Origin: a virus
Reading direction: 5' to 3' (one strand)
Virus record (IMG/VR): IMGVR_UViG_3300040801_002290
Coordinates: 130,022 to 194,021 of that record
DNA length: 64,000 bases
Shown: positions 1 through 64,000 of the stretch, piece after piece
Position numbering within the stretch: position 1 is the stretch's first letter
Layout of the letters: every line of letters starts with the position of its first letter
Notes under the pieces: model-generated
Told to the model about the DNA's origin: nothing
Seen by the model: the letters and a program-made list of their open reading frames with translations, nothing else
Databases searched by the model: none
Program-made: the position numbers and the translations under genes

Positions 1-485
1 CTAACCGTGGAAATAAAAACCCCGTCTACATATAAAGAGGCCGATAAACCGCTGTTGTAAAGAACTGTGTAATTATGAAACATCCCATCTACCGGAGGTA
101 GATAACCAAAATCCCTAAAACTCCCATCCCACACACCAAGATTTCTTGAGGTTTGCTGAGAAATTAAATGATGTATATTTGTTGATGTGGTTGCTAAAAT
201 TGTCCTCCAGCTTCCAGAACTAGAGGATTCATCTCTTTGATACCACACCGAAGCTGTAATATTAGTATTAGAAAGAGGTGAGCTTATGGTCGCCCTCTTG
301 CCGGAAGCATCAAAATTAAAGGAGTTTTCGGAAAAACTTGGGGAGTTTAATAGAGTTGCATTGTTAAAGCTATCCACTAAATTTCCCCAAACACTCCCCG
401 TACCAGAGTAGGACTTTTCATTAGCAGAGTCCAGAGATAAAACAAGTGCAGAAGTTGGGATTTTAGGAGAGTGAGTAAGTGCCAT
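1..485 (-). CDS. LamG/concanavalin-A-like virion protein (5' part; runs off window edge)
   Basis: Not in ORF track. ATG at 485 overlaps the TAA of the upstream gene (TAATG). Reads MALTHSPKIPTSALVLSLDSANEKSYSGTGSVWGNL... open to position 1, with an N-terminus similar to the adjacent 393-aa protein. Confidence 0.7.
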   Translation of the reverse strand, partial: MALTHSPKIPTSALVLSLDSANEKSYSGTGSVWGNLVDSFNNATLLNSPSFSENSFNFDASGKRATISSPLSNTNITASVWYQRDESSSSGSWRTILATTSTNIHHLISQQTSRNLGVWDGSFRDFGYLPPVDGMFHNYTVLYNSGLSASLYVDGVFISTV

Positions 486-1666
486 TATATACCGTACCTA
501 TGTCTTGACATTTCAAAGATATGCCTAACTTCATCGTCCGAAAGCTGCCTATTGTACACAGACGTTGAATATAAACCTCCGATAAAGTCATTAGTATACC
601 CATCTCCAATAATTATGTTTGAGGTTCCGTTTGCTGTAGTGGTGTACCCTCCAGCGGTTCCAGAATTTGAAAAAATACCATTCTTATACCACCTGGTAGA
701 GTTTGTGGCTTGGTCTCTGGTTACAGCGACAAAGGCCAATTCGTTTGGCTCTACAGTAAATGTAGAAAGAAGGCTAGCGTACGGAGAAGAATTCCCACCA
801 TGAGTACCAAAGAAATATGTTAGACTTCTGTTTGTTTCATGCGTAATGGTCCCTGGACCCCCATAGGCTTGGTTATAGGGGTTCCTTCTGGCAGAAGAAG
901 AACCTGTACCTGGCTCTATCCACATGCAAATTGTCTGGCCCAAAGAAAAATCCATAGTAGTTGCGTTATGCGGTATTGTGAGATTTGAGGTAGTACCATC
1001 AAAGGCAAATACATTTTCCGATGAATAAGAAAGGTTATTTGCTGTTAATTCATGTTTTTTAGTTAAATCTATAACTGCTTGGGTGCTGCTTCTAGTTCCT
1101 GGAGTATACGGTGTGTTATACGGCTTCTGTTCTATCTGCCCTTCTTTGATATACATAAAATCTGTAGCGGAATTGAAAACGGTTCCGTCTGCTACCGGGC
1201 GAGAAAATATATAACCTGTCTGAGTGGTAGTAGAGACATATGCAAAACCGTACTTTCCTATCCTATGTACCCCATCACCTAAATCTTCTGTAAAAGTGGT
1301 TCCTGGCGGGTCTTGTGTCTGATTGACATATGCTATCCCTATAGAAAATAAATTATCAAACTTACTAGGGACATTTGTTTTAATCAAAACAGAGGCGCTG
1401 TGTACAACACCCGCTCCAAAAGAGTGCGAAGTAATACCAACACTGTACGGATAACTTCCACCGGCCCAAGTTCCATTTAGAGAGTATTTTTTCCAACCGT
1501 CCTCTATGCCGACATAGGCTACAGTAAGAGAGTTTATAGCTACAAGTCCCATATTAGGGGCAAGGTTAGTAGTAGGCTCTCCCTTCCACGACTTAGGATT
1601 ATGCATATCATAGTAAAGCACCAACCCGTCGGTTGGCACTTTCTGGTTATTATAGGCTACCGCCAT
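485..1666 (-). CDS. LamG-like jelly-roll domain virion/fibre protein
   Basis: DGLVLYYD N-terminus. C-terminal FAFDG...TICMWI...YKNG...IIIGDG...FIGGLYSTSVYNRQLS pattern is typical of laminin-G/ConA domains. Confidence 0.7.
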   Translation of the reverse strand: MAVAYNNQKVPTDGLVLYYDMHNPKSWKGEPTTNLAPNMGLVAINSLTVAYVGIEDGWKKYSLNGTWAGGSYPYSVGITSHSFGAGVVHSASVLIKTNVPSKFDNLFSIGIAYVNQTQDPPGTTFTEDLGDGVHRIGKYGFAYVSTTTQTGYIFSRPVADGTVFNSATDFMYIKEGQIEQKPYNTPYTPGTRSSTQAVIDLTKKHELTANNLSYSSENVFAFDGTTSNLTIPHNATTMDFSLGQTICMWIEPGTGSSSARRNPYNQAYGGPGTITHETNRSLTYFFGTHGGNSSPYASLLSTFTVEPNELAFVAVTRDQATNSTRWYKNGIFSNSGTAGGYTTTANGTSNIIIGDGYTNDFIGGLYSTSVYNRQLSDDEVRHIFEMSRHRYGI

Positions 1667-1668
1667 GT

Positions 1669-2565
1669 TTAAACAACCTCATTCCACCCGTATACTCCAG
1701 GCTCCCAGACGTTGTTTGCAACAATGCTTATCCATGTTGAGCCGTTATGGGTGACAACATCATCAATTTGGTATTCTGTACCAGCACCACCAGGCTGTAC
1801 CCAAGCTTCAATGGTAGGCTCTCCGGTAATCGTGGATTCGTCTGTCCAGCCCGAAACTCCTGGTTCCCAAACGTTTCCATCTACATTACTAACCCACGTT
1901 ATTGAATTATGAGTAACTCTAAAACCAGCGGGGTAAGCGTCGTGCGCTCCTAGTGGCTGGCTCCAAGCAGGAACCGTGTCTCCTAGATGTACTTGCTTCC
2001 AGATTGAGTAAGAAACTTCTGGAAACCAGGTTGGCTGAGAAGTGTGAGTTACTATAGCCTGGTAAAATTTTCCGCTTCTAGAAACTATGTCATCAGCAAG
2101 GTATCTCTTCCAAGCAGTCCAGGTTGGGACTATTTCCGCAACAGTGGTTAAATCTTCTTCTGTAGTGGTTTCATCCTCGATAATATCCTGAACATACAAA
2201 GCAGACGCCCTCTGAATACTTTCAACAATTTGGTCTGTCTCAGATGGCATAGGCAAAGCGACCCAGAATAGAGAAGCCTCAACAGGTTCTTCACCAGTGC
2301 TAGTCTGAGAAGCCTGCCAGAAACCGCTGATATGAGAGACTACATCTCCCTCTGCATAGGCCGTTTCTACATCCCAAGGCCCCAGTGAAACATCTGAATA
2401 TATTTCCTGTGCATCGGCTACTGGAACTGATTTTCTTACCGGGCTTAGTCTTCCTAATAGGCTTCCATCTTCGTAAACCTCAACGGTCTCAAGGTATGTA
2501 ACGCTCTGTCTATCTGCCCCATACTCCACAACGAATTGGTCTACTATGACTTTTTTAGTTAACAT
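1669..2565 (-). CDS. Protein with repeated CBM5/12 (ChtBD3)-like carbohydrate-binding modules
   Basis: Repeats such as PAWSQPLGAHDAYPAGFRVTHNSITWVSNVDGNVWEPG and AWVQPGGAGTEYQIDDVVTHNGSTWISIVANNVWEPG. Confidence 0.7.
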   Translation of the reverse strand: MLTKKVIVDQFVVEYGADRQSVTYLETVEVYEDGSLLGRLSPVRKSVPVADAQEIYSDVSLGPWDVETAYAEGDVVSHISGFWQASQTSTGEEPVEASLFWVALPMPSETDQIVESIQRASALYVQDIIEDETTTEEDLTTVAEIVPTWTAWKRYLADDIVSRSGKFYQAIVTHTSQPTWFPEVSYSIWKQVHLGDTVPAWSQPLGAHDAYPAGFRVTHNSITWVSNVDGNVWEPGVSGWTDESTITGEPTIEAWVQPGGAGTEYQIDDVVTHNGSTWISIVANNVWEPGVYGWNEVV

Positions 2566-2572
2566 ATCATCC

Positions 2573-2926
2573 TCACTGTAAGGTTACCGAGATTTTAAAG
2601 GTTCGTGAAGTAGCCGTGGTGGGTGTAACATACAAATGGAAATTACCCGTTGCTACATTGGCCGAAAAAACATCATCCATCAAGTCACTAGTCTCATCTG
2701 TGGATACTATAGCATACTCAGTAATAAAACCATTAGTACCATCGTGAATAGCTAGAAACTCTCTGACAACATACTCTGTACCTAAGGTTGCCTGCACTAT
2801 GAACTTAGCGGAGCGAAAATCCGTTGTACTAAGGGAAAATAGAGATGTCAAAGAGGCGCTAGCCACGACAACCGTCTGGCTATCGTGTCTAGCATCCTTC
2901 AAGTCTATAGGTACTAATACCCGCAT
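2573..2926 (-). CDS. Small virion/fibre-associated beta-sandwich protein
   Basis: 117 aa, in operon with fibre genes; FRSAKFIVQA...IHDGT...EYAIV motif. Confidence 0.5.
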   Translation of the reverse strand: MRVLVPIDLKDARHDSQTVVVASASLTSLFSLSTTDFRSAKFIVQATLGTEYVVREFLAIHDGTNGFITEYAIVSTDETSDLMDDVFSANVATGNFHLYVTPTTATSRTFKISVTLQ

Positions 2927-2929
2927 TTA

Positions 2930-4885
2930 TTATCCAATCACGACTACCCTAAATTCATCCGTTGTTGGCGCTACCGAGAAACGCAGTTTTACGGCGTTGG
3001 TAGTCTCATGTTCTACTTCTGGGAAAACCCTATCGTAAGGAGTTGAGTTGTCATACACTTCGACTACAACGTCTCTAGTTCCAAAGTTGTGGGTAATGGT
3101 AAATTCTGTAGCAGAATTATTACCCACGTTAGCTACATGCCTTGTCATAAAGCCAAGGTTTGTCTTAGCCCCGGCTTCCGTAGTAGCTCCGGTACCACCC
3201 CTGGCGATAGCGATGGTGGTGCCGCTCCACGTACCAGTAGCAATTGTTCCTAGGGTAGTAATGCTCGTTGAGCCAGCCCAAGTAGAAAGAGCAACATTTT
3301 CTACGTTATTAAGAGACAAGTCGGTTTTTACTTCGGCGTAGGTGCGCTGTACTAGGTTTCCAGTTCCGTTACCCTTTAGATAGGAGTTAGTCGTAACGGA
3401 AGTAAGACCTGTACCGCCCTTAGCTACGGTAATGGTTGGAATTCGGGCTATATCAAAGGTACCGGTTGTAATCTTATCTGCATCAAGGCTTGGAATATCG
3501 CTCGCAATCAGAGTTGTACCAGCGGTAACCAGTCCCTTTGCGTCATAAGTAATTTTTGTAGCAGTACCACCCGTGATAGCAGCATTAGCGGCTACCGCCC
3601 CAATATCCGAAAGAACCTGTGCAGGAGTACGCTGCTGTAGCGTCGATGCAGAAGCGGCATTAATGTAGTTACCAGCGGTGTAGGAGGAGATTCCAGTACC
3701 ACCACGGTTGGCTGCAATTGTGGTTGCGCTCCAGGTTCCTGTAGTTACTGTACCTAGTGTAACGATTGTGGACTGACCAGCGTACGTAGAAGCAATGTCT
3801 ACCGAGTCTGCTCCAACAGTGATTCTATCCGCAGTTCCACCAACGTTAAGAGTGTTTCCAGTCTTTGTTAAACCGTTACCGGCAAGAATTTCACCCTGGC
3901 TGCTGAACTTTACGAAAGAAAGTGCAGTAGTATTTAGTGTAATTGGGTTTGCGGTGGAAAGGACCCACCCGGTGTTATCGTTCTCTGTACCTTCTTCAAC
4001 GAAGGTAAACATTCCGGAATTAACTTCTTCATCGCTGTTTGCGTCGTCGGCTCGTGACCATGCACCAGCAGCCACAACGTAAATACCATTCTGAGAAGCA
4101 GTGCCCTGATTCTTGACAAGAACTCTGTCTCCTGCAATTAGAGCAACATCGTCAACCGTCTGAGTTCCTGAAAGCGTAATGCTGCCTACGGTAGCTGCTC
4201 TTACAGACTCTTTGGCATCCAAACCACTTCTAGAAGCGTCAACGTATGCTTTGTTAGCAGCATCACTTGGGTTAACCGGGTCTGCCAAACTGGTGATTAT
4301 CTGGTTATTTAGAGAGACAGAGGCTGTAGGAGCAGCCATCTGGTCGAGACGGCTTGTCCTTACCTGTGTATCAAAGTCTGAAATAGTGGAGGCAAGTTGG
4401 GTGCCTGTGTGGTTTGTTCTACTTAGATAATAAGCTCCGTTTTGGCTATCTAAGTTGGTAGCGTTCGAAGCCGTACCCGTTAGATTGGCTGTAATTGTAC
4501 CGGCGGTAAAATTCCCTGAGCCATCCCTGAGTACTAACGTACTTACCGTATTAGCAGAAGTAGCATTGTTTACAAGAGTAAAGTGAGCAGAGGACATACT
4601 ACCGGCGTTAGAACCACTGGCTGCTAATATGCTTACAGTAATGTCTCCGGTAGAAGCACTAACCTGAATAGGAGAGGTTGCAGCTAGGCTAGTTACACCA
4701 GAACCGCCAGCGGAGTCATCCAAATCGACCCAGGCAGAGCCGTTATAAAATCTAATCTTTCCAGAATTAGAATTAAAATAAATTCTAGCGTCCGCTGCTG
4801 TTGGGTCCGCTGTTAGTGACTGTAAGCGAACGTTTCGTATTTCGTTTACAGTAAGGTCAATAGGTGTTAGGAACCTCTGTGCCAT
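2930..4885 (-). CDS. Tail fibre-like structural protein
   Basis: 651 aa, Thr/Ala/Gly/Ser-rich. Contains the LDAKESVRAAT...GDRVLVKNQ...QNGIYVV module and GGTG repeats common in phage fibres. Confidence 0.75.
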   Translation of the reverse strand: MAQRFLTPIDLTVNEIRNVRLQSLTADPTAADARIYFNSNSGKIRFYNGSAWVDLDDSAGGSGVTSLAATSPIQVSASTGDITVSILAASGSNAGSMSSAHFTLVNNATSANTVSTLVLRDGSGNFTAGTITANLTGTASNATNLDSQNGAYYLSRTNHTGTQLASTISDFDTQVRTSRLDQMAAPTASVSLNNQIITSLADPVNPSDAANKAYVDASRSGLDAKESVRAATVGSITLSGTQTVDDVALIAGDRVLVKNQGTASQNGIYVVAAGAWSRADDANSDEEVNSGMFTFVEEGTENDNTGWVLSTANPITLNTTALSFVKFSSQGEILAGNGLTKTGNTLNVGGTADRITVGADSVDIASTYAGQSTIVTLGTVTTGTWSATTIAANRGGTGISSYTAGNYINAASASTLQQRTPAQVLSDIGAVAANAAITGGTATKITYDAKGLVTAGTTLIASDIPSLDADKITTGTFDIARIPTITVAKGGTGLTSVTTNSYLKGNGTGNLVQRTYAEVKTDLSLNNVENVALSTWAGSTSITTLGTIATGTWSGTTIAIARGGTGATTEAGAKTNLGFMTRHVANVGNNSATEFTITHNFGTRDVVVEVYDNSTPYDRVFPEVEHETTNAVKLRFSVAPTTDEFRVVVIG

Positions 4886-4897
4886 TATTTTCTCCTA

Positions 4898-5506
4898 TTA
4901 ATTCAAATAAGCCTTTCCTAGAATATTACTAGTAAGATAAAGATAGAGTTCATTAGTGTTTATATACTCCACCTGTCCTTCTATAACTCTTTCGTTACTG
5001 CTATCATACGCTGTAACAGTTGGAAACTTCCCCAAAGAGTGAACTATGTGAAACCTATAAAAAGTCAACCCCAACTCTTCATTATCCATACCAGTAAGAA
5101 ACTCTGTAGTTCCAGACGTTGGTGTATATATGAATCTGGCATCTCCTGGGGTTCCAGAAAGAAGTGTATTAACTGTGTTAGTTACGAATTCGGTAGTAGC
5201 GATTCGTGTAGAATAGTCTCCTGCTGTTGGTGTCACTGAGACAGAATTTCCACGCAAGTCTGCGTCATAAAAAACAGCAGCCTCCATATCTAGACGAAGG
5301 TCCTCAAGGCTCTTTAGCAAGGCACTGTCGTATTTTATTGTCCCTTTAACCTGTTTAAGAATAGAGCGGAGATAGTTCAAATCATCTTCCAGAGACTTCT
5401 GAGAAGTGTAGGACAAGGTAGGTACAGCAAGACTATCAGTGACACTTGCGCTTTTGTCAACCTGTCTTTGTTTTACCTGTGTACCATCTGGAAGAAGTAT
5501 TGGCAT
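4898..5506 (-). CDS. Virion structural protein
   Basis: 202 aa. The C-terminal IVHSLGKFPTVTAYD module resembles ITHNFGTRDVVVEVYD at the end of the 651-aa protein. Confidence 0.5.
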   Translation of the reverse strand: MPILLPDGTQVKQRQVDKSASVTDSLAVPTLSYTSQKSLEDDLNYLRSILKQVKGTIKYDSALLKSLEDLRLDMEAAVFYDADLRGNSVSVTPTAGDYSTRIATTEFVTNTVNTLLSGTPGDARFIYTPTSGTTEFLTGMDNEELGLTFYRFHIVHSLGKFPTVTAYDSSNERVIEGQVEYINTNELYLYLTSNILGKAYLN

Positions 5507-5507
5507 A

Positions 5508-5744
5508 TTAATTCTCTAGGGATTCTACCTCTGGTGCTACCTGTGGCTCTTCATCCGTTCCAAGAGTGTCAACATATTCAAGTATGGCCTTAACTTCCAT
5601 GAGTCGGCCTTCCAGCAGGGAAATATCCTTTCTAGTAGCAACGAGAACCTTGTCAAGCTCGGCCTCCTGGCCCTTCTTTTCCTTTAGCTGGTTGAGGATG
5701 CTGTCTCTCTCACTGTTTAGGTCGGAAATGATTCTTTCTTTCAT
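5508..5744 (-). CDS. Small coiled-coil protein
   Basis: 78 aa, heptad pattern, tightly packed in operon. Confidence 0.55.
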   Translation of the reverse strand: MKERIISDLNSERDSILNQLKEKKGQEAELDKVLVATRKDISLLEGRLMEVKAILEYVDTLGTDEEPQVAPEVESLEN

Positions 5745-5758
5745 GTGTTTGTTCCTTT

Positions 5759-6469
5759 CTATGAAACGTCTACCCCTATCAATCTTCCTAATCCATCATA
5801 AACCAATGTTTTAGTAGACGTAGGTGTGACAACCTGGGAAATATTTCCCTGTAAATCATATATTAACACGGTCTCACTGGTATCATCAAATACCAGTTTT
5901 TCAATCTGACCAAAGTCATTATACACTATTTCAAAGCCTTGTTCTACTAAAAGAGATTCTAAGGCTTGAAGTCTAGCCTCAAGAGTAACATCTAGATAAT
6001 TCTGAATAGAGACTAGAGTAAGCTCTATAGTATCGACATCAGAAAACAAATCGTTGAGATTTGTTTCTAACAGGCTTACATCTCCTGCCAAAGTGAGCAA
6101 GTCTCCCTGAGTAGAGGTAAGGTCAATCTCTAAGTCTGAAAGCCACTGTTGCAAATCCCCGATGTCTGATTCTATGAGGTCAATCTCTGCTTGAGTTGGT
6201 AAAGCGGCTATTTCTAAATAAATATTGGAAATGTCACCGTTTATCGTCCCAATGTCGATAAGAACATCATCAACCCTCTGATGAAGAGAAACTATCTCTC
6301 CCTCATTTATAGTGACTCTACCATCTAAGGCATTTATGTCTGCAACAATATTTCCCGCATCGACAGACAAAGAATTAATAGCGGCCTTTAGCGCCGCTAT
6401 CTCTTCTAGGAGGTCGGCATATTGCGGCTCCCCTCCCCTAATTTGTCCCTGACGGACTCTAGTGGCCAT
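5759..6469 (-). CDS. Long coiled-coil (fibritin-like) protein
   Basis: 236 aa with a continuous I/L heptad repeat and a short C-terminal beta domain. Confidence 0.55.
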   Translation of the reverse strand: MATRVRQGQIRGGEPQYADLLEEIAALKAAINSLSVDAGNIVADINALDGRVTINEGEIVSLHQRVDDVLIDIGTINGDISNIYLEIAALPTQAEIDLIESDIGDLQQWLSDLEIDLTSTQGDLLTLAGDVSLLETNLNDLFSDVDTIELTLVSIQNYLDVTLEARLQALESLLVEQGFEIVYNDFGQIEKLVFDDTSETVLIYDLQGNISQVVTPTSTKTLVYDGLGRLIGVDVS

Positions 6470-6471
6470 TT

Positions 6472-7065
6472 TTAAATCCTATATTGCAAGGCTACCAAAT
6501 CCCCTGCTAGTGGGGTGTTGATGAACTCTATAACGTTCGTACTTCTCTTAACATAGTCGATTCCAGAGGACTGTACAACACCGTTCAACGCTACAAAATA
6601 AACCTCACCAGAAGCAGAAAAGACACTGGTAGTTCCATCTGCGACAAGAGTCTGCCACATGAACATTCCAACCAATTCTTGGGGAAGTGTAACAGGGTTT
6701 GGATTAATCGTCTGGTTAAGGTTACCAAGTAGAGGAGTACGCTGTTTGGGGGGAACGTAGTCCGGAAGCTCATCAAAGTCTACTACGGTAAGAGTTCCAT
6801 TAACTATCTTATTATAAATGTTGGTGGTGTCCTTAACAATTTTAAAGGTGTAATAATTCTCTCTTTTTCCATCGAAGGAACTGGGAACTAATTGAAAAGA
6901 GAATCTTCCGTAAGAGTTAGAGAACTCTCTTCTCATCTCATTTCCATAAAGAGAGGAGCTATAAGACATTTGAGAATTTAGCCATACCTCTATCAAAGCC
7001 CCGTCGTAGGGCTTTCCATTTACATCTCTTACAGTTCCGTTTACCGTTACAGTGTTAACAGGCAT
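6472..7065 (-). CDS. Virion protein with prealbumin/carboxypeptidase-regulatory-like beta-sandwich
   Basis: VTVNGTVRDVNGKPYDGALIEV...YGRFSFQLVP pattern. Confidence 0.5.
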   Translation of the reverse strand: MPVNTVTVNGTVRDVNGKPYDGALIEVWLNSQMSYSSSLYGNEMRREFSNSYGRFSFQLVPSSFDGKRENYYTFKIVKDTTNIYNKIVNGTLTVVDFDELPDYVPPKQRTPLLGNLNQTINPNPVTLPQELVGMFMWQTLVADGTTSVFSASGEVYFVALNGVVQSSGIDYVKRSTNVIEFINTPLAGDLVALQYRI

Positions 7066-7071
7066 GGTTTA

Positions 7072-7794
7072 TTACCCCGGCTGATAGCTGAGTAGTGTTT
7101 GAGTGGTCAACTCCACAGAAGGTAGATTAGGTACGAATCCTCTTGTTGTGAATCCAACAATCGGTACATTAATTGTTACGTCTAGACCTACAACCAATGG
7201 CAGTTCAAAATACCCACTATCGTCGGTAACCGTAGTAGACGCATACCCAATAAGTCCAGCTTTGTGGGTAAAGAACCCAGCCCTATTAAGGTAAGCTTCA
7301 ATCTTTTGCCCAGACAGTGGCTTCCCGGCCACATCTTTTAGGGTACCAAACACCTTACACAGACTTGGCTCTACTGTTGTCGGAGCCCCGCCGAAAAGGT
7401 GCCTTTCAAAGAAATATTCAAATGTTGATACATCAGGAATGTCGATAAACTCAACAGACTCGGGAACAAGGGGGTCATAGTCGGGGTTTGGAACTGTTTC
7501 ATAATCAAAGGACTGATATTCAAAAACCAAGTCCTGAACAATGCTGGGCAAAGTAATAATGGTTCTAGTCTTTAGAAGTGGGTCACCGAAGAACACATCA
7601 AAAAGATACCAAAAATCTTCTAAATCATATGTAGCTTCCGGGTCTGCAACATCTACAAAGTTATTTAGTGCTGGGCTAAAATAAAACCCATCACGAAGCC
7701 TTCTTATTCTGACCCTAAGACCGGCTTTTGGAGTAGAGCGAACAAGTTCTAGTCGCTCATTTATTTTGTGAGTATATTCTGGTATGCTTTCCAT
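7072..7794 (-). CDS. Virion protein, C-terminal domain paralogous to 6472-7065
   Basis: VFGTLKDVAGKPLSGQKIEAY...TDDSGYFELPLV. Upstream TATAAT and GGAG SD on the minus strand. Confidence 0.5.
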   Translation of the reverse strand: MESIPEYTHKINERLELVRSTPKAGLRVRIRRLRDGFYFSPALNNFVDVADPEATYDLEDFWYLFDVFFGDPLLKTRTIITLPSIVQDLVFEYQSFDYETVPNPDYDPLVPESVEFIDIPDVSTFEYFFERHLFGGAPTTVEPSLCKVFGTLKDVAGKPLSGQKIEAYLNRAGFFTHKAGLIGYASTTVTDDSGYFELPLVVGLDVTINVPIVGFTTRGFVPNLPSVELTTQTLLSYQPG

Positions 7795-7818
7795 ATGTCT
7801 CCAATTATATCCTTAAGG

Positions 7819-9552
7819 TCAGGAGGTTTCAATTATTTTTCGTATGAAGTCCTCGCCCTTGTCCCAAAGTTGCTCCATTTCCATACCGTTTGCTTGGGCA
7901 AAAGCTATGAGAGTGTTCTTGTCTTGAGTGCTTAGGCTACTGGTATAAGAAACTGCGTTTTGGTATTGGGCCGAAAAAAGTCTAGTAGCATAGAGAATGC
8001 CACCAGCTTCATCCTCAAATAACCCCTCCATCTGAGCTTCAAATAGGGTTTTTAGAACCTCTGAATAATGCAGTCCACCGGTTTTATACTCTTCCGGTAG
8101 GTAACCATCCTGAGCCAAGCTCATCAGGTGACGGCCAAGTACAACCGGCTTTATTCTCTCTTCGGATAGGGAAAGCTGATTTGCCATGAACAGCAACTCT
8201 TTAGCCTTCTCAGGTACTCCCTTTTCTAATGGAGGGCGACCAGAATGGTCTGCTTCTATGACTCTAACCAACATCTCAACATTAGCTGGGTGAAGCCTTA
8301 GAGAAAGCCTTCTAACAGCCCGAGGAGTTATGTCGTTTAGGTGAGACATATGCTCAGAAACTAGAGGCCAAACCTTAGCGATTACGGTCTCCTGAACACC
8401 AATTGAGCGAAGAAAAGACTTGGTTGGGTCAACCCCGGCCTGTGCATGTCCCGGAGCATGGTACTCTCCGTTTTCTACAATTGTGGTTGTAGGTTTTCCG
8501 AAATCGTGACATAGGGCTGCCATTAGTAGAACAAACCTATCCTCACCCTGTAGTCCGTCTCTTTCGGCAATTAGAGCGGCTTCATCAACTACATGAAGAG
8601 TATGCTCCCAAACATCTCCCTCTGGATGCCACTTCTCTTCCTGCTTTACTCCTATGAGTTCTTTTATTTCTGGATAAAAGTCAATCCATCCTGTCTGTCT
8701 AAGAACCTTTAATCCAGCACTGGGTTTTTTGCCTTTTAAAGCCCATTTCTGCCATTCAGTAAAAATTCTTTCTTTTGCAATGGTTGGATATTCGTGCTTA
8801 ATGTCGTTGGCTAGTTTCGCCGTGGAGTCATCCATAGTCATGTCAAACCTAGCGGCAAACTGCATACCACGAAGAACACGTAGAGGGTCTTCCGAGAATT
8901 TGTCAGAGATATGACGAAGCCTTCTCTGCTGCAAGTCCTTCATTCCCCCGAAAAAGTCCAGAATTTTGCCTTCCGGAGTCATGGAGAGACCGTTAATTGT
9001 GTAGTCTCTACGTGAGGTTGCTTCCTCGGCAGACATCGTATGGTCTGGCTCAACTACGAACCCTCTGTGACCTTCACCCTCTTTGTTTTCTCTTCTGGGC
9101 AAAGAAAAGTCATAGTCACCATTCTGAGTGGTAAGTTTTATAACCCCGAAACTAGCTCCAACTACATCCACCTTTCCGTAGTTAGAAAGAATCTTTTGAA
9201 GCTCTTCTGACGGGACATTATAAACCTCTATGTCAACATCCTTATTCTCCGAGCCCATGTACCTGTCTCTCACTGCTCCACCCACAAACAACATGTCGCC
9301 GCCAAGTTGTCTAATGTCATTTGCGATATGGTAAACCTCTTGGTCAACCTGTAGAGGCTCGTGTGTCTCAGTTTCCAGGTTGCTACTCTCTAGTGTCCAA
9401 CCGGGAATAAGTCCGGTGGAAACGTCGGCAAATCTGTAAGGACCCCCGGAAAATTCACCTGGGGTCTTCACAACCTCGCCTTTTTCGGAGCTTATTCTAA
9501 GCACATAGCCAGACGGGACTACGAATCCTTTTAACGAATCTATTCTGTTCAT
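7819..9552 (-). CDS. cca: Class II tRNA nucleotidyltransferase (CCA-adding enzyme) with HD phosphohydrolase domain
   Basis: LFVGGAVRD...KDVDIEV (catalytic DxD), RRDYTINGL, FSEDPLRVLRGMQFAARF. HD domain HPEGDVWEHTLHV...LCHDFGKP. About 70-aa N-terminal extension. Confidence 0.92.
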   Translation of the reverse strand: MNRIDSLKGFVVPSGYVLRISSEKGEVVKTPGEFSGGPYRFADVSTGLIPGWTLESSNLETETHEPLQVDQEVYHIANDIRQLGGDMLFVGGAVRDRYMGSENKDVDIEVYNVPSEELQKILSNYGKVDVVGASFGVIKLTTQNGDYDFSLPRRENKEGEGHRGFVVEPDHTMSAEEATSRRDYTINGLSMTPEGKILDFFGGMKDLQQRRLRHISDKFSEDPLRVLRGMQFAARFDMTMDDSTAKLANDIKHEYPTIAKERIFTEWQKWALKGKKPSAGLKVLRQTGWIDFYPEIKELIGVKQEEKWHPEGDVWEHTLHVVDEAALIAERDGLQGEDRFVLLMAALCHDFGKPTTTIVENGEYHAPGHAQAGVDPTKSFLRSIGVQETVIAKVWPLVSEHMSHLNDITPRAVRRLSLRLHPANVEMLVRVIEADHSGRPPLEKGVPEKAKELLFMANQLSLSEERIKPVVLGRHLMSLAQDGYLPEEYKTGGLHYSEVLKTLFEAQMEGLFEDEAGGILYATRLFSAQYQNAVSYTSSLSTQDKNTLIAFAQANGMEMEQLWDKGEDFIRKIIETS

Positions 9553-9615
9553 TCTACCTCTTCGTAGTCTTTGCCTAGTAGTTTGTATATTAGAGAGGGG
9601 TATTTCTGAGGGTTA

Positions 9616-10389
9616 CTAGTCTTTTTGTTTATCTCCATTGTCTTCATCAGTTTCAACTGCTTTAGGATTAACTCCTCCAGTTCGTATTTGTTTGCTGGCT
9701 GCATTAGTAACACCTCCCTCTAAATCCTGTCTTTCTAGTGCCTGAGCAACACCACCGGCTGCCGTCAACGCCCTAAGTATATCGTATGTAAGGTAGTAAT
9801 TTCCATCTTTTTCTACTATGGAAGTAGAGTCTAAAGCATATGGTGGAACTTCCGATGGATTAACGGGGTCTGCTAGATTCGTGAAAGAAACCGCCTTCAA
9901 AACATCTTTCTCGGAGAACTCCTTCATCATCTTCTTGGCAGTTACATTAACCTTGAATCCCAGGTAAATATCCTTAAGCAACTCTTCGTTTTCTTCCAAC
10001 GCGGCTTTAAAAAGATACTTTTCTGTTATCCCCCCGAACAAAATCATTACCATAGCGTGCATGTAGAAGAAATCCCCGGTCTTTTTTAGAAGAGAAACAG
10101 CCTCTTCCACCTTATCCAAATCTACTGCTAGAGTCCATGGGGTATCATCGTAGATATTCCATGTAGGTTCATATTCTTTCCCGTTTATAGAATTATCCAG
10201 GTGCTTAAGGAGAGTTACGTATTTTGCGTCTACGGTACCAATAGAGCCGTGCTTAAATCCCGCTTCGGCTCTAAGAAATTCGCTAACAGAGTTTGTCAAC
10301 TCCCCGGTGAACTCCATATTCATGTCCCCTACGAAACTTGAGACCCACTCATTTAATTTGTCTGTACAGTAAGTCCAAATTCTTATCAT
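9616..10389 (-). CDS. Hypothetical protein (possible head-associated)
   Basis: 257-aa ORF coupled to the 1112-aa gene (4-bp overlap), downstream of the portal. Confidence 0.6.
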   Translation of the reverse strand: MIRIWTYCTDKLNEWVSSFVGDMNMEFTGELTNSVSEFLRAEAGFKHGSIGTVDAKYVTLLKHLDNSINGKEYEPTWNIYDDTPWTLAVDLDKVEEAVSLLKKTGDFFYMHAMVMILFGGITEKYLFKAALEENEELLKDIYLGFKVNVTAKKMMKEFSEKDVLKAVSFTNLADPVNPSEVPPYALDSTSIVEKDGNYYLTYDILRALTAAGGVAQALERQDLEGGVTNAASKQIRTGGVNPKAVETDEDNGDKQKD

Positions 10390-13300
10390 ATAGTCATTCT
10401 CCTTTGAAGCTCATCTGCTGTAAGTAGGTTACCATGGGACATGGTTCTTCCTGGTGCCTGAATACTCTGTACTTCATAGTTCATACTCAATTCATGCACG
10501 GCTACTGAATGGTCTTTTGAGCCGTTAGGCATATTTAGGACCATTGTTGGGTGAATATTCATTTTTCCCTTGTTAGACTTCCACATTTGAGTTACAAGTT
10601 TATTAAAGTTGTCGGAGTTTCCGTGGTGTGGAATGTTTCCTCCAGAAGACTCCATTTTACCTTCTCCTGGAAAAATATCAGTACCAGAGGGAGACTGTTT
10701 TATGACCATGTAATCAACTGTACCATTCTGAGCGTAATCCATCTTTCCAAATGTGTAAACTTCTCCACCTTTACCCGTCCAAGAGAGTCCAACCACTCCG
10801 GAGACAGAGCTTTCTCGTATGTCAGAACCAGAAGAAGATTCAAGATGTTGAAGAAGCATTGGAACTGCGCTTAGAGACTCAAGTGCGTGACCGATTGTAC
10901 TTACAGAGCCAAGTCGAAGATTTTGAGAGACATAAGTTGACAAAACCTCTCCGTACTCGGGACTTAGTTTTTTAATTCTGTTTTCTACAACTGCTCGATA
11001 GTTGTTTTGTAGCTTTTCAAACTCACCCCGCCCAATTTCCCCTCTTCTATCCATATCATAAGCACGCTTGAGGGAGGTCGCAAGGGAAGAAAGGGTATAC
11101 CTCTCAGAATTCTCCACAGGGCTCTCAGATAAAAGCACACCTCTTGAGGTAGCCGCGTTAGCCACTTCCCCCGCCGAAAAATTCTCCATGATTCTGGAGG
11201 CCCCACGGAGAGACTCTGTAGTCTCGGTGAGGGACTTCTTATCGAACAGGTTGGTTGACTGAACGTCTCTCATCATCTCTAGAGCCTCTTCTTCACTGTC
11301 GAGAATGGTGAGCCCGTCATCCCCTACAATTGTGGAAGCACGGGAGTGAATGTTTGCAGTGAGCATTGAGTGTGCCGGGACAGCACTCTCATCTTGAGAC
11401 ATGAATCGAACGAGAGTCATATCATCAATTATCTCTCCCGTATCACCGTTTTTTCTAATGTAATTAGCTAAAACAGCTTCTCTAAGTGAGGCATCCCAGA
11501 CAAAGTTATCCTCACTGTCCTGGTTGGGAAGAAACCTGGCCCTGTTCAAAGCTTCAGCAAAAAGAGCCTGAGACGCACTATGGAAGGAGCCAGTTACACT
11601 GTTATACCCATCAACCGCATCCATCAGCACAGTTGAAAATAACCTAGCAATCTTGGGAGAGAGAGTCATTCCAACGTTAAATCTACCCGCTGCTGATTGA
11701 ACCGCGTGTACAACAAGAGCAGAAAAGCCTCTTGCAGCATATTCGCTGAGTCTGGAAGTAGAAGAATTATTGAAGGCGGAATTCAAATGCCCTTGGAAAA
11801 TTCCTGCTCTTTCAACTAGTCTTTGAGTAGCAGACTCGGCAAGGTCTAAAGGCACAGATAAGTCGGAGACCATAAAATCTCTGATTTTATCAGAAAATTC
11901 TGGAGTATTCATGTAGTCTATCGGAGACATTCCTGTTCTATTATTTCCTACCAATGCTGTTATTCTGCTCGCTAATTTAGGTGCAATATGCTCTTTAAAG
12001 ATGGCCCCATATTGAGCATTACTGTCTCGATAGTAGTCCGTGAAAACTTTGCCCACAGAAGGAATACTGGTCCCCCTGGAACCAGACAAAACCATGGTTG
12101 TAAGAATCTTGGACGGGTCCTTTTTAAACATAGAAGTTATTTCAGAGAAAATCTCATTCTGTAGCTTAACAGAGAACTCTTCCTGTCGCTTTCCTCCACG
12201 AAGAATGAGTGGGGACTCGACTATCTTATTCTTTAAAACCTCACGAATATGTTCCATGTGGTCGGGAGTAATATCACCGGTTTTTGGTGCCAAGGAATCA
12301 AAGATTCCGGTGAAGGATAGATTCGTATCTCTGAATACAAAGATTTTGTCTAACCTATCTAGAATACCGCGAGTCATTTCAGCCCCGGAATCATTAGTCA
12401 TACCGAGTTCAAGAGCCATTTGAACAACGAAGTTTCCTGTTTCTACGGAGTCTATGATGTCCCTTACGGCCTTTATCTTAGAGATATCCGAGGATATTTT
12501 CTTTATCTCGGCAGAGGTACCGGAAGAATTCTGAGCCAAAATTAAAGACTTCTCAAGGCGAAGCAAAAGCTCCTGATGCTTTAGCTTTTTCTTCTGCTCC
12601 GCGACCGTGGCGGCAGACGGTGGAGACATGTACTCTGCCATTCTAATTCCTGCTGCCAAAGCTGCTTTTCGCTCTGCTTCACGAGAGTCTGTTGGAATCT
12701 TGCTAGAATCGAGTATGTCATAAAAGGAGTCATAAGCCTCCGTCTGATTCTTACCAAAAGCCGGGAAGAGTTTTGCAATGTTAATGCTTGCCTGAGAGTC
12801 CTTATTCCACCCGCCACGAATACCTTCAAGAAGTTTTGCCGCTTCCTGATTACCATTCTTACTAGCAACAAACAGAGCGGTTACCAGCGCCTTAGGGTGA
12901 ATGTCCTTTCTGTCTGGCTTGTTTGCATCTCTTACACCGGGCCTAAACTTAATCTTAAATTTAGCCTTTATTTGCCCTGGAAAACTGATTCCTTTCTTGT
13001 CTTCCTGAGTTGGCTCGTGTACAATCTTTCCCTCTGCCTCTTTTAGCAAAGGCTCTAGTTCCTCTATCAAGCTCTGCTCCACGTTTCCACCGCTTACCTC
13101 GTGAAGTAAGTCAACTCTGTGTGCCCAAGCGTCAATCAACTCGTTAAAGGTCTCCGTTACTAGAGCTTCCTCATCGTCAATTCTAGCTAAGGACTCTGGG
13201 TCATTTCCGTAAGCAGCCCTTTGCATGTCGTAATACTGTTGGTAGTAAGCAGCAACCTTCAAAACATCCCCGTAGGTGTAATCTAGACCCATGTACTGCT

Positions 13301-13724
13301 TCAACTGACTGGGATTAAAGCCTTCGGGAATTTCTTCATCGCTTGAAACTGAGTCATCGAGTTCTGGCTCTTCTTCCTCGCCAACGACTTCCTCTATCTT
13401 CCACCCTCGACTGGGTGCATTCTGCATGAAGGAATCCCAGTCGCTTTCTCCAGCGGCAGTGGGAACCATATGTGGGGCTCTATATTCCTTGTTTTTGTTT
13501 GGGCTATAGACTACATACCCCCTTTTTACGGGAATGGCTTTTAGTGCTTCCAATGCCAAATCTTGGTAAAGCTCGACCCCGATTCCCATTTTTTGGAGGT
13601 AGTCATAGGAATCCAAAGCAGACATATTCCCCTCTGCGTATCCAGAAGGGACTGTCATGCTTTTAAACGTGGTTAGTTTGTACTTAGAGTTCAAGGTACT
13701 CACCAACTTTTTCCACCTGAGCAT
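10386..13724 (-). CDS. Large hypothetical protein, possible internal virion protein
   Basis: 1112 aa, mostly helical composition, overlaps the portal stop. No recognisable catalytic motif. Confidence 0.6.
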   Translation of the reverse strand: MLRWKKLVSTLNSKYKLTTFKSMTVPSGYAEGNMSALDSYDYLQKMGIGVELYQDLALEALKAIPVKRGYVVYSPNKNKEYRAPHMVPTAAGESDWDSFMQNAPSRGWKIEEVVGEEEEPELDDSVSSDEEIPEGFNPSQLKQYMGLDYTYGDVLKVAAYYQQYYDMQRAAYGNDPESLARIDDEEALVTETFNELIDAWAHRVDLLHEVSGGNVEQSLIEELEPLLKEAEGKIVHEPTQEDKKGISFPGQIKAKFKIKFRPGVRDANKPDRKDIHPKALVTALFVASKNGNQEAAKLLEGIRGGWNKDSQASINIAKLFPAFGKNQTEAYDSFYDILDSSKIPTDSREAERKAALAAGIRMAEYMSPPSAATVAEQKKKLKHQELLLRLEKSLILAQNSSGTSAEIKKISSDISKIKAVRDIIDSVETGNFVVQMALELGMTNDSGAEMTRGILDRLDKIFVFRDTNLSFTGIFDSLAPKTGDITPDHMEHIREVLKNKIVESPLILRGGKRQEEFSVKLQNEIFSEITSMFKKDPSKILTTMVLSGSRGTSIPSVGKVFTDYYRDSNAQYGAIFKEHIAPKLASRITALVGNNRTGMSPIDYMNTPEFSDKIRDFMVSDLSVPLDLAESATQRLVERAGIFQGHLNSAFNNSSTSRLSEYAARGFSALVVHAVQSAAGRFNVGMTLSPKIARLFSTVLMDAVDGYNSVTGSFHSASQALFAEALNRARFLPNQDSEDNFVWDASLREAVLANYIRKNGDTGEIIDDMTLVRFMSQDESAVPAHSMLTANIHSRASTIVGDDGLTILDSEEEALEMMRDVQSTNLFDKKSLTETTESLRGASRIMENFSAGEVANAATSRGVLLSESPVENSERYTLSSLATSLKRAYDMDRRGEIGRGEFEKLQNNYRAVVENRIKKLSPEYGEVLSTYVSQNLRLGSVSTIGHALESLSAVPMLLQHLESSSGSDIRESSVSGVVGLSWTGKGGEVYTFGKMDYAQNGTVDYMVIKQSPSGTDIFPGEGKMESSGGNIPHHGNSDNFNKLVTQMWKSNKGKMNIHPTMVLNMPNGSKDHSVAVHELSMNYEVQSIQAPGRTMSHGNLLTADELQRRMTI

Positions 13725-15960
13725 CCGTCAGATAGTTAGGTTGGAATTTGTAGAAATCCTCATATAGATAATTCTGTAGCGGAGCATCGAGGGACTTGTA
13801 AATAGCCCGCTCAATAGCTTCTTCCATTTGCATTGGATTTCCGATTACCTCAGAAATCTTCTGTCTCTTTTCATCAGAAAGGGTTTCTTTGATTCCCTTC
13901 GTAATAGATTTGATTAATGGCTCTTCACCATTCTCATCAACGATTACCTGTCCACTACCTACGTAGCGGGAGAAGATGATTGGGTCTGCCGAATCAACAT
14001 CAACAGACTTGTGAATTGTTATACCCGCGTTTTTGGAGAACATCTCGTAAGAATCAATAGGGGTTCTTAGGAACTGTCCACCTGGGTAATTGTTTATGTC
14101 GTAAAGCTTCAACATGTCGTGATAGTTGGATTCATCTTCATACATGCTAGAGAATCCCTTAATCATCAACTCATGCGCCTCGTCCTCGTTCGCAGCATTC
14201 ATGGAAAAGAAACGAGAAGACTTGAGGTTTGAAGGAGAGCCGACAGGAGAGGGACCTTGCGGCGGTTGCGGAGGCCCCCCTGCCATCGGGTTGTCCCCAC
14301 CCATAGGCCCACCTGGGTTTTCGGGAGACGGCATTCCAGGAAGTGGTGGAAGGTTTCCGAGGTTGGGCATACCGGGCATACCGCCGCCCTCCTCTTCCTC
14401 GGGTTTCCAATTTCTGAGTCCCTGTAGAGGGGTATTTCCCCAAGGTACTGGGTGAAGACCCTCTTGGGCTCGATATTGGTTAATAGTTAGTACACCGGAG
14501 ACAATCTTTTGCTGACTAATCATCCAGCGTTCGCGTTCTTTTTCTACATCGTCGTCTTCGAACCAAAGTCGGAGGTCATTCTCTTCACGAAGCTCTGCAA
14601 GAACCTCTGTGGTTAGGTACTCAGAGATAACGCGCATGATGGTCTCTAGGCCCTTACTCTTTGTCATTTCGGCCTGAGTCTGAGACGTGCTTCGGTTAAC
14701 GTCGGAAATAATTCCTACGTCCTGAGGAGAAACCTGATATACAGCGCAGATTTTACGAGTTAGGTATTCTGCCAACTCTCTAAACTGCATGTCCTTTCTC
14801 TTACCCTTGAAATCAATCCAGGAGACCTTACCGCCTGAAATAATCGGGACTTGAGTGTAGTCACCCATCATAATGGACTGTAGGTGACGCTGAATGGACT
14901 CTAGCTGCTCTTGGTCAATTTGTGAAATCATACCTTCGCGGGAAGGTGGGGGTTCAATAGAGATAAAGCCTTCGGGAATGGAGCCACCCTTACGGTAGTA
15001 ATCCAGATTTCCCTTGTCAATGAAGATGTCAGAAAGGACAGTGGTGTAAAGAGTCTCCATTGGAGAGAAGCCATAACCAAAGTACTTGATATCTGCCATC
15101 GGATAAGCGGAAAGAATGATTACGTCTTCCTGTCTTAGATAAACCTGTGGAGAGCCGTTAATTACCTGAACAAAGGCTTTCGTGGGGTCAACAAAACCGT
15201 ACTCGTTGATTAGGGGTCGAACAGTGGTCCCGTCAACAGGCATCAATCCTTTTAGCTTGCCGTCTTCGTCCCTGATTTTAATAAGAATTCCACGGTCAAT
15301 AACCAACATGTCGTTAAGAATCTTCTTAAGCATGTTTTCCCATGTCTTAGTTTGGGTAAACCACGGGTCAGGCGAAGACAAGAGCTTTTTAATCTCTTTT
15401 ATGTCACGAGTGCGCTTTCTGTAAAATTCCTCGTGCTTCTTCTGTAGAAACTTTATGGTTGAGTGTTCCAGGGAAGTAAACTCTTCTGGCATCGCCTCGT
15501 AAAGCTCTTTTTTATCAGCTATGTAACCTTTTGGGTCCAGCCTGGTGTAAACCTTGATTAGAAATTCAACCTCATGCTCATCGAAGGCTGGGTGATGTTC
15601 AATGTTATAGACACTGTATTCCAAAATGCTGGTTTGCTTGGGCGGCTCATCCTTGTCCTTTGGAATAACGGTAAAGGGAAGCTTGGCCACCTGGTGAGAG
15701 CGTAGCGTAAGAATGGACTTTACAACGGTGCTGTTGTAAGCAAGCATTCTTTGAGTCGGGAAATTGACTCGTCCAGGATAGGTCTTACCAACGATATCGT
15801 TTCTGTAATAATCACTTGAAACGAAAACGCCTTCGCTACCGTGGTCTCTAGCCCCGGCCTGACCCACTCCTGCGATGCTTAAAGAGGGTTTTTGATTTTG
15901 AGAACGGGCCGAGGTTGTTCTTATTCGCCTCTTAGCCCCATTAATATCAATTTCTGCCAT
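13684..15960 (-). CDS. Phage portal protein (HK97-like family) with Pro/Gly linker and C-terminal extension
   Basis: IKIRDEDGKLKGLMPVDGTTVRP, YGFSPMETL, GSIPEGFISI and RKICAVYQVSPQDVGI...NRST are characteristic portal motifs. Confidence 0.85.
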   Translation of the reverse strand: MAEIDINGAKRRIRTTSARSQNQKPSLSIAGVGQAGARDHGSEGVFVSSDYYRNDIVGKTYPGRVNFPTQRMLAYNSTVVKSILTLRSHQVAKLPFTVIPKDKDEPPKQTSILEYSVYNIEHHPAFDEHEVEFLIKVYTRLDPKGYIADKKELYEAMPEEFTSLEHSTIKFLQKKHEEFYRKRTRDIKEIKKLLSSPDPWFTQTKTWENMLKKILNDMLVIDRGILIKIRDEDGKLKGLMPVDGTTVRPLINEYGFVDPTKAFVQVINGSPQVYLRQEDVIILSAYPMADIKYFGYGFSPMETLYTTVLSDIFIDKGNLDYYRKGGSIPEGFISIEPPPSREGMISQIDQEQLESIQRHLQSIMMGDYTQVPIISGGKVSWIDFKGKRKDMQFRELAEYLTRKICAVYQVSPQDVGIISDVNRSTSQTQAEMTKSKGLETIMRVISEYLTTEVLAELREENDLRLWFEDDDVEKERERWMISQQKIVSGVLTINQYRAQEGLHPVPWGNTPLQGLRNWKPEEEEGGGMPGMPNLGNLPPLPGMPSPENPGGPMGGDNPMAGGPPQPPQGPSPVGSPSNLKSSRFFSMNAANEDEAHELMIKGFSSMYEDESNYHDMLKLYDINNYPGGQFLRTPIDSYEMFSKNAGITIHKSVDVDSADPIIFSRYVGSGQVIVDENGEEPLIKSITKGIKETLSDEKRQKISEVIGNPMQMEEAIERAIYKSLDAPLQNYLYEDFYKFQPNYLTDAQVEKVGEYLEL

Positions 15961-15992
15961 TTACGACACTCCCGTTAACTTTGTACATTATA
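15961..15992 (-). promoter_or_regulatory. Putative -10 (TATAAT) and SD (GGGAG) upstream of portal
   Basis: Minus-strand TATAAT at 15987-15992 and GGGAG at 15969-15973; no clear -35. Confidence 0.4.
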
Positions 15993-16087
15993 AGCTATTA
16001 ACACTTAAACAATCAAGCTTGGGAATGGGTAAAAGACAGAATTGATAGTATACTCTCTATTTTACTATTTTAGTTCAAAAAAGTAGG

Positions 16088-18229
16088 TCAAAACGGTAGG
16101 GAGTCATTGGCTCTCTCAACCGCATTGACGATATCCTTGTTTTCTTTTAGCCATTCCGGGGTCTGAATTCTCAGCAACTCAGTAAGTTTTACTATCGCCC
16201 CGTTATAGTCCTTACTGGCGTCAAATCCCTGCTGAATGAGCAGACCGAATACTCTTGGCTCAACCCAAGTGTCGTTTTCCCTGACTTCTCCGTCTTTGAA
16301 AACGTGACTGTAAACAGAAAAGTCGATTCCGGTAACCTTACAGGAGCGGTGTACCTTATGTCCAAGGTCCACATCTACTGGAACAAGCATTCCAGGGAAA
16401 ATCTTGGGACCCGCTTCTTCCATGATTCGAATGATGTTTGAAACAGTAGTTCCGCTGTCTTCTTCGTTAATTTCAAAGATAACGGAGTCGTGAATTGTCA
16501 ACACCATGTATCCCCTACCTGTCTCTTCAAGATACTCGTGAAGGTCTACGATGGCCTGCTTCGTAATATTAGCACTCATGGACTGAATCTTGTGGTTCTG
16601 AGCCTGCCTAGCGGCACGATTTGTTGCCTGCCTAATCTCGTCCTCAGGCGCTCTCTTTGGAATTTCATACCAGCGAATTCTACCAAAAGGGTCCTGAGTA
16701 TAACCGCGAGTCAAAGCCTCGGTAACGGAGGACTTTAGAAACTTCGCTACCTGTGGGTACTGTCCGAGGAATCCATCAATCAAATCCTGCCCAATATCAG
16801 CGTTTTCAGCAAAACCCCGGTTAACAAGACCAACTGCGGAAATACCGTAAGGAATACCGAAAGATACACCCTTACTCATACGTCTAAGTGCATCACCAGG
16901 GAGAGTCTTACCTAGAGTTTCTACAGTAAACATGTCTCCCTTATTGGCGTTCTCTGGTAGCCCGAAGATTTTCTTAGCATTCTCCCAGTGAACGTCCTTT
17001 GAGTTTACTGACTTGATAAAGTTAGCGTCGTCAGCCGCATAAGCCAAGATTCTCGACTCCATAGCCGAGTAGTCAGCAAAGACAAGCAGCTTTCCCTCTG
17101 CGGAAGAAAGGAAAGATTTAAGCATCTCAGGGGGAATATTTTGAAGGTTTGGCTTTCTGGACTTGAATCTACCGGTGGCTGTCTCTGTCTGCGGAAGAAG
17201 GGAATGAATTCTCCCGTCGGCCATGATGAAATCAAGGTATCCTTTACCGTAAGTAGAAGCAATCTTCTGACTTTCCTTGTACTTTAGAATCTTAGGAATT
17301 AGTGGGTGGTCAACCCCTTTTAGAATTGCTTCATCGGCGTTATCAAGGCCAAAGAATTTAGCTAGCTGAGTTGGAGAAGAGACCTTAAAGGATTTCGGAA
17401 TGAAAGTTCCAAACACGGTTTCATTACCCTCTCGTTGAGCAAGCTCAAGTCCTAAGGCGTAGTTCAACTCTTTCTCTAACGCTTCGGCCTCCTTGCCGTA
17501 GTCACTAGCAGCCTTTAGCCATTGATTTTTATCAATCAGAATTCCGCGATACTTCATTTCGTTAACAGCGATAGCAACCTTCATTTCAAGGGCTACAACG
17601 GCTTCCATTTTGAATCTCTTGATAAAGTCCCATTGATTTCTGGCAACCTCAACAAGATACCTAACGTCGTCCTTCGCGTACCTAAGTTGCTCATCCGTCA
17701 ACTCAGCAGCCCAGTCCGAGTTTCCCTGGTCTTTCTGTATCTTAGCCCCGTTCGCATAGCGATAAACAGTTGCCTGCAAGCTATGTGAAAATCTACCGGC
17801 TTTAGAAACACCGAGATTCTCATCATTCTCAGACAAAAGTGGTGTCCAATGTCCTAAATAATCCAGGTTCTTAGACTCAGACCGTCCAGAGACAGCCGTA
17901 GCAGAATCAACGTCAGCCTTACCGGCATTGAGAATCTGAGAAGCGAGCATAGTACACCAAATCTTATCGAACCTTAACCCGGCTTTAACCAAAAACCAGT
18001 CAAGTTCGAAAGAGGCGTTATGAATGAGAAACCTATAGTCCTCAGAGATTAGTCTCTTGATAGTGTTAAGAGTAGACTCGTTCCACCTGAGAACTTCTAT
18101 TCTTCCGTCCTCATACGCTAATTGCACCAGGGCTATCTGACTACCCTCGTGTCTAGGCTCCAAAGCACCGCTACCCTTGCCATTACTCGTTTCAATGTCA
18201 AGGGCAACGAGTTTTTCGTTATCAATCAT
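16088..18229 (-). CDS. polA: Family A DNA polymerase with 3'-5' exonuclease domain
   Basis: Exo motifs LDIET, HNASFE, YAKDDV. Polymerase motif A ADYSAMESRILA, motif B RRMSKGVSFGIPYG (Phe at the Pol I 762-equivalent position), motif C TIHDSVIFE. No 5'-3' exonuclease domain. Confidence 0.95.
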   Translation of the reverse strand: MIDNEKLVALDIETSNGKGSGALEPRHEGSQIALVQLAYEDGRIEVLRWNESTLNTIKRLISEDYRFLIHNASFELDWFLVKAGLRFDKIWCTMLASQILNAGKADVDSATAVSGRSESKNLDYLGHWTPLLSENDENLGVSKAGRFSHSLQATVYRYANGAKIQKDQGNSDWAAELTDEQLRYAKDDVRYLVEVARNQWDFIKRFKMEAVVALEMKVAIAVNEMKYRGILIDKNQWLKAASDYGKEAEALEKELNYALGLELAQREGNETVFGTFIPKSFKVSSPTQLAKFFGLDNADEAILKGVDHPLIPKILKYKESQKIASTYGKGYLDFIMADGRIHSLLPQTETATGRFKSRKPNLQNIPPEMLKSFLSSAEGKLLVFADYSAMESRILAYAADDANFIKSVNSKDVHWENAKKIFGLPENANKGDMFTVETLGKTLPGDALRRMSKGVSFGIPYGISAVGLVNRGFAENADIGQDLIDGFLGQYPQVAKFLKSSVTEALTRGYTQDPFGRIRWYEIPKRAPEDEIRQATNRAARQAQNHKIQSMSANITKQAIVDLHEYLEETGRGYMVLTIHDSVIFEINEEDSGTTVSNIIRIMEEAGPKIFPGMLVPVDVDLGHKVHRSCKVTGIDFSVYSHVFKDGEVRENDTWVEPRVFGLLIQQGFDASKDYNGAIVKLTELLRIQTPEWLKENKDIVNAVERANDSLPF

Positions 18230-18233
18230 AGTC

Positions 18234-18629
18234 TTACCTTTCGTGAGGGTTGAAGAAGGCGAAAACGTTCACAAAGGTGTTAAACAGTCCGAGCTTAGCC
18301 CTACCAATCGGAGTTTTAGCCTCTAAAGAAACTGCGTATCCCTGATTTTCCAACCACTCGGCAAGCATATGTGCCCCGCGAAGAAACTCTCTGAACTTAT
18401 TAGACTGAACAATGGGATAAACCAAGTCTCTACGAGTTCTAAAAAGAACAACCAGAGGCCAGGAAGGGTCCTCTAGGCTGCTGTCATTACAGAAGATGTT
18501 AACTTGCCACTGCTGATTTCCAAGACTAATAACGGTATCGGTCTCGGGCCTAAACATCTCTGAATCGTAGTTTTCTATCTCCTTCTCAAAGGAGGTGCAG
18601 AGTTCGTGAAAGTCATTGTCTTCAATCAT
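18234..18629 (-). CDS. Hypothetical protein
   Basis: 131-aa ORF coupled to neighbours. Confidence 0.6.
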   Translation of the reverse strand: MIEDNDFHELCTSFEKEIENYDSEMFRPETDTVISLGNQQWQVNIFCNDSSLEDPSWPLVVLFRTRRDLVYPIVQSNKFREFLRGAHMLAEWLENQGYAVSLEAKTPIGRAKLGLFNTFVNVFAFFNPHER

Positions 18630-19068
18630 TTTGGCTCCAATGCAGATTGTGGGTTGCTCTTCCCAATCTTCTTAAGGATAGCATGACACTATGAGCTACT
18701 GATGAGCGAGAAAGGTCAATGTAGCACAGAGCGGCATCCGAGTAAGACAACACCCAAGACGCATAGGGTTTTGGGTTCTTGAGAAACGCCATGTAGTCCT
18801 TCTCAAAGACTATCTTGTTAGACACTCCGCGAAGTGCCTTTTTTCTAGCCGCTTGGTATGCCTTGCTACCTAGCACCTCACCGTGGGGAAAGACTCCCAT
18901 GAGAGGTATCGCAAGGGCTTCGGCTTCTTCTGCTACTAGTAGTCCCCACCCATTCTCAAAGTCTGACATGACTAGAGAGGGCTTTAGGGAATAAAGAGAG
19001 CCTTTAACAAGCTCCCTCAGAATCTCCTCATTTTCTAGTTTTTTCTCTCCCAGAGCTATAAGTTTCAT
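18622..19068 (-). CDS. Divergent SLOG-superfamily (YspA/DUF1273-like) protein
   Basis: MSDFENGWGLLVAEEAEALAIPLMGVFP and WVLSYSDAALCY...LGRATHNL align by eye with the YspA-type pattern ISGMALGWD...GIPL...P and WMVD.SD...GK...NL. Confidence 0.5.
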   Translation of the reverse strand: MKLIALGEKKLENEEILRELVKGSLYSLKPSLVMSDFENGWGLLVAEEAEALAIPLMGVFPHGEVLGSKAYQAARKKALRGVSNKIVFEKDYMAFLKNPKPYASWVLSYSDAALCYIDLSRSSVAHSVMLSLRRLGRATHNLHWSQND

Positions 19069-19154
19069 ATAGGCTCATTCTACTCCCTCACTAGCAGGCT
19101 GGTCAAGTGAGCCTGTTTGTTAGTATCTATTCTACTTTATCTATTCTTAGGAGT

Positions 19155-19289
19155 ATGAGTGACTTCAAGACCCCCGACAAGAACGCTAGAAACCGAGTTA
19201 TCCACAGGAGAAGTTTTGGAAAAATTTTTCCCAACTCTCGGAAGAATTTTTCCCAACTTGCCTTCTTACCACTCCGCAGTGTAGAATAA
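19155..19289 (+). CDS. Possible 44-aa ORF
   Basis: AGGAGT directly before ATG 19155, but the region is repeat-rich and may be non-coding. Confidence 0.3.
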   Translation: MSDFKTPDKNARNRVIHRRSFGKIFPNSRKNFSQLAFLPLRSVE

Positions 19290-19541
19290 TTGCAGAAGGG
19301 AGTTGTTATGTATATCTTCGGATTTCCCATAACAGACGACAATTCCTGGGATGAAGACCCCTTCGAAATGGTGGGTCATGTTCCGGAGGACGATATCTGT
19401 GAAGTGTGTCATGTGTACAAGGATTCACAAGGTCAAAAGTACATAGGCATTGAGGTTGCCTTGGGCATAAGCGTATCGGATATGAAGGACTTGTTACTCC
19501 CCTTCTCGGAGGACTTAGATATAAGAAAGGTCATAAAGTGA
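19290..19541 (+). CDS. Hypothetical protein
   Basis: Likely start ATG 19308 after a GGGAG SD; GTGA overlap with next gene. Confidence 0.6.
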   Translation: MQKGVVMYIFGFPITDDNSWDEDPFEMVGHVPEDDICEVCHVYKDSQGQKYIGIEVALGISVSDMKDLLLPFSEDLDIRKVIK

Positions 19542-19777
19542 AAAAACTTGTTGTGCATACAAGCGAGTTAGACCAAGAACTTACCAACCAAATCGAGCTT
19601 CATTCTACCATGCAGATGTCTTACGGTCTATACGAATTCAATAGGGACAAGCTAGTAAAAGAGTTGTGTAAGGTTTTTAATTTGGAGATGGTAGGCGAGG
19701 AACCCCCGATATTCATCCTTCAAGATAAGGAGGGGAAAACCATAAGCCTTATCATGAAGGAAGAGTATTTTGGATAA
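19538..19777 (+). CDS. Hypothetical protein
   Basis: 79 aa, overlaps both neighbours. Confidence 0.6.
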   Translation: MKKLVVHTSELDQELTNQIELHSTMQMSYGLYEFNRDKLVKELCKVFNLEMVGEEPPIFILQDKEGKTISLIMKEEYFG

Positions 19778-19982
19778 ACATAGTCTGGAAATTTATTATA
19801 GTAGGTTCGGTGTACTCGTTAGACCCATTCTTCACACACTCGGGTTTGACTACAATCGAGTCTACTATTCTATTGATGCAGTTATCGAAGATTTTTGGAG
19901 AAACGGCTGGAAGGTGACCGATATTCAAGGAAGTATAGAGCCCCACTCTGGGAGTTTTTACACTTTCGAAAAAAGGACTTAG
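19770..19982 (+). CDS. Hypothetical protein
   Basis: 70 aa, operon packing. Confidence 0.55.
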   Translation: MDKHSLEIYYSRFGVLVRPILHTLGFDYNRVYYSIDAVIEDFWRNGWKVTDIQGSIEPHSGSFYTFEKRT

Positions 19983-19985
19983 CCA

Positions 19986-20345
19986 ATGAAATTCCTGCAA
20001 AAAATAAACCCAGATACCTGGATGACCGTGCAAGGTTCTATTGCCTTGGTCTGGGGTATATGGTACGCAAATCCTGTGGTTAGAAACATTCTAGACGGTA
20101 GTGCTTCTTATTTTGAGCCGCCCCTTATTGTTGGTGTTTTTGCCGCCGTTTTAGGTATTCTATCTGTCACACCCATAAGAAAAACATTTAAAAGAGCCCT
20201 AGGAATAGCTCATATACTTTTTTGGACCTATTTGACTATATTCTTAGCTCTGACAAACATTGCCTCTTCTATATTTCCGGTCGGCGTTGTTTTAGTGATA
20301 GTCTCTGTTCTAGTCTACGTACTACAGGAAAGTTATGTTCGATAA
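19986..20345 (+). CDS. Multi-pass membrane protein (holin-like candidate)
   Basis: 119 aa with four hydrophobic stretches. Confidence 0.55.
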   Translation: MKFLQKINPDTWMTVQGSIALVWGIWYANPVVRNILDGSASYFEPPLIVGVFAAVLGILSVTPIRKTFKRALGIAHILFWTYLTIFLALTNIASSIFPVGVVLVIVSVLVYVLQESYVR

Positions 20346-20757
20346 TGTTCCCCCAGAAATTCTTATTCCCGCCTTGTCTGCTATAGGGTTAGCTGCTCTA
20401 GCTCATATAGTTACTATTCTTATGCAGATTAGGTCTAATAAGCATGATTTTAGCATGAAGACCTTTGAAAGCGTCACAAAAGAGTTATCAGACAAGAACG
20501 ATGAACTATCTGACGAGAGGAAGGACAACAGGGAGTTGTCTGCCACAAACGTGCAATTGTTAGGAGAGAAGTACCTACTAGAAGCAAACCTACAGGTCAT
20601 GCAAAACCAGAGAGACGAGTCTAGAGAAGAAGTTACAGAGCTAGAGAATGATAACAGAAGGCTAAAGGAAAAAATCTTTCAACTTAACACAGAGGTTGAA
20701 GTTCTTAAAAAGACCAATGAGAAACTGACTCAAAAAATAGAAGAGCTAGACTCATAG
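20335..20757 (+). CDS. Membrane-anchored coiled-coil protein
   Basis: N-terminal hydrophobic helix followed by a long heptad repeat. Confidence 0.6.
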   Translation: MFDNVPPEILIPALSAIGLAALAHIVTILMQIRSNKHDFSMKTFESVTKELSDKNDELSDERKDNRELSATNVQLLGEKYLLEANLQVMQNQRDESREEVTELENDNRRLKEKIFQLNTEVEVLKKTNEKLTQKIEELDS

Positions 20758-20787
20758 GATACTCATAGTCTCAGTGTAGACTGAGGC

Positions 20788-21258
20788 ATGAACATCTTCG
20801 TACTAGACAGAGACCCGCGCTTAGCCGCTGAATACCACTGCGACAAGCATGTGATTAAAATGATACTAGAGACGGCACAACTGCTGTCTGCCGCGCACCA
20901 TGTTTTAGATGGTGAGAAGCCCGGACTTTACAAGCTCACTCATAAGAACCATCCCTGCTCTCTGTGGACCCGTGAGAGCCGGGAGAATTATTTTTGGACC
21001 CTCAACCTAGGGCTCTGGCTACTTTATGAGTATGAAAAAAGATATGGGAAAACCCATAAGACCTCAGAGGTAATGGAGAGGCTTAAGACGGCCCCGAAAA
21101 ACACCCCCTACGGTAGACTCACCACTTTCGCCCAAGCAATGCCAGAAATATACCAAAGAGAAGATGCGGTAGAAGCCTACCGCACCTACTACATAGCTGA
21201 AAAAGCGCCTATCTGTAAATGGAAAACTCAAACTCCCTGGTGGTTCGTCACGTCATAG
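20788..21258 (+). CDS. Pyrimidine-dimer DNA glycosylase family (Pyr_excise-like) protein
   Basis: MNIFVLD.DP..AA.YHCDKHVIKMILETAQLLS...THKNHPC...EYEKRYGKTH. Leaderless promoter TAGACT 20777-20782 lies 5 nt before ATG. Confidence 0.75.
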   Translation: MNIFVLDRDPRLAAEYHCDKHVIKMILETAQLLSAAHHVLDGEKPGLYKLTHKNHPCSLWTRESRENYFWTLNLGLWLLYEYEKRYGKTHKTSEVMERLKTAPKNTPYGRLTTFAQAMPEIYQREDAVEAYRTYYIAEKAPICKWKTQTPWWFVTS

Positions 21259-24200
21259 TGTCGAACCATTCTTTTGCTATATTTAGGGCGACCTCACTGG
21301 CTCCTAGATTTCCGCCACTAATACCGGCTGCTATAGCTGAACTTGTGGGGGCAAGAGAAAAGTCATAGGTTGCAGCATCAGAAAAATCCGGGTCTGAAAT
21401 ACCCAAAGTCCAGGTATTGTTTACTTCTGTAGCGTTTGCTCCGATATATCTAGGAGAAACGTCGTTGAAGGAAATACAGTCCTCGGCTCTGTTAAGATGG
21501 TTTGCTCCATCTCCACCCAAATCGTACCCGTTTAGCCCACTTCCGTAGGATGTGCAACGCTGGAAGAAGATGTTTGGGTTACTTTGAGTAGTGTTCAGAG
21601 CCTCGTTGTGAGCAAAGCCGTTTGAGCGAGAGTCGATAGAAATGCACCCAATAGCGTAGTTATTTCCAGCATCACTATCGCTACCCCCCATCTTAAACCC
21701 AGCACCATCTCCCATTGATTCACTACCTGGGTTGCCGTTCCAGTAATACCCAGCACCAATACTTACACAGTCAATCAAACGAGTTCCACGACCACGGAAT
21801 AGGTCATAATTGTCATCAGGACCGTTAGCCCCAAGACATCTTACAAAAACGTTATCTCTAGTTACGGAACCCACACTTGCCGTGACCGTGTAGGCATCCC
21901 CGGTATTGGTGCCAACAGAAACACCGTCTCCTAACCTGTATGCCCACGTATCCATAATCAGGTTTCCACCAGCGTTCTCTCCGCTGAAATTTCCAATCAT
22001 GATGGCATCGCCTATACAATCGTGAATTCTAAAATCCTCTATAGTGTATTCAGTAGCTGGTCCACTTAGAAGAATAGCTGGTTCAGTGGGCTTTCCATTA
22101 ATGACTTCGAAACCTTTCCAATGCTCTCTTCTTCCGTATAAATTAAGAATTCTACCCGCAGAACCAGTACCTAGATTAACACAGTCTAGCACTGGTCTTT
22201 CATTTCCATAAGCGAAGATTTCTATACCGGTAGTCCAGTTTGTACTTCTGTTAAATCTTAGCGTAGGTGCAATGGTTCCAGAACGAACAAGGATTCTCTG
22301 TCCGTCTTGAACAGCAGAGAGCGCACTACTAAGGCTATTGAATGGGCTAGATTGGGAACCGTTTCCATTTATTGGAAGCTTAGGGTCAACCCACCAGTCT
22401 CCGGTATAAACAAGCCCTGTTTTTGGGTAATCCACTAAGCTGGTACTGAAGCTTCCAACTCCAAGTAGATTACTCCCATCTTCGACTGGAAGCTGGTCGT
22501 TTTCTATTGCAAAAATCCATTTTTTAGCTAGGGCTAGCGAAACATTGCTTGCTCCTATGTTTCCTCCGTTGCTTGAGGAGCTTATCGCAGGACTTCCTGT
22601 GCTTAGTGACCAGTCAAACTCGCTAGTGTTAGCAAAGGAAGGGTTAGAAATCCCTAAATTCCAAGAGTTAAATGTATCATCAACCCTAAGGGAATTCAAG
22701 CCAGGACCAGAAACATTGTTATAGTCAATATTGTCCGTAGCGATGTGCCTGTTTCCGTCTGTCGTAGCGTTGTTTAGGTTCCAGCCATACCCGTCCGAAT
22801 CTACACAAGTATTTCGTAAAAAAGTAGAAGCTAATGGGGAACTATTTGGTTTTATAGCCTCACTCTTACACGCAATAGCTATACTTCCAACAAGGAAGTT
22901 ATTACCAATTCCAGTTCGACTTCCACCCATTTTAAATCCGCTTCCATCCCCTGCGCTGAGCCCGTTTGAATAATACCCTCCTTTGTAAGCAACACAGTCT
23001 AGAATTAGGGTGTTAGTTCCTCCCCAAAGGTCGAATACATCATCTGCTCCGTGGGCTCCAAAGCACCTAACAAAAGACACTCCAGAGGAAGTAGTTGAAG
23101 CGGCAACTTGATAGCAGTCTGGAGCATTGGTTCCCGTAGTAATTCCGTCCCCACAATTCCAGACAACACAATCTTGGACAACGATTCCTACATCCACCCC
23201 ACTTCTATATGCACGAATCATTCCCCTTCCCTCTGTCGTACTTAAATCTTTACCGCACTCGTGAACCCACATGTCTTCTATCTTTATATTTTGACCTAAA
23301 ATATCAAAAGCAATATTTGTCGCATTTTTTACCTCAAATCCCTTCCAATGCTCATTTCCAGAAGAAGAATCAAAGGCCACTGCACGGCCATTATTTCCAA
23401 CATTAACGTTGGTTGTGCAGTCAATGACTGGCCTCTCGTTACCATAATTAAACACCCTAACAGTTTCTATCCAATTAGAAGTTCTATAAAAAACAGTTGT
23501 GGGATACAGTGTCCCAGCACGAACTAAGATAGTCTCTCCAGAGCTTACAGAGCTTAACGCACTTTCTAAAGAGTTAAATGGGTCTTCAAAGGAGCCAACT
23601 CCATTAGACATCGCGTTGGGGTCTACGTACCAATCTCCTATAGTCGTGCTTAAAGTTTTTGGAAAGTCCGTAAAGCTTGAACTCTGGCTTCCAACGCCCA
23701 AAAGCTCAGAAGAAGAAGATTCGACCCAAACACCATCCGCCATATCATCTGCGTAATTCTCAATAATCATTCTTCCTGTTCCACCAGAGTCTATTTCGTA
23801 CCACTCCCTGGTTTCTTCATTCGCACTTCTCCAGGCATCACTTATAATTCCGTCCGACGCGGTTGGTAAAAATCCGGTATCTAAAGCTGGGTATCCACCG
23901 GCAGAGGAAGCCGACGTGTACATGGAGGAGGGTCCCGTTGTGTTGGTTGCCTCTGAAACGGCGCGGCTATCAATAAAGTCTCTATATAAATTATTACCCG
24001 CTGTAGAAAGTACCGAAGAGTAGAATTGACTTGCGGTGAGCATAGGAAGAGTTGGAGTTCCTACACTGGAAGTAGAAACCCACTCACTAACTATCGCCGG
24101 GTCTGACGGAACCGTTGTTGGGCTGGCGGCTAGAACTCTAGCCATTTCCTGTTGTTCCGAAAGGGTATTAATATTTGTAACAAACCTACTAGCATTACCC

Positions 24201-26587
24201 TCTAAAAAGGTAGTAACCCTACGATTATAAATACCGCTTCTATTTCTAAATCTAATATCCTTGTCTGTGTCTGTCCACGGCCCCGCTTTATATGTATTCC
24301 TTTGAAAATCTATTGCGCTCAAAATATTGTTTGATTGAACAGTCAGAACAGAGCCAGACTTAGAATTATAGATAACATTACCTACCCATTGAAGTTTTTC
24401 GGTGGCATAAACTTCTGGAACCCTCTCCCTAACACTGGAAATTAGATTTCTATACATTGTTGTTCTTCCGGTGTTATATACCAAAGCAGCATACCCGTGG
24501 GTTGTTTCTGGGTGTCCAGCGTACTCAAGCGGATAAGAAATCAAGCAATTTTGAACAGTTACCAAGTCACTGCCAGCTATACCGACAATTTCATCTGTGG
24601 CATAACTAGCACTAACGTGGTCTACAATAATGTTAGTAGAATTAGTTATTCTCACACAGTCGTTACTAGTGTAGCCAGCGGAATTTTCCCCAGAGCGAAC
24701 AGTTAGGTATCTAACAATGGCATTGCTTATTCCGCTAAGTCTCAAGTAGGCACTTATATCTTTTGGAAGAGAATCTGGTCTAATTCCAAAACCACCCGGA
24801 GCTAACTGCCCTAAAAAGGTAAAGTCTCCGGTCGCCTCTATTCTAGAAGCAAGAGGTACATATCCAGATACCCTCGGAACAATAATTCTTTTTCCAACGG
24901 CGGTAAGAGCCTCCCTCAAACTTCCTGGGCCACTATCGTTTAGATTATCAACAAACATTATTTGAGTGCTACCAGGAGTACCGTCTCCACGCCCACCAGT
25001 TGCATTAGCCCCATAACCAACAGCACCTCGAAAAGCTATGGTGCTGTTATAGAACGGGTCACTCGTGTAATCTCCCTCAGAAGCGGAAACAACAGAAACA
25101 GAGTGATTTAGGCTATTTCTTCCGGTAGCAGCGTCCCACATATTCACATTACTTAGACGAACCATATATCTTACGTCGTTAACCAGGGGAGTAGAAACAA
25201 CTCCGCTAACCGTAGAGACAGAATTGTCTGGCATTTTAAGGTGAATGGAATATGGTTGTCCCTCTATTAGACCAGCAGGCGCAACAAACGTAAATGTAGA
25301 ATCTATCGTCTGACCGCCTAGAGGCATTTTTAGTCTACAATCTGACTCAAGAGTTACTTCTACTGTGTTAGACCCTACAAACACTAAGTTAAGTGGTCTA
25401 GGATTATACATTTTACCGAAGCCTGAGTTTTTAAGTTTTAATGTTATTTCATAAGTTTGGCCAGGAATTATTGTATTTGGCAAAAGAGACTCTAGAAGAG
25501 AAATCCTGTAACCAAGTCTTCTAGTAATCTCGTCGTAGTAACCCTCGCTAATCCACCTGTTGTAGTGAGTCTCTGAATACTCCCTGTTTAGAAGGTCTGG
25601 CCCTCCCATAAGCTCCATCTCAGCAATGGAGGCCAAGCTTTCATTGTACTCGTTCAGGCTAGTTCCGCATGTTTCAGCAGATGCAACAGTGTACGGCCCT
25701 ACGGCAGAGAAGGTAGCTCTATCCAAAATAAATCTCTGCGGTTGGGGGGCGTCCCAGGTACTATAAGTTCCCGTGTTAGACTCACCGGAAAGAAAACAAT
25801 CATTCAACCAACCAACTCTGCTTCTATCGGAGCCATTAAATCTTATACTCTCATCAAATGCATAGTCTGTTGGGTATGGCTGACTGTTGTATGTAAAGCC
25901 GGTGTAAACTTCTCCCTCTGGGAAAGCCTCTCTAATATAAGGTGGGTATCTATTTCCAATCATCCTGGATACAGGAAGGGCATCTAGAAGAGCATTAAGA
26001 ATGTTAGACCTTGCCTGACGAGATTCTGGGGTGTCGCTGCTCAGTCCGTTTGTGCTGCTGTGCTGCTCTCCCCACTTTCCGATAAATCCATGGTCAAGCA
26101 TTGTTATAACATCTTCATACTCTTCAAAAATTGGAGTAAGTTGAGTGATGTGTTGAAGTATTATGGCTTCGCTAGCGTCCTCAGCGAATTCCGGTATAGG
26201 GTTTCCGTTATAAGCAAACCTAACCTTTATTTTTAGCCCGTTATTTCTAGCCGCCTGAAAATAGTCTCTAATCTGATTCAGTCTAGTAGTACTTATAGCA
26301 CTATACCTAAACGCATCTAGCCTAAACGGAGAGCCCTCGTAGGTACTAGCCCAGACCACGGTATACCCCTGACTTCTGAGGTTAGCAAAGTCCCAAGTTC
26401 CGGTTCTAGGAACTATCCATCCCCTTTCGGGGTTGTTAAAATTGGTTGTGGTGTCCTCGGTGTAATAAACTATTTCTGTTCCGGGAGTAGGGGTTGTCAG
26501 GTGAGAAACAGTGACAGCCTTACCGTCCCTGTAACCATTCAGAGCTTTTAGGTCGCCAAAAGGCCCTTTCCACGCTCTATAGGGCAT
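21248..26587 (-). CDS. 1779-aa multi-domain polysaccharide depolymerase-like protein (DUF4874/DUF4832-like + PL1-like + two PL9-like beta-helices)
   Basis: N-terminal NNPERGW...IKVRFAY...GFIGKWGEQH...LNDCFL...LGYR. Middle AFRGAVGYGANATGGRG...NDSGPGSLREAL...IIVDHVSAS. Two repeats W.VDP....G....PFNSL..AL...GE.ILVR.GT...GDG.GFKMGG. Confidence 0.75.
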   Translation of the reverse strand: MPYRAWKGPFGDLKALNGYRDGKAVTVSHLTTPTPGTEIVYYTEDTTTNFNNPERGWIVPRTGTWDFANLRSQGYTVVWASTYEGSPFRLDAFRYSAISTTRLNQIRDYFQAARNNGLKIKVRFAYNGNPIPEFAEDASEAIILQHITQLTPIFEEYEDVITMLDHGFIGKWGEQHSSTNGLSSDTPESRQARSNILNALLDALPVSRMIGNRYPPYIREAFPEGEVYTGFTYNSQPYPTDYAFDESIRFNGSDRSRVGWLNDCFLSGESNTGTYSTWDAPQPQRFILDRATFSAVGPYTVASAETCGTSLNEYNESLASIAEMELMGGPDLLNREYSETHYNRWISEGYYDEITRRLGYRISLLESLLPNTIIPGQTYEITLKLKNSGFGKMYNPRPLNLVFVGSNTVEVTLESDCRLKMPLGGQTIDSTFTFVAPAGLIEGQPYSIHLKMPDNSVSTVSGVVSTPLVNDVRYMVRLSNVNMWDAATGRNSLNHSVSVVSASEGDYTSDPFYNSTIAFRGAVGYGANATGGRGDGTPGSTQIMFVDNLNDSGPGSLREALTAVGKRIIVPRVSGYVPLASRIEATGDFTFLGQLAPGGFGIRPDSLPKDISAYLRLSGISNAIVRYLTVRSGENSAGYTSNDCVRITNSTNIIVDHVSASYATDEIVGIAGSDLVTVQNCLISYPLEYAGHPETTHGYAALVYNTGRTTMYRNLISSVRERVPEVYATEKLQWVGNVIYNSKSGSVLTVQSNNILSAIDFQRNTYKAGPWTDTDKDIRFRNRSGIYNRRVTTFLEGNASRFVTNINTLSEQQEMARVLAASPTTVPSDPAIVSEWVSTSSVGTPTLPMLTASQFYSSVLSTAGNNLYRDFIDSRAVSEATNTTGPSSMYTSASSAGGYPALDTGFLPTASDGIISDAWRSANEETREWYEIDSGGTGRMIIENYADDMADGVWVESSSSELLGVGSQSSSFTDFPKTLSTTIGDWYVDPNAMSNGVGSFEDPFNSLESALSSVSSGETILVRAGTLYPTTVFYRTSNWIETVRVFNYGNERPVIDCTTNVNVGNNGRAVAFDSSSGNEHWKGFEVKNATNIAFDILGQNIKIEDMWVHECGKDLSTTEGRGMIRAYRSGVDVGIVVQDCVVWNCGDGITTGTNAPDCYQVAASTTSSGVSFVRCFGAHGADDVFDLWGGTNTLILDCVAYKGGYYSNGLSAGDGSGFKMGGSRTGIGNNFLVGSIAIACKSEAIKPNSSPLASTFLRNTCVDSDGYGWNLNNATTDGNRHIATDNIDYNNVSGPGLNSLRVDDTFNSWNLGISNPSFANTSEFDWSLSTGSPAISSSSNGGNIGASNVSLALAKKWIFAIENDQLPVEDGSNLLGVGSFSTSLVDYPKTGLVYTGDWWVDPKLPINGNGSQSSPFNSLSSALSAVQDGQRILVRSGTIAPTLRFNRSTNWTTGIEIFAYGNERPVLDCVNLGTGSAGRILNLYGRREHWKGFEVINGKPTEPAILLSGPATEYTIEDFRIHDCIGDAIMIGNFSGENAGGNLIMDTWAYRLGDGVSVGTNTGDAYTVTASVGSVTRDNVFVRCLGANGPDDNYDLFRGRGTRLIDCVSIGAGYYWNGNPGSESMGDGAGFKMGGSDSDAGNNYAIGCISIDSRSNGFAHNEALNTTQSNPNIFFQRCTSYGSGLNGYDLGGDGANHLNRAEDCISFNDVSPRYIGANATEVNNTWTLGISDPDFSDAATYDFSLAPTSSAIAAGISGGNLGASEVALNIAKEWFDTMT

Positions 26588-26588
26588 G

Positions 26589-27368
26589 TTAGACCTCCTG
26601 GAACCAAACGTCTTCTGCGGTCAACCACGGAGGAGCAGAGGTGTGACCTACGGCACTAACATGAACAGCTATCGGTCTTGACGCAGGCCAACCAGATGAG
26701 TAAATGACGGTTTTTGTGTCGGGAGTAACCCAAACAGCGTCATAATTTGTGGCGCTACTCTTTTCAAGAATTTGGCCTACTGTTCCACCGGTAGGAACAC
26801 CCTCTCCAGCGGGGCCTTGTGGTCCATCTGCTCCAGTCGGCCCTACCGGGCCAACGGGACCAGTTGCTCCAACTGGGCCAGTATTCCCAGTGTCACCCTT
26901 CTCTCCCTTTAGGTTTCCTCTTAATGCCCAGGTAGAAACCCCGGTTTTTTCGTAAAAGTTACCGTTACTGCCGTTTAAGTAGAAGTCTCCTACCTCTCCC
27001 AAAGCAGAGGAGGGGAAAACTGTACCGGTGTACCAAGTTGAGCCCTCTGTAGGAATTGGAGCGGTAATTGAGCTAAATAACTCGGCTAGAATTCCCTCCA
27101 AGTCCTCAGCAGTGAAGTTGTTTGCAACATCTTCAACAGATACATCAGACGCAGCGACAGAAGTTAAAAACCCATCCACATAAACAGGGTTTATCTTTCC
27201 ATCTATGAGAAGGGTATCAATGTCTTCCGGGCCGAGAGAATTAACCTGAGATTCTAGTGCGTTGGAAAACAGTCTTATAAGAGTTAGAGACGTGTTTAGC
27301 TTCTGTCTTCCCTGGTCTAGGGAATCAGAGATGAGAACATCATTTAATTCTGCAATCGGCATTTTCAA
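26589..27368 (-). CDS. Collagen-repeat fibre protein
   Basis: Gly-X-Y run GEKGDTGNTGPVGATGPVGPVGPTGADGPQGPAGEG. N-terminal ~95 aa paralogous to the 763-aa protein. Confidence 0.75.
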   Translation of the reverse strand: MKMPIAELNDVLISDSLDQGRQKLNTSLTLIRLFSNALESQVNSLGPEDIDTLLIDGKINPVYVDGFLTSVAASDVSVEDVANNFTAEDLEGILAELFSSITAPIPTEGSTWYTGTVFPSSALGEVGDFYLNGSNGNFYEKTGVSTWALRGNLKGEKGDTGNTGPVGATGPVGPVGPTGADGPQGPAGEGVPTGGTVGQILEKSSATNYDAVWVTPDTKTVIYSSGWPASRPIAVHVSAVGHTSAPPWLTAEDVWFQEV

Positions 27369-27694
27369 CCACCTTCCGTATAAATATTTCCTTCAAAGTC
27401 AACAGGGTCTTCAAAACTAACAACTTCACTTCCCCAAGTTATATCCTCTGCCCAGTATACAAATATAAAAGTCCCTCTCTCGGTTTTTACATACATAATG
27501 TCAGTTCTCGTGCCGAGTCCCTGTTCAAGAGGCTCAAAAATCTCCTCTTCTGCGGTAGTCCCAGCGTCAAGCGCCTCCCAGGACTCAAAAACATCCTGTA
27601 GAAAAGGCTCCTCACTGAGTATGGTGAATTTCGGGTAAAAATCGTTTACAGAGTCTTTGTAAACAACTTGTCCCCTAATTCTTTTTTTATCCAT
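27365..27694 (-). CDS. Hypothetical acidic protein
   Basis: 109 aa, coupled overlaps. Confidence 0.55.
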   Translation of the reverse strand: MDKKRIRGQVVYKDSVNDFYPKFTILSEEPFLQDVFESWEALDAGTTAEEEIFEPLEQGLGTRTDIMYVKTERGTFIFVYWAEDITWGSEVVSFEDPVDFEGNIYTEGG

Positions 27695-28016
27695 AAATCA
27701 CCATTTTCATAGTTTGTATACCGGCTCTTTTCAGTTTGAGAAGAAGTTGTCTAGTACTGACGCTCTCGTCTTGATAAATAAAAAGCCTATTTTTCCAACC
27801 CTTAGTTACACTAAGTCTCTGGTGTAGGTCGTTACCACCTACTGTTCCAGTAAAAATTATTATATCATACGAGCCGACCTGTTGACTTGGAACGGTAGTT
27901 ATATCTGTTACCCAGTTAACTTCGTAACTATCCAGAGAGGGAAAGTTAAGGTCGAGCCATCTCTCTATATTTGAAAGAAACTCTTCCCTGTCTTCAAGTA
28001 CTAGAATCTTTTTCAT
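27687..28016 (-). CDS. Degenerate receiver (CheY-like) domain protein
   Basis: KKILVLEDREEF...YDIIIFTG; the phospho-acceptor Asp position is Thr. Confidence 0.45.
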   Translation of the reverse strand: MKKILVLEDREEFLSNIERWLDLNFPSLDSYEVNWVTDITTVPSQQVGSYDIIIFTGTVGGNDLHQRLSVTKGWKNRLFIYQDESVSTRQLLLKLKRAGIQTMKMVIYG

Positions 28017-28201
28017 TACTCTACCTCTCTCGGAAATTCTAAATAAGTCACTGTGATGTCCGGGTTTTTTAGCCGGGAAGAAACATCAACTCCAAAAATA
28101 ATATCTGGAACAGTCGTAGACAAAACAACCACAAATGGGTAGTTTCTCTTTTCCCACTCGTATAGTGCTATGTTGCTTTGGAATGTGGCTGTTTTTATCA
28201 T
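28016..28201 (-). CDS. Hypothetical protein
   Basis: 61 aa, TAATG coupling. Confidence 0.5.
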   Translation of the reverse strand: MIKTATFQSNIALYEWEKRNYPFVVVLSTTVPDIIFGVDVSSRLKNPDITVTYLEFPREVE

Positions 28202-28203
28202 GT

Positions 28204-28770
28204 TTAATAAGGAAAAAGTGTAAGGAAAAACTCAACGTCTAGTACCTGAAACCCAGCCAAATCAGACTCAAGGAACCACACATCTATGTAGGTAGAGGTT
28301 ACGGTTACATGTGAGGGAGAAACCTGAGCAGCAGTCAGGAGGGGCTGAACTCCACCGCCAGATATAATGCTGTTGATGCGTTGAACCTGTACAGCGAAGT
28401 TTGTGTTACCTTGGCTGTGAGTAATACGGAACTGTGAATCTCCGGGAAATGCAGCTACTCCCAGATTTGCGTGCCCAGATACCTTAGTGGGGGTCGTCGC
28501 AGCGTACGCCACTCGTATAGATTGAGGCAATTTGTCTAATTGTGGTTGAATTGCACTCGTCACACCACTCAACCACACTAGTTCCGTTGAGGTGGTCGTG
28601 GAAAAATTAATATTACCCAAACTGTCTGAAATCAAGGCCCGACTCGCAACAAGGACAGGCGCTGTGCTTAGGGTACCCCCAACAACTCCATTTGCGCTCT
28701 TTACAATAGCGTCCCCCTCTGCGACATCATCCCAACCAGGGGGAAGAAATTTCTTTAATGTGCTAGCCAT
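28204..28770 (-). CDS. Fibre-associated structural protein
   Basis: 188 aa; SRALISDSLG...ELVWLSGVTSAIQPQLD fibre-type motif. Confidence 0.55.
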   Translation of the reverse strand: MASTLKKFLPPGWDDVAEGDAIVKSANGVVGGTLSTAPVLVASRALISDSLGNINFSTTTSTELVWLSGVTSAIQPQLDKLPQSIRVAYAATTPTKVSGHANLGVAAFPGDSQFRITHSQGNTNFAVQVQRINSIISGGGVQPLLTAAQVSPSHVTVTSTYIDVWFLESDLAGFQVLDVEFFLTLFPY

Positions 28771-28912
28771 AAATCACCTCTGCCGTGTTTACTAAAACCG
28801 CTTCATTCCATATAGCCCTTAAAGAGAGGGCAACAAAAAACCAGGTATGAGTATGCCCTATAATCACCCAGTAAAGAATAAACAGGACTGCCAGAGCCCC
28901 ATAAATCCACAT
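28763..28912 (-). CDS. 49-aa membrane protein (not in ORF track)
   Basis: MWIYGALAVLFILYWVIIGHTHTWFFVALSLRAIWNEAVLVNTAEVIYG. TAATG overlap with the 763-aa gene stop; exactly fills the gap. Confidence 0.6.
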   Translation of the reverse strand: MWIYGALAVLFILYWVIIGHTHTWFFVALSLRAIWNEAVLVNTAEVIYG

Positions 28913-31203
28913 TAAAAATCTAGCTCCGAAATATCAACTCGCGCAGTCCAAGTTATATTTTTAGCCGCTTCTCCGGTAACCTGAATTCTGGCATTAGCAA
29001 AGTTGGCAAGCGGGTCAACAGGAGCCGGGGTAATGGTTTCTACGTCAATAGACACATCCCACGCAGGAACGTCTTTGTGAATCTCGTTAATAATCGGAGT
29101 TCCCAAGAGCCTACCAACACCCTCTCTTACATCAGTTGCGAAGGTAATCTCCCAATAGGCAGACTCGTCTGCAACTTCATCGAAGTTGGTGGCTACTAGA
29201 TAAACCTTAAATCCCGTCACGGTTCTGTCAAGTAGCGGAACGTGGTCGGAGGTATCCAGCCTCAAGTACGTGGGAGTAGCGTCAGTGGTTCTGACAAGCA
29301 TCTGCATACTGCTGGCCTTTCCTCCAGTTCTTATAGCGTTAGGGGTGCCAGTCCTGTTTAAATCGGCATTAACAGAGTTATAACCTGAAATTACAAACTC
29401 TACGTCCCTACGAGCATAAGAGGCCCTTGAAGCCGGGGAAATTCCCACGTACTCAACTCCCGCCCTGTCTATAACGTTGCTCTCTCCTCCAAGGATTGAG
29501 CGGAACCAGGCGTTTCCTGAAATTTCATTAAAAGAGCCGCCTAAAATAAAACCATGGTCAGAGGAGGTTGTTATTGAGTTACTGCTTCCGCCAAAAATAG
29601 CGTTGTTATTTCCCACATTCTCAATATTGTTTGAAACTCCGCTAACTATCATTCCATAACCATTGGCACTTGTTACTGTGGAGCCCTCAGAGGAAATTAT
29701 TGCCCCTAAATAAGAGTCTGTAACAACCCCGGTGGCTGACCCTATAACAGTAGAATAGCTAGAGGTGACTACCTCTGAGCTATCTCCCCCAAAAAGACTG
29801 TTGGCAAATCCAACATTTCCCACAAGTCCGGTGATTCTGCCAAACCCGCCGTCTGAGGTTACCGTTACGCTTGAGTCCGAGTAATTTATGTATGCATTAG
29901 CACCTACAGCTACAGAGTCAGACGAGTTTCTTACCTCGGCCAACGTTCCCAATACTACACCATTAGCGGAGTCCCTAAGGTGCGTGTATGAGCCAATACT
30001 TACACCACTGTTAGAGTTTTGTAAATCTACTACTCTACCCACCCCAACAGCGTCAGTTGAGTTTCTGACTAGACCATAACCGGGTACTATACCAATGGAT
30101 GAAGTGGAGCTTTGGTCAACAATAGCTCCCCACCCCATAGAGATTGCCCCTTCTGACGTGTCTACACCCGCCTGAAAACCTATAGCAATAGAGTTGTCAG
30201 ATGTGTTTATTGAGGAATTTGCTCCAATAGCAATAGAACTATTCACAGTGTCTATAGTGGAACCGGACCCTATAGCTAAGCTGTCGTATGCATCAAAAGC
30301 GTAAACACCGTCTCCCATAACGATGTCGCTGTAGCTAGTCTGCAATCCGGGAAGAGTCGCACCAAAATATCCAGACGTGCCCCAGTAAAATGAGGTATCC
30401 ACATTTTCAATGCTACTAAATGTACCAAACATTGAGCTACCGTACACAAGATAAGGGGCCAGACCAACACCCCCAATAGTGCTGTCAGACGTTTCTGAGA
30501 CCACATGGTTTCTTCCTACAACCGTGTTGTCAGCGGAGGTATCCAGAACTTGTATTGCAGAGCCTATAGCAACAGAGCCAAGAGCGGTACCAGCCACTGT
30601 TGGTAGAGTAAACCCTGTTGTTCTTCCGTCGTCCGCTATGTACGGAGAGCCGCTGCCCCCGCCAGCACCTATAGCTTCATAGGCTTCTTTCAAGGCCCCT
30701 TCAACATTTGCAGAGGTATAATAATTGTCCGCGTCGTCTATGGAGATGGAGGTGGCTGGAAAACCAGAGGGAACCGTGATAGCTTCTATAGCATCATTTA
30801 TTTCTATAAGAACGGTTTCTACATTATCTCCCGAAAAGTTTTCTCCGGTATCAGCAACTGCTATTTGAGAAGCGGTAGCAGAACTAAGAGCAATAGAAAG
30901 ATTTATTATACCCCCGTATAGATAGTCAAGAGCAGCCTCTACATCCGTACTGGTAAACCCAGCCTCTGAGCTTGTAAAAGTAACAATTGAAGCATCTACC
31001 GAGGTTAGAAAAGCTTCTAAATAAGTCGGGTTTATTTTACCGCCGACAATTAAGTCTCCTACCTGTTCCGGAGTAAGACCATTCAGATAACTCTCCAAAG
31101 AGTTAACAAAAATACGCAACAACTCCAGAGAGGTGTTGAGTTTTACTCTACCCTCCGCTAGTTTATCAGGTGCTAGAATCTCATCAAACGGTATGAGTGG
31201 CAT
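28912..31203 (-). CDS. Adhesin/tail fibre with YadA-head-like (Hep/Hag) repeats
   Basis: ~14-aa repeats SLAIGSGSTIDTVNSSIAIGANSSINTSDNSIAIGFQAG. A..I...D....F...NVE.AL fibre repeats near the N-terminus. Confidence 0.7.
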   Translation of the reverse strand: MPLIPFDEILAPDKLAEGRVKLNTSLELLRIFVNSLESYLNGLTPEQVGDLIVGGKINPTYLEAFLTSVDASIVTFTSSEAGFTSTDVEAALDYLYGGIINLSIALSSATASQIAVADTGENFSGDNVETVLIEINDAIEAITVPSGFPATSISIDDADNYYTSANVEGALKEAYEAIGAGGGSGSPYIADDGRTTGFTLPTVAGTALGSVAIGSAIQVLDTSADNTVVGRNHVVSETSDSTIGGVGLAPYLVYGSSMFGTFSSIENVDTSFYWGTSGYFGATLPGLQTSYSDIVMGDGVYAFDAYDSLAIGSGSTIDTVNSSIAIGANSSINTSDNSIAIGFQAGVDTSEGAISMGWGAIVDQSSTSSIGIVPGYGLVRNSTDAVGVGRVVDLQNSNSGVSIGSYTHLRDSANGVVLGTLAEVRNSSDSVAVGANAYINYSDSSVTVTSDGGFGRITGLVGNVGFANSLFGGDSSEVVTSSYSTVIGSATGVVTDSYLGAIISSEGSTVTSANGYGMIVSGVSNNIENVGNNNAIFGGSSNSITTSSDHGFILGGSFNEISGNAWFRSILGGESNVIDRAGVEYVGISPASRASYARRDVEFVISGYNSVNADLNRTGTPNAIRTGGKASSMQMLVRTTDATPTYLRLDTSDHVPLLDRTVTGFKVYLVATNFDEVADESAYWEITFATDVREGVGRLLGTPIINEIHKDVPAWDVSIDVETITPAPVDPLANFANARIQVTGEAAKNITWTARVDISELDF

Positions 31204-31213
31204 TCATTTACTC

Positions 31214-31777
31214 CTAAAGTCCAGCTACAATAAGACCTTGGTTTTCCTTTACCTTCTTCTCTACGTCGAGAAGTAGCTTTCCTACCGTTCCAGGGTTGTT
31301 CATCATAGCCGTGGAAAAAATCCAAACAGCATTTGCCAACTCTGTCGGGCTGTACTGACCAGGAACATCGTACCCAAACCCCTCTACAAGAGTAGAGACG
31401 TTGAAGGTCGTCTCAATATTAGCATTCCCAATTGGAGGAACGAAAACCGGGTCTCCCTCTTGAGTGTAGATGTTACCGTTAATAACTAGTCGATAGCTTC
31501 CAGCCCACGTCCTCATTCTCCAACCGTTGATAAGGAAGTAGGTGGAACCAAGGAAGTTTCCACCTACCGTTGGGTCCCCACCTACGTTTCTCATAGCTTG
31601 CTCATACTTACCGTGGTCATACATTACGGACCACTCTTTCCAGGCCGAATAAATGTCTTCCTTAACATTCATCTCAGTTACGCCTTCGTTTACAAGGACT
31701 AGTTTATTTACCCCGTCAAAAGTTACCTTATGACGATTCTCCCAATCCTGCCAGAAGGCGTAAAAGTACTGATTCAT
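31214..31777 (-). CDS. Virion structural protein, related to N-terminus of 33790-35307
   Basis: VTFDGVNKLV...DIYSAWKEW...YFLINGW versus IIFDTTGKTI...AVYSFCKEEW...FDVINGW. Confidence 0.5.
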   Translation of the reverse strand: MNQYFYAFWQDWENRHKVTFDGVNKLVLVNEGVTEMNVKEDIYSAWKEWSVMYDHGKYEQAMRNVGGDPTVGGNFLGSTYFLINGWRMRTWAGSYRLVINGNIYTQEGDPVFVPPIGNANIETTFNVSTLVEGFGYDVPGQYSPTELANAVWIFSTAMMNNPGTVGKLLLDVEKKVKENQGLIVAGL

Positions 31778-33390
31778 TACTGATACTCTCTCCAGGTAAT
31801 GTCCCCAGACACAGAAAGCTCGTCGGCAGGGTCAACCGGCTTTACAAACACACCAAGATAAGGGATGGTTCCATTATGCCAGGTGGACAAAAACTGATTT
31901 CCGGTGTACGGGAAAAGGTGGTCAACATTAATTGTCTTTCCTGGGTGAGTAATTCCTACGTAAATAATTCTTTCGGCCCCAGTAAGCACATCGTTTGAGT
32001 TCATGGTGTACTCAACAGCAGACTCAACGTCTTCATGAGGAATCCAGTTTGGAGTAGTTAATGTTGGGCTAAAGGCCAACGCTACTCTAATGTTTCTTTC
32101 TGCGTCAAACGTAGTGTCTGTAGCGGAGAAGTTAAGAGCAAACGGAAGAGCAAAGATTCTGTTCTTTCTACCTTTGTACATGGCTGCTGTACGTATGGAG
32201 CCCAGGTGAGTATAGGATGCACCGGTAACAATCTTGGTATCCAAATCCTTACCAAAGAAATTGTGAATAGGGTCAACTAGTTGCTCCTGACCAACAGTTG
32301 CCAAATTGGCAAGAAACTCACTCGTGGAACCAGTAGTACCCAAGTTATGCTGCTCGAAAGAGACCGGAAGAGTTGCAGAGCGCATGTATGAGTAGTCCTG
32401 CTTATTGGTGTTTTCAAATATGTGAGCAGTGACTCTGGAGCCGTCTGGAGCAAATACACCAAATCTTACTCGACCACCGCCCAAATATGCTAAGTCAATC
32501 CACCAAATGTTATTTTTGGCGGGATTAACATTCATCTGAGAAATTCCCGTTCCGTCTAGCCTGTCAGTATTCCACTCAGATTGAGGAACTCTTGTTTCTT
32601 CTACTCCGTTGCCCATATTCTTTCTCAAAACAACATTGAGAGTATGTTCATAAAGTTCGAAGAATAGACCGTCGTCCTCATCGAAGTATCCCCAACGACG
32701 AACAACGTTGTCCTTACCTTCATCTCCCATGTCTACAGTCATTTTAATTAGCTGACTAACACCTGGGTGATATTGATGGTATTTATTGCTTCTTCGAATA
32801 ATCGAATCTGTAGCACCAGTTCCGCAGCGCAGAATGTAAGTGCCCCTGTCAGAATCGTACTCACCCTCGGCTCCACCGACAACAACATTGCTGAATAGGT
32901 GAGGAAGTTCATCGTAGGCGGGATTATAAGCACCGATTGTACGATACTGAGTAACTTGCAAAGCCCCAAAAGCATCGAACTGACCGGAGCCTTCTGCAAA
33001 TCTAATGTTGGCAGCACCTTTTACATCTACAGACTGAGCAAAGTATGGGTTATTTCCACCAACAAGTTGTGTCTGGTTTACATGAAAGGATTCCTGACCA
33101 GAAACCTGAAAAGTCGTTCCATTAACTACGACAGTTTCTCCGACATCGAAGGAATTTAATTCAAAGCCGGGTAAAAGAATTACATCAAGAGCCCCTGTGG
33201 TAGCAGTGGTAGGCAAGTGTTTAATAACATATCCACGAGTACCACTAACCTGACCAACAGCTTCGTCCCCAATTAGGACTCCACTGCCAGTCGCGGCGAT
33301 GTATTCTACGTGAAGGAAATGACTTATGTGAAAGCGCCTACCGGCACCATCAGGAGGCATTCCTATTGATGTTCTAGGATGTGCGGACAT
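31777..33390 (-). CDS. Virion structural protein (beta-rich, jelly-roll-like)
   Basis: 537 aa; RRWGYFD..DGLFFEL...WNTDRLDGTG...WIDLAYLGGGRVRFG motif seen in phage structural modules. Confidence 0.55.
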   Translation of the reverse strand: MSAHPRTSIGMPPDGAGRRFHISHFLHVEYIAATGSGVLIGDEAVGQVSGTRGYVIKHLPTTATTGALDVILLPGFELNSFDVGETVVVNGTTFQVSGQESFHVNQTQLVGGNNPYFAQSVDVKGAANIRFAEGSGQFDAFGALQVTQYRTIGAYNPAYDELPHLFSNVVVGGAEGEYDSDRGTYILRCGTGATDSIIRRSNKYHQYHPGVSQLIKMTVDMGDEGKDNVVRRWGYFDEDDGLFFELYEHTLNVVLRKNMGNGVEETRVPQSEWNTDRLDGTGISQMNVNPAKNNIWWIDLAYLGGGRVRFGVFAPDGSRVTAHIFENTNKQDYSYMRSATLPVSFEQHNLGTTGSTSEFLANLATVGQEQLVDPIHNFFGKDLDTKIVTGASYTHLGSIRTAAMYKGRKNRIFALPFALNFSATDTTFDAERNIRVALAFSPTLTTPNWIPHEDVESAVEYTMNSNDVLTGAERIIYVGITHPGKTINVDHLFPYTGNQFLSTWHNGTIPYLGVFVKPVDPADELSVSGDITWREYQ

Positions 33391-33399
33391 TCAGCCTCC

Positions 33400-33771
33400 T
33401 TAGTTTGTTTCTTCTTCTTCTTCTTCTGACTCCTGTGGAAAAAACCAGGTCTGTTCCACGGACTCTTCTTCCTCTGGCTCCTGAGGCTGGTCGAAGGGCC
33501 AGTCCTGTGCCAACTCTAGAAGTTTTTCATTCCATCTTTCTTCGTAGGACTTTTTTAGAGGAATTACCAACCAATGACCCCTTGGCCAAGTTCCTTCTTC
33601 CCCAACATCCCACGTCTTGTTGAAGTTGTGCCAGCCGTCAAATTCTGGCTGGGTTTCAAAGTACCCCTGTAGACCATCTTCCGGGTCTACAGGGATACCA
33701 TTCTGAATTCTAAAGAGTCGGTAGCGCAGCTTTCGCCTATTAAGCTCCCGAATATCTAATTTTACGGCCAT
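33400..33771 (-). CDS. Hypothetical protein with acidic C-terminus
   Basis: 123 aa in operon. Confidence 0.55.
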   Translation of the reverse strand: MAVKLDIRELNRRKLRYRLFRIQNGIPVDPEDGLQGYFETQPEFDGWHNFNKTWDVGEEGTWPRGHWLVIPLKKSYEERWNEKLLELAQDWPFDQPQEPEEEESVEQTWFFPQESEEEEEETN

Positions 33772-33789
33772 TAGTTACCACCAATCTCA

Positions 33790-35307
33790 TTAAACTGGGT
33801 TGCTATAGTTACGTTCAAGGGCGGAAACCAAGGAGAAGGTCTGTCCTACTGACCTACCGATGGTACCGTTTAGACGCACGAACTGTGCGGTAGAAAGTCC
33901 AATAGCGACAACTACTACACCAGCGTCTGTGGCTGGAGTACGACCCCCTTGGATATTACCGTCATAATCAAAGGTCCAGTTCACAAATGCCTGAGAATTA
34001 ACAAGACCAGTAATTGGGGTACCACTGTTGTCGTTTACAATGATAGCATTAGTTGTTCCGTAGTTTCCACCTGGGTTGGTGTTGAAGAACATCCAGTACT
34101 TGGCAGAAGCGTCGTTCTGCAAGTTGTCGTTGAAGTTAATGGTTCCAGCGGCAACGAAGGGGAAGGTCTGAGAAGAGCCGTTTGCATCACGGAATTCAAT
34201 TCTGTTGGTGTCGTTGGAGTTGAAGTCGTCTACGAAAACTCCAGTACCGGTAACCAACGTATCTCCAAGGAAGCTTAGTAGCTGAGGAGCGATGTTTCCG
34301 TTTACGTTTCCGAAACCATCTGTCGGAACATCATCGTTGATATTGGAAGCCTGACGGTTGCGATACTGAGTAAATTCGTATACTCTTTCAGCTACCTGAC
34401 CGTCTGCGTCAACGATAACGTTGAAGGGGTACCAGTCAGCGCCGATTTGCCTCTCCCCAATGTATGACTCCCAATTTGTGCCATCTGCACTCGGGTCAGT
34501 GGTTCCACTTGTGGCAATTAGACAACGGTACCACCTGTCGTTAATAGGTGATTGAACAACGTCTCCTGGGGTATAAGAAGTCCCGGAAACCCAAAGAGTA
34601 AACCCATCACCAATAAGGTAGCTAATCTTCATGTTGGCATAAACACCCTGTAATCCACCGTCATCAATATCAATATCAGCAGCAACAATCTTAGGGTCAA
34701 GGGCGTTAGCAAGAGGAAGCTTGTACACGGTGTAGTCAATGACATTTACGGCCTGTTCTGCAAGGCTGGACTGAGAATAAACCTTACCCTGCTCACGAAG
34801 GAAGGCTGTGAAAAAGTCTCGGTAGTCAAAATCTCCGTGAGTAGCATCGCCGTAAACCTTTACGGCTTCGTTTACTGGACCAGTATATACCGTATCAGTA
34901 GTTGAGGCGGTATTACCAGCAACTTGCTGATAGTATGCCTGGTCCGCGAGGGGGTCATTCATAAGACCTAGAGTGATGAAACCGAAGTACTCTTCTTGCG
35001 AAACACCCACAGCGTCACGAAGAGACCAACCACCGTCACGAATCAACTCTCTGGTAGTTTGGTCATCCCAATCCCACCCGTTGATAACATCGAATTTAGC
35101 TTCCGTAATAGCTTCTAGGGGGAAGGGAAGCTTGATAAGGTTTGCGTCGTCCTTCCATTCTTCCTTACAGAAAGAGTAAACCGCCTGTAGGGTTACACCA
35201 TCGTCACTCAGGTTTCCAGCCTTTAGAAGCTGAATGGTTTTACCCGTGGTGTCGAAAATAATCTCGGTTGCCTGAGAAAGCTGGTCCGGGTCAATAATTT
35301 TTGCCAT
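33790..35307 (-). CDS. Virion structural protein
   Basis: 505 aa, strong SD (AGGAGGGAGG), internal CBM-like insert (WVSGTSYTPGDVVQ), ends ERNYSNPV. Confidence 0.6.
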   Translation of the reverse strand: MAKIIDPDQLSQATEIIFDTTGKTIQLLKAGNLSDDGVTLQAVYSFCKEEWKDDANLIKLPFPLEAITEAKFDVINGWDWDDQTTRELIRDGGWSLRDAVGVSQEEYFGFITLGLMNDPLADQAYYQQVAGNTASTTDTVYTGPVNEAVKVYGDATHGDFDYRDFFTAFLREQGKVYSQSSLAEQAVNVIDYTVYKLPLANALDPKIVAADIDIDDGGLQGVYANMKISYLIGDGFTLWVSGTSYTPGDVVQSPINDRWYRCLIATSGTTDPSADGTNWESYIGERQIGADWYPFNVIVDADGQVAERVYEFTQYRNRQASNINDDVPTDGFGNVNGNIAPQLLSFLGDTLVTGTGVFVDDFNSNDTNRIEFRDANGSSQTFPFVAAGTINFNDNLQNDASAKYWMFFNTNPGGNYGTTNAIIVNDNSGTPITGLVNSQAFVNWTFDYDGNIQGGRTPATDAGVVVVAIGLSTAQFVRLNGTIGRSVGQTFSLVSALERNYSNPV

Positions 35308-35381
35308 GAAATCCTCCCTCCTATAGGAGATGAATGCTTAGTTTGTTCCTCATTCTATCAAAACCCCAGGATTATTACTAC

Positions 35382-36962
35382 TTAGACTGGGTTTGAATAG
35401 TTTCTATCAAATCTTTGCTGTACTGGAATAGTTACACCGTTAGAGGTTAGTGTAGAAGAGATACCCAACCACACATATTGTATGTTGTGTATGTATACGT
35501 CAACATCAACATCTCCTGTGTAGTTATATTGGAAGGAGAAGGTAGTTCCAGAGCTTTCCACACCTGCCAATTCTACACCGTCGCTCTTTCTGTAGACTCT
35601 GACCTCGCTGCCAGCGACAAGACCAGTAACAGAAAAAGTCTGAGTATTCTGAACCGTCGTTGTTGCTCCTGTGCCGTTAGTTACGCTAATACCAGAACCA
35701 CCGGACACCTGTAGTGTTACAGAGCCTCCTGAGTTGTTGTAAATAGCGGCGTTTGTGGTGCCGTCTGCCCCGTAGCCTGTAAAAATAAAATTAGAAAGTA
35801 CATATGTACCAGGAGAAGTGATTAGAATCGCGTGTCCAGTACCGCCAGATTGGAAGGTAATTCCGCTCATTTGCGTTGTATCAGTGAGAAGCATCGCTCC
35901 ACCCGTGTCGGTAGAGTTGGAAATTGTGTTATTTCTAAACTCAACCACTCCGGGAGAGATTCTTCCACATCCCTGGAAGGCGTTACCCGTAACTACGTGA
36001 CTTTGCGCCGCCGTGTCCGTGCCAAACTGAACGGTACTACTGATTTCGGTTACGGTGTTTCCGGTAAAGGTAAAGGTATTAACGGAGTTTGTGTTGAATT
36101 CAAGTCGGGCAAAGGGACCGGCTGTCGTGATGGTAGAGTTTCTTAGAATGAAGTGTGTTTCTCCGGTGCCGCCTTGAACTTTTAGATAGTATTTATCATT
36201 GCTGATGTTTCTGTTCTCAAAAGCTATAACAATACCCGAGTCCTCAAACCAACTATTTCCCGTAGCCGCTCCGAAAGTAAGTGGCCCTTGCAATCCATAA
36301 ACACCTGTAATCAATTCTCTTATTACTCCGTGTGCTTTGTTTGCAGCAGTGCTTCCATCCTCGGTAGATACCTCAAGGAAATTTCCCCTGTCTCCCGTCG
36401 TGCCGCCAGTAACAACTAATCCGTCATTACCAATACGTATAATATCCACCGCAACGTTAATACCTCCACCCAATCCCTTGGACTGAGTGGTAAAGTCTGA
36501 GCCAAATTGTGTAATAGCTGCCAGGTTTAGGTTGGCGAAGCTACCGGCGCGAGCTACGGTAAGACCGTTTGTGTTCATGGTAGAAGCCTGAGAGCCGTCT
36601 AGAACAAGACAATCCCAGTCTGGAGCAACTTCAAGGTGGGTAAATGTTTTTCTGTCTCCACCGGCCATTTTGAAACTTACTCTGTCTGTACCGTCACCTA
36701 AATGCATCGCATGGGCCGGGTTAGCATCAAGCCAGGAACCTTGCTGAGCGAAATTGTTAGACCAGATATAAATCAGAGTATTTGAAACGTTTCTTGCTGT
36801 AGTCGTAAAGTAAACTTGGCCAGTAGTAATGTTAAAAGTAGATACTACTGAGTTCGTTCCCTCCATAACAACAGTGTTAGAGGTTCCACCGGAGCCAGTC
36901 CACCCAGTAGTGTTTTCAGCGTTGGTTATCGTTGTCCTAGTGTCGGTTACGACTACTGCCAT
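35382..36962 (-). CDS. Virion structural protein with beta-helix-like segment
   Basis: 526 aa, Thr/Gly/Asn-rich, ends DRNYSNPV. Confidence 0.6.
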   Translation of the reverse strand: MAVVVTDTRTTITNAENTTGWTGSGGTSNTVVMEGTNSVVSTFNITTGQVYFTTTARNVSNTLIYIWSNNFAQQGSWLDANPAHAMHLGDGTDRVSFKMAGGDRKTFTHLEVAPDWDCLVLDGSQASTMNTNGLTVARAGSFANLNLAAITQFGSDFTTQSKGLGGGINVAVDIIRIGNDGLVVTGGTTGDRGNFLEVSTEDGSTAANKAHGVIRELITGVYGLQGPLTFGAATGNSWFEDSGIVIAFENRNISNDKYYLKVQGGTGETHFILRNSTITTAGPFARLEFNTNSVNTFTFTGNTVTEISSTVQFGTDTAAQSHVVTGNAFQGCGRISPGVVEFRNNTISNSTDTGGAMLLTDTTQMSGITFQSGGTGHAILITSPGTYVLSNFIFTGYGADGTTNAAIYNNSGGSVTLQVSGGSGISVTNGTGATTTVQNTQTFSVTGLVAGSEVRVYRKSDGVELAGVESSGTTFSFQYNYTGDVDVDVYIHNIQYVWLGISSTLTSNGVTIPVQQRFDRNYSNPV

Positions 36963-37444
36963 TATAGGTTACTCCAAGGTTCTTTTTCTATCTGACCGGG
37001 AGTTTCCCAAGGCCCGGTTTTTTTGAGACGGTCATAAAGAACAATTGCTAAGGCGTGATACGGCCAAAGTAGTGCTTTGTTCTGAACAGTCTGAATGTAC
37101 ACGGACTTATCTTCTTCTCTCCTGTTTCCTAGAGAAGGTCGGTAGTTTGAACTTCCAAAAATATACAAAGCATTTTCCGGGTGTACGAAACTTTCTAAGT
37201 CTTCGTCTCCCCTAGGCTCTACATACACATGTGTATACTCTTTTTTCACGGCTAAAATATCTTCCATGGAGTGATACTCTTGTAAATCTACCTCTCTCCA
37301 TTCACTATGGCGTATGCCTGTAACCGGAAACATGCTCCAGTCTTGCACGGCAAAATCCCTCATCATAAGGTTCCAAGAATTCGCCTCTCGGAGTGGGTAG
37401 TCCCACCCTATGTCCCAATTTCCCGCCACAGCAATTTTCGCCAT
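36962..37444 (-). CDS. SPOUT-family (TrmL/TrmH-like) RNA methyltransferase
   Basis: LESFVHPENALYIFGS...SVYIQT...LLWPYHALAIVLYDRL matches the SPOUT knot region (TrmL: YLMFGPE...IRIPM...SMNLSNAVSVVVYE). 160 aa, catalytic domain only. Confidence 0.65.
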   Translation of the reverse strand: MAKIAVAGNWDIGWDYPLREANSWNLMMRDFAVQDWSMFPVTGIRHSEWREVDLQEYHSMEDILAVKKEYTHVYVEPRGDEDLESFVHPENALYIFGSSNYRPSLGNRREEDKSVYIQTVQNKALLWPYHALAIVLYDRLKKTGPWETPGQIEKEPWSNL

Positions 37445-37463
37445 ATGTATTACCTCTCATGGA

Positions 37464-37492
37464 ATTATACACTAGAATGACAGCAAAGTAAA
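37464..37492 (-). promoter_or_regulatory. Sigma70-type promoter heading the 37.4 kb minus-strand operon
   Basis: TTTACT(37487-37492)-17 bp-TG-extended TATAAT(37464-37469); GAGG SD before ATG 37444. Confidence 0.6.
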
Positions 37493-37512
37493 AGGCCCGG
37501 ATTTACCGGGCC
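37490..37512 (-). terminator. Intrinsic terminator
   Basis: GGCCCGG-ATTTA-CCGGGCC followed by TTTT on the minus strand, downstream of the 68-aa gene. Confidence 0.7.
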
Positions 37513-37534
37513 ATAATACCACCTGATTGTATAC

Positions 37535-37741
37535 TTACTCTGGACGCTCTCTCTGCCCGCGCATAAGCTCTCTAATAGCCATATGGAACTCTCGTCTATC
37601 GCTTCCTATAATGGCCTCCTCTCCGGGCTGCTCGATAATAAAACCCTCGATTTCGCTTGAAATCTCTAGAGTTACACCCTCAATCATAGCTACTCTGAAA
37701 AGCATTGGGTTTGCTAAAGAACTATTTAGTCTAATTACCAT
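37535..37741 (-). CDS. Hypothetical protein
   Basis: 68 aa, AGGAGG SD. Confidence 0.6.
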   Translation of the reverse strand: MVIRLNSSLANPMLFRVAMIEGVTLEISSEIEGFIIEQPGEEAIIGSDRREFHMAIRELMRGQRERPE

Positions 37742-37820
37742 TTTATTCCTCCTATTAAAACGGGCTATAAATAAAGCCCGAGAATTTCTACAAACTCATT
37801 ATATCATCGAGCAGGAATAT

Positions 37821-38129
37821 CTACAAACTGTAAGTTACGAACTCCCCATTATAGGTTACCGGAACTCCTCCAAAAGTAACTATACTCTCAAGCACAACAC
37901 CGTTGTCAATTCTAGCAACATAGGAACCTTCTGAGGAGGTAGCGTATATTACAACGTCCTCACCAAAGAAATTTTCTAAACTTTCCAAAATCAAATCCCC
38001 GGTGGAAAAAGCCTCAAAGTTAATCTGTGCTGGAGAAGGTATTATTTCCGAAGAATTATCAGGATGAATTAGGACTTTGGGGTATATGTCATTCACATGC
38101 TCTGGTGAGATAACTATTCTTCCTTTCAT
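37821..38129 (-). CDS. Stand-alone copy of the shared N-terminal module (YPK subtype)
   Basis: VNDIYPKVLIHPDNSSEIIPSP resembles NKEYPKILIEQDGSYSVISTP (809 aa), NNLYPKIKLSDESYEIIPSG (391 aa) and LNDYYPKVALVGEDFVTIP (184 aa). Confidence 0.55.
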   Translation of the reverse strand: MKGRIVISPEHVNDIYPKVLIHPDNSSEIIPSPAQINFEAFSTGDLILESLENFFGEDVVIYATSSEGSYVARIDNGVVLESIVTFGGVPVTYNGEFVTYSL

Positions 38130-38173
38130 CTTGTGTTCCTGCCTCTAGGATTCATACGCTAATAGGTTTGACA

Positions 38174-38584
38174 TCAGAAGGGCTCCATTTTAATGCCTAA
38201 GTCTATGGTTGCACTTCCAGTTCCTATATTCTCTATCTCTATGTTCATATTGTTATCTCCTAGGGAGTCTCTGAAATACCAAGCTTGAGAAACATCTTCC
38301 GGGAGTGCTTCCGTGAACTCAGCAGAATATTTTATTCCTTCCGGGGAATTATCAGAAAAAGCAACTCTTACGGAATTCCCCGCTAAAAGACCAGTTGTAC
38401 CCACGTACACACCGTACATCCTGTTAAAGGGTATAGCGACAGAAGTGGTGTAGGTAGTTGCCTCAGCTACAACGATATCTTCCAAAAGAATCTCAACAAT
38501 ATCCGGTAATTCTTTTTCGGCTATAAGTATTTCCTCCCCGTCTAAACGAAGATTTACCCCGTAGCCCTTAGTGATTTCAGGCAT
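38174..38584 (-). CDS. Hypothetical beta-sandwich protein
   Basis: 136 aa, coupled to neighbour. Confidence 0.55.
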   Translation of the reverse strand: MPEITKGYGVNLRLDGEEILIAEKELPDIVEILLEDIVVAEATTYTTSVAIPFNRMYGVYVGTTGLLAGNSVRVAFSDNSPEGIKYSAEFTEALPEDVSQAWYFRDSLGDNNMNIEIENIGTGSATIDLGIKMEPF

Positions 38585-38954
38585 TTCTACTCCTTGGTTC
38601 TATATAAATAGGAGGATAAATTCTTGGCACCTTAATAGTGGACTGCTCCTTACCCAGATTAAAACCATATTCAATATTGGCAATAGGTCCGGGAATAATA
38701 AACTCTATTGAAGTTACTGAAACGGGTATTGATGACTGTGGAAAAAGGTTGCCCTTGTCTGGGGCCAGCAGGCTGGGACTTTCCTTTTCTCCCTTAGTGA
38801 CTTGAACACCTGTATACAGGGAAGGAATTATTGCCCCAACATTACTAACCGTGTAGTTTTGTATGTTGGTGGCTATATAGGACTCCGGAAAACTATCCAC
38901 CACAACACCAGTGTAGTTATCAACATAGGAGTCTATTGTACCCAAGTCAGCCAT
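38577..38954 (-). CDS. Hypothetical protein
   Basis: 125 aa, TAATG coupling. Confidence 0.55.
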   Translation of the reverse strand: MADLGTIDSYVDNYTGVVVDSFPESYIATNIQNYTVSNVGAIIPSLYTGVQVTKGEKESPSLLAPDKGNLFPQSSIPVSVTSIEFIIPGPIANIEYGFNLGKEQSTIKVPRIYPPIYIEPRSRNA

Positions 38955-40021
38955 TAAGCCACCCGTATAGCAAGTTCGTATTTTATGTCCGTTGAGGAAG
39001 TACCCTCATCAAGGGAGGACACAATCCTATAGGACTGCCCGTTTGAAGTGAAGCTGTCAGATTTAGCTCCTCCAAACGCCCTAGTAATAAGCAAATCACC
39101 AGGCTCTCCTAGGTACCCTCTGGGGTCTATAAGTTTTGTGGAACCGTCAATGTATGCGCCAACTATCTCAGGTCTGAATCCCTCTACAAAGGTTGCCCCA
39201 CCAGACCACTCTGGGACCCTCTTATTTGGTAAAGTTAAATACACTCCTTCGTCCCTGGCATAGTAGTTAGCCCCCCTAATCACAATTGCATAAGAACTCT
39301 GCACAGGAGTTCTTGAGGAGGAAAAAAACATTCCTCTATAGGGTACATCAATTCCATTATTCCATGTTAATGGGTGGTCAGGTAGAGACACCACGACCTT
39401 TGGTGTCTGAACATTAGTAAAATAAACACTAAAGTTCGCGTTTGTTCTGTCAAAATAGACCCCACCAACCTTGGCGTTGTTATTCCAAGACATTGGGTAC
39501 CCACCCCAAAGCGGATAACTAGAGCCGTCGTCCCCCGTGTTGAGCAAGGTAACACCATCGTCTTGGACATAAGGCTCTATACTAAACAATGATACCTCAG
39601 GCAAAACCACACTACCTTGTTCAAACCAAAACACCATATTCTTGAAATTTGGAGTGTTGCTGTGGTTAATAAGTAGGTTGACGTTTCTATCCAAATCCTG
39701 ACCTATTGAATGGTAAGTCTCCACTGGAACTGTCCCAGTACCATCCGTGTAGGCAGCTTTTTCAAAAAACAACACCCTTATTGTGGTGTTATTCACATTA
39801 TTAGTGCTTTGAGTAAGGTCAACATACATGAGAATGTCTCTGCCCGTTCCCAGGTTGTTTCGATAAATTGCATAGGGGTAGGTTGGTGTAGCTCTCTGGT
39901 CTTCGTAAAGTGTCCAACCAGCTAGTGGGTCTGTGAAATTCGTATTAAGTTGAGTAAAAAGCTGTTCATCGGTCCAGGGTGCAGCTAAGTAATCTTGTGA
40001 CCACATACTTGAAACCTCCAA
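38954..40021 (-). CDS. Hypothetical (probable virion) protein
   Basis: 355 aa, beta-rich; start codon uncertain. Confidence 0.6.
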   Translation of the reverse strand: MEVSSMWSQDYLAAPWTDEQLFTQLNTNFTDPLAGWTLYEDQRATPTYPYAIYRNNLGTGRDILMYVDLTQSTNNVNNTTIRVLFFEKAAYTDGTGTVPVETYHSIGQDLDRNVNLLINHSNTPNFKNMVFWFEQGSVVLPEVSLFSIEPYVQDDGVTLLNTGDDGSSYPLWGGYPMSWNNNAKVGGVYFDRTNANFSVYFTNVQTPKVVVSLPDHPLTWNNGIDVPYRGMFFSSSRTPVQSSYAIVIRGANYYARDEGVYLTLPNKRVPEWSGGATFVEGFRPEIVGAYIDGSTKLIDPRGYLGEPGDLLITRAFGGAKSDSFTSNGQSYRIVSSLDEGTSSTDIKYELAIRVA

Positions 40022-40084
40022 AATAATTCTAATTATAGCACTACCCTACGGGCAGACACCAATAAGTTTTGGTATAATCTAGAA

Positions 40085-42514
40085 ATGAGAAGAATACCAG
40101 AAGAAAAATCCCCAATACCCAATAAAGAGTATCCCAAGATACTTATAGAACAAGACGGTAGCTACTCAGTCATATCTACCCCAAACCAACTTCCAGAAGA
40201 AGTGAGTGGTTATTTTATTCAGCCATCAACTAGACCGAGAGATTCCTTTTTCCTAGAATCAAAAAGCACTAAGGGGACCAGGCTGGTTTTTGACTCGGTT
40301 ACTCCTTACGCAACATCAACCGGAAGTAAAAATGACTACAGGGAGTCTGTTGACTTACGTATAAATTACGACTGGAACAACATGAAGGTGTATGTGGTCA
40401 CAACTCCAACAGGGGCCTATTATTTTTGGGCCGGGGTAGTTACCAGAGGAAATAAAATAATTTTAATAGGTGATAAACCTATGGCCTTTGATAGGTATAC
40501 AGGTGAGGAGTTGTGGGGAAAATATGATTGGTCTGGTACGGGGGAAATAGAGTACTCAGAGGAGGACGTATCTGCGGTACATGTTACCGAGGACGGGATG
40601 GTATACTGCCACGACTTATGGCCTCATACAGCAGAAAACGACCATTTCTTTGTCATAAATTCAGAAACTGGGGACATGACAAAATATAATACCGGAATAA
40701 ACTTTAATTCCTCGGTTTTGAAACCAAACGGGGATTTAATCCTTACAGACCAAACAGATGCTAATGCCCCATATAATTTCAATCCAAGAACTGGAGAAGT
40801 TACTCCGCTCCCAGACGAGACCATCGAGTACATATTCAGATATGATGTTGGTTTTACTGAAAAGCTATTTTTTACTCATAGCAGCGACGGAAAAATTCTC
40901 TTTATAAACAACTATTGGAATAACATGGGTGAGGATAATCTCGTAGCTTTAGATTCTGAAACAAACACTGTAGCTTGGAAGCGAGAATATTACATTGAGG
41001 GCGTTACTAACTTCATGCCAGTTCCACAACTAAAGGTTCTGACCGACGGAAAAGGGTTGCTATTTTTAATGGGGGTAGAGTATGAGGGTGCTTGGTATGA
41101 AGAAAGATTTGTGATGTCCTGGTTAAGTGAAAAAACCGGAGAGGTAATTAAAAAAAGGGAAATAAATCGGTATGAGTATGATTCCGAGTTAGACGACTGG
41201 TTCGAAATACCAGAAAATCAAACCTTCTTCGATAACGACTGGTTTCCCACATGGGTAGCAACCCACGATGGGGATAAGGTTATTTTTGCCTCAGACTGGC
41301 CAGCAGAATGTAGAATTATTGACAAAGATTTAAATTTCGAAATCTTCACAGATTTTGAGGTTTCTTCTGGCGTCCTCTACCACTCAGTGGCTTCAAAGGA
41401 TAACAAGCTGCTTTCTGTAGCCCGAAGTAACGAGGGAATAAACTCAGTTTTTGTATTTGACGTAGAGTCTAAAGAAATTAATTATCTAACCAAGTCAGAT
41501 GATTCTTATACTAAATCTACCGCTGTAGAGGAATCCGCAATGCTGTGCCCAAATGAGGACGGGATACTTCACTTTACAGAAGGTGGTCAAGTAATACTCT
41601 ATTCGGACTTAGATTTGCCGCTTAGGCGGGCTGGGAAAGTAAATTCTTCTGGTCGCAAGGGGGAATCTCTGCCAGAGGGGTGGTATACGGATACCGGTAC
41701 AAACCAAATATGGACGCCCCCGTCTTACATAAGCAATTATGTCTCTGGTGAAACTTCTCCAGTATTAATAAATGATGAGCTTTATCTTCTTTTCTATGCA
41801 GACGGAACACTGACGGTTAGGGAATTTGATGGAGAGAAATACGAAGATTTTGCTAGTTATTCAGTTGGGGAAAGAAGGGCTCTCGACAAGGAAGGTTGGT
41901 GGTACACATCTGGGGAAAGATTGAATTTTGTAACGGGGGCTAGAGAGTCCATAGCAACTTCCCCTGTCACGTTCTCCGGAGAGCAGGGGACAAGGGTTGG
42001 GGATGTAGTTTATTTTGAAACCAGATTCGCCCCTCCGTCGGCAAACTCTCAAAACTACCGTTACAATGAATCCACTAACACATGGACAACAATGAATTCT
42101 AGAACCGGAGCTTCTTACTCCAGCTTCCATTACAATGGGTTTTTGTACAATGTGGGAGTAACCACAGTAAGTCCTAGGTATGCAAATATATACCGTTATG
42201 ACCCGGCAACAAACCTATGGTCGTTTGTGTCAGACTCTCCCGTCCCCCCAACCACTAACCCTCTTGTAATGAGGGATAAGATGAAGTTGATAGGGGATGA
42301 AATCTATATGGTTCTTGAAGGGTATAAGTATAACATACCTGGAAATGAGTGGATTCCTATAACCTCAGTGGAGGGCATGAGGGAAGTAGCTTCCGGGGTG
42401 GTGTCTTTTAGACACAGGAATATAATTTACCACTATTTTAGACACGGAACCTGGTCTAGAGTACCGTATAACACAGCGGCCTACGCCCTTCCGGGAGCGG
42501 TAGTACCGCATTAG
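40085..42514 (+). CDS. Paralog family member: N-module + two beta-propeller-like regions (C-terminal Kelch-like)
   Basis: YRYNESTNTWTTM...IYRYDPATNLW...YKYNIPGNEW Kelch-type blades. Leaderless promoter TATAAT 40073-40078 lies 6 nt before ATG. Confidence 0.7.
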   Translation: MRRIPEEKSPIPNKEYPKILIEQDGSYSVISTPNQLPEEVSGYFIQPSTRPRDSFFLESKSTKGTRLVFDSVTPYATSTGSKNDYRESVDLRINYDWNNMKVYVVTTPTGAYYFWAGVVTRGNKIILIGDKPMAFDRYTGEELWGKYDWSGTGEIEYSEEDVSAVHVTEDGMVYCHDLWPHTAENDHFFVINSETGDMTKYNTGINFNSSVLKPNGDLILTDQTDANAPYNFNPRTGEVTPLPDETIEYIFRYDVGFTEKLFFTHSSDGKILFINNYWNNMGEDNLVALDSETNTVAWKREYYIEGVTNFMPVPQLKVLTDGKGLLFLMGVEYEGAWYEERFVMSWLSEKTGEVIKKREINRYEYDSELDDWFEIPENQTFFDNDWFPTWVATHDGDKVIFASDWPAECRIIDKDLNFEIFTDFEVSSGVLYHSVASKDNKLLSVARSNEGINSVFVFDVESKEINYLTKSDDSYTKSTAVEESAMLCPNEDGILHFTEGGQVILYSDLDLPLRRAGKVNSSGRKGESLPEGWYTDTGTNQIWTPPSYISNYVSGETSPVLINDELYLLFYADGTLTVREFDGEKYEDFASYSVGERRALDKEGWWYTSGERLNFVTGARESIATSPVTFSGEQGTRVGDVVYFETRFAPPSANSQNYRYNESTNTWTTMNSRTGASYSSFHYNGFLYNVGVTTVSPRYANIYRYDPATNLWSFVSDSPVPPTTNPLVMRDKMKLIGDEIYMVLEGYKYNIPGNEWIPITSVEGMREVASGVVSFRHRNIIYHYFRHGTWSRVPYNTAAYALPGAVVPH

Positions 42515-42522
42515 TAGGAAAT

Positions 42523-45147
42523 ATGAAAAAACTGACACCTAAAACATCGGATTTTTTACCAGGTAGAAAAGCCTTTTTCAAAAGCGACGGAACTTACTCT
42601 GTAGAAGAGGTAGATACCTTACCAGAGAATTTTGAATTTGGTGTTGAGATACCGACAGAAAACGGAATTTACACTCTGGAAACCTCTTTTGGAGCTTTTT
42701 TGATGTCCGTTACAGTGGAGGAAGTAGTTATTCTCCCCTGGAAATCCACCAGTGGGACCGGTAATGACTATGTTTTTGACGCTACATATGACGACCGGCT
42801 TACACAAAAGGCTGGTCTCTTGCCGGTCATACTTCCGATAGACGTTTCTCAGTTTGACCTTGACGGTTACCGGGTAAGTCCCTTAACAGAGATGAGTTCT
42901 TACTGGGAAGCACCTACACATGCTACTCATTTTGAAGCCGGTGACTTATTCGTGTTTTTCAACGGGGCTTTTGCGGTAAACAAAAATACCTACGAAGTTG
43001 AGTGGATATTTAGCGAGGAGAACAGGTGGCCATTCCCAGCACTTGACAGAAGCTACGGTGCTGCCAATTCTTCCGGAAATGAAGACTACTACGTGGGTAT
43101 TAGTGGTTATGGAGTTGAAGGTCTATATGTACTTAAAACCCAAACCGGTACTCCCATCTACAGAGAAGAACCACTATACTCCCAACCGTATTTAAACGAG
43201 GGTGTACACGTTTTCCCTTCCGGAAGTAACAACAAATTTTTTCTTTGGGATGGAGGGGGGTGGTCTGGGCAGGCTACTCCACAAGTGTACATACTAGAAA
43301 TAGATGAACTAGATAATGTCACCATAACTCTGCATCCAGAAAACGAAACCATGTCTTCCGGTGGAAACTACCTTATGAAAGAAAGACTGTTCATGGCCTC
43401 TAAAAGTTTCTTTGTAGACAAGGAAACCGGAGAATATTACTACTCTAGTGGGGATAGTCTTACAAAGTTCAATCAAGACGACTCAGTTTCCTGGTATCTA
43501 GACTACGACGACGGTGCTTTAGGAGCAGCAGGCTGGTTCCCACAGGGTTGGGGGGCTTTCTGTATTAAAAGAAAAGGAAAGATAATAGTTTTCTCAAGGT
43601 GGACAGTTCCTCTTATCATAGACGACGTGACAGGAACTTGGGAAATTGCAGAGATAGACCCACTAGCCACAGTAACTGGGGATTATGATGGTTTTGTAGA
43701 ATACCCTCTAACTGATTTTTGGGATAGTTATGAGGTAGAAATGCCAAGAGTAGTCTCTGATGATATAGACTACCTACCGATGCTGAATGAGTTTAGTAAT
43801 TCAGGAGATTTTGTGGAGCTTCTAGTTACTGACTTGGATACATTTAATGTTAGAAGTATTGCGGTTATTCCAGGCGAAGGTGAGTCTGTGTTTTATAACC
43901 AAACAGGATGGCCAATTATAAATCACAGAACAGGGGTAGCATACATAAGGGTTTTTAACAGAAACTCCGGTGGAGACAATTTATATAGACTAATTGGATG
44001 GTCTAACGAAGGAGTAGTAACAAATATAATTCTTTCCTACTGGAATCATGAAGGAACAAACGGGTTTTACATAGAGGACTTGGCCCCCAGTCTAATGTTG
44101 GCCGAATCTGGAGATTTACTCATACATATAGAAAATTGCATAGCAAAATATGGAGATGAGGTTTGGACTCTAAATGTTGGACAGAACGCCCAGTTAGTGG
44201 CTGACGAATGGTATACAACTAAAAATACCACTTGGGACCCAGGAGTGCCTCTGTTTGAAGTCGGAATGACTACTAACTCATGCGCTACCAACGTCTATGG
44301 GGAAATAAATACTAGATACTTCCCTTACTCGGTTAGAACCTTTGCAGACACAACCGACGGTTCCGGTATTTTTAATCAATCATTGCTGCCTGGATTCTCA
44401 GCCAGTAGCTCTCTTGATATAACGAACCTGTTCCCGACTGGTGTTCCAAATGAATTCATATCCACTCCCAGAGTAAGTGGAACTACCACGTCCGCTACTG
44501 TAAGAAATTTAAACCTTGAGACCGGCTCAGTCACAGACCTTGTTCTGCCAGACATAACCACGGGATTGGTCAACGCCTCAAGGTACATAAGAGAGTCGGC
44601 AGTCATGCGACCAAATGGAAATATAGTATTCCTTTATCACAAAGTTTACAACTTTGAGTCCCCAGAGTTGAGAATGTTTGAATACGACGGGGCTTCTTGG
44701 TCGGCTAAATCAAATACTATTTACCCAGCCTCTGAAAACGACCCCAATAATCCTATCGGAAGCTCTGGCTATAGAAGACATCTGTCTGTTTATCACAATG
44801 ATAAGGTGTACTCCATACTGTTTAAGAGAGTTGCAGGGGACGACTTCCATGTCAGAGAGTACAGCTTCGATACTGACACCTGGACTGATTATGACTCTAT
44901 CCCCGTCCCAGAAGTCCCAATAAACAGGCTATCAATTAGTGCTAGCTATAACAACGGGAAGGTATATTTTACTAACGGATATGTGTATGACATAGATGAG
45001 AAGGTGCTATTCACACTCCCTAATTTCCCATTTCCAGATTTCAGCAGTGCGAGATATGTCACATTTAGAAATAACTGTTTGATTTTCCTTGACTGGGATT
45101 TAATACTGCACGTATATGCTTTGGAAAATACCCCGGCTCCATACTAA
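42523..45147 (+). CDS. Paralog family member: N-module + two beta-propeller-like regions
   Basis: MKKLTPKTSDF...LPENFEFGVEIPTENG N-module; FEYDGASWS and EYSFDTDTWT blades. Confidence 0.7.
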   Translation: MKKLTPKTSDFLPGRKAFFKSDGTYSVEEVDTLPENFEFGVEIPTENGIYTLETSFGAFLMSVTVEEVVILPWKSTSGTGNDYVFDATYDDRLTQKAGLLPVILPIDVSQFDLDGYRVSPLTEMSSYWEAPTHATHFEAGDLFVFFNGAFAVNKNTYEVEWIFSEENRWPFPALDRSYGAANSSGNEDYYVGISGYGVEGLYVLKTQTGTPIYREEPLYSQPYLNEGVHVFPSGSNNKFFLWDGGGWSGQATPQVYILEIDELDNVTITLHPENETMSSGGNYLMKERLFMASKSFFVDKETGEYYYSSGDSLTKFNQDDSVSWYLDYDDGALGAAGWFPQGWGAFCIKRKGKIIVFSRWTVPLIIDDVTGTWEIAEIDPLATVTGDYDGFVEYPLTDFWDSYEVEMPRVVSDDIDYLPMLNEFSNSGDFVELLVTDLDTFNVRSIAVIPGEGESVFYNQTGWPIINHRTGVAYIRVFNRNSGGDNLYRLIGWSNEGVVTNIILSYWNHEGTNGFYIEDLAPSLMLAESGDLLIHIENCIAKYGDEVWTLNVGQNAQLVADEWYTTKNTTWDPGVPLFEVGMTTNSCATNVYGEINTRYFPYSVRTFADTTDGSGIFNQSLLPGFSASSSLDITNLFPTGVPNEFISTPRVSGTTTSATVRNLNLETGSVTDLVLPDITTGLVNASRYIRESAVMRPNGNIVFLYHKVYNFESPELRMFEYDGASWSAKSNTIYPASENDPNNPIGSSGYRRHLSVYHNDKVYSILFKRVAGDDFHVREYSFDTDTWTDYDSIPVPEVPINRLSISASYNNGKVYFTNGYVYDIDEKVLFTLPNFPFPDFSSARYVTFRNNCLIFLDWDLILHVYALENTPAPY

Positions 45148-45148
45148 G

Positions 45149-45178
45149 AAAAAGGGCTCCTTTTACGGAGCCCGTTTT
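45149..45178. terminator. Bidirectional intrinsic terminator between convergent genes
   Basis: AAAA-GGGCTCC-TTTTAC-GGAGCCC-GTTTT. Confidence 0.8.
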
Positions 45179-45185
45179 ACTAACC

Positions 45186-46682
45186 TCATACTTGAGGCAG
45201 AATCTCTAGCCTATTTACAGTAAACTCATCGAGAGAGTAACTGTAGTGTACCCAGTAAACATAGTTTCCTATTATGGACAGGTTTGAGTTGCCGTTATAC
45301 TGCGCGTCCACCTCTCGTATAAAGAAATACCCAGAAGAATCAATTATCTCAACTTCATTGTCGTATGAGTGTGGGAGGACAGTCCCGTCGTTATCTACGA
45401 TAATTGGGATTCTAGCGTCCATGTCATACCCTGGTTGCTCATAAAAAGTAGTTATGGACACTGAGTCAGTGACTTTTGAGTCCAATTTGTATATTTTATG
45501 ATAGTCCTGCAAGTATATAAACCCGTCTGGGTCAACATAGGAGATATTTCCATCCCCCTCTATAATCCCAGTGACATCCCAGGTATTAACAACCTGTCCA
45601 TCCTCTCTTCGGTACTCATTTACAGTATAGGTTAGGTTACCAGAGACTCTATTGTCACCCCTAGTGCCCACGATGTTGCCGTTTGGCAGTATTCCAACAA
45701 ATTCTTCGATGTATGAGCCGCCCTCACCACCAACTGCGGTACCAGTGTTATCATCTTCCCACAGTAATTCGTAGGTAGACAGGTCTATAGCTCTAATTCT
45801 TCTTCTGGTAGGGCTTACTTGCATGTCTCCTATGCATATGGTGTTCGTGTTTTCATCAAATTTAAAATTAAACATCTGATGGTAACCAAAGCCAATGCCG
45901 TTTTGTGTGGGAATCTCAGTGTGTACAAAATTACCAAGATGCTCCAGAGTCAAGTCCTTGAATCTGTAGACAGAGGTGTAATTATCTCCGATAATCATGA
46001 ACCTGTTATTGGGCAGTTCCATGATTCCAGCGTATCTAACCGGGTCCGCATCCGGTATTGGGTAGCTATAAGAAACCTCGTTATCTGTGTCTATATAGTA
46101 CAAAAGGGCCTCTGCGGTATCAAAAGCTAAAAACCCGTTGAACTGCCTGGAAAGTATATAATCAAAGGTGTAGATACTTGCTTCTGCGTCGGATAGATGG
46201 GAATTTATAAGAGTGTATGAGGAAAAATCCGTAGGAAACTTAATTACCCCGTAAGGAATGGCTGTGTTGGTATCTATGTCCCTGGTCATACAGCCGAAAA
46301 CGTAATAATCCCCAAAATCTATCAGGCTGTCGTAGTAGGCTTCATAAGGTAGGCTAGGTAAGGTGTCCTTAGTAAAAACAACTTCCTGAATCCCCAAACT
46401 GCCACCGTTTTCAAAACCCATGGAGTTATTAAGTCGAAAAGTTCCGTCACCGTAGCTGCCAGTTCTGGTTGACCACAAAATACTTATTTCCTTCGAAATT
46501 TTTAAAACAAAGCTACCTAAAACAGAAGAGATAAAATATACTCCCTTCTCGGATGGCAACTCAACACCGAAGGAGAATCCCTCAGGTAGTGTTTCCGAAT
46601 TAGAAATCTCATAGTTTCTATCGGGTTTAATAACCACGGATTTACCGGTAAAACCTTCTAACTTTGGAATGAGTCTTTTCAT
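45186..46682 (-). CDS. Paralog family member: N-module + beta-propeller (PQQ-like blades)
   Basis: MKRLIPKLEGF...LPEGFSFGVELPSEKG; AIDLSTYELLWE and EYRREDGQVVNTW. Confidence 0.7.
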   Translation of the reverse strand: MKRLIPKLEGFTGKSVVIKPDRNYEISNSETLPEGFSFGVELPSEKGVYFISSVLGSFVLKISKEISILWSTRTGSYGDGTFRLNNSMGFENGGSLGIQEVVFTKDTLPSLPYEAYYDSLIDFGDYYVFGCMTRDIDTNTAIPYGVIKFPTDFSSYTLINSHLSDAEASIYTFDYILSRQFNGFLAFDTAEALLYYIDTDNEVSYSYPIPDADPVRYAGIMELPNNRFMIIGDNYTSVYRFKDLTLEHLGNFVHTEIPTQNGIGFGYHQMFNFKFDENTNTICIGDMQVSPTRRRIRAIDLSTYELLWEDDNTGTAVGGEGGSYIEEFVGILPNGNIVGTRGDNRVSGNLTYTVNEYRREDGQVVNTWDVTGIIEGDGNISYVDPDGFIYLQDYHKIYKLDSKVTDSVSITTFYEQPGYDMDARIPIIVDNDGTVLPHSYDNEVEIIDSSGYFFIREVDAQYNGNSNLSIIGNYVYWVHYSYSLDEFTVNRLEILPQV

Positions 46683-46688
46683 TTAAAA

Positions 46689-47864
46689 TTACCTAACCTT
46701 TATAAAATACATTAATGGTGCTTCTTCATAGCTGGGTGCTGCATAACTTCCTGTGTAAAAAATAGCTCCGTCTACTTCTACCATATTACCTCCATAGTCT
46801 TCGTTTGGAAAAGCCAGAACGTTATATTCTAACTCAAAAGTATTCACATCAATGGAGTGAATATAAGTAGCAGTCGCGTCTATTTGTTCATAACCCTCAA
46901 AATAAGCTTTTCCATCTACAATTGCACATGGGTAATAGTTGGTGCAGTGGTGCCAAATATTAGCGGCCTCCAAATCTGCCTGCCCAACCACCTCCCACCC
47001 AGAGGCAAATGTGTACCTATACACGTTAGTATTTAGAATTGGGTCCTCTAAAGCCACGTCTATAGACCCTCCGAAAAGATAAATCTCTGTTTCTGTATAA
47101 TAAAAGTAGGGAAATTTAATTCTTTCTGGCAACTCAGGAAGCTCTACCCAAATATCTTCTCTCGGGTCGTAGTAATGGTGAGATTTTAGGTGTCTAGTAA
47201 TAGGGGGGACGTTTTGGTTACTATAGCCGCTAAATGTGTGTATATACTCAAGACCATCTCCGTGCTTTATAACGGCAATACTAAAATCCGTGCCAAGACT
47301 GAATTCGTCTCTATCGGCCATTCTTTTCCAAGTATTTCCCTTTTCTAAATCACAAACATAAGTATCTGGAATGTATGAGGTTGTGTCCCAATCGTATATT
47401 CCCGTAACCAGAATTTTTGTTTCATCAAAGACTATGTGAGAGGTAGAGTAAAGGTTTTTGGGGAACATTGAGAGAACGGGATAATTCCACTCTCCTGATT
47501 TTAAATCGTAGGTACCAACGAACCTATTACCTTCACTGTTTGCGTAGGAGATAAGACCAAGCCCTATATATAGTTTATCTCCTATTTTTCTAATCATGCT
47601 TGTATAGGACGAGGTAAATGGTGGCTGAGGTACAGGAAAGTAGTCCGAAGACTGGGAATAAATCCCATTTGGGAGTTCAAACTCCACTACCACCCCTTCC
47701 GAAGAAATTTTTCTGTAAAGTTGGCCCCATCTTGACTCGGTTGGAGAAAGGAGAGATTCTCCAAACCCCACTTCCGGACTTCCAGAAGGAATAATCTCGT
47801 AGCTTTCATCGGATAATTTTATCTTGGGATACAGGTTGTTTATTTTCTTAGTAAAAACCTTCAT
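46689..47864 (-). CDS. Paralog family member: N-module + Kelch repeats
   Basis: YDLKSGEW, CDLEKGNTW, YYDPREDIWVELPELP, IYLFGG, YRYTFASGW. Confidence 0.75.
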   Translation of the reverse strand: MKVFTKKINNLYPKIKLSDESYEIIPSGSPEVGFGESLLSPTESRWGQLYRKISSEGVVVEFELPNGIYSQSSDYFPVPQPPFTSSYTSMIRKIGDKLYIGLGLISYANSEGNRFVGTYDLKSGEWNYPVLSMFPKNLYSTSHIVFDETKILVTGIYDWDTTSYIPDTYVCDLEKGNTWKRMADRDEFSLGTDFSIAVIKHGDGLEYIHTFSGYSNQNVPPITRHLKSHHYYDPREDIWVELPELPERIKFPYFYYTETEIYLFGGSIDVALEDPILNTNVYRYTFASGWEVVGQADLEAANIWHHCTNYYPCAIVDGKAYFEGYEQIDATATYIHSIDVNTFELEYNVLAFPNEDYGGNMVEVDGAIFYTGSYAAPSYEEAPLMYFIKVR

Positions 47865-49633
47865 TAGACTACCTCAACCGTAATTATCAGAGGTTCTACT
47901 ATCTGGTTATTGGTAAAATCACCAGAAATAGCACCAGGGTTAATCGTTAGGGTTAGTGTCTCTCCTGTAGTTAAGGTTAGGTTTTCTATATAGAGTCTGG
48001 ATAGACCGTAACTTTCGTTAATAGTTAGGGGCTCTATATCGCCCGATACCGTGCCAGTAAGAGAAATTAAGCTGTTATCTAGAAGTAGAATATCTTCACC
48101 AAAATCAACACTTAATAAAGTATCTCCGTTCCATAACTGTGCTTCCTTTACAATTAGTTTAGGCGGTGTCTCTCCCGGACTTCCAAAGCTCTTTATTCTA
48201 TTGCCAGTTGAAATTAGAATTTTTCCGTCAAATGTTACTGTCGGAGGAGGGGAATAAGGGCTTAGAAAAGGACTTGGGTCAGAGATTCCAATAACTCCAT
48301 CTTTGCTAACAAAGACCATACATCCATTGTAGTCAGTATCCTCATAAACGAAGAAACAGGCGATTCCGTTCCTGAATGTTAAAGGTAACCCCCTTATAAT
48401 ACTGTTAATGACATACCCAGGTAGAAACTCTTTTTTCTTAACCCGCCAATTTTTAACGTCAAAAAATGTAACTTCTAACATTGAAGGGTTAGACACGTCA
48501 GTGTAGTAGAAAAAAGTATCCTCATCCAAAAACGCCCCTAGCTGAACAAAACTATTATCCGGGTCACCACTCTCGTCAAGAGTGTTTCTTAAAAGTTGTC
48601 CCGTAGTTCCATCCACCTCTACAAGTCTGACCCTAGAGTCGCTGTCTGAGGTAATCCCACCATCCGTAGTACCGAAGTAAAGACCTAACAGCAAGTTCCC
48701 TGTGTATGGGTTTAGTTGCATTAGCATTATTTCATCTACATCAGTATTGGACCAAAGTATCTCTCCAGTCAAATTATCAACTTTCGTCAATCCACCAAAA
48801 CTGTCAGACATTGCGTAGGTACCGGACTGGGAAATATGGACATAATTATTTCCAAACCACTCATTAAATGGAATTATATCATCTTTTACCAAAACTAAAC
48901 TGTTATTTTCAACACGAAGAAGTCTCTCGGTACCAGCCTGTCTATTTTTATAAAAAAATGTATCCCCCTCAATGTGATTCATCATGTTTACGGTTGGTGT
49001 ATTTTGATTACTATAAGGACCGAGATACTCATAATTTTCGTAAATTACATTTCCCTCGTAATCCACTACAGACAATCCAGCATAATGGTCTACACCTACC
49101 GTCTTCCTGGTGGGCATGACTATATAATTTTCCATAAATAAACATAGCCAAGCACTTCCTCCCCTGCCTCCAGAAGCAGAGTAAGACCAAATCTCCTGAC
49201 CATCAGAAAAACACACTATCTTGTCAGGAGTGCCAGACCCACCATAAATGTAGGAGTACTCAAACTCCCCCCTGTTAACCCACACTGGGTAGTAATTCCC
49301 GAAAATAGATGGAACAAAATAATCAGAGTAGTCCTCAAAGATATTATTTTCGCTAAACCGATAGTCCAACTCTATGTGATTTCTTCTGTAGGGAGAAGAC
49401 CCGTGATTATAGCCCCACTGGGAAAAGGGTCCAGTCCTAATTAACTTAGCACCGTCAGAGTCTGAAAATACGTAATTAGCTTCCTCGGGGGCTTCAAAAC
49501 CCTTTTCGTATCCTTCCGGAGGAGAGGAAGACAGGGAGTATCTAACATCCTCTCCCAGAAAAAGTTTTCTACCTTCTGAAAATCCTGATGTTTTTGGCTT
49601 AATTTTTATTGTTTTCATATTTTTATTAAACAC
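47864..49633 (-). CDS. Paralog family member: N-module + PQQ-like propeller + C-terminal Ig-like domain
   Basis: IKPKTSGFSEGRK...PPEGYEKGFEAPEE; KVDNLTGEILWS and EVDGTTGQLL; C-terminal LTINPGAISGD shared with the 184-aa protein (LTIPVGAFSGD). Confidence 0.7.
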   Translation of the reverse strand: MFNKNMKTIKIKPKTSGFSEGRKLFLGEDVRYSLSSSPPEGYEKGFEAPEEANYVFSDSDGAKLIRTGPFSQWGYNHGSSPYRRNHIELDYRFSENNIFEDYSDYFVPSIFGNYYPVWVNRGEFEYSYIYGGSGTPDKIVCFSDGQEIWSYSASGGRGGSAWLCLFMENYIVMPTRKTVGVDHYAGLSVVDYEGNVIYENYEYLGPYSNQNTPTVNMMNHIEGDTFFYKNRQAGTERLLRVENNSLVLVKDDIIPFNEWFGNNYVHISQSGTYAMSDSFGGLTKVDNLTGEILWSNTDVDEIMLMQLNPYTGNLLLGLYFGTTDGGITSDSDSRVRLVEVDGTTGQLLRNTLDESGDPDNSFVQLGAFLDEDTFFYYTDVSNPSMLEVTFFDVKNWRVKKKEFLPGYVINSIIRGLPLTFRNGIACFFVYEDTDYNGCMVFVSKDGVIGISDPSPFLSPYSPPPTVTFDGKILISTGNRIKSFGSPGETPPKLIVKEAQLWNGDTLLSVDFGEDILLLDNSLISLTGTVSGDIEPLTINESYGLSRLYIENLTLTTGETLTLTINPGAISGDFTNNQIVEPLIITVEVV

Positions 49634-49635
49634 CC

Positions 49636-52272
49636 CTAAAACGGTGGAGAAAGACTTTCTTCTAGCGGCCTAAACGCTAAATAACTTGAACCTATAGCAT
49701 GATAATAGGCAATAAGATAATCCCCCCAGGCTTGAAGGGTTATTCTTGAGGCACCAATTGCTCCAGAAGGCCCATACAGGGCATTAAAGTTTGTTGAGTA
49801 GGGGACTTCTGCGAATTGCCCAGAGTCAATGTTGTACTCAAAACCATTCGAAAAATATAAAATTCCGTTCCTCTCAGTTGTGTTTACCCCGGAAAAACTT
49901 ATCGGGCTGTCGTAGTAGTTGGACCCAACTGGCGTAGAAACAGATGAGTGAATAGTCCAGGAAGGCGTGTCCCAATTGTAAACAGAGAAAACGGCATCTC
50001 CACCATCTACGGCACGAAACGCATACAGAGAGTCGTTGTGAATGAAATATCTTTGGGCTGAGGCACTTGTTAGGTTGAGAGTTGGTCCAGTCAACCATGA
50101 AGAGCCGTCGTGCTGCATAATAATTGTTTGAGTGAAGCTTGCCCTAACAACTACAGGAGTGCCGTCCTGCCTAAAGAGATATCTGTACGGCCTGATTGTT
50201 GCTGAAATTCCATAGTACGGATACCCAGGCACGTTTCCCATTTCTCCAGTAATAGCGTTAAAGAATTGTGACCCACCGCTACTTGCGGTTGAAACACAAA
50301 CAACGGTCTCCTGGTCTGGTGCAAGAGTGGTTGCAAGAGACGAGAGACTTGCGGCAGAGAAACCAGTCCTGAGAAAGAAAAGCCTCCCCGTCTCCAAATT
50401 AAGAGTGTTTGTTCTCCTAGTTAAGGGTATAAAGTTAGCCGAAGATGGTAGCTGACTGGTAGATAATATGGCAGCGGGGTTTAGGGAGTAATCAGAAAAC
50501 GGCCTTAATCCCGTATTCCAATGCTCGGATTTAAAATCATACCACTCATCCTTAACTAGGGTTACTGTAGACCCCTCGTTTTTTCGTGGTCTTACACTAA
50601 GAGAGGATGAGAAAATTTGGTTTGCGTAGGTCATTCCATAAATTCTACCTTGACTGGAAACAGCGGATTGTAGGGAGTAAGAGGTAACCTGGGACGTATA
50701 ATCAAAACCAAAGTCTATCTTCTCATAGGATATGGTGTCAAAATTAGCCCCCAACCTCACCAAAAACTGACCACTAAATTGGTTTCCTCCAAAATCATCT
50801 GGCTCATACAGGTTTACGAAGTAGAAATACTTCCCGTCAGCTTCTCGTTGAAGAATACCAGTACCACCATCTAATGGGTAGGCAAAGAAGGCAGAGGAAC
50901 CCGGAAAAGCAAAATCTCTATAGTCAACCCACTCCAAGGTGTCGATATCAAAATGACCATATACAATAGCCTCTTGTTCCAAAAACTCTGTGTGACCTAT
51001 GAAAGGTATTTTACTACCCTCTGGAGCTTTGGGGTAAACTATATTAATAAACTGTCTTTCAATAGTATATTCTCCGACTTTTTCATTTAAAGAGGTCGGT
51101 AGAGAAATCTCTAATCCAGTAGAATCGTCTAGTACGGTAAGACCAGCAGACTCCCCCACAGAAGGCATGTTTCCGTAACACGGCAAAAAAGCTATTCTCC
51201 CACCGGCTTTACAAAAGTTATAAAAGATGTAGTCAGGCGCATTAAATGTTGGCAAGTCATAGAGGTCGTAAATCCACTCTATGCTATGTGAAGAGTTAAA
51301 CTTTATTAAACTTCCCGTCTCTTGTGACCAATTGCTGAAATAAAGCAAATAATAGGACCCTTCCTCTGTGTCCAAATAGAATCCATTGTTCCAAATACCC
51401 CAATACTGATAGTAGGAGTTTTCATACCAACCCCAAAAAACTCTCTTGCCAGAGTTCAAAGCACCACTTTCTGGATGCTCCACTATAGTCACTCTACTGC
51501 CTGGGTCAGCAGTTGGGTCAACAGTAATTATATACCCTCTACCAACATTGCTGGTATAATCATCCCCAATGTACAGAAATTCATTCTTACCGTTTAATTG
51601 GAGTAGGTTCCCCTCTTCTGGGTAGTCAACGTTAAGAAACACGGATTGGGGAACTTCTTCTATAACAGCACCACTGGAGGTATCCAATACAACTAAGTTG
51701 GTGTCCTCATGGAGAAATATAAAAAACTCGTCATTGACCACAAACCTGCTGCTGTGCAACCCCCACGGGTAGGATGGAGAACCATTCTGGTCAAGGTAAA
51801 CCCAATTTATATCTCCTGTGTCCCTGTTAATGGACATGGGGTTATGGGGAACGATAAGCGAGTTTCCGATTTCTACGAAACTTCTTGTGTAATTAAAATT
51901 ACCGTCGTCAAACCGACCACCAAAAACATATACACCGTCCTGATAAGCCCCAGTAGATTCACCGTCCGTAAGAACAAATAAATCATGAGTATCCCTGTCT
52001 GGGATGACAGCGCCAGCAATATAAGAATTATTTCCCAATAGACCGGTGGAAGTTGACCAAGGAAGTATTTCTATACCATCCCCCAGAATTTTTATATACA
52101 TAGCCCCCAACTGAGTCCGGGCAAAATAATTGCCCTCTTCCTCGGGAAGCTCAAAGCCAAATACAGTATTCTCTGGCAAGGATTCGCTTTCGCCTATCTC
52201 GTAAGTAAAATCCTCACGTACGAATAGGGATTTTTTAGTAAACCCTGATTTTTTAGGAGTAAGCTTTTTCAT
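49636..52272 (-). CDS. Paralog family member: N-module + two beta-propeller-like regions (start revised to 52272)
   Basis: MKKLTPKKSGF...LPENTVFGFELPEEEG. Minus-strand TG-TATAAT at 52279-52284 lies 6 nt before ATG 52272. Confidence 0.7.
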   Translation of the reverse strand: MKKLTPKKSGFTKKSLFVREDFTYEIGESESLPENTVFGFELPEEEGNYFARTQLGAMYIKILGDGIEILPWSTSTGLLGNNSYIAGAVIPDRDTHDLFVLTDGESTGAYQDGVYVFGGRFDDGNFNYTRSFVEIGNSLIVPHNPMSINRDTGDINWVYLDQNGSPSYPWGLHSSRFVVNDEFFIFLHEDTNLVVLDTSSGAVIEEVPQSVFLNVDYPEEGNLLQLNGKNEFLYIGDDYTSNVGRGYIITVDPTADPGSRVTIVEHPESGALNSGKRVFWGWYENSYYQYWGIWNNGFYLDTEEGSYYLLYFSNWSQETGSLIKFNSSHSIEWIYDLYDLPTFNAPDYIFYNFCKAGGRIAFLPCYGNMPSVGESAGLTVLDDSTGLEISLPTSLNEKVGEYTIERQFINIVYPKAPEGSKIPFIGHTEFLEQEAIVYGHFDIDTLEWVDYRDFAFPGSSAFFAYPLDGGTGILQREADGKYFYFVNLYEPDDFGGNQFSGQFLVRLGANFDTISYEKIDFGFDYTSQVTSYSLQSAVSSQGRIYGMTYANQIFSSSLSVRPRKNEGSTVTLVKDEWYDFKSEHWNTGLRPFSDYSLNPAAILSTSQLPSSANFIPLTRRTNTLNLETGRLFFLRTGFSAASLSSLATTLAPDQETVVCVSTASSGGSQFFNAITGEMGNVPGYPYYGISATIRPYRYLFRQDGTPVVVRASFTQTIIMQHDGSSWLTGPTLNLTSASAQRYFIHNDSLYAFRAVDGGDAVFSVYNWDTPSWTIHSSVSTPVGSNYYDSPISFSGVNTTERNGILYFSNGFEYNIDSGQFAEVPYSTNFNALYGPSGAIGASRITLQAWGDYLIAYYHAIGSSYLAFRPLEESLSPPF

Positions 52273-52286
52273 AAGAGTATTATACA

Positions 52287-52321
52287 AAAATAACCCGGAG
52301 CATAACACTCCGGGCTATTTC
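52287..52321 (-). terminator. Intrinsic terminator after the 184-aa gene
   Basis: CCCGGAG-CATAACA-CTCCGGG hairpin with a T-run on the minus strand. Confidence 0.7.
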
Positions 52322-52335
52322 GTTACTTAGTTTTA

Positions 52336-52890
52336 TTATACGCCAGCAGCTACGTACGTAATTGTGTAGACACTTTCAAGAACATTCTCGCTCGGGTCTC
52401 CGGAGAATGCGCCGACAGGAATTGTCAATACAAGCTCTGTCTGTCCAGTAGCAATGGTGGGTCCACTAATTGTAAGTGTGTCGTTAAGTACTGTAGCAGA
52501 AGCAGAAATATCTACCGGAGTTGCGGCAGGGTTTTCTACTAGAGTTACAGAAGCCAAATCCACGGCCTGAATATTCTCGCTAAACTGAATAACGATATCC
52601 GTGGCCATAGCTCCACCGGCTGTAGGGTAATTTATTGTTCCACCAGCTACAGGAGTGGCAGTTAGTACTTCCAAGAAGGTTTCTGTAGCCTTTAGAACTA
52701 CAGTTCCATCATTGGTCTGAATAACGAACATATCTTCGCCGGTAACTTTTTCAGCGGGCTCCAAGACGTACTCATACTCTGCCGGTACATCTGCTACGGC
52801 GGGGATAGTAACGAAATCCTCACCAACTAGAGCTACCTTTGGGTAATAGTCGTTTAGGGCGACTCCGAATGCTTTTCTAACGAATTCCAT
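52336..52890 (-). CDS. Paralog family member: N-module + Ig-like (SbsA/Big_5-like) domain
   Basis: YYPKVAL N-module; NYPTAG...DIVIQFSENIQAVDLASVTL...LTIPVGAFSGD; AAGGAGG SD. Confidence 0.65.
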   Translation of the reverse strand: MEFVRKAFGVALNDYYPKVALVGEDFVTIPAVADVPAEYEYVLEPAEKVTGEDMFVIQTNDGTVVLKATETFLEVLTATPVAGGTINYPTAGGAMATDIVIQFSENIQAVDLASVTLVENPAATPVDISASATVLNDTLTISGPTIATGQTELVLTIPVGAFSGDPSENVLESVYTITYVAAGV

Positions 52891-52901
52891 TTAATTCCTC
52901 C

Positions 52902-53285
52902 TTAATAAGGGCTTATAGTGTCAGAGATTGCGTATGCAGCTAAAGCTCCTGACGCAGTTGTCATAAACAACAAATCGCCAAGTCTAAAAATGGGGTTTTG
53001 TAAAATTCCCGAGCTGTTTGAATAGGGTCTACTGTAGTAACTGTCTCTAAAGTTGAATGGTATTATTCCAAATTCCTTATTTTGCACGTTATAGTAGTAT
53101 GAGTTTGCGAAATGTACAGTTCCCTCGTAAACGCAGTGGGTCAGGGTTTCAAACCTGAAATCATCTTGCGTATAGCTACTATGCCCTATTATAGCATCGT
53201 ATTCGGGAGACGGTAGATTTGGAACTGACTGTGTATCATACAAAGTTTGTTGAGCGGTGTTGAAATCGTATTCAGTATTATACAT
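52902..53285 (-). pseudogene. Orphan C-terminal fragment of a propeller paralog (CDS or remnant)
   Basis: YEGTVHFANSYYYNVQNKEF...GDLLFM...LAAYAISDTISPY parallels the C-termini of the 874- and 878-aa paralogs. Lacks the N-module; in-frame TAG two codons upstream of ATG. Confidence 0.45.
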
Positions 53286-53340
53286 AATCTAGAGGGAAAT
53301 TTTTTTGCTACCTCCTGTGTTTTTGGAGTAAAATATACCC

Positions 53341-54657
53341 ATGAAAAAACTTCAAATTAAAAGACAAGACTTCTCTTCTGGGAAAAAAATATTCTTCTTC
53401 GAAGATAATTCATTCACAGTTTTATCAGAGGCACCAGAAGAATTTTCTTTTGGTGTGGAGATACCCAATGAAGAGGGGATTTTTACCTTTTCCTCCGGAC
53501 AGTCCTCGTATGTACTAAAAACCGGAGCAAACAGACACTTCTACGTCTTCGTTAATAGAGAAGAATTTTCCCTATCAACAACCGGAGTGTCCTTTACTAA
53601 AGTTACCTACGAAAACGAGGTAACAATAGAAGAAGAAGTATATTTTCCAGATAGGGTAGTATACTACACCCTTTTCTTAGAAAATTTTGTCGTATGCCGA
53701 GAAAGAAACGTTCACGATACGGTGTTTGTTATAAATTTAAAAGAGAAGGTTGGCAGAGAATACTCGTTTCCAATATCCGTAGTGAATGGCTCTAGACTTT
53801 TTTATGGGGCAGAAGAAGAAGACAATACCGTCTACTTATATTCAAGGGACAGAAAAACATCTGTTCCCGTAGACCACAAACTTCATGTCTCTTTAATAGA
53901 TTGGGAAGCAGACACATTTACCCCGACAGAAATAACATTTCCGGGTATTCCAACTACCGCATCATCTATAGCGGTAGACGGTGGAATAAAAATTACAGAA
54001 GATTTTATATACCTATACGACCCCAGAGGAACACCTAGAGGGTTGATTATAAAACTAGACAAGCAACTGAACTACTTATATCACCAAGAAGGTCTTCCAG
54101 AAACCTATCTGGAGCCCGATGACGTATTTTTAAACTGTTACAATATGGAGGTAGGTGGAGAATACATCTATCTCCCTGGGCACTCCTACAGGGGAGATGT
54201 CTGTGAGCTTTACTTGGCGGTTTTACAAGATACAGGAACAGAATTTTTACCCAACCCCGGATTAATCAGACTAGAAGAATTTGTAGAAGAAGCAAATGAT
54301 AGTCTTGGTTTTACAGAAATATACTATTCTCAAATAGAGGGGGATAATATATATCTGGTGGGATGGAGATGGGATAATTACTTTAACGCCGGGGCTCAAT
54401 ATGAAAATGGAATCTACCTAGCCTCAGTTAGTTTGAATACCCTTGAAAAAAATTGGTCACGCATATATTACGAATCTGAGGTAGACTTTCCCTTTGAAGA
54501 AGGGGGAACGTATAAATTAATCGTAATCAATGATAGAATTTATGTTGCGATAGACACTTTCTCTTCTACTAACGAAGAAAAACTTTATGTGTTTTCTATT
54601 GAAAACGGAGATTTTATTGAGAGACTAGTACCTGGGTATAGGTACGTAATCATCTAA
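53341..54657 (+). CDS. Paralog family member: N-module + one beta-propeller-like region
   Basis: MKKLQIKRQDFSSGKK...APEEFSFGVEIPNEEG. Leaderless promoter TAAAAT 53329-53334 lies 6 nt before ATG. Confidence 0.7.
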   Translation: MKKLQIKRQDFSSGKKIFFFEDNSFTVLSEAPEEFSFGVEIPNEEGIFTFSSGQSSYVLKTGANRHFYVFVNREEFSLSTTGVSFTKVTYENEVTIEEEVYFPDRVVYYTLFLENFVVCRERNVHDTVFVINLKEKVGREYSFPISVVNGSRLFYGAEEEDNTVYLYSRDRKTSVPVDHKLHVSLIDWEADTFTPTEITFPGIPTTASSIAVDGGIKITEDFIYLYDPRGTPRGLIIKLDKQLNYLYHQEGLPETYLEPDDVFLNCYNMEVGGEYIYLPGHSYRGDVCELYLAVLQDTGTEFLPNPGLIRLEEFVEEANDSLGFTEIYYSQIEGDNIYLVGWRWDNYFNAGAQYENGIYLASVSLNTLEKNWSRIYYESEVDFPFEEGGTYKLIVINDRIYVAIDTFSSTNEEKLYVFSIENGDFIERLVPGYRYVII

Positions 54658-54772
54658 ATTGCCAAACTAAGCACACTTAAATTAGGATACTACTATCCTA
54701 GTTTATTTATTCCACCCCCCCCCCATTTTTTACTCATATATAAAAATATTACCACCCTACTTTTTCGCAAAC

Positions 54773-54949
54773 AAACCCCCAGGGGACCCAATTTTTCTGT
54801 AAATAACCCCACCCCATAATACCCACCTATAATACCCACCTAAACTTATAATACCCACCTAAAACTTTTTAATACGTATGAGATAGATGAGGGGAGGGGG
54901 CGGCTTTCAGAAAAAAGGGACTCCCGGTTTGCTTTTAAACCCCCAGGGG
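54773..54949. repeat. Junction repeat structure: AAACCCCCAGGGG x2 flanking ATAATACCCACCT x3
   Basis: Direct 13-mers at 54773-54785 and 54937-54949. ATAATACCCACCT at 54816, 54829 and 54848, plus a degenerate copy at ~54802. Confidence 0.85.
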
Positions 54950-55029
54950 TGGGTGCAGCACATTCGGCCAAAGTTTGCAATGTCGTCTACATCACACCTT
55001 TCTCACCCCACCTCTGCTACGATAATGGC

Positions 55030-55209
55030 ATGAAGAACCCGTTTCGCCGCCCCACCATTCCAGCGTCCGAGTCCATGGTCGTCACGCTGCACAAGATGGA
55101 CAAGGCTTCGCTCATCGCACTCAAGCCTAAGTGGGCTAAGATTTTCGGCCCCACGTCGCCTCAAGTGGCACGAATCCAGGCGCTTATTACTTCCAGGGAG
55201 AATGCATGA
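55030..55209 (+). CDS. Small early protein (59 aa)
   Basis: Start revised to MKNPF...; TG-extended TACGAT 6 nt before ATG. Confidence 0.7.
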   Translation: MKNPFRRPTIPASESMVVTLHKMDKASLIALKPKWAKIFGPTSPQVARIQALITSRENA

Positions 55210-55274
55210 GCCCGAGAAATTCGGGCTGCACAAAGTGTCAAAAGATTTGTGAGAATTTGATTAAGGTTTTCGTG

Positions 55275-55303
55275 TTGACAGCCAAACGCACACCGGCTAT
55301 ACT
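55275..55303 (+). promoter_or_regulatory. Class I promoter TTGACA-17-TATACT driving a non-coding unit
   Basis: Near-consensus sigma70 promoter; predicted TSS ~55310. Confidence 0.8.
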
Positions 55304-55376
55304 TACTTCATCAGGAGGCACCCCTGCTGCGAAAGTACCAGGAACACGGTGCGAGACTGATAACAAAGGATAGCAA

Positions 55377-55447
55377 GTCGGTCTAGTGTAAGAGCAGCAC
55401 GGGCGTCTGTTGGCGCTACAGGAGCGGTGCAAATCCGCAACCGAGAC
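55377..55447 (+). tRNA. Degenerate tRNA-like cloverleaf, GTT (Asn) in the anticodon-like loop
   Basis: T8-A9-G10 pattern; D-arm GTGT/GCAC; anticodon stem GGCGT/GCGCT with a 6-nt loop CTGTTG; T-arm GCGG-TGCAAAT-CCGC. Imperfect acceptor stem, no CCA. Confidence 0.45.
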
Positions 55448-55455
55448 TGCGAACA

Positions 55456-55491
55456 TCCCCTCAGAGTCATGACCTGGGGGGACTTCCTTTT
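55456..55491 (+). terminator. Intrinsic terminator closing the ncRNA
   Basis: TCCCCTCAG-9 nt-CTGGGGGGA followed by CTTCCTTTT. Confidence 0.65.
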
Positions 55492-55551
55492 GACGACTTT
55501 GCCCGCCCAGAAAATGAGAAGAATATGAGAATTACGTTAAGGTTTTAGGGG

Positions 55552-55580
55552 TTGACGCCATTAGCCCCAGGGAGTACGAT
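55552..55580 (+). promoter_or_regulatory. Class I leaderless promoter TTGACG-17-TACGAT
   Basis: 6 nt before ATG 55587. Other class I -35 boxes are at 56410, 57372, 59266 and 60449, each exactly 17 bp from the -10. Confidence 0.8.
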
Positions 55581-55586
55581 TAGAGC

Positions 55587-55928
55587 ATGAAAGACGGCCT
55601 CTACCACCGCGACCTCGGCCTTCCCGTTACCCTCGGCTTCGCCACGATGCTCCGCTACTCGCCCCACGCGATTGAGGAAGCCTCCAGCGACAAGTACGGC
55701 AACCTCGACCTTCCGAAGTCCATCGGGACGCATGAGGCCGAAGTTATCGAAGTCGAAGTACGCAACGGCAAGCCCTACAAGGCCCTTCTTCGCAAGCCTT
55801 ACGACGACCGACGCGATATCTGCCTCGTCGTCCTTCTGGACCGTGGCATCGTCAAGACCGTCTGGTGCAACCTTCGCAGCGACAAGCATCGCACGCTGGA
55901 TACCTCAAAGTACATGATGAGCGCATAA
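55587..55928 (+). CDS. Conserved-looking phage protein, possible RelE/DUF4258-like RNase fold
   Basis: 113 aa; YSPHAIEEA...IVKTVW pattern. Fold call is tentative. Confidence 0.6.
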   Translation: MKDGLYHRDLGLPVTLGFATMLRYSPHAIEEASSDKYGNLDLPKSIGTHEAEVIEVEVRNGKPYKALLRKPYDDRRDICLVVLLDRGIVKTVWCNLRSDKHRTLDTSKYMMSA

Positions 55929-56011
55929 GGTTGTTTCAAGCCCGAGAAATTCGGGCCGGGGGAATTCGTCAAAACTCATCATTCTCATCTAATAGTGGCA
56001 TATCTTTAGTC

Positions 56012-56212
56012 ATGGCTACTTGGCATCAACGAAAGTCGGGCGTTACCCTTTACGATGAGTCGAAGTTCGCGGTCGTTATAGACCCGCCCAACCAGTGTAG
56101 AGCCACCGTCCTGTTCTTCACACGGGAGTCTGCTGAGCGTTATGTGGACAACTACGTGTCTAAGCACCCTGCGAATAAGCCCTACACCTACATTCTCAAG
56201 CCTGCGAGGTAA
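56012..56212 (+). CDS. Small early protein (66 aa)
   Basis: Start revised to MATWHQ...; TATCTT 5 nt before ATG. Confidence 0.7.
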   Translation: MATWHQRKSGVTLYDESKFAVVIDPPNQCRATVLFFTRESAERYVDNYVSKHPANKPYTYILKPAR

Positions 56213-56214
56213 CC

Positions 56215-56373
56215 ATGTGTTGTGATGCTATCTACAACGACGAGCCGATTGTGGGGGAATGCCCCGAGTGCGGTGCGCCTGTGGATGCCGATGGGGACGC
56301 TGTTGGAGAACACTGCGGATACTCTCCGCGATGCCCCGTGTGCGGTGACAGCCCGTGTGATGAGTCCTGCTGA
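56215..56373 (+). CDS. 52-aa Cys-rich putative metal-binding protein (not in ORF track)
   Basis: MCCDAIYNDEPIVGECPECGAPVDADGDAVGEHCGYSPRCPVCGDSPCDESC; 9 Cys; GAGG SD. Confidence 0.75.
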   Translation: MCCDAIYNDEPIVGECPECGAPVDADGDAVGEHCGYSPRCPVCGDSPCDESC

Positions 56374-56456
56374 AAAGCAGGCCGCACATTACGTCAAAAA
56401 TGTCAACGGTTGACTCCTGGGCTGGAATAGGTCATACTGTCATTAGGAGGCACACA

Positions 56457-56690
56457 ATGTTCATGTTCGCCCCGATGGTCGAGGTTCGCTTGCCCCGCAA
56501 CACGTCCCCTCTGTTCACCGTGCGCGGCCCTCTTGACTCCGAAGGCAACCTGGACGACTCTCGTCTCGCTTCTGAGATTAAGCGAGAAATGGGTTTCGAT
56601 GGGAAGGTTTCTCTCTCCTGGCTCTCTGCTGATGAGTTGGGCGTGGTGACTCACAACACCCAACCTGTTCTGACTATCCGAGTGGAATAG
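56457..56690 (+). CDS. Small early protein (77 aa)
   Basis: TTGACT-17-CATACT promoter and AGGAGG SD; start revised to 56457. Confidence 0.7.
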   Translation: MFMFAPMVEVRLPRNTSPLFTVRGPLDSEGNLDDSRLASEIKREMGFDGKVSLSWLSADELGVVTHNTQPVLTIRVE

Positions 56691-56789
56691 TTTAATAAAG
56701 CCCGCGAGTTTATGCGGGCTGCACATTTGGTCAAAAAATCAAGTGGCGCACTTCACATCTGTTAGCCCCTGGTGTGCTAGTATTAGTAC

Positions 56790-56927
56790 ATGGATAGCAC
56801 CCTGTTCCTCACCGAGAACTCTGGCTACATCATCGTTGGTGTGTTCTTCGCTGGGATTTTCGCCCTCATCCTCGCTACGGGTGTCGCTGACCTCATCGCC
56901 GGGTTCTTCCGAAAGGACGAGGAATAA
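56790..56927 (+). CDS. 45-aa single-pass membrane protein (not in ORF track)
   Basis: MDSTLFLTENSGYIIVGVFFAGIFALILATGVADLIAGFFRKDEE; TAGTAT 6 nt before ATG; TAATG coupling. Confidence 0.7.
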   Translation: MDSTLFLTENSGYIIVGVFFAGIFALILATGVADLIAGFFRKDEE

Positions 56928-57130
56928 TGCTCTACTACAGCCAAACCGACTACGATATCGAAATGGCCGGTCGTAAGGCCCGTGAAAAAGCGCGTGAGGA
57001 TTTCTACGCCGGTAAGCCCTACGAGAACCCTTACAGCCCTTCGGATGTTATTCATTACACCTACGAAATGGAATGGCAGCACCTCTCAAAGATGGTTGAA
57101 GTTGACATGGAGTTTGAGAAGAATGACTAA
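56927..57130 (+). CDS. Small early protein (67 aa)
   Basis: Coupled ORF; GAGG SD. Confidence 0.7.
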   Translation: MLYYSQTDYDIEMAGRKAREKAREDFYAGKPYENPYSPSDVIHYTYEMEWQHLSKMVEVDMEFEKND

Positions 57131-57326
57131 CGAATACGGAACCTTCGATGTCGAAATGACCCAGCGTGGATATTCCGTCCACAACTACATCGTCACCAAG
57201 ACGAGCGGTGAATGGCCTGAAAAGCGTGCTGTTGCCGCCATGTGTGATGACCGTAGCCTGGATTACTTCGGCTTCGACGTTTCCATCACGGACGACCGTG
57301 CGTCAGTTGCAATCTATGTAGACTGA
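57123..57326 (+). CDS. Small early protein (67 aa)
   Basis: Start revised to MTNEYG...; overlaps previous stop. Confidence 0.65.
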   Translation: MTNEYGTFDVEMTQRGYSVHNYIVTKTSGEWPEKRAVAAMCDDRSLDYFGFDVSITDDRASVAIYVD

Positions 57327-57406
57327 TGCACATATATGCGGGCCGCACAAAAGGTCAAAAATGTCAACGGGTTGACACTAGGGACTCTAAGGATTACACT
57401 TAGTGC

Positions 57407-57586
57407 ATGGCCACCATTCAGCGTTACGTCGTTGACCTCTCAACCGAGCAGTTGGACTTCTTGGAAGAGTTGGTGAATGCTCATGGTTTTCGTGTCGCCA
57501 TGGATGCTTTCCTCATTGATGAGACTTACTCGGCCCTGCGCTCTGCACGTCCTAGCCTTACCATCATTCGACCGGACGAGGAGTGA
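57407..57586 (+). CDS. 59-aa early protein (not in ORF track)
   Basis: MATIQRYVVDL...; TTGACA-17-TACACT-6-ATG. Confidence 0.75.
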   Translation: MATIQRYVVDLSTEQLDFLEELVNAHGFRVAMDAFLIDETYSALRSARPSLTIIRPDEE

Positions 57587-57588
57587 TA

Positions 57589-57759
57589 ATGAACTACTCT
57601 ATTCATCGCTTGCATCGTGACGAGTATGGTACGGTACTCTGGACCACCGAGTACGGCCCCTACACCAAAGAGCAGGCTGATAGGCTCGCTGCTGAGTTTG
57701 AGCAGGACTACGGGTATGAGTGTGTAGTCCACTGTGAAGATAAGTCCATGCATAATTAA
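57589..57759 (+). CDS. 56-aa early protein (not in ORF track)
   Basis: MNYSIHRLHRDEYG...; GAGGAG SD. Confidence 0.7.
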   Translation: MNYSIHRLHRDEYGTVLWTTEYGPYTKEQADRLAAEFEQDYGYECVVHCEDKSMHN

Positions 57760-57827
57760 GTTTATGCACGGCGGCGAAAATCGTCAAATCTCACAATTCT
57801 CATTTAATCAGGGAGTAGCATTACTAC

Positions 57828-58115
57828 ATGGCAACCGTTAAAGAGCATTACGCCTACATCACCCCGCCCCCGCCCATTGACTACGTTGAGGTCGATTTGG
57901 AGGACCGGTACAACCTGGACCTCTACGTCGCCAAGACGCTGGTCGAGACTCACCTCGCCAAAGGTGTCGAAGTTCGACTCAGAAACGGTGAGTGGTTCGC
58001 CAACGTGCCTCGCGGTATCTACTTCCTCGTTAACGCTGGAGAGAAGCTCCAGTCGATTGTTCTGCTCCGTGCCTTCGCCGCGAAGGTTTACTTGGACTCC
58101 AAGAACCACCAATAG
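57828..58115 (+). CDS. Small early protein (95 aa)
   Basis: TAGCAT 6 nt before ATG, class II box upstream. Confidence 0.75.
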   Translation: MATVKEHYAYITPPPPIDYVEVDLEDRYNLDLYVAKTLVETHLAKGVEVRLRNGEWFANVPRGIYFLVNAGEKLQSIVLLRAFAAKVYLDSKNHQ

Positions 58116-58126
58116 CTTCTCAGTTG

Positions 58127-58156
58127 AAATAGGGGGTATTTTCTGCCCCCTATTTT
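58127..58156. terminator. Intrinsic terminator (possibly bidirectional)
   Basis: AAATAGGGGG-9 nt-CCCCCTATTTT; the T-run is the start of a reverse 21-bp motif. Confidence 0.75.
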
Positions 58157-58214
58157 GACGTTTTACCCCGGCCATTCTCACATTTCTCATCATTAGCTCG
58201 ATTACGATTTACTC

Positions 58215-58403
58215 ATGACACGAGAAGAGTTCCTCAGCACCCACGCGGATGCCATGTTGATTGAGATGGAAGTCGAAACATTCGGGGCGGAAGAATGGAC
58301 CGTCCGTAAGGTGTTCGACCTCGCCGGTTTCTACGTCGATGGTAAGGAGCTTCGCGTAGACCTCACCAAGCGCATTATGGAACGCCTCGTGGAGATGCTG
58401 TAA
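58215..58403 (+). CDS. Small early protein (62 aa)
   Basis: TACGAT 6 nt before ATG. Confidence 0.7.
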   Translation: MTREEFLSTHADAMLIEMEVETFGAEEWTVRKVFDLAGFYVDGKELRVDLTKRIMERLVEML

Positions 58404-58618
58404 TGGACACGTACGATATCGAAGTGCTGCTGGATAGGTTGGCGGCGGCTATGAAGGCCCGTGAGGTTGCCGAAAAAGCCCGAGAAGCCTACGTGTATCG
58501 CTACCACGGGTGCGATGAGGAGTGGCAGTACGAGCGTGCGAAGGAGCGGTTGGCGGAAACTCTCACTCTTCTCATTCCTGGGTCGGATACACTAAATCAT
58601 CAAAGCACGGAGTGGTGA
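58403..58618 (+). CDS. Small early protein (71 aa)
   Basis: TAATG coupling. Confidence 0.7.
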   Translation: MDTYDIEVLLDRLAAAMKAREVAEKAREAYVYRYHGCDEEWQYERAKERLAETLTLLIPGSDTLNHQSTEW

Positions 58619-58701
58619 GGTCAGTAACCCAAAGTACGCAGCACAGACTCGGAAATGGCAGAAAACCCACCACTTAGAAAGTATCGAGAGAGAAAATATC
58701 A

Positions 58702-58731
58702 GAGGAGGCAACATAGCCTCCTCACTTTTTT
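58702..58731 (+). terminator. Intrinsic terminator
   Basis: GAGGAGGC-AACATA-GCCTCCTC-ACTTTTTT. Confidence 0.8.
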
Positions 58732-58791
58732 GACGGTTTGGCCCGCCCTGGGCTCTCATACTTCTAATAAACTATAGAGCGACAATGGGGC

Positions 58792-59031
58792 ATGACCATC
58801 ACCGCACCCGCAACGTACAACGATGGTACGCCTCTCTCGCACCCCGAAACCTTCATGGCAGTCTACCTTAGGGCTATTCGCAAGTTTCGCCGCGAACCCA
58901 ACAGGCGCGAGGCCATGTATCTCTTGGACGAACTGACCTCGGGCTTTACTGACTCCAACGAGGAGGAGTGCGCCGCCTATGCTGTGTGGAGGGCGCATCG
59001 TGAGGTTTACGGCCCGGAAAAGGAACCGTAA
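58792..59031 (+). CDS. Small early protein (79 aa)
   Basis: Class II box and GACAAT 5 nt before ATG. Confidence 0.7.
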   Translation: MTITAPATYNDGTPLSHPETFMAVYLRAIRKFRREPNRREAMYLLDELTSGFTDSNEEECAAYAVWRAHREVYGPEKEP

Positions 59032-59118
59032 TAAAACTCACATAATTAAAGCCCCAATCGGGGCAGCGATTTTCGTCAAATCTCATCATTCTCACAAGCC
59101 TGGGGACAATAATAAGAC

Positions 59119-59229
59119 ATGACCAACCGAATCACTGACCCCCGCATCGGTCACTGGGGCTACTGGCGTGACGACTACCGCAAGGGCACCGACACCACTC
59201 GCATCCGGGTTCGCGTCCTGCCCCGCTAA
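59119..59229 (+). CDS. 36-aa basic peptide (not in ORF track)
   Basis: MTNRITDPRIGHWGYWRDDYRKGTDTTRIRVRVLPR; occupies one motif-bounded cassette. Confidence 0.6.
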   Translation: MTNRITDPRIGHWGYWRDDYRKGTDTTRIRVRVLPR

Positions 59230-59300
59230 GGGCAGGGCCGCACATTTGGTCAAAAAAGTCAAGACTTGACACCAGGATACGGGGGACGTATCATACTCCT

Positions 59301-59555
59301 ATGAACGATTACTTCGATGACCTCAACCCGACTTTCCGCGACGAAGAAGCTTTCATTCTCGGCAACGAGGACCTGTACGACGAGGATGGTGTTTTCATCT
59401 TCGAAGAAGGGGAAGTCAACGAAGACGACTTGGACCCTGTTGACCTTGACGCCGACGACGACGACTTCCCGGAGATGTTGGAATACGACGACTGGCAGGA
59501 CGACATGTACGCCGACGGTGAGGGCTTCTACAGCAACGAGGAACCAGACTTCTAG
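59301..59555 (+). CDS. Extremely acidic 84-aa protein (DNA-mimic candidate)
   Basis: 22 Asp + 13 Glu, 1 Arg, 0 Lys; TTGACA-17-TATCAT-6-ATG. Confidence 0.75.
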   Translation: MNDYFDDLNPTFRDEEAFILGNEDLYDEDGVFIFEEGEVNEDDLDPVDLDADDDDFPEMLEYDDWQDDMYADGEGFYSNEEPDF

Positions 59556-59623
59556 CCCGCATTGCGGGCGGGCCAACCCGTCAAAACTCACACTTCTCAT
59601 CTAGAAGGGAGTATACTTCTTTT

Positions 59624-59785
59624 ATGAGCAACCCACACCTGGCAGTTCACATCAGCCGTCAAGCCACCCGTCGCATCCTCATTCTCCAGCCCCGTAACAG
59701 CCTCGGGCAGTTCCTGTCCCCGGTTCGCCCCACCCTCGCTCCTGCGACCGTGCATGTCACTCTGAACGGTGGTGTTATTCGGTGA
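59624..59785 (+). CDS. 53-aa early protein (not in ORF track)
   Basis: MSNPHLAVHISRQATRR...; TATACT 6 nt before ATG; GTGA overlap. Confidence 0.65.
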   Translation: MSNPHLAVHISRQATRRILILQPRNSLGQFLSPVRPTLAPATVHVTLNGGVIR

Positions 59786-59970
59786 AGGAGAAGGTGTGTT
59801 GCATCTGCGGTGAGCCTCCTGGGGCGCTAGACAAGCTGTGGCCCTATGGACGGGGGGAGTATATCTGCTCGTCCTGCTCAATCACCGAGAGCATTCACGC
59901 CGATAGTACTGAGATGTACGAGTATGACGAGTACGAGACATGGGGAGACGAGAAGTCTTATAACCACTGA
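59782..59970 (+). CDS. C4 zinc-finger-like small protein
   Basis: CCICG...YICSSC followed by an acidic tail. Confidence 0.6.
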   Translation: MKEKVCCICGEPPGALDKLWPYGRGEYICSSCSITESIHADSTEMYEYDEYETWGDEKSYNH

Positions 59971-59996
59971 GAGGGGCGAAAGCCCCTTTCTTTTTT
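59971..59996 (+). terminator. Intrinsic terminator
   Basis: GAGGGGC-GAAA-GCCCCTTTC-TTTTTT. Confidence 0.8.
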
Positions 59997-60050
59997 GACG
60001 ATTTCGGCGGCTTCTCACACTTCTCATACTGTATCCTGTATCCTGTGTTT

Positions 60051-60161
60051 ATGGGACCTTACCTCTCGACCTATTACGACTACGACAGCGCCCGTGGCCC
60101 AGAGTTTCGCCGTGGCTCCTTCATCGCCTACCAGCGCCGCTTTCATCGCGTGCGCTTCTAA
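60051..60161 (+). CDS. 36-aa peptide (not in ORF track)
   Basis: MGPYLSTYYDYDSARGPEFRRGSFIAYQRRFHRVRF; TATCCT 6 nt before ATG. Confidence 0.6.
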   Translation: MGPYLSTYYDYDSARGPEFRRGSFIAYQRRFHRVRF

Positions 60162-60170
60162 GGAGAGGTC

Positions 60171-60410
60171 ATGTACCTTATTCAGAGCCTGAGTGCCGGG
60201 CATACGCCCAGCGGCAACCCGAAGCGAGTTTTCGTGGTCTATGGTGAGTATTGTGAAGTTGTTGGGGCTTTCGATGAGGGTTACAACGGGCTCGACGCGG
60301 TGCCTCAGAAGTTCCTTTCTCAGCACATGCTTCTCCCTACGGTGAAGGTGCCTCACAGCGAGTACAAGTTCTGGCTGAAACGAGGCAAGGCTATGCAGGA
60401 ACGGGTGTAG
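60171..60410 (+). CDS. Small early protein (79 aa)
   Basis: GGAGAGG SD. Confidence 0.7.
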   Translation: MYLIQSLSAGHTPSGNPKRVFVVYGEYCEVVGAFDEGYNGLDAVPQKFLSQHMLLPTVKVPHSEYKFWLKRGKAMQERV

Positions 60411-60483
60411 AAATACACCCCGCACACTTCGTCAAAATAGTCAAGATGTTGACACCAGGGCTTGGAAAGCGTACTATATACCT

Positions 60484-60663
60484 ATGAACATCGCGTACAA
60501 GAAGTTGGCCACCGGAGAATGGTTCGTTGAGGCTTGGATGTACACTTCGGACTACGAGATGGTGCATACCTCGTGCATCGACCCTGACCGTCGTATGGCA
60601 TCCTGGAAGGCGTTCAGCGCACTCACTTGCCGATTGCCCCTCACCTGGCCCCTTCGCTGGTGA
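60484..60663 (+). CDS. 59-aa early protein (not in ORF track)
   Basis: MNIAYKKLATGEW...; TTGACA-17-TACTAT-6-ATG. Confidence 0.7.
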   Translation: MNIAYKKLATGEWFVEAWMYTSDYEMVHTSCIDPDRRMASWKAFSALTCRLPLTWPLRW

Positions 60664-60751
60664 GGTCGGCCCCCAAAACGGTCAAAATGTCAAGCCCTAC
60701 AGGTGTGAAGTATCTCACACTTTTCCCATATTCGTGTGATAGGCTTTGATT

Positions 60752-60913
60752 ATGAAAAAGCAGCACCTAGGCACTATCAAGTTCGACCCGCGAGATGCCA
60801 CTAAGGGGCTTGGGCACGAATACGGTGCCGGTCGCGGCACTAAGGTTCTTCGTCACAAGACCTCTCGCCGGTCTAAGGACCGACTTCGTAAGGAGTTGAC
60901 TCAGCATGATTGA
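60752..60913 (+). CDS. 53-aa basic protein (not in ORF track)
   Basis: MKKQHLGTIKFDPRD...RRSKDRLRKEL; TAGGCT 6 nt before ATG. Confidence 0.65.
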   Translation: MKKQHLGTIKFDPRDATKGLGHEYGAGRGTKVLRHKTSRRSKDRLRKELTQHD

Positions 60914-61064
60914 CCCCTTCGTGGCTATGATGGTTTGGCCCCAGTCCACCGACACGGGCGACGAGACTGACTGGGAAGCAGTCCGGGCCGAGGAAGAAGT
61001 TGTTCGCCCCGCCACCCCTGAGGATTGGGAAGAGTTCTGGAATGATTTCGGAGGAGAAGAATAA
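60906..61064 (+). CDS. 52-aa acidic, Trp-rich protein (not in ORF track)
   Basis: MIDPFVAMMVWPQSTDTGDETDWEAVRAEEE...EDWEEFWNDFGGEE; AAGGAG SD. Confidence 0.65.
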   Translation: MIDPFVAMMVWPQSTDTGDETDWEAVRAEEEVVRPATPEDWEEFWNDFGGEE

Positions 61065-61192
61065 TGTATCGACTGACCTTTGTGAATGAGTCGTCCGTCC
61101 TGTGGGCCGCTGATATCGAAACCCTTCGACAGTACGTCTACGATGCCGAGGTGACGGAATACGACATTGTGTTCATTCCGAATGAGTGGTGA
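61064..61192 (+). CDS. 42-aa protein (not in ORF track)
   Basis: MYRLTFVNESSVLWAAD...; GGAGG SD and TAATG coupling. Confidence 0.65.
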   Translation: MYRLTFVNESSVLWAADIETLRQYVYDAEVTEYDIVFIPNEW

Positions 61193-61219
61193 GGCGGGGA
61201 AACCCGCCTTGCTTTTTTT
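61192..61219 (+). terminator. Intrinsic terminator
   Basis: AGGCGGG-GAAA-CCCGCCTT-GC-TTTTTTT. Confidence 0.8.
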
Positions 61220-61274
61220 GACGGTTTGTGCGGCCCGCTCACACTTCTCATAAAGAAAATGGGTACTCTAAAGC

Positions 61275-61622
61275 ATGACTAAGTATCTGCGAGTGGATGA
61301 AACCGGCGCTGTCACTGAACTTTCTGTTTCTTCTCTGGAAGATTTGCAGACTGCTGTTGGTGGATACATTACCGGTGCCTGGGAAGGCAAGTCTCTCCCG
61401 TCTGGTACTACCGTCTTCGCTAACGATGAGGGCCTGCTTCTCGACATGCGGCCTAACCTCGTCGCGTCCATGGTCGTTGGCCATGTCCTGGTTGGCCCTG
61501 TCCTTTTCGGCGGGCCTGCCGACTCCGAAGGAGATGTGACGGATATCACGAAGCGAGCCGAGGAACTCATCTATGCTATGTCTCTCGCCGTCAGCGGCCC
61601 TCACACTTCTCAGAATAGCTAG
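61275..61622 (+). CDS. DUF3846-like protein
   Basis: SLEDLQTAVGGYI...VFANDEGLLLDMRPN..AS...LVGPVL. Confidence 0.65.
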   Translation: MTKYLRVDETGAVTELSVSSLEDLQTAVGGYITGAWEGKSLPSGTTVFANDEGLLLDMRPNLVASMVVGHVLVGPVLFGGPADSEGDVTDITKRAEELIYAMSLAVSGPHTSQNS

Positions 61623-61636
61623 GAGTACCATACCTT

Positions 61637-61894
61637 ATGGCAAACATCAAGGACGTGGCCGAGCAGTTCATGGAAGGCATCAACACGATGTCTCTCAACC
61701 CGAAGGGCTTTGTCGAGGTTGTGACGGCTGACCACCGCTCTCTGCAACAGTCGGCCTTCCGACTCTTCGCGGCCTGTATTCAAGAATGGGCTACGCACGA
61801 GTTCTACGACGCCCGCAACGAGGCAACGGTCACCCTTTCGAAGCGCATCGTGGATGCCCTCGGGGACGACATCGAACGAATCCCCTTCATCTAA
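61637..61894 (+). CDS. Small early protein (85 aa)
   Basis: Class II promoter embedded in the 3' end of the previous gene; TACCAT 5 nt before ATG. Confidence 0.7.
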   Translation: MANIKDVAEQFMEGINTMSLNPKGFVEVVTADHRSLQQSAFRLFAACIQEWATHEFYDARNEATVTLSKRIVDALGDDIERIPFI

Positions 61895-61989
61895 TATGCA
61901 CAAGCCCGCAACACTATGCGGGCGGCGCAAAGGGTCAAAATTCATAATTCTCACAATCTAATAGACTAGCATTAGGGCAGGAGGAAAAC

Positions 61990-62235
61990 ATGCTTACCCC
62001 AGTCTGGATTGTTGTTGCAATCGTCGCCACCGCTCGCGGTGCCCGATGGAAGCCTTGGGTGGTTGCTGGCATCATGCTTCTCGTCAACTTTGGTGTGGGG
62101 TTCACGCTCGGTTTGGCCGGTTATAGACTCTATGAGACTCAAGACTTTCTCATGGTAGTTGGTTTTGTCACGGAACTTATTATTCTCTTTGCCGCGACTT
62201 ACTACGTGTTTCGTCCTAAGCCCTCATCTTTCTAA
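61990..62235 (+). CDS. Small multi-pass membrane protein
   Basis: 81 aa, three hydrophobic segments; AGGAGG SD. Confidence 0.7.
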   Translation: MLTPVWIVVAIVATARGARWKPWVVAGIMLLVNFGVGFTLGLAGYRLYETQDFLMVVGFVTELIILFAATYYVFRPKPSSF

Positions 62236-62260
62236 TATTCCGAGGAGTTAGACTAACAGC

Positions 62261-62461
62261 ATGAAAAACTACGTCACATACGAGGACTTTCTCCCCGCTC
62301 TCAAGTCCAGTCGAACCCTCACGGTGACTACAGACTATAATCGTCCGGATTCAGAGACTCCCTTCGTGAATTCTATCGTCCTAAACCGCATGAAGAGCGA
62401 GGGACGCATTAAGGACACTAAGGTTGGGGCTGGAAAGCACCTGGTGGAAATGCTTCGATAA
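62261..62461 (+). CDS. Small early protein (66 aa)
   Basis: TAGACT 6 nt before ATG. Confidence 0.65.
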   Translation: MKNYVTYEDFLPALKSSRTLTVTTDYNRPDSETPFVNSIVLNRMKSEGRIKDTKVGAGKHLVEMLR

Positions 62462-62649
62462 TGCCAGACATTCGAAGCTTCTTTGAAGACGTGGGTTACG
62501 AAGTACTGAGTATTTCAACAAACCGAAAAGGTGAATTAATTGTACGGACTGAGAGAGGTGAGTTTAATGTAGGGAAGAAGATTTTCCCCGCTGAATTCGA
62601 AGACACTCAGGTCCAGAAGATTCTAGCTGAGCTAACACCGTCTTTTTGA
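62461..62649 (+). CDS. Small early protein (62 aa)
   Basis: TAATG coupling; the stop TGA lies inside a reverse 21-bp motif. Confidence 0.65.
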   Translation: MPDIRSFFEDVGYEVLSISTNRKGELIVRTERGEFNVGKKIFPAEFEDTQVQKILAELTPSF

Positions 62650-62702
62650 CGGTTTAGCCCGCGCCTCACACTTCTCATAATGATTGGGATTACTATTAGG
62701 TC

Positions 62703-63128
62703 GTGAAAAGCCTCAAAGATTTCGTATTGGAGACCGTTCAGGAAGCGTGTGACCTGTACGGTGTTTCTTTTCCCGGCGGCGTGAATGTAAAGTACAGGGA
62801 GGACATGTCCGCCTCTGCTTTCTTTACCCCTATGGAGCAGTCTATTACTGTGAATGTTCGTCAGTGCAGGACTAAGAGAGATGTTATCTTCGCCATTGGT
62901 CACGAGGTTGGTCACGCTAGGCAGCATAAGCGTCTGAAAGGCAACATGCTCTTTCTTTATCAAATGGAACTTGCTCTTTATGGATACAATACCGCCCCCA
63001 TGGAGATTGAGGCTGACAAGGTGGGTTTTGATTTCGAAGGGAAAAAGAGTTACAAGAACGAAGTTCTCTACAATGATGTGCCCTCCGTGTTCATCTCTCG
63101 CAAGATGGCTCGTGCTGGAACCTTTTGA
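62703..63128 (+). CDS. HEXXH zinc-metallopeptidase-like protein
   Basis: FAIGHEVGHARQH plus downstream PMEIEAD; TACTAT 6 nt before GTG. Confidence 0.65.
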   Translation: MKSLKDFVLETVQEACDLYGVSFPGGVNVKYREDMSASAFFTPMEQSITVNVRQCRTKRDVIFAIGHEVGHARQHKRLKGNMLFLYQMELALYGYNTAPMEIEADKVGFDFEGKKSYKNEVLYNDVPSVFISRKMARAGTF

Positions 63129-63180
63129 CGGTTTCGGCAGCGGCTCATACTACTCATACAACTGTAGAGTATCTTTAGGT

Positions 63181-63360
63181 ATGGAACACCCGAGAATTGC
63201 TAAGCGGCGTGAGTATTTGGAGGACAAGCTCTTTCGCACCGAAGAAGCGTTGGAACTTGACCCCTACAACGAGAAGCTGCTGGCTCGTGCTAACAGGGTT
63301 GAGGAAGAACTTGAGACCCTGGACATGGAAGCGGCTGACCCTGCGGCTCACGGGTATTGA
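63181..63360 (+). CDS. 59-aa helical-hairpin protein
   Basis: Start revised to MEHPRIAKRR...; TATCTT 5 nt before ATG. Confidence 0.65.
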   Translation: MEHPRIAKRREYLEDKLFRTEEALELDPYNEKLLARANRVEEELETLDMEAADPAAHGY

Positions 63361-63381
63361 GGGGGAGAAATCCCCCTTTTT
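63359..63381 (+). terminator. Intrinsic terminator
   Basis: GAGGGGGA-GAAA-TCCCCCTT-TTT. Confidence 0.75.
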
Positions 63382-63433
63382 GACGTTTAGCGCGGCCCAC
63401 ATCTTTCTCATATAAACAGGAGTAGACTAGAGT

Positions 63434-63586
63434 ATGACATTCACCCTAGACAAGCGGCAAGAGAAGAACCTCAAGCGGATTCTGGCGTGGTTGATTCACA
63501 ACCGAACTATCGACCCTATGACTCAGGATGAGGCTAGAGAGTTGTACGCGGCGATTTCTAATGTTTCTCATAAGGCTGAGGGGTAA
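63434..63586 (+). CDS. 50-aa protein (not in ORF track)
   Basis: MTFTLDKRQEKNLKRILAW...; TAGACT 5 nt before ATG. Confidence 0.65.
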   Translation: MTFTLDKRQEKNLKRILAWLIHNRTIDPMTQDEARELYAAISNVSHKAEG

Positions 63587-63595
63587 TCTTAGAGC

Positions 63596-63826
63596 ATGGA
63601 AAACGACCTGGAGACCCAAGCCCGTATCCGCAACATGCCCGAGAATGCTCGTCAGGCCGACGGCTACCACGTTGCTCGCGCTATGATTCGCGGCGGTGGC
63701 TTTATGACCGCGCTTTCTGAGGCTTTTCGTCGGGCCGACTTGGATAACCGTCGTCTCATCTTCGCGTCCTGGGGCGATAGCATTCAGCACGAATGGGAAG
63801 CGTACCGTCGGCAGGGCGGCTGGTGA
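63596..63826 (+). CDS. Small early protein (76 aa)
   Basis: GGGFMTALSEAFRRADLDN motif; TAATCT 6 nt before ATG. Confidence 0.7.
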   Translation: MENDLETQARIRNMPENARQADGYHVARAMIRGGGFMTALSEAFRRADLDNRRLIFASWGDSIQHEWEAYRRQGGW

Positions 63827-63828
63827 CG

Positions 63829-63954
63829 ATGGGCAAGACCCGTCGCAAGTTCGATAAGGAACGGGGGAGTGAAAACCGCTCCCCCAAAAAGGAAAAGCAG
63901 CCCAGGCAGGAACGTCGTGAACTTAAGGAAAAACTTAAGGAGTACACTCGATGA
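63829..63954 (+). CDS. 41-aa highly basic protein (not in ORF track)
   Basis: MGKTRRKFDKERGSENRSPKKEKQPRQERRELKEKLKEYTR. Confidence 0.55.
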   Translation: MGKTRRKFDKERGSENRSPKKEKQPRQERRELKEKLKEYTR

Positions 63955-64000
63955 ACCCCGTTCTGTACGATGAGCTTCACGACGCCCTGTCGGATATCTA
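63951..64000 (+). CDS. Partial ORF at window edge
   Basis: ATGA overlap and AAGGAG SD; MNPVLYDELHDALSDI... Confidence 0.5.
   Translation, partial: MNPVLYDELHDALSDI

Follow-up and report, generated by a model that had tools for sequence, protein, structure and literature searches.

Why should one phage genome carry a run of genes whose protein products begin alike and then diverge completely, and what might such proteins do? In the window (the whole stretch of viral DNA analysed, 64,000 nucleotides of IMG/VR record IMGVR_UViG_3300040801_002290, from a 194-kb uncultured phage), eight such genes lie between positions 40085 and 54657 (Table 1), and sequence comparison identifies their ∼65 amino acid N-terminal modules as real homologs that precede propeller or Ig-like bodies. 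Five modules are of subtype A, which starts MK(K/R)L.PK..F and runs on through LPE..FG.E.P.E.G, and three are of subtype B, whose consensus contains N..YPK(I/V). The sequence-only reading had allowed that the modules might fail to align; pairs of subtype A modules align by blastp with E 1e-5 to 1e-20, and the A profile scores are 57–117 bits (E 1e-10 to 1e-29 for a library of 1.84e9 proteins). One gene start needed correction: the 584-aa gene had been given a GTG start at 49633, and homology places it at the ATG at 49618.

Table 1. Positions of the module-bearing genes, stand-alone modules, neighboring genes and transcription signals in the window
Feature	Coordinates	Strand	Description
Stand-alone module 2	27365..27694	-	109 aa, diverged subtype B
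Syn5 gp55 (187 aa), gp53 (505 aa) and gp54 (526 aa, C-terminus) homologs and 537-aa phrog_1645 protein	31214..36962	-	Same block as the fiber and depolymerase genes
Stand-alone module 1	37821..38129	-	102 aa, subtype B; 91–98 aa in relatives
Conserved neighbor trio (350/355, 125 and 136 aa)	38174..40006	-	Divergent from the 809-aa gene
TATAAT-N6-ATG	40073..40087	+	809-aa member
809-aa member	40085..42514	+	Subtype B module (B profile E 3.5e-33), first propeller, linker, C-terminal Kelch propeller; head of two-gene operon
874-aa member	42523..45147	+	Subtype A module, double body
Two-way terminator-like hairpin	45154..45173	.	Between convergent 874-aa and 498-aa genes
498-aa member	45186..46682	-	Subtype A module (1–62), disordered linker (66–76), 8-bladed PQQ/BamB/YxaL-like propeller
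391-aa member	46689..47864	-	Subtype B module (B profile E 6.7e-30), Kelch-type propeller
584-aa member	47864..49618	-	Subtype A module (A profile E 2e-14), propeller, C-terminal Ig-like (Big_5-type) domain
878-aa member	49636..52272	-	Subtype A module, double body; head of four-gene operon
TATAAT-N6-ATG	52270..52284	-	878-aa member
Terminator-like hairpin	52294..52314		Just upstream of 878-aa gene
184-aa member	52336..52890	-	Subtype B module (B profile E 5e-31), one Ig-like (Big_5-type) domain
127-aa ORF	52902..53285	-	Without module
TAAAAT-N6-ATG	53329..53343	+	438-aa member
438-aa member	53341..54657	+	Subtype A module (A profile E 1.6e-24), propeller-like all-beta body; single-gene unit

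The two subtypes had been noticed from the letters alone, and both patterns are present, but they do not mark separate families. They are one family, since a 547-aa protein of the 209-kb relative L005 bridges them (E 8e-7 with the A profile and 8e-8 with the B profile), orthologous bodies carry A or B depending on the phage, and the models of both show the same six strands, which hhalign pairs between the subtypes. AlphaFold models the 498-aa protein (pLDDT 79, pTM 0.78) with residues 1–62 at pLDDT 85–96, then a linker at pLDDT below 50 and finally the propeller, so the module is predicted to be a discrete six-strand beta domain on a disordered linker. The 102-aa stand-alone protein, recognized in the earlier reading and found here as described, is modeled with eight strands (pLDDT 80, pTM 0.70), the first six the same as in the fused module; both stand-alone types have extra C-terminal strands where the fused forms have the linker.

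The bodies are of a few beta-rich types. That of the 498-aa model matches YxaL (7eq5_B, E 1.5e-10), BamB and the 8-bladed Tako8 in Foldseek (E 1.5e-10 to 6e-8), and the 809-aa protein scores 33.7 bits with Kelch_6, above the Pfam cut-off; the 874-, 878- and 438-aa bodies are assigned as propellers by homology or all-beta prediction only. The 391-aa protein has Kelch_FKB95, NANM and Kelch_1 matches, all under their Pfam cut-offs, and a weak match to the YjhT mutarotase. Bodies of relatives match PQQ_2 (up to 2.7e-8) and DUF5122 (up to 1e-121), and the 438-aa body is 36% identical to a related protein, P0025. At their C-termini the 184- and 584-aa proteins align with one another and show the typical Ig-like pattern FSE.I ... 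LTIP.GA; these ends have no significant match among PDB sequences, and Big_5 (PF13205) reaches E 0.0033 in the 184-aa protein (18.6 bits, where the cut-off is 23.6) and E 2e-4 in one relative. In the three double-body proteins the halves are joined, as had been proposed, by a related linker, (D/E)(E/G)WY...W, at residues 531 (809-aa; EGWY...W), 561 (874-aa) and 575 (878-aa; DEWY...W in the last two).

The module itself belongs to no described family of Pfam, PHROGs, NCBIfam or PDB, in agreement with the sequence-only reading, which had recognized none and had asked whether a well-characterized domain would be matched. Its sequence matches nothing in these collections (in Pfam, nothing at E ≤ 1), and its fold has no match in PDB by Foldseek, in a wide VIA-align search (best Z 4.3) or in BFVD, a result that for fold searches leaves a relationship possible. 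The profile search that had been suggested finds the module in ∼33 other clusters among 1.84 billion proteins, always at residue 1 and all metagenomic, and in none of 50,697 deposited phage genomes. The A profile also gives multi-stretch partial matches to three giant repeat proteins, among them P0037, a Big_13/Big_6 repeat adhesin, and P0006, which has only promiscuous Pfam matches; the absence of any Pfam match led us to reject the idea that the module is a Big_13/Big_6 Ig-like repeat.

Comparison with relatives indicates that modules and bodies have been shuffled, both between paralogs and between phages. The 809-aa protein and a 792-aa protein of relative L010 are full-length orthologs at the same position (E 2e-51), and the former has a B and the latter an A module; likewise, the body of the 878-aa protein (A module) matches that of an 875-aa L014 protein with a B module. 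The 874-aa module shares 73% identity with the module of a protein from L011, and the body of that L011 protein is similar to the 498-aa protein. One type of Ig domain lies behind a B module alone in the 184-aa protein and behind an A module plus propeller in a 560-aa L010 protein, whose C-terminus is 53–56% identical to it. The constant module and variable binder described earlier are thus borne out as a folded domain on a disordered linker whose parts have been re-assorted in evolution. Close orthologs agree less in the module (63%) than in the body (76–86%; 76% for the 874-aa protein and its 876-aa L015 ortholog, whose modules are 63% identical). Usually it is the anchor that is conserved and the tip that varies; here the pattern runs the other way, and swaps of modules between paralogs might account for it.

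The family abuts a ∼19-kb co-directional block (21248–40006) that encodes a pectate-lyase/DUF4874-type depolymerase, a collagen-like fiber, a 763-aa fiber, a phrog_1645 virion structural protein (the 537-aa product, E 3e-60) and homologs of Syn5 gp53, gp54 and gp55. By sequence the gp53 homology is full-length (40% identity over 100% of the query, tblastn E 8e-91; phmmer 2.7e-101), that to gp54 is limited to the C-terminal ∼85 aa (tblastn E 7e-9, phmmer 7e-14), and gp55 is matched at phmmer 2e-15. All three Syn5 proteins are described as structural (Raytcheva et al. 2014, as cited in PMC4102127). The connection of the module family to them is one of neighborhood only; no N-module protein was found in Syn5 or in 49 kb of Rctr197k. 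In L005 three family members adjoin a collagen-like fiber and a Pel9A/DUF4874 protein. The only baseplate-like gene found, a Baseplate_J-like gene under its Pfam cut-off, is ∼88 kb away in the genome. The trio next to the 809-aa gene is 56%, 43% and 75% identical to its L010 counterparts and has the same order in L010, L014 and L015; no family match was found for it, and its structural look-alike, an Atlas "putative minor tail protein" cluster, is weak (TM 0.51).

Stand-alone modules belong to the same block. The 102-aa protein is 46% identical to a 96-aa L010 protein, and its place within the structural block is fixed in L010, L014 and L015. The second, outside the region covered by the sequence-only reading, lies close to the collagen-like fiber gene, its stop codon and the start of that gene being 3 nt apart; it is found by the B profile at E 0.0048 (genome) and 2.8e-4 (ORFs), by a profile of stand-alone modules at E 1.7e-36, and is 46% identical to a 109-aa L005 protein, itself found by the B profile at E 3.9e-8.

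What, then, is the function of these eight genes? PQQ_2/BamB, Kelch/NanM, DUF5122 and Big_5 are extracytoplasmic or carbohydrate-binding types in bacteria. Because such bodies occur beside fiber, depolymerase and Syn5-like structural genes, it seems somewhat probable that the genes form a repertoire of adhesins or receptor binders displayed on the virion surface, with the module as their docking part. The receptor-binder library suggested earlier is therefore favored by gene context and body type, and its placement in the virion and its docking would follow by inference. Each protein would have three parts: the six-strand module, a short flexible linker, and a binding body, either an Ig-like domain or a single or double beta-propeller resembling PQQ/BamB or Kelch proteins. 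The module, as the constant part, would most likely attach all members to one type of site on some appendage of the virion; that site could be a fiber, a baseplate or an appendage made of the gp53/gp54 homologs. The bodies would each bind something different, most likely glycans or proteins of the cell surface. With one site open to every module, we propose, paralogs and phages could swap modules and bodies and the proteins would still attach. The stand-alone modules would probably be body-less occupants or partners of that site. Several observations pull the other way: the searches above linked the module to no known fiber anchor, the bodies seem monomeric, the module varies more than the body among close orthologs, the sole baseplate-like gene is distant, and the three operon heads are leaderless, as discussed below for an intracellular role.

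A different and unlikely, if reasonable, view is that the proteins act in the infected cell, where the bodies would capture host or defense proteins and the module would hand them to a common partner such as a protease, polymerase or phage factory. The earlier claim that at least three members have leaderless sigma70-type promoters, which would suit such a role, is upheld: TAWAAT-N6-ATG lies exactly on the starts at 40085, 52272 and 53341, the three operon heads, and these account for three of the six matches in the whole window (1.24 expected by chance). The family also borders an early cassette region on one side, its orthologous bodies are well conserved (58–86%), as for fixed targets, and the flexibly tethered bodies seem to be monomers. 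Against this, most of the body families are of types that work outside the cytoplasm or bind sugars, a stand-alone module lies inside the conserved structural block, the L005 members sit among fiber and depolymerase genes, and Big_5-type Ig-like domains in phages are reportedly typical of virion surface proteins (Fraser et al. 2006). Nor was any known adaptor domain found: BTB and F-box are absent at E ≤ 0.1 for whole proteins and E ≤ 1 for modules. Eukaryotic and poxviral BTB-Kelch and F-box-Kelch adaptors also have a constant N-terminal adaptor before a Kelch propeller and expanded paralogs, but the likeness is in logic only; membership was rejected for want of a BTB or F-box match N-terminal to the Kelch propeller, and to our knowledge phage hosts have no ubiquitin system.

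Less likely than intracellular action is a stronger form of virion display, in which the module would be a universal docking tag of a new display system, with a mixture of monomeric lectin-like propellers and Ig domains mounted on the head or on an appendage related to the Syn5 horn (which we take to be formed by gp53 and gp54), and stand-alone modules serving as caps or competitors that set the number of binders. Doubtful to a slightly greater degree is the possibility that the module is a self-association domain, so that fused and stand-alone forms co-assemble into a mixed oligomeric ring or bundle, an appendage that shows the bodies. All relatives that offer sufficient context have conserved stand-alone modules, modules are freely exchangeable, and no conserved partner is common to all module-bearing phages: a word-based search, which is weak evidence, found no homolog of the 355-aa protein on the 209-kb relative, and that protein is probably not a universal hub. 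On the other hand, the extra C-terminal strands of both stand-alone types stand where fused forms have a linker. Finally, it is highly improbable that these are late, soluble non-virion proteins, lectin-like or decoys, released at lysis with an N-terminus that serves folding or expression, such as leaderless translation; strong conservation of the very first residues (MKKL.PK) and the leaderless starts of three genes speak for it, but the five non-head members, all with Shine-Dalgarno leaders, keep the module too, and it is a 60-residue folded domain, far beyond a translation signal, that is also conserved as a stand-alone protein.

A repertoire of virion-displayed binders would place a new domain in a known design, an N-terminal docking part with variable binders. 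Several phages carry multiple receptor-binding proteins, such as the branched tailspike sets of CBA120/Ackermannviridae and G7C and the many depolymerases of the Klebsiella jumbo phage PhiK64-1. These likewise share an N-terminal attachment part, differ in their C-termini, lie near fiber genes and exchange parts by recombination; their anchors, however, are either T4 gp10-like or short conserved peptides, borne by trimeric beta-helix spikes, whereas here a six-strand anchor, without resemblance by sequence or fold to such fiber or spike anchors in the databases searched, carries bodies that appear from the model to be monomeric, unlike classical trimeric fibers, on proteins that we place in the virion by inference. 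Beta-propellers serve as the receptor-binding part in staphylococcal phages, in phi11 Gp45 (PMC4901313) and the 80alpha baseplate (PMC7048315). Those proteins are trimeric, with a coiled-coil stem in a siphovirus baseplate, number one or two per phage, and have no sequence or fold link to the present module. T4 Hoc and T5 pb10 decorate the capsid through an anchor (helical in pb10) with an exposed Ig-like domain, and the 184-aa protein has the same order of N-terminal anchor, linker and Ig-like domain; no homology was found, and we know of only one decoration protein of this kind per phage. A head location is conceivable from the neighboring homologs of Syn5-type head-appendage genes.

If these proteins are indeed virion binders, a new docking domain would join the few known means by which a phage particle carries multiple receptor binders, apparently monomeric beta-propellers would be usable as exchangeable binding heads, and the little-studied gp53/gp54 homologs of large phages would gain a testable role as a mounting platform. 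The domain could be entered in family databases, letting annotators recognize such proteins in metagenomes, and with its sharply separated module, linker and body the architecture would lend itself to host-range work on laboratory phage-host pairs.

The sequence-only reading had counted nine bodies; the family stands, but the number is eight. The 127-aa ORF lacks a module; it is paralogous to the C-terminal ∼120 aa, roughly two Kelch blades, of the 874- and 878-aa proteins, with blastp E of 0.001 and 0.014 in a small family database.

The ~65-aa N-terminal domain (N-module) that precedes the propeller and Ig-like bodies of the paralog array defines a real and undescribed protein family. Its subtype A heads five proteins of the window, which match one another pairwise in blastp with E values of 1e-5 to 1e-20 (family-only database), and its subtype B is present in four. 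When a profile built from those five A modules was run against 1.84 billion representative proteins, 38 had E <= 0.001, and 26 of these had E <= 1e-10. All but three of the 38 are 81-926 aa long and have the match starting within their residues 1-7. The shared N-terminal module proposed in an earlier, sequence-only reading is well founded. The three exceptions are giant repeat proteins matched by many short pieces (DG.F.V...LPEG); two of the three were scanned, one being a Big_13/Big_6 adhesin and the other having promiscuous Pfam matches only. The start of the A protein that ends at 47864 is most likely the ATG at 49618. The sequence-only reading had counted nine module-plus-body proteins and a single stand-alone module. 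The correct count of the former is eight; the 127-aa ORF at 52902-53285(-) has no module and duplicates the ~120-aa C-terminal end (about two Kelch blades) found in the 874- and 878-aa proteins. It could be left over from recombination or be a small protein in its own right. This ORF heads a transcription unit that also holds the 184-aa member. The 102-aa stand-alone module was correctly recognized; a second one, outside the stretch which that reading described, ends 3 nt before the start of the collagen-like fibre gene.

Features of the window (family members are named by length and given by their start; block numbers give the gene order in the co-directional structural block)
Feature	Position	Strand	Remark
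Portal and DNA polymerase			in window
Trio, 350/355 + 125 + 136 aa			block 1; conserved
102-aa stand-alone module	38129	-	block 2; subtype B
160-aa protein	36962-37444	-	block 3
526-aa protein	35382-36962	-	block 4; C-terminus matches Syn5 gp54
505-aa protein	33790-35307	-	block 5; 40% identity to Syn5 gp53, full length
537-aa protein			block 6; phrog_1645 virion structural protein
187-aa protein	31214-31777	-	block 7; Syn5 gp55 homologue
763-aa fibre	28912-31203	-	block 8
Second stand-alone module	27365-27694		block 9
Collagen-like fibre	26589-27362	-	block 10
1779-aa depolymerase-like protein			in window; last-listed gene of block
Paralog array	40-54.7 kb
809-aa member	40085	+	subtype B
874-aa member	42523	+	subtype A
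498-aa member	46682	-	subtype A
391-aa member	47864	-	subtype B
584-aa member	49618	-	subtype A
878-aa member	52272	-	subtype A
184-aa member	52890	-	subtype B
438-aa member	53341	+	subtype A
Transcription unit	40085, then 42523
Transcription unit	52272, then 49618, 47864, 46682
Transcription unit	53341 alone
Transcription unit	53285, then 52890
Terminator-like hairpins	45154-45173 and 52294-52314
Small early-gene cassettes	from ~55 kb

Subtypes A and B are one family. The weightiest evidence is a 547-aa protein of L005 (a 209-kb phage found among metagenomic relatives), which is hit by the A profile (8e-7) as well as by the B profile (8e-8); second in weight is the first gene of the array, whose module is of type B in the window but of type A in the full-length orthologue at metagenomic locus L010 (E 2e-51, ~800 aa). 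Next come the AlphaFold models of the 498-aa protein and the 102-aa module, whose first six strands agree, order included, and last an hhalign comparison of two small A and B profiles, weak by itself (E 0.003, probability 10%), which pairs exactly those strands.

The 498-aa protein, modelled from an alignment of 35 family members (mean pLDDT 79, pTM 0.78), is predicted to have a six-strand domain at residues 1-62 (pLDDT 85-96), a disordered stretch at residues 66-76 (pLDDT < 50) and an all-beta body whose top fold matches in the PDB are 8-bladed propellers of the PQQ type (YxaL, E 1.5e-10; BamB; the designed Tako8). The 102-aa module is predicted to fold alone (pLDDT 80, pTM 0.70), its six shared strands being accompanied by two less confident C-terminal ones. 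A Kelch match lies above the Pfam cut-off in the 809-aa protein and below it in the 391-aa protein, and Big_5-type Ig similarity, below cut-off, is present in the 184-aa protein and at the C-terminus of the 584-aa protein; propellers in the relatives are of PQQ_2, DUF5122 (1e-121), Rax2 and FG-GAP types. Three long proteins carry two bodies each, joined by a common (D/E)(E/G)WY...W motif.

That the module belongs to no described family, as first supposed, is borne out by wide searches. It has no match in Pfam (E <= 1), PHROGs (E <= 0.001), NCBIfam or BFVD, the family profile has none among PDB sequences, and Foldseek finds none among PDB folds (best E 0.056); a Foldseek-independent fold scan of 48,161 chains gave a best Z of 4.3, below the stated noise level, and the best ESM Atlas score was 0.83, with none above 0.85. 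An Ig-like reading of the module was rejected; there is no Big_13/Big_6 match and no Ig fold match, and the matches in the giant proteins are short repeated pieces. No credible tblastn match to whole members, the module, the stand-alone module or the Kelch half was found in 50,697 phage records, and back-translated patterns gave no confirmed relative in IMG/VR, 185,579 species genomes and JGI metagenome contigs. The clade that carries the family is narrow, a small group of uncultured large phages to which it is so far confined.

Family members were found at six metagenomic loci. L005 has three members and one stand-alone module, the 15-kb fragment L010 has four and one, and L014 has three members and stand-alone forms; the window, with eight members and two stand-alone modules, holds the largest set seen. 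Judged by sequence comparison, the history of the modules differs from that of the bodies. Orthologous bodies lie behind an A module in one phage and a B module in another; the module of the 874-aa protein is 73% identical to that of a protein with a different body at a further locus (L011), but 63% identical to that of its own orthologue; and one Ig domain (56% identity) is preceded by just a B module in the window but by an A module plus propeller in L010. In close orthologues the bodies (76-86% identical) are better conserved than the modules (63%), which is unusual for an anchor and fits neutral exchange of equivalent modules. A second common N-terminus, MP(L/I)... D.L..GR.KLN(T/S), begins both fibres, the collagen-like and the 763-aa one, as well as their relatives (L005, 7214-8284; L014, 12655-13383 and 5224-5670), and in L014 it is fused to a homologue of the 136-aa neighbour. 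The collagen-like fibre probably starts at the ATG at 27362, not at the TTG at 27368.

The window is the terminal 64 kb of the 194-kb virus record (CheckV completeness 97%), and transcription of the array and of a co-directional block (40006 down to 21248) diverges; the gene order of this block recurs in L010 and in another locus, L015. The 160-aa protein of this block has no Pfam match at E <= 0.05 and no PHROGs match at E <= 0.01, and a SPOUT methyltransferase reading of it was not reproduced at the sequence level in either database; the 355-aa neighbour matches only unnamed viral clusters in the ESM Atlas. Phage_sheath_1 has no match anywhere in the virus record, and the only Baseplate_J-like match found in the genome, a 747-aa frame outside the window (G000:C1:81-84 kb; E 9e-5, below cut-off), lies ~88 kb upstream of the family. 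The relatives have a pair of ~520- and ~110-aa genes (L010, 3521-5409; L015, 5731-7637; L014, 7125-9007) that separates the 136-aa homologue from the stand-alone module; the pair is absent from the window, where its site corresponds to 38130-38173; the last 24 residues of the ~110-aa protein are common with the 125-aa protein (62% identity). The + strand ORF at 37527-37934 is probably spurious; it is conserved in L010 on account of a 70-aa - strand gene (37450-37810) with a TGATATAAT box at 37798-37806.

Among the proteins of cyanophage Syn5 compared by phmmer, only gp53, gp54 and gp55 have homologues here; the stand-alone module and the 136- and 160-aa neighbours show no homology to gp56, gp57 or gp58 (E <= 1). 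GenBank annotates Syn5 gp53 and gp54 as structural proteins. The trio is also present in Rctr197k, a 197-kb relative, and gp53-like proteins occur in S-TIP28, Maribacter phage Panino and a Manatee Spring virus. Because Rctr197k has the gp53/gp54/gp55 block and no N-module in its last 49 kb, the block is tied to the N-module family by neighbourhood only.

The sequence-only reading offered a choice between a library of receptor binders on the virion and a set of intracellular adaptors, and context and architecture favour the former. Virion-displayed binders that dock through the N-module are the best fit, in which we have slightly better than even confidence, because a constant folded module sits on a flexible tether, the variable bodies are of extracytoplasmic types, modules and bodies are freely re-assorted with body-less modules conserved, and the genes lie among fibre, depolymerase and other virion genes. 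We infer a mechanism in which the N-module would be the docking part and the bodies the variable binding parts; the docking site could belong to a fibre or the baseplate, or to an appendage made of the homologues of gp53 and gp54, which we take to be the proteins forming the Syn5 horn. The lower conservation of the module makes a strictly constrained docking surface less convincing. Intracellular binders with one common partner, the other half of that choice, appear unlikely. Co-assembly of the modules with each other, and not with a hub, is an improbable alternative. That these are soluble, non-virion proteins is very improbable. Multi-spike phages are a well-known precedent for the favoured design, in which paralog arrays encode variable binders on a constant N-terminal anchor. 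What is new here is the anchor domain, the reliance on apparently monomeric propellers for the main bodies, and the existence of stand-alone modules that are conserved.

The array comprises three or four transcription units. Leaderless promoters had been proposed for at least three members, and they hold up as a sequence feature: TAWAAT-N6-ATG lies at the starts of units 40085, 52272 and 53341, three of the six window sites (1.24 expected by chance), and Shine-Dalgarno sequences precede the genes inside units. Only this exact layout (-10 box, 6 nt, ATG) stands out above the generic sigma-70 background, a generic scan of the region giving 36 sites vs 38 in shuffles and hence no enrichment. Deinococcus-Thermus commonly has leaderless mRNAs and adjacent -10 boxes (PMC12340547). 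Use of the leaderless starts to date expression was rejected, as the layout does not mark the family as late. The 63-bp divergent control region (40022-40084) contains two back-to-back extended -10 boxes, of which TGCTATAAT is directed at the structural block (with leader and GGAGG) and TGGTATAAT at the leaderless 809-aa member.

Follow-up and report, generated by a model that had tools for sequence, protein, structure and literature searches.

A 21-bp site present in both orientations between hairpin and promoter at the joints of an early-gene cassette array in a phage genome

The window under study, a stretch of 64,000 nucleotides covering positions 130,022 to 194,021 of a 194,021-bp virus record (IMG/VR IMGVR_UViG_3300040801_002290), carries in its last part an early-gene cassette array (55000–64000, plus strand) made up of about 34 small co-directional genes and one RNA cassette. 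The array has a GC content of 50–54%, as against 41–46% across the rest of the genome, and it runs off the end of both the window and the record. Its genes encode proteins of 36 to 141 residues, 31 of which were screened against Pfam with almost no matches; no DNA-binding domain was found among the proteins screened, and the array proteins are ORFans. Only six array genes are held in common with a sister phage (G001), and only three with a third relative (G002). The nearest cultured relatives are Thermus phages of the phiYS40 type, with a portal identity of 49%, and judging from such sequence comparisons the phage is a distant relative of phiYS40. Adjoining the array, at 54.66–54.98 kb, there is a repeat-rich junction which could be a genome end.

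The array contains a 21-bp site with the asymmetric consensus GGGCnGCnn(A/T)3nnGTCAAAA. An anchor search on GTCAAA[AT] returns 20 copies in the window, 12 forward and 8 reverse, spaced at one per ~409 bp, which reproduces the count and the interval of about 400 bp given in an earlier note on this DNA. A pattern search allowing up to two mismatches yields 16 matches, all within 55223–63398, where shuffled sequences predict 0.01, and a weight matrix derived from the 20 copies has no further match of 12 bits or more in the entire record. All 20 sites of the record lie in its last 9 kb and none in the remaining 185 kb: the full copies that had been reported missing from the first 54 kb of the window are indeed missing, and the motif is restricted to the array rather than being equally common genome-wide. 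Also in agreement with the earlier description, the centre varies while the length is fixed, as the GTCAAAA end and the GGGC and GC positions hardly vary and flank a variable, A/T-rich centre. The conserved G+C block takes up 7–9 of the 21 positions (positions 1–7 being G+C), GTC is invariant, and there are two A/T runs, the central one being either A or T. The site lacks self-complementarity, and the adjoining RNA cassette shows no match to it. The array continues past 63398 and past the window end, where two near-identical independent contigs (L172 and L190) add about 9 kb and eight further sites beyond the end of the record; taking the record, this continuation and five related metagenome contigs together, the lineage total comes to 55 non-redundant sites, 38 forward and 17 reverse, all among co-directional genes.

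The position of the site is between a hairpin and a promoter. A hairpin is present in 18 of the 20 joints, those at 62644 and 63123 having no stable one, and at these two the site overlaps the stop codon of the upstream gene; a promoter-like element lies 3′ of the site in every joint. The hairpin and the site abut or overlap (gap of −7 to +4) in all joints except that at 62644, where the gap is +12. The promoters belong to two classes: class A, which is of the sigma-70 type found in hosts (TTGACA-17-TAnnnT) and occurs in only six joints, and a phage-specific type, CTCAYAnTTCTCAT-N11/12-TAnnnT, in which a box B stands in place of the −35 element and which is found, together with a leaderless start, in most joints. 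Next to box B the site is found in either orientation, filling about −58 to −38, and the distance from its end to the ATG is 35–43 nt, mostly 37–38, in both orientations. Across the lineage 25 sites are linked to box B (14 forward, 11 reverse), the offset being mostly 0, and box B promoters outside the array are devoid of the site. At class A promoters the gap between the site and the −35 element is inconsistent (10–11, 31 or 43 nt), which argues against a strict activator geometry, and the site is located further upstream, with a different A/T-rich word (ATTAAGGTTT) in front of it already filling the UP-element position. GTCAA/TTGAC words are concentrated in the non-coding 22% of the array (31 of 44 copies), and in four class A promoters they form a GTCAA-N3/4-TTGAC dyad over the −35 element.

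Among the forward copies, that at 55223–55243 has its GGGC in the 3′ arm of a hairpin and is followed by a long class A promoter consisting of an ATGAGAA-like word, ATTAAGGTTT and TTGACA-17-TATACT. The dyads over the −35 follow the copies at 56379–56399 (N3, class A), 57340–57360 (N4, TTGACA-17-TACACT), 59235–59255 (N3, TTGACA-17-TATCAT) and 60417–60437 (N4, TTGACA-17-TACTAT). Box B adjoins the copies at 55954–55974 (CTCATCATTCTCAT), 57769–57789, 59061–59081, 59566–59586 and, as a variant, 61920–61940; the copy at 56716–56736 is preceded by a hairpin, and after that at 60667–60687 come another GTCAA and a box-B-like promoter. The reverse copy at 55488–55508 supplies with its TTTT the T-run of the RNA-cassette terminator and is followed by a class A promoter (TTGACG-17-TACGAT). 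Terminator T-runs are likewise provided at 58153–58173, 58728–58748 and 61216–61236, with box B located 3, 6 and 1 nt further on, respectively, and at 59993–60013 and 63378–63398, which adjoin box B. The two remaining reverse copies, at 62644–62664 and 63123–63143, also adjoin box B and include the TGA stop of the upstream gene (62647–62649 and 63126–63128). Between the last two copies lies cassette g63181 (63144–63377, plus strand), composed of a box B promoter, a 59-aa gene and a hairpin.

These observations bear out what the earlier note had said of the two orientations, namely that reverse copies give either the T-run of predicted hairpin terminators or a stop codon, and that in forward copies a hairpin lacking a T-run often has the GGGC as its 3′ arm; the exact duplicate AGCCCGAGAAATTCGGGC is likewise present at 55209 and 55939. 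The proposal that orientation independence reflects a DNA-level signal gains support as well, since the asymmetric site lies both ways at the same place in genes that all read one way and has neither self-complementarity nor a match in the RNA cassette, which argues for a signal carried by DNA rather than RNA.

The same 21-mer is found in related metagenome contigs (L127, L128, L173 and L186–L189; 63–89% protein identity), and its orientation is retained at orthologous slots, as seen for the 55488 site in L127. All ten changes inside 21-mers between L173 and the window fall at low-information positions; at the 61920 site, for example, the ends GGGCGGC and GTCAAAA are retained and the centre is altered. 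Identity to L173 amounts to 88% in the 21-mers versus 78% at third codon positions, although recombination keeping repeats alike could mimic selection, and overall the intergenic identity (87.7%) is no higher than that of coding sequence (87.0%). The sister phage G001 has a dyad-symmetric site, TTGTGAAA-N2-4-TTCACAA, with 24 of its 26 copies in the equivalent high-GC early block. These dyads (TGTGA-N6-TCACA) have hairpins before them and promoters of the same types after them, and their association is closer with the hairpin than with the promoter. G002 shares these joints, with no such site in that position.

Comparison with the relatives also shows that cassettes come and go at these joints. 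Cassette g63181 is present in L172 and L173 and absent from L187, in which a crossover within two same-direction 21-mers, those at 63123 (left partner) and 63378 (right partner), has left a hybrid 21-mer at the junction; this is the one case resolved to the base. There is in addition a polymorphic cassette slot after g62703, L128 and L188 show a different order of cassettes and different promoter classes, and slot polymorphism or reordering at site-bounded slots is seen in L128, L186, L188 and the P0005 contig. No inverted cassette was found in this phage or in ~17 kb of relatives, the minus-strand matches being all site-only. The earlier suggestion that the sites allow cassettes to be shuffled is therefore upheld as to the breakpoint, which falls inside 21-mers, and as to content, which differs at site-bounded slots, but not as to a dedicated system. 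In fact, because interspersed inverted copies gave no inverted cassette, the loss and gain of cassettes looks, from the sequences compared, like short-homology recombination rather than the work of a site-specific system, as is the case for the promoter-early stem-loops (PeSLs) of T4-type phages (Arbiol et al. 2010, PMC2839356; Comeau et al. 2014, PMC4122927).

PeSLs are joints of a short stem-loop and an early promoter, repeated tens of times in a hypervariable, ORFan-rich early region, and where related phages differ by an indel or a replacement, the junctions fall within these repeats. The assertion that no described element has this layout does not hold, since the hairpin and promoter joints match those of PeSLs: the array likewise has an intergenic composite of stem-loop and early promoter, concentrated in a hyperplastic region of small function-unassigned genes, with indel or replacement junctions in the repeats (one at base level). 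On the other hand, the PeSL combination of a sigma-70-type promoter with an AT-rich upstream region and a Shine-Dalgarno site, in a T4-type phage, is not reproduced here. The phage lineage is another one, distantly related to phiYS40, there are two promoter classes, one with a phage-specific box instead of the −35, leaderless starts take the place of a Shine-Dalgarno sequence in most genes, and an extra conserved asymmetric 21-bp site occupies the gap between hairpin and promoter in either direction. As the sigma-70-type promoter is found in only six joints, most starts are leaderless and the relatives are of the phiYS40 type, the joints are on our best reading a variant of the PeSL terminator-promoter cassette with an extra orientation-free site, and not strict members. 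What would be new relative to PeSLs is a site that can lie either way, the presence of two promoter classes and the leaderless arrangement, and we found no described counterpart in the literature for a flippable 21-mer inside such a joint.

Other multi-copy sites resemble the 21-mer in part. The stoperators and operators of cluster A mycobacteriophages, bound by L5 gp71 or the TipsytheTRex repressor, follow the direction of transcription and lose their function when reversed (PMC9283540). Like the 21-mer, they are asymmetric sites placed in promoters and short intergenic spaces; they number more than 20 for one phage regulator, and the immunity repressor reads them as a two-domain monomer, which would fit a two-block 21-mer. 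However, no correlation of orientation with transcription is seen here (12 forward and 8 reverse in the window, 38 and 17 in the lineage, within co-directional genes), and whereas stoperators are dispersed throughout a temperate phage genome and inside transcription units, all 21-mers are confined to the early array, between terminator and promoter. The dispersed C1 operators of phage P1, asymmetric sites pointing either way, and the palindromic KorB operators of plasmid RK2, which act at varied promoter distances, are cases in which one regulator has some 12–20 sites before many transcription units; their proteins are known and are immunity or partition-linked global repressors. The 21-mers differ from these in being built into terminators and in the absence of a ParB-like gene. 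Likeness to CRP/FNR-type operators (TGTGA-N6-TCACA) is restricted to G001, with 24 dyads in the equivalent slot; the window's site shares the word CACAA but is not a dyad. Integron attC arrays, too, consist of small one-gene cassettes in a row, each boundary being marked by a repeat; here, however, there is no integrase-like match among the neighbours tested and no folded imperfect palindrome or self-complementarity, the cassettes bear promoters and terminators of their own, and the site lies in both directions, so that its description as not attC-like is borne out.

The occurrence of the 21-mer in either direction makes a protein docking site the most likely explanation, and we consider it slightly better than an even bet, from the arrangement of the sites, that a sequence-specific DNA-binding protein docks there and that the site tags the early array for common control. 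A binding site for a phage protein that coats or silences the early region was among the candidates of the earlier note, and control of that region through a bound protein is plausible. Such a binder would read two blocks, GGGCnGC and GTCAAAA, across the A/T-rich centre, and would be either a monomer of two domains or a heteromer, with its gene in the phage or in the host. The site would mark about 28 early-array promoters of both classes and distinguish them from promoters with the same core in other parts of the genome. As GTCAA is repeated in the dyad over the −35 of host-type promoters, we lean towards timed shut-off as the form of this control. Since the site would have to be present anyway, its ends are reused, the T-run of a reverse copy completing an intrinsic terminator and the GGGC of a forward copy closing a hairpin without one; the T-run being given by reverse copies only, orientation probably also sets read-through into the next cassette. 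As a side effect, the repeated joints do offer short homology at which cassettes are lost, gained or replaced. A search for a phage sigma region 2 gave no match; one for a single-subunit RNA polymerase gave none either, but as it gave none in any control genome it is uninformative. Several points weigh against the docking reading: neither a ParB nor a CRP-type helix-turn-helix protein is encoded in this phage, G001 or G002, the array proteins screened have no DNA-binding domain, and in phiYS40 published work found no transcription factor (PMC4124052); the uneven spacing to class A promoters, the closer tie of the G001 dyad to its hairpin and the joints of G002, which do without any such site, also count against it.

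It is unlikely, though well short of negligible, that the 21-mer has no factor of its own and is simply the best-kept core of the joint, homogenised by recombination or gene conversion, with homology for shuffling as its sole effect. The hybrid junction of L187, the exchange of cassettes at joint-bounded slots and the unremarkable intergenic identity to L173 would all fit such concerted evolution, and PeSLs behave in this manner (PMC2839356, PMC4122927). Conversion should nevertheless preserve whole joints, and yet centre, hairpins and flanks vary from copy to copy and just two blocks of the site stay invariant; besides, a simple crossover cannot homogenise inverted and direct copies without inverting genes, yet the consensus is shared by both, and in the sister phage this place is taken by another site, one with dyad symmetry. 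We regard it as quite unlikely that host RNA polymerase itself reads the site as an upstream promoter element, through its alpha C-terminal domains or through intrinsic bending by phased A/T runs, with no dedicated regulator. At box B promoters the 21-mer does cover, in both orientations, the UP-element position (about −59 to −38), and it has two A/T runs, the central one A or T. The E. coli UP element occupies that same upstream position. An UP element is A/T-rich throughout, and this the 21-mer is not, given its conserved G+C block and invariant GTC; at class A promoters it lies further upstream with ATTAAGGTTT already in the UP position, box B promoters outside the array do without it, and so does G002.

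That a dedicated recombinase, integron-like or invertase-like, targets the sites and moves the cassettes is very improbable: the presence of one site at each cassette boundary and of a deletion junction within a site speaks for it, but forward and reverse copies are interspersed with zero inverted cassettes, the sites are neither palindromic nor attC-like, the cassettes have their own promoters and no recombinase was found among the neighbours tested. Equally hard to credit is that the motif is a mere by-product of terminators at the RNA level or a signal for DNA entry or packaging. Reverse copies do give the T-run of predicted terminators, but the twelve forward copies have none, two reverse copies lack a stable hairpin, and the G+C block is conserved in reverse copies though unpaired there. 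As for entry or packaging, the array adjoins the possible genome end, but the sites are spread over at least 12 kb, one per gene, unlike pac or cos, and no evidence was found for the DNA-entry signals that had been proposed.

A docking site could also serve a host protein, and there is a slim chance that the 21-mer is no ordinary promoter part but a tag for a host global regulator which the phage hijacks or soaks up. In Thermus thermophilus, the induction of cas genes on phage infection is driven by CRP, according to PMC3497052, which cites Agari 2010 and Shinkai 2007, and G001, which encodes no CRP-type protein, has this slot occupied by some 24 dyads of the CRP-type consensus. If this were so, the first-expressed phage DNA would carry two dozen high-affinity sites for such a regulator, which would either couple early expression to a host alarm regulator or titrate the regulator and blunt the induction of defence, and the 21-mer would be the equivalent site for a different host factor that binds asymmetrically.

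The 21-bp asymmetric site that the earlier note described at the cassette boundaries (hereafter 21-mer) is clustered in the early-gene array and not spread over the genome. The window makes up the final 64 kb of a 194,021-bp IMG/VR virus record. A pattern search with GGGCNGCNNAAANNGTCAAAA, allowing up to two mismatches, returned 16 matches, all within 55223-63398, against 0.01 expected, and a search anchored on GTCAAA[AT] bore out the full set of 20 copies, of which 12 are forward and 8 reverse. When these 20 window sites were turned into a weight matrix and the full 194,021-bp record was scanned with it, nothing else scored 12 bits or more. According to this matrix the information sits at positions 2-4, 6, 7 and 14-21, positions 10-12 being A or T and positions 5, 8, 9 and 13 being free. 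The array is truncated by the end of the record, and two independent metagenome contigs from other samples, L172 (99.97% identical to the record over 3,285 bp) and L190 (99.86% identical over 11.2 kb, bridging the record end), extend it by about 9 kb, with 8 further sites. The record end is thus an assembly break (window 64000 onward; L172:3286-12413, L190), beyond which further joints, each made of hairpin, 21-mer and promoter between small early genes, continue for about 4 kb and are followed by a tightly packed operon; the Pfam calls in this continuation include GP88, Phage_T4_Y00F, DUF5419, SprT-like and RVT_3. Record start and end share no terminal overlap. When the exact pattern was sought in IMG/VR, 68 and 13 single matches came back, and among 185,579 genomes there were 12, again single; all are at chance level, so that neither a distant carrier nor a site-rich host genome was found.

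The array comprises about 34 genes, whose starts we called from the sequence, all on the plus strand and encoding 36-141 aa. Almost all of the 31 array proteins screened are without a Pfam match, and no candidate DNA-binding protein emerged when these 31 and 10 neighbouring proteins were searched against Pfam and PHROG; Rfam has no match within 54-64 kb, and the window holds no tRNA genes. The most widely conserved array gene encodes a 113-aa early protein (g55587, window 55587-55928), which has 45 metagenome homologues in strongly differing G+C backgrounds and no Pfam match. A 141-aa early protein (window 62703-63128) is kept in the uncultured relative phages G001 and G002; it contains HExxH and weakly matches Peptidase_M48 (E 1.3e-4). 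An RNA cassette running from promoter to terminator (window 55303-55490) has homologues in contig L127, where two such cassettes occur (L127:175-400, L127:1240-1400); one carries a T-arm-like word, GGTTCGAATCC, and Rfam returns no match. A role as RNA guide was rejected, since no stretch longer than 6 nt is common to the window cassette (55303-55495) and the 21-mer or its complement. Ahead of the array lies a non-coding junction (window 54658-54975) in which a poly-C run occurs together with ATAATACCCACCT repeated three times in tandem; this may be an origin or one of the genome ends. The site-bearing block has a G+C content of 50-54%, against 41-46% elsewhere, and an early block 5-10 points above the remaining genome is seen at window 55000-64000, at 35-50 kb of G001 and at 55-81 kb of G002; one idea is that high-G+C early genes could match host codon use before the phage tRNAs are made.

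Analysis of the joints evidences a fixed order of elements, with every 21-mer placed between a hairpin, or the nearest fold, and a promoter. At 19 of the 20 sites hairpin and 21-mer adjoin or overlap (gap -7 to +4); the exception is site 62644, where the nearest fold stops 12 nt short of the 21-mer. Stable hairpins are absent at sites 62644 and 63123. The two orientations are integrated differently, as had been noted before: a forward copy contributes its GGGC as 3' arm to a hairpin that lacks a following T-run, a reverse copy supplies its TTTT as the T-run to a canonical terminator, and at two reverse sites the 21-mer covers the TGA of the upstream gene. Two promoter types follow. Class A, found in six joints, reads TTGAC(A/G/T)-17-TAnnnT, and class B consists of CTCAYAnTTCTCAT (box B), 11-12 nt, a TAnnnT hexamer, 5-6 nt and the ATG. 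Because this hexamer lies only 5-6 nt ahead of the ATG, most messages should be leaderless; in Deinococcus-Thermus, leaderless expression from a -10 box adjoining the ORF is described as common (PMC12340547). Elsewhere in the genome box B has about 25 copies, for example in the tRNA region, and the 21-mer is absent at all of them. The box B promoter (CTCAYAnTTCTCAT-N11/12-TAnnnT) precedes the tRNA genes at the record start, and it is kept in G001 (33 matches) and G002 (14), with 0-1 in controls; it is not conserved in Thermus phage phiYS40. Strong class A promoters have a common upstream word, ATGAGAA-N4/5-(A)TTAAGGTTT-N5/6-TTGAC (window 55244-55280 and 55509-55556; G001 35957-36003; G002 81.4 kb; L127:111-150; L128:2660-2700), which includes the reverse complement of the box B half TTCTCAT.

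In class B joints the promoter-side end of the 21-mer lies 35-43 nt from the ATG, mostly 37-38, in either orientation. Lineage-wide, 25 sites (14 forward, 11 reverse) adjoin box B, most of them at offset 0, so that the 21-mer fills approximately -58 to -38. In the four short class A joints another GTCAA stands between the 21-mer and the -35, which results in GTCAA-N3/4-TTGAC over the -35, while in the two long ones the 21-mer lies 31 and 43 nt upstream of the -35, behind an ATGAGAA...ATTAAGGTTT word. The GTCAA/TTGAC pentamers of the array fall mostly (31 of 44) in its non-coding 22%.

Judged from its portal protein, the phage is a distant relative of the Thermus phages phiYS40, TMA and YS40_Isch, with 49% identity over 61% of that protein; a megablast search with the array matched no cultured phage. 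Box B and the high-GC early block are held in common with G001 (202 kb, a sister phage) and G002 (120 kb), the 21-mer being absent from both. In G001 the equivalent slot, which follows hairpins at about 10 nt and precedes promoters of both types, is occupied by the dyad TTGTGAAA-N2-4-TTCACAA (TGTGA-N6-TCACA), with 24 of its 26 copies in the early block at 34.4-49.3 kb (L085-L095), and G002 has hairpin-promoter joints with no element between. phiYS40 has its own clustered word, TAGCGTTTACTT, probably a minus-strand promoter element, with 13-16 of 21-22 copies, depending on the 9-mer, in one 20-kb span at 84-105 kb. Closer relatives, located by homology to two array proteins, all carry the 21-mer family (L127, L128, L173, L186-L189; 63-90% identity); in some copies the core is loosened to YCAAAA, with GCACA better kept. 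The lineage holds 55 non-redundant sites, 38 forward and 17 reverse, and orientation is unchanged between relatives in orthologous slots. In the comparison with L173, all ten substitutions within 21-mers fall at low-information positions; identity is 88% in the 21-mers, 78% at third and 91.5% at first and second codon positions, and the identity of the whole intergenic DNA (87.7%) does not exceed that of coding DNA (87.0%). No repeat of this kind was seen in more distant homologues of the g55587 family (L125, L129-L171); the words that recur in L125, L134 and L155 are codon-level or tandem coding repeats.

An asymmetric site that functions in both directions among co-directional genes cannot act through the transcript, which agrees with the DNA-level signal proposed earlier. 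From sequence evidence, the 21-mer best fits a putative docking site of a sequence-specific protein that would tag the early array for joint regulation: an A/T centre is flanked by two conserved blocks, substitutions are limited to the free positions, the sites are confined to the early array while the core promoters are also used elsewhere, the slot of the sister phage has a dyad-symmetric site, and GTCAA repeats as a dyad over the -35. Binding of the candidate protein would control the array promoters together, and shut-off is the favoured outcome because the dyads lie on the -35, although activation may be the alternative. Since the terminator reuses the ends of the 21-mer, orientation probably decides the fate of the preceding hairpin, which would terminate before a reverse copy and be passed through before a forward one.

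Other readings account less well for these data. That the 21-mer is a promoter read by a phage polymerase or sigma factor was rejected, mainly since the reverse copies would then yield antisense transcripts; a search for sigma region 2 found no match, and one for single-subunit RNA polymerase was blank, but this family also matched no control genome. Reading the TTGAC of reverse copies as a plus-strand -35 would place the -10 at CACACT inside box B, unflagged by the promoter scan, and only 2 of the 12 forward copies were flagged as minus-strand promoters; both options were dropped. ParB/parS-like and phage CRP-like readers were likewise discarded, as no ParB or CRP-type HTH domain occurs in the whole record, G001 or G002, and the CRP-type dyads of G001 could be host CRP use or titration. 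For phiYS40, published work found no transcription factor (PMC4124052).

The earlier note had also considered recombination sites and breakpoints at the motif. Of the approximately 34 array proteins, homologues of only 6 occur in G001 and of 3 in G002, with partly altered order. Strain L187, 90% identical, is without the g63181 cassette, and its junction, the sole one resolved to the base, matches the 63123 copy as far as TTTTGACGGTTTC and the 63378 copy from GCGGCCC on, which indicates a crossover within two same-direction 21-mers. Other genes occupy the slot of g63181 in L186 and in the P0005 contig, and L188 has more replacements between joints. In L128 the homologues of g55587 and g56012 are linked by a ribosome-binding site, the joint being absent, the g57828 homologue is under a class A promoter (class B in the window), and the g55030 homologue is at a different location. 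These observations favour the motif as a seam for deletion and joint-bounded replacement, with the breakpoint inside the motif in one base-resolved case. The absence of inversions, despite inverted copies interspersed in the array, makes a dedicated site-specific recombinase unlikely: no relative has inverted cassettes, minus-strand matches being confined to the 21-mer.

The claim that no described element has such a layout is not supported, since the joints match the PeSLs (stem-loop/early-promoter cassettes) of T4-type phages in make-up, location and part in indels (PMC2839356; PMC4122927). What sets them apart from these is the phage lineage, the types of promoter, the leaderless starts and the added flippable site. 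They differ also from L5-type stoperators, which are orientation-dependent and genome-wide (PMC9283540); we agree that the site is not attC-like. PeSL-style cassette shuffling, described in T4-type phages, thus operates in a distant phage group too. With about 28 copies confined to the early array, the 21-mer is a direct bait for seeking a transcription factor, and it allows a test of unit switching of host-takeover genes in a lineage with leaderless messages and a phage-specific promoter box. One obligatory site can combine three roles, those of putative protein site, terminator part and recombination seam.
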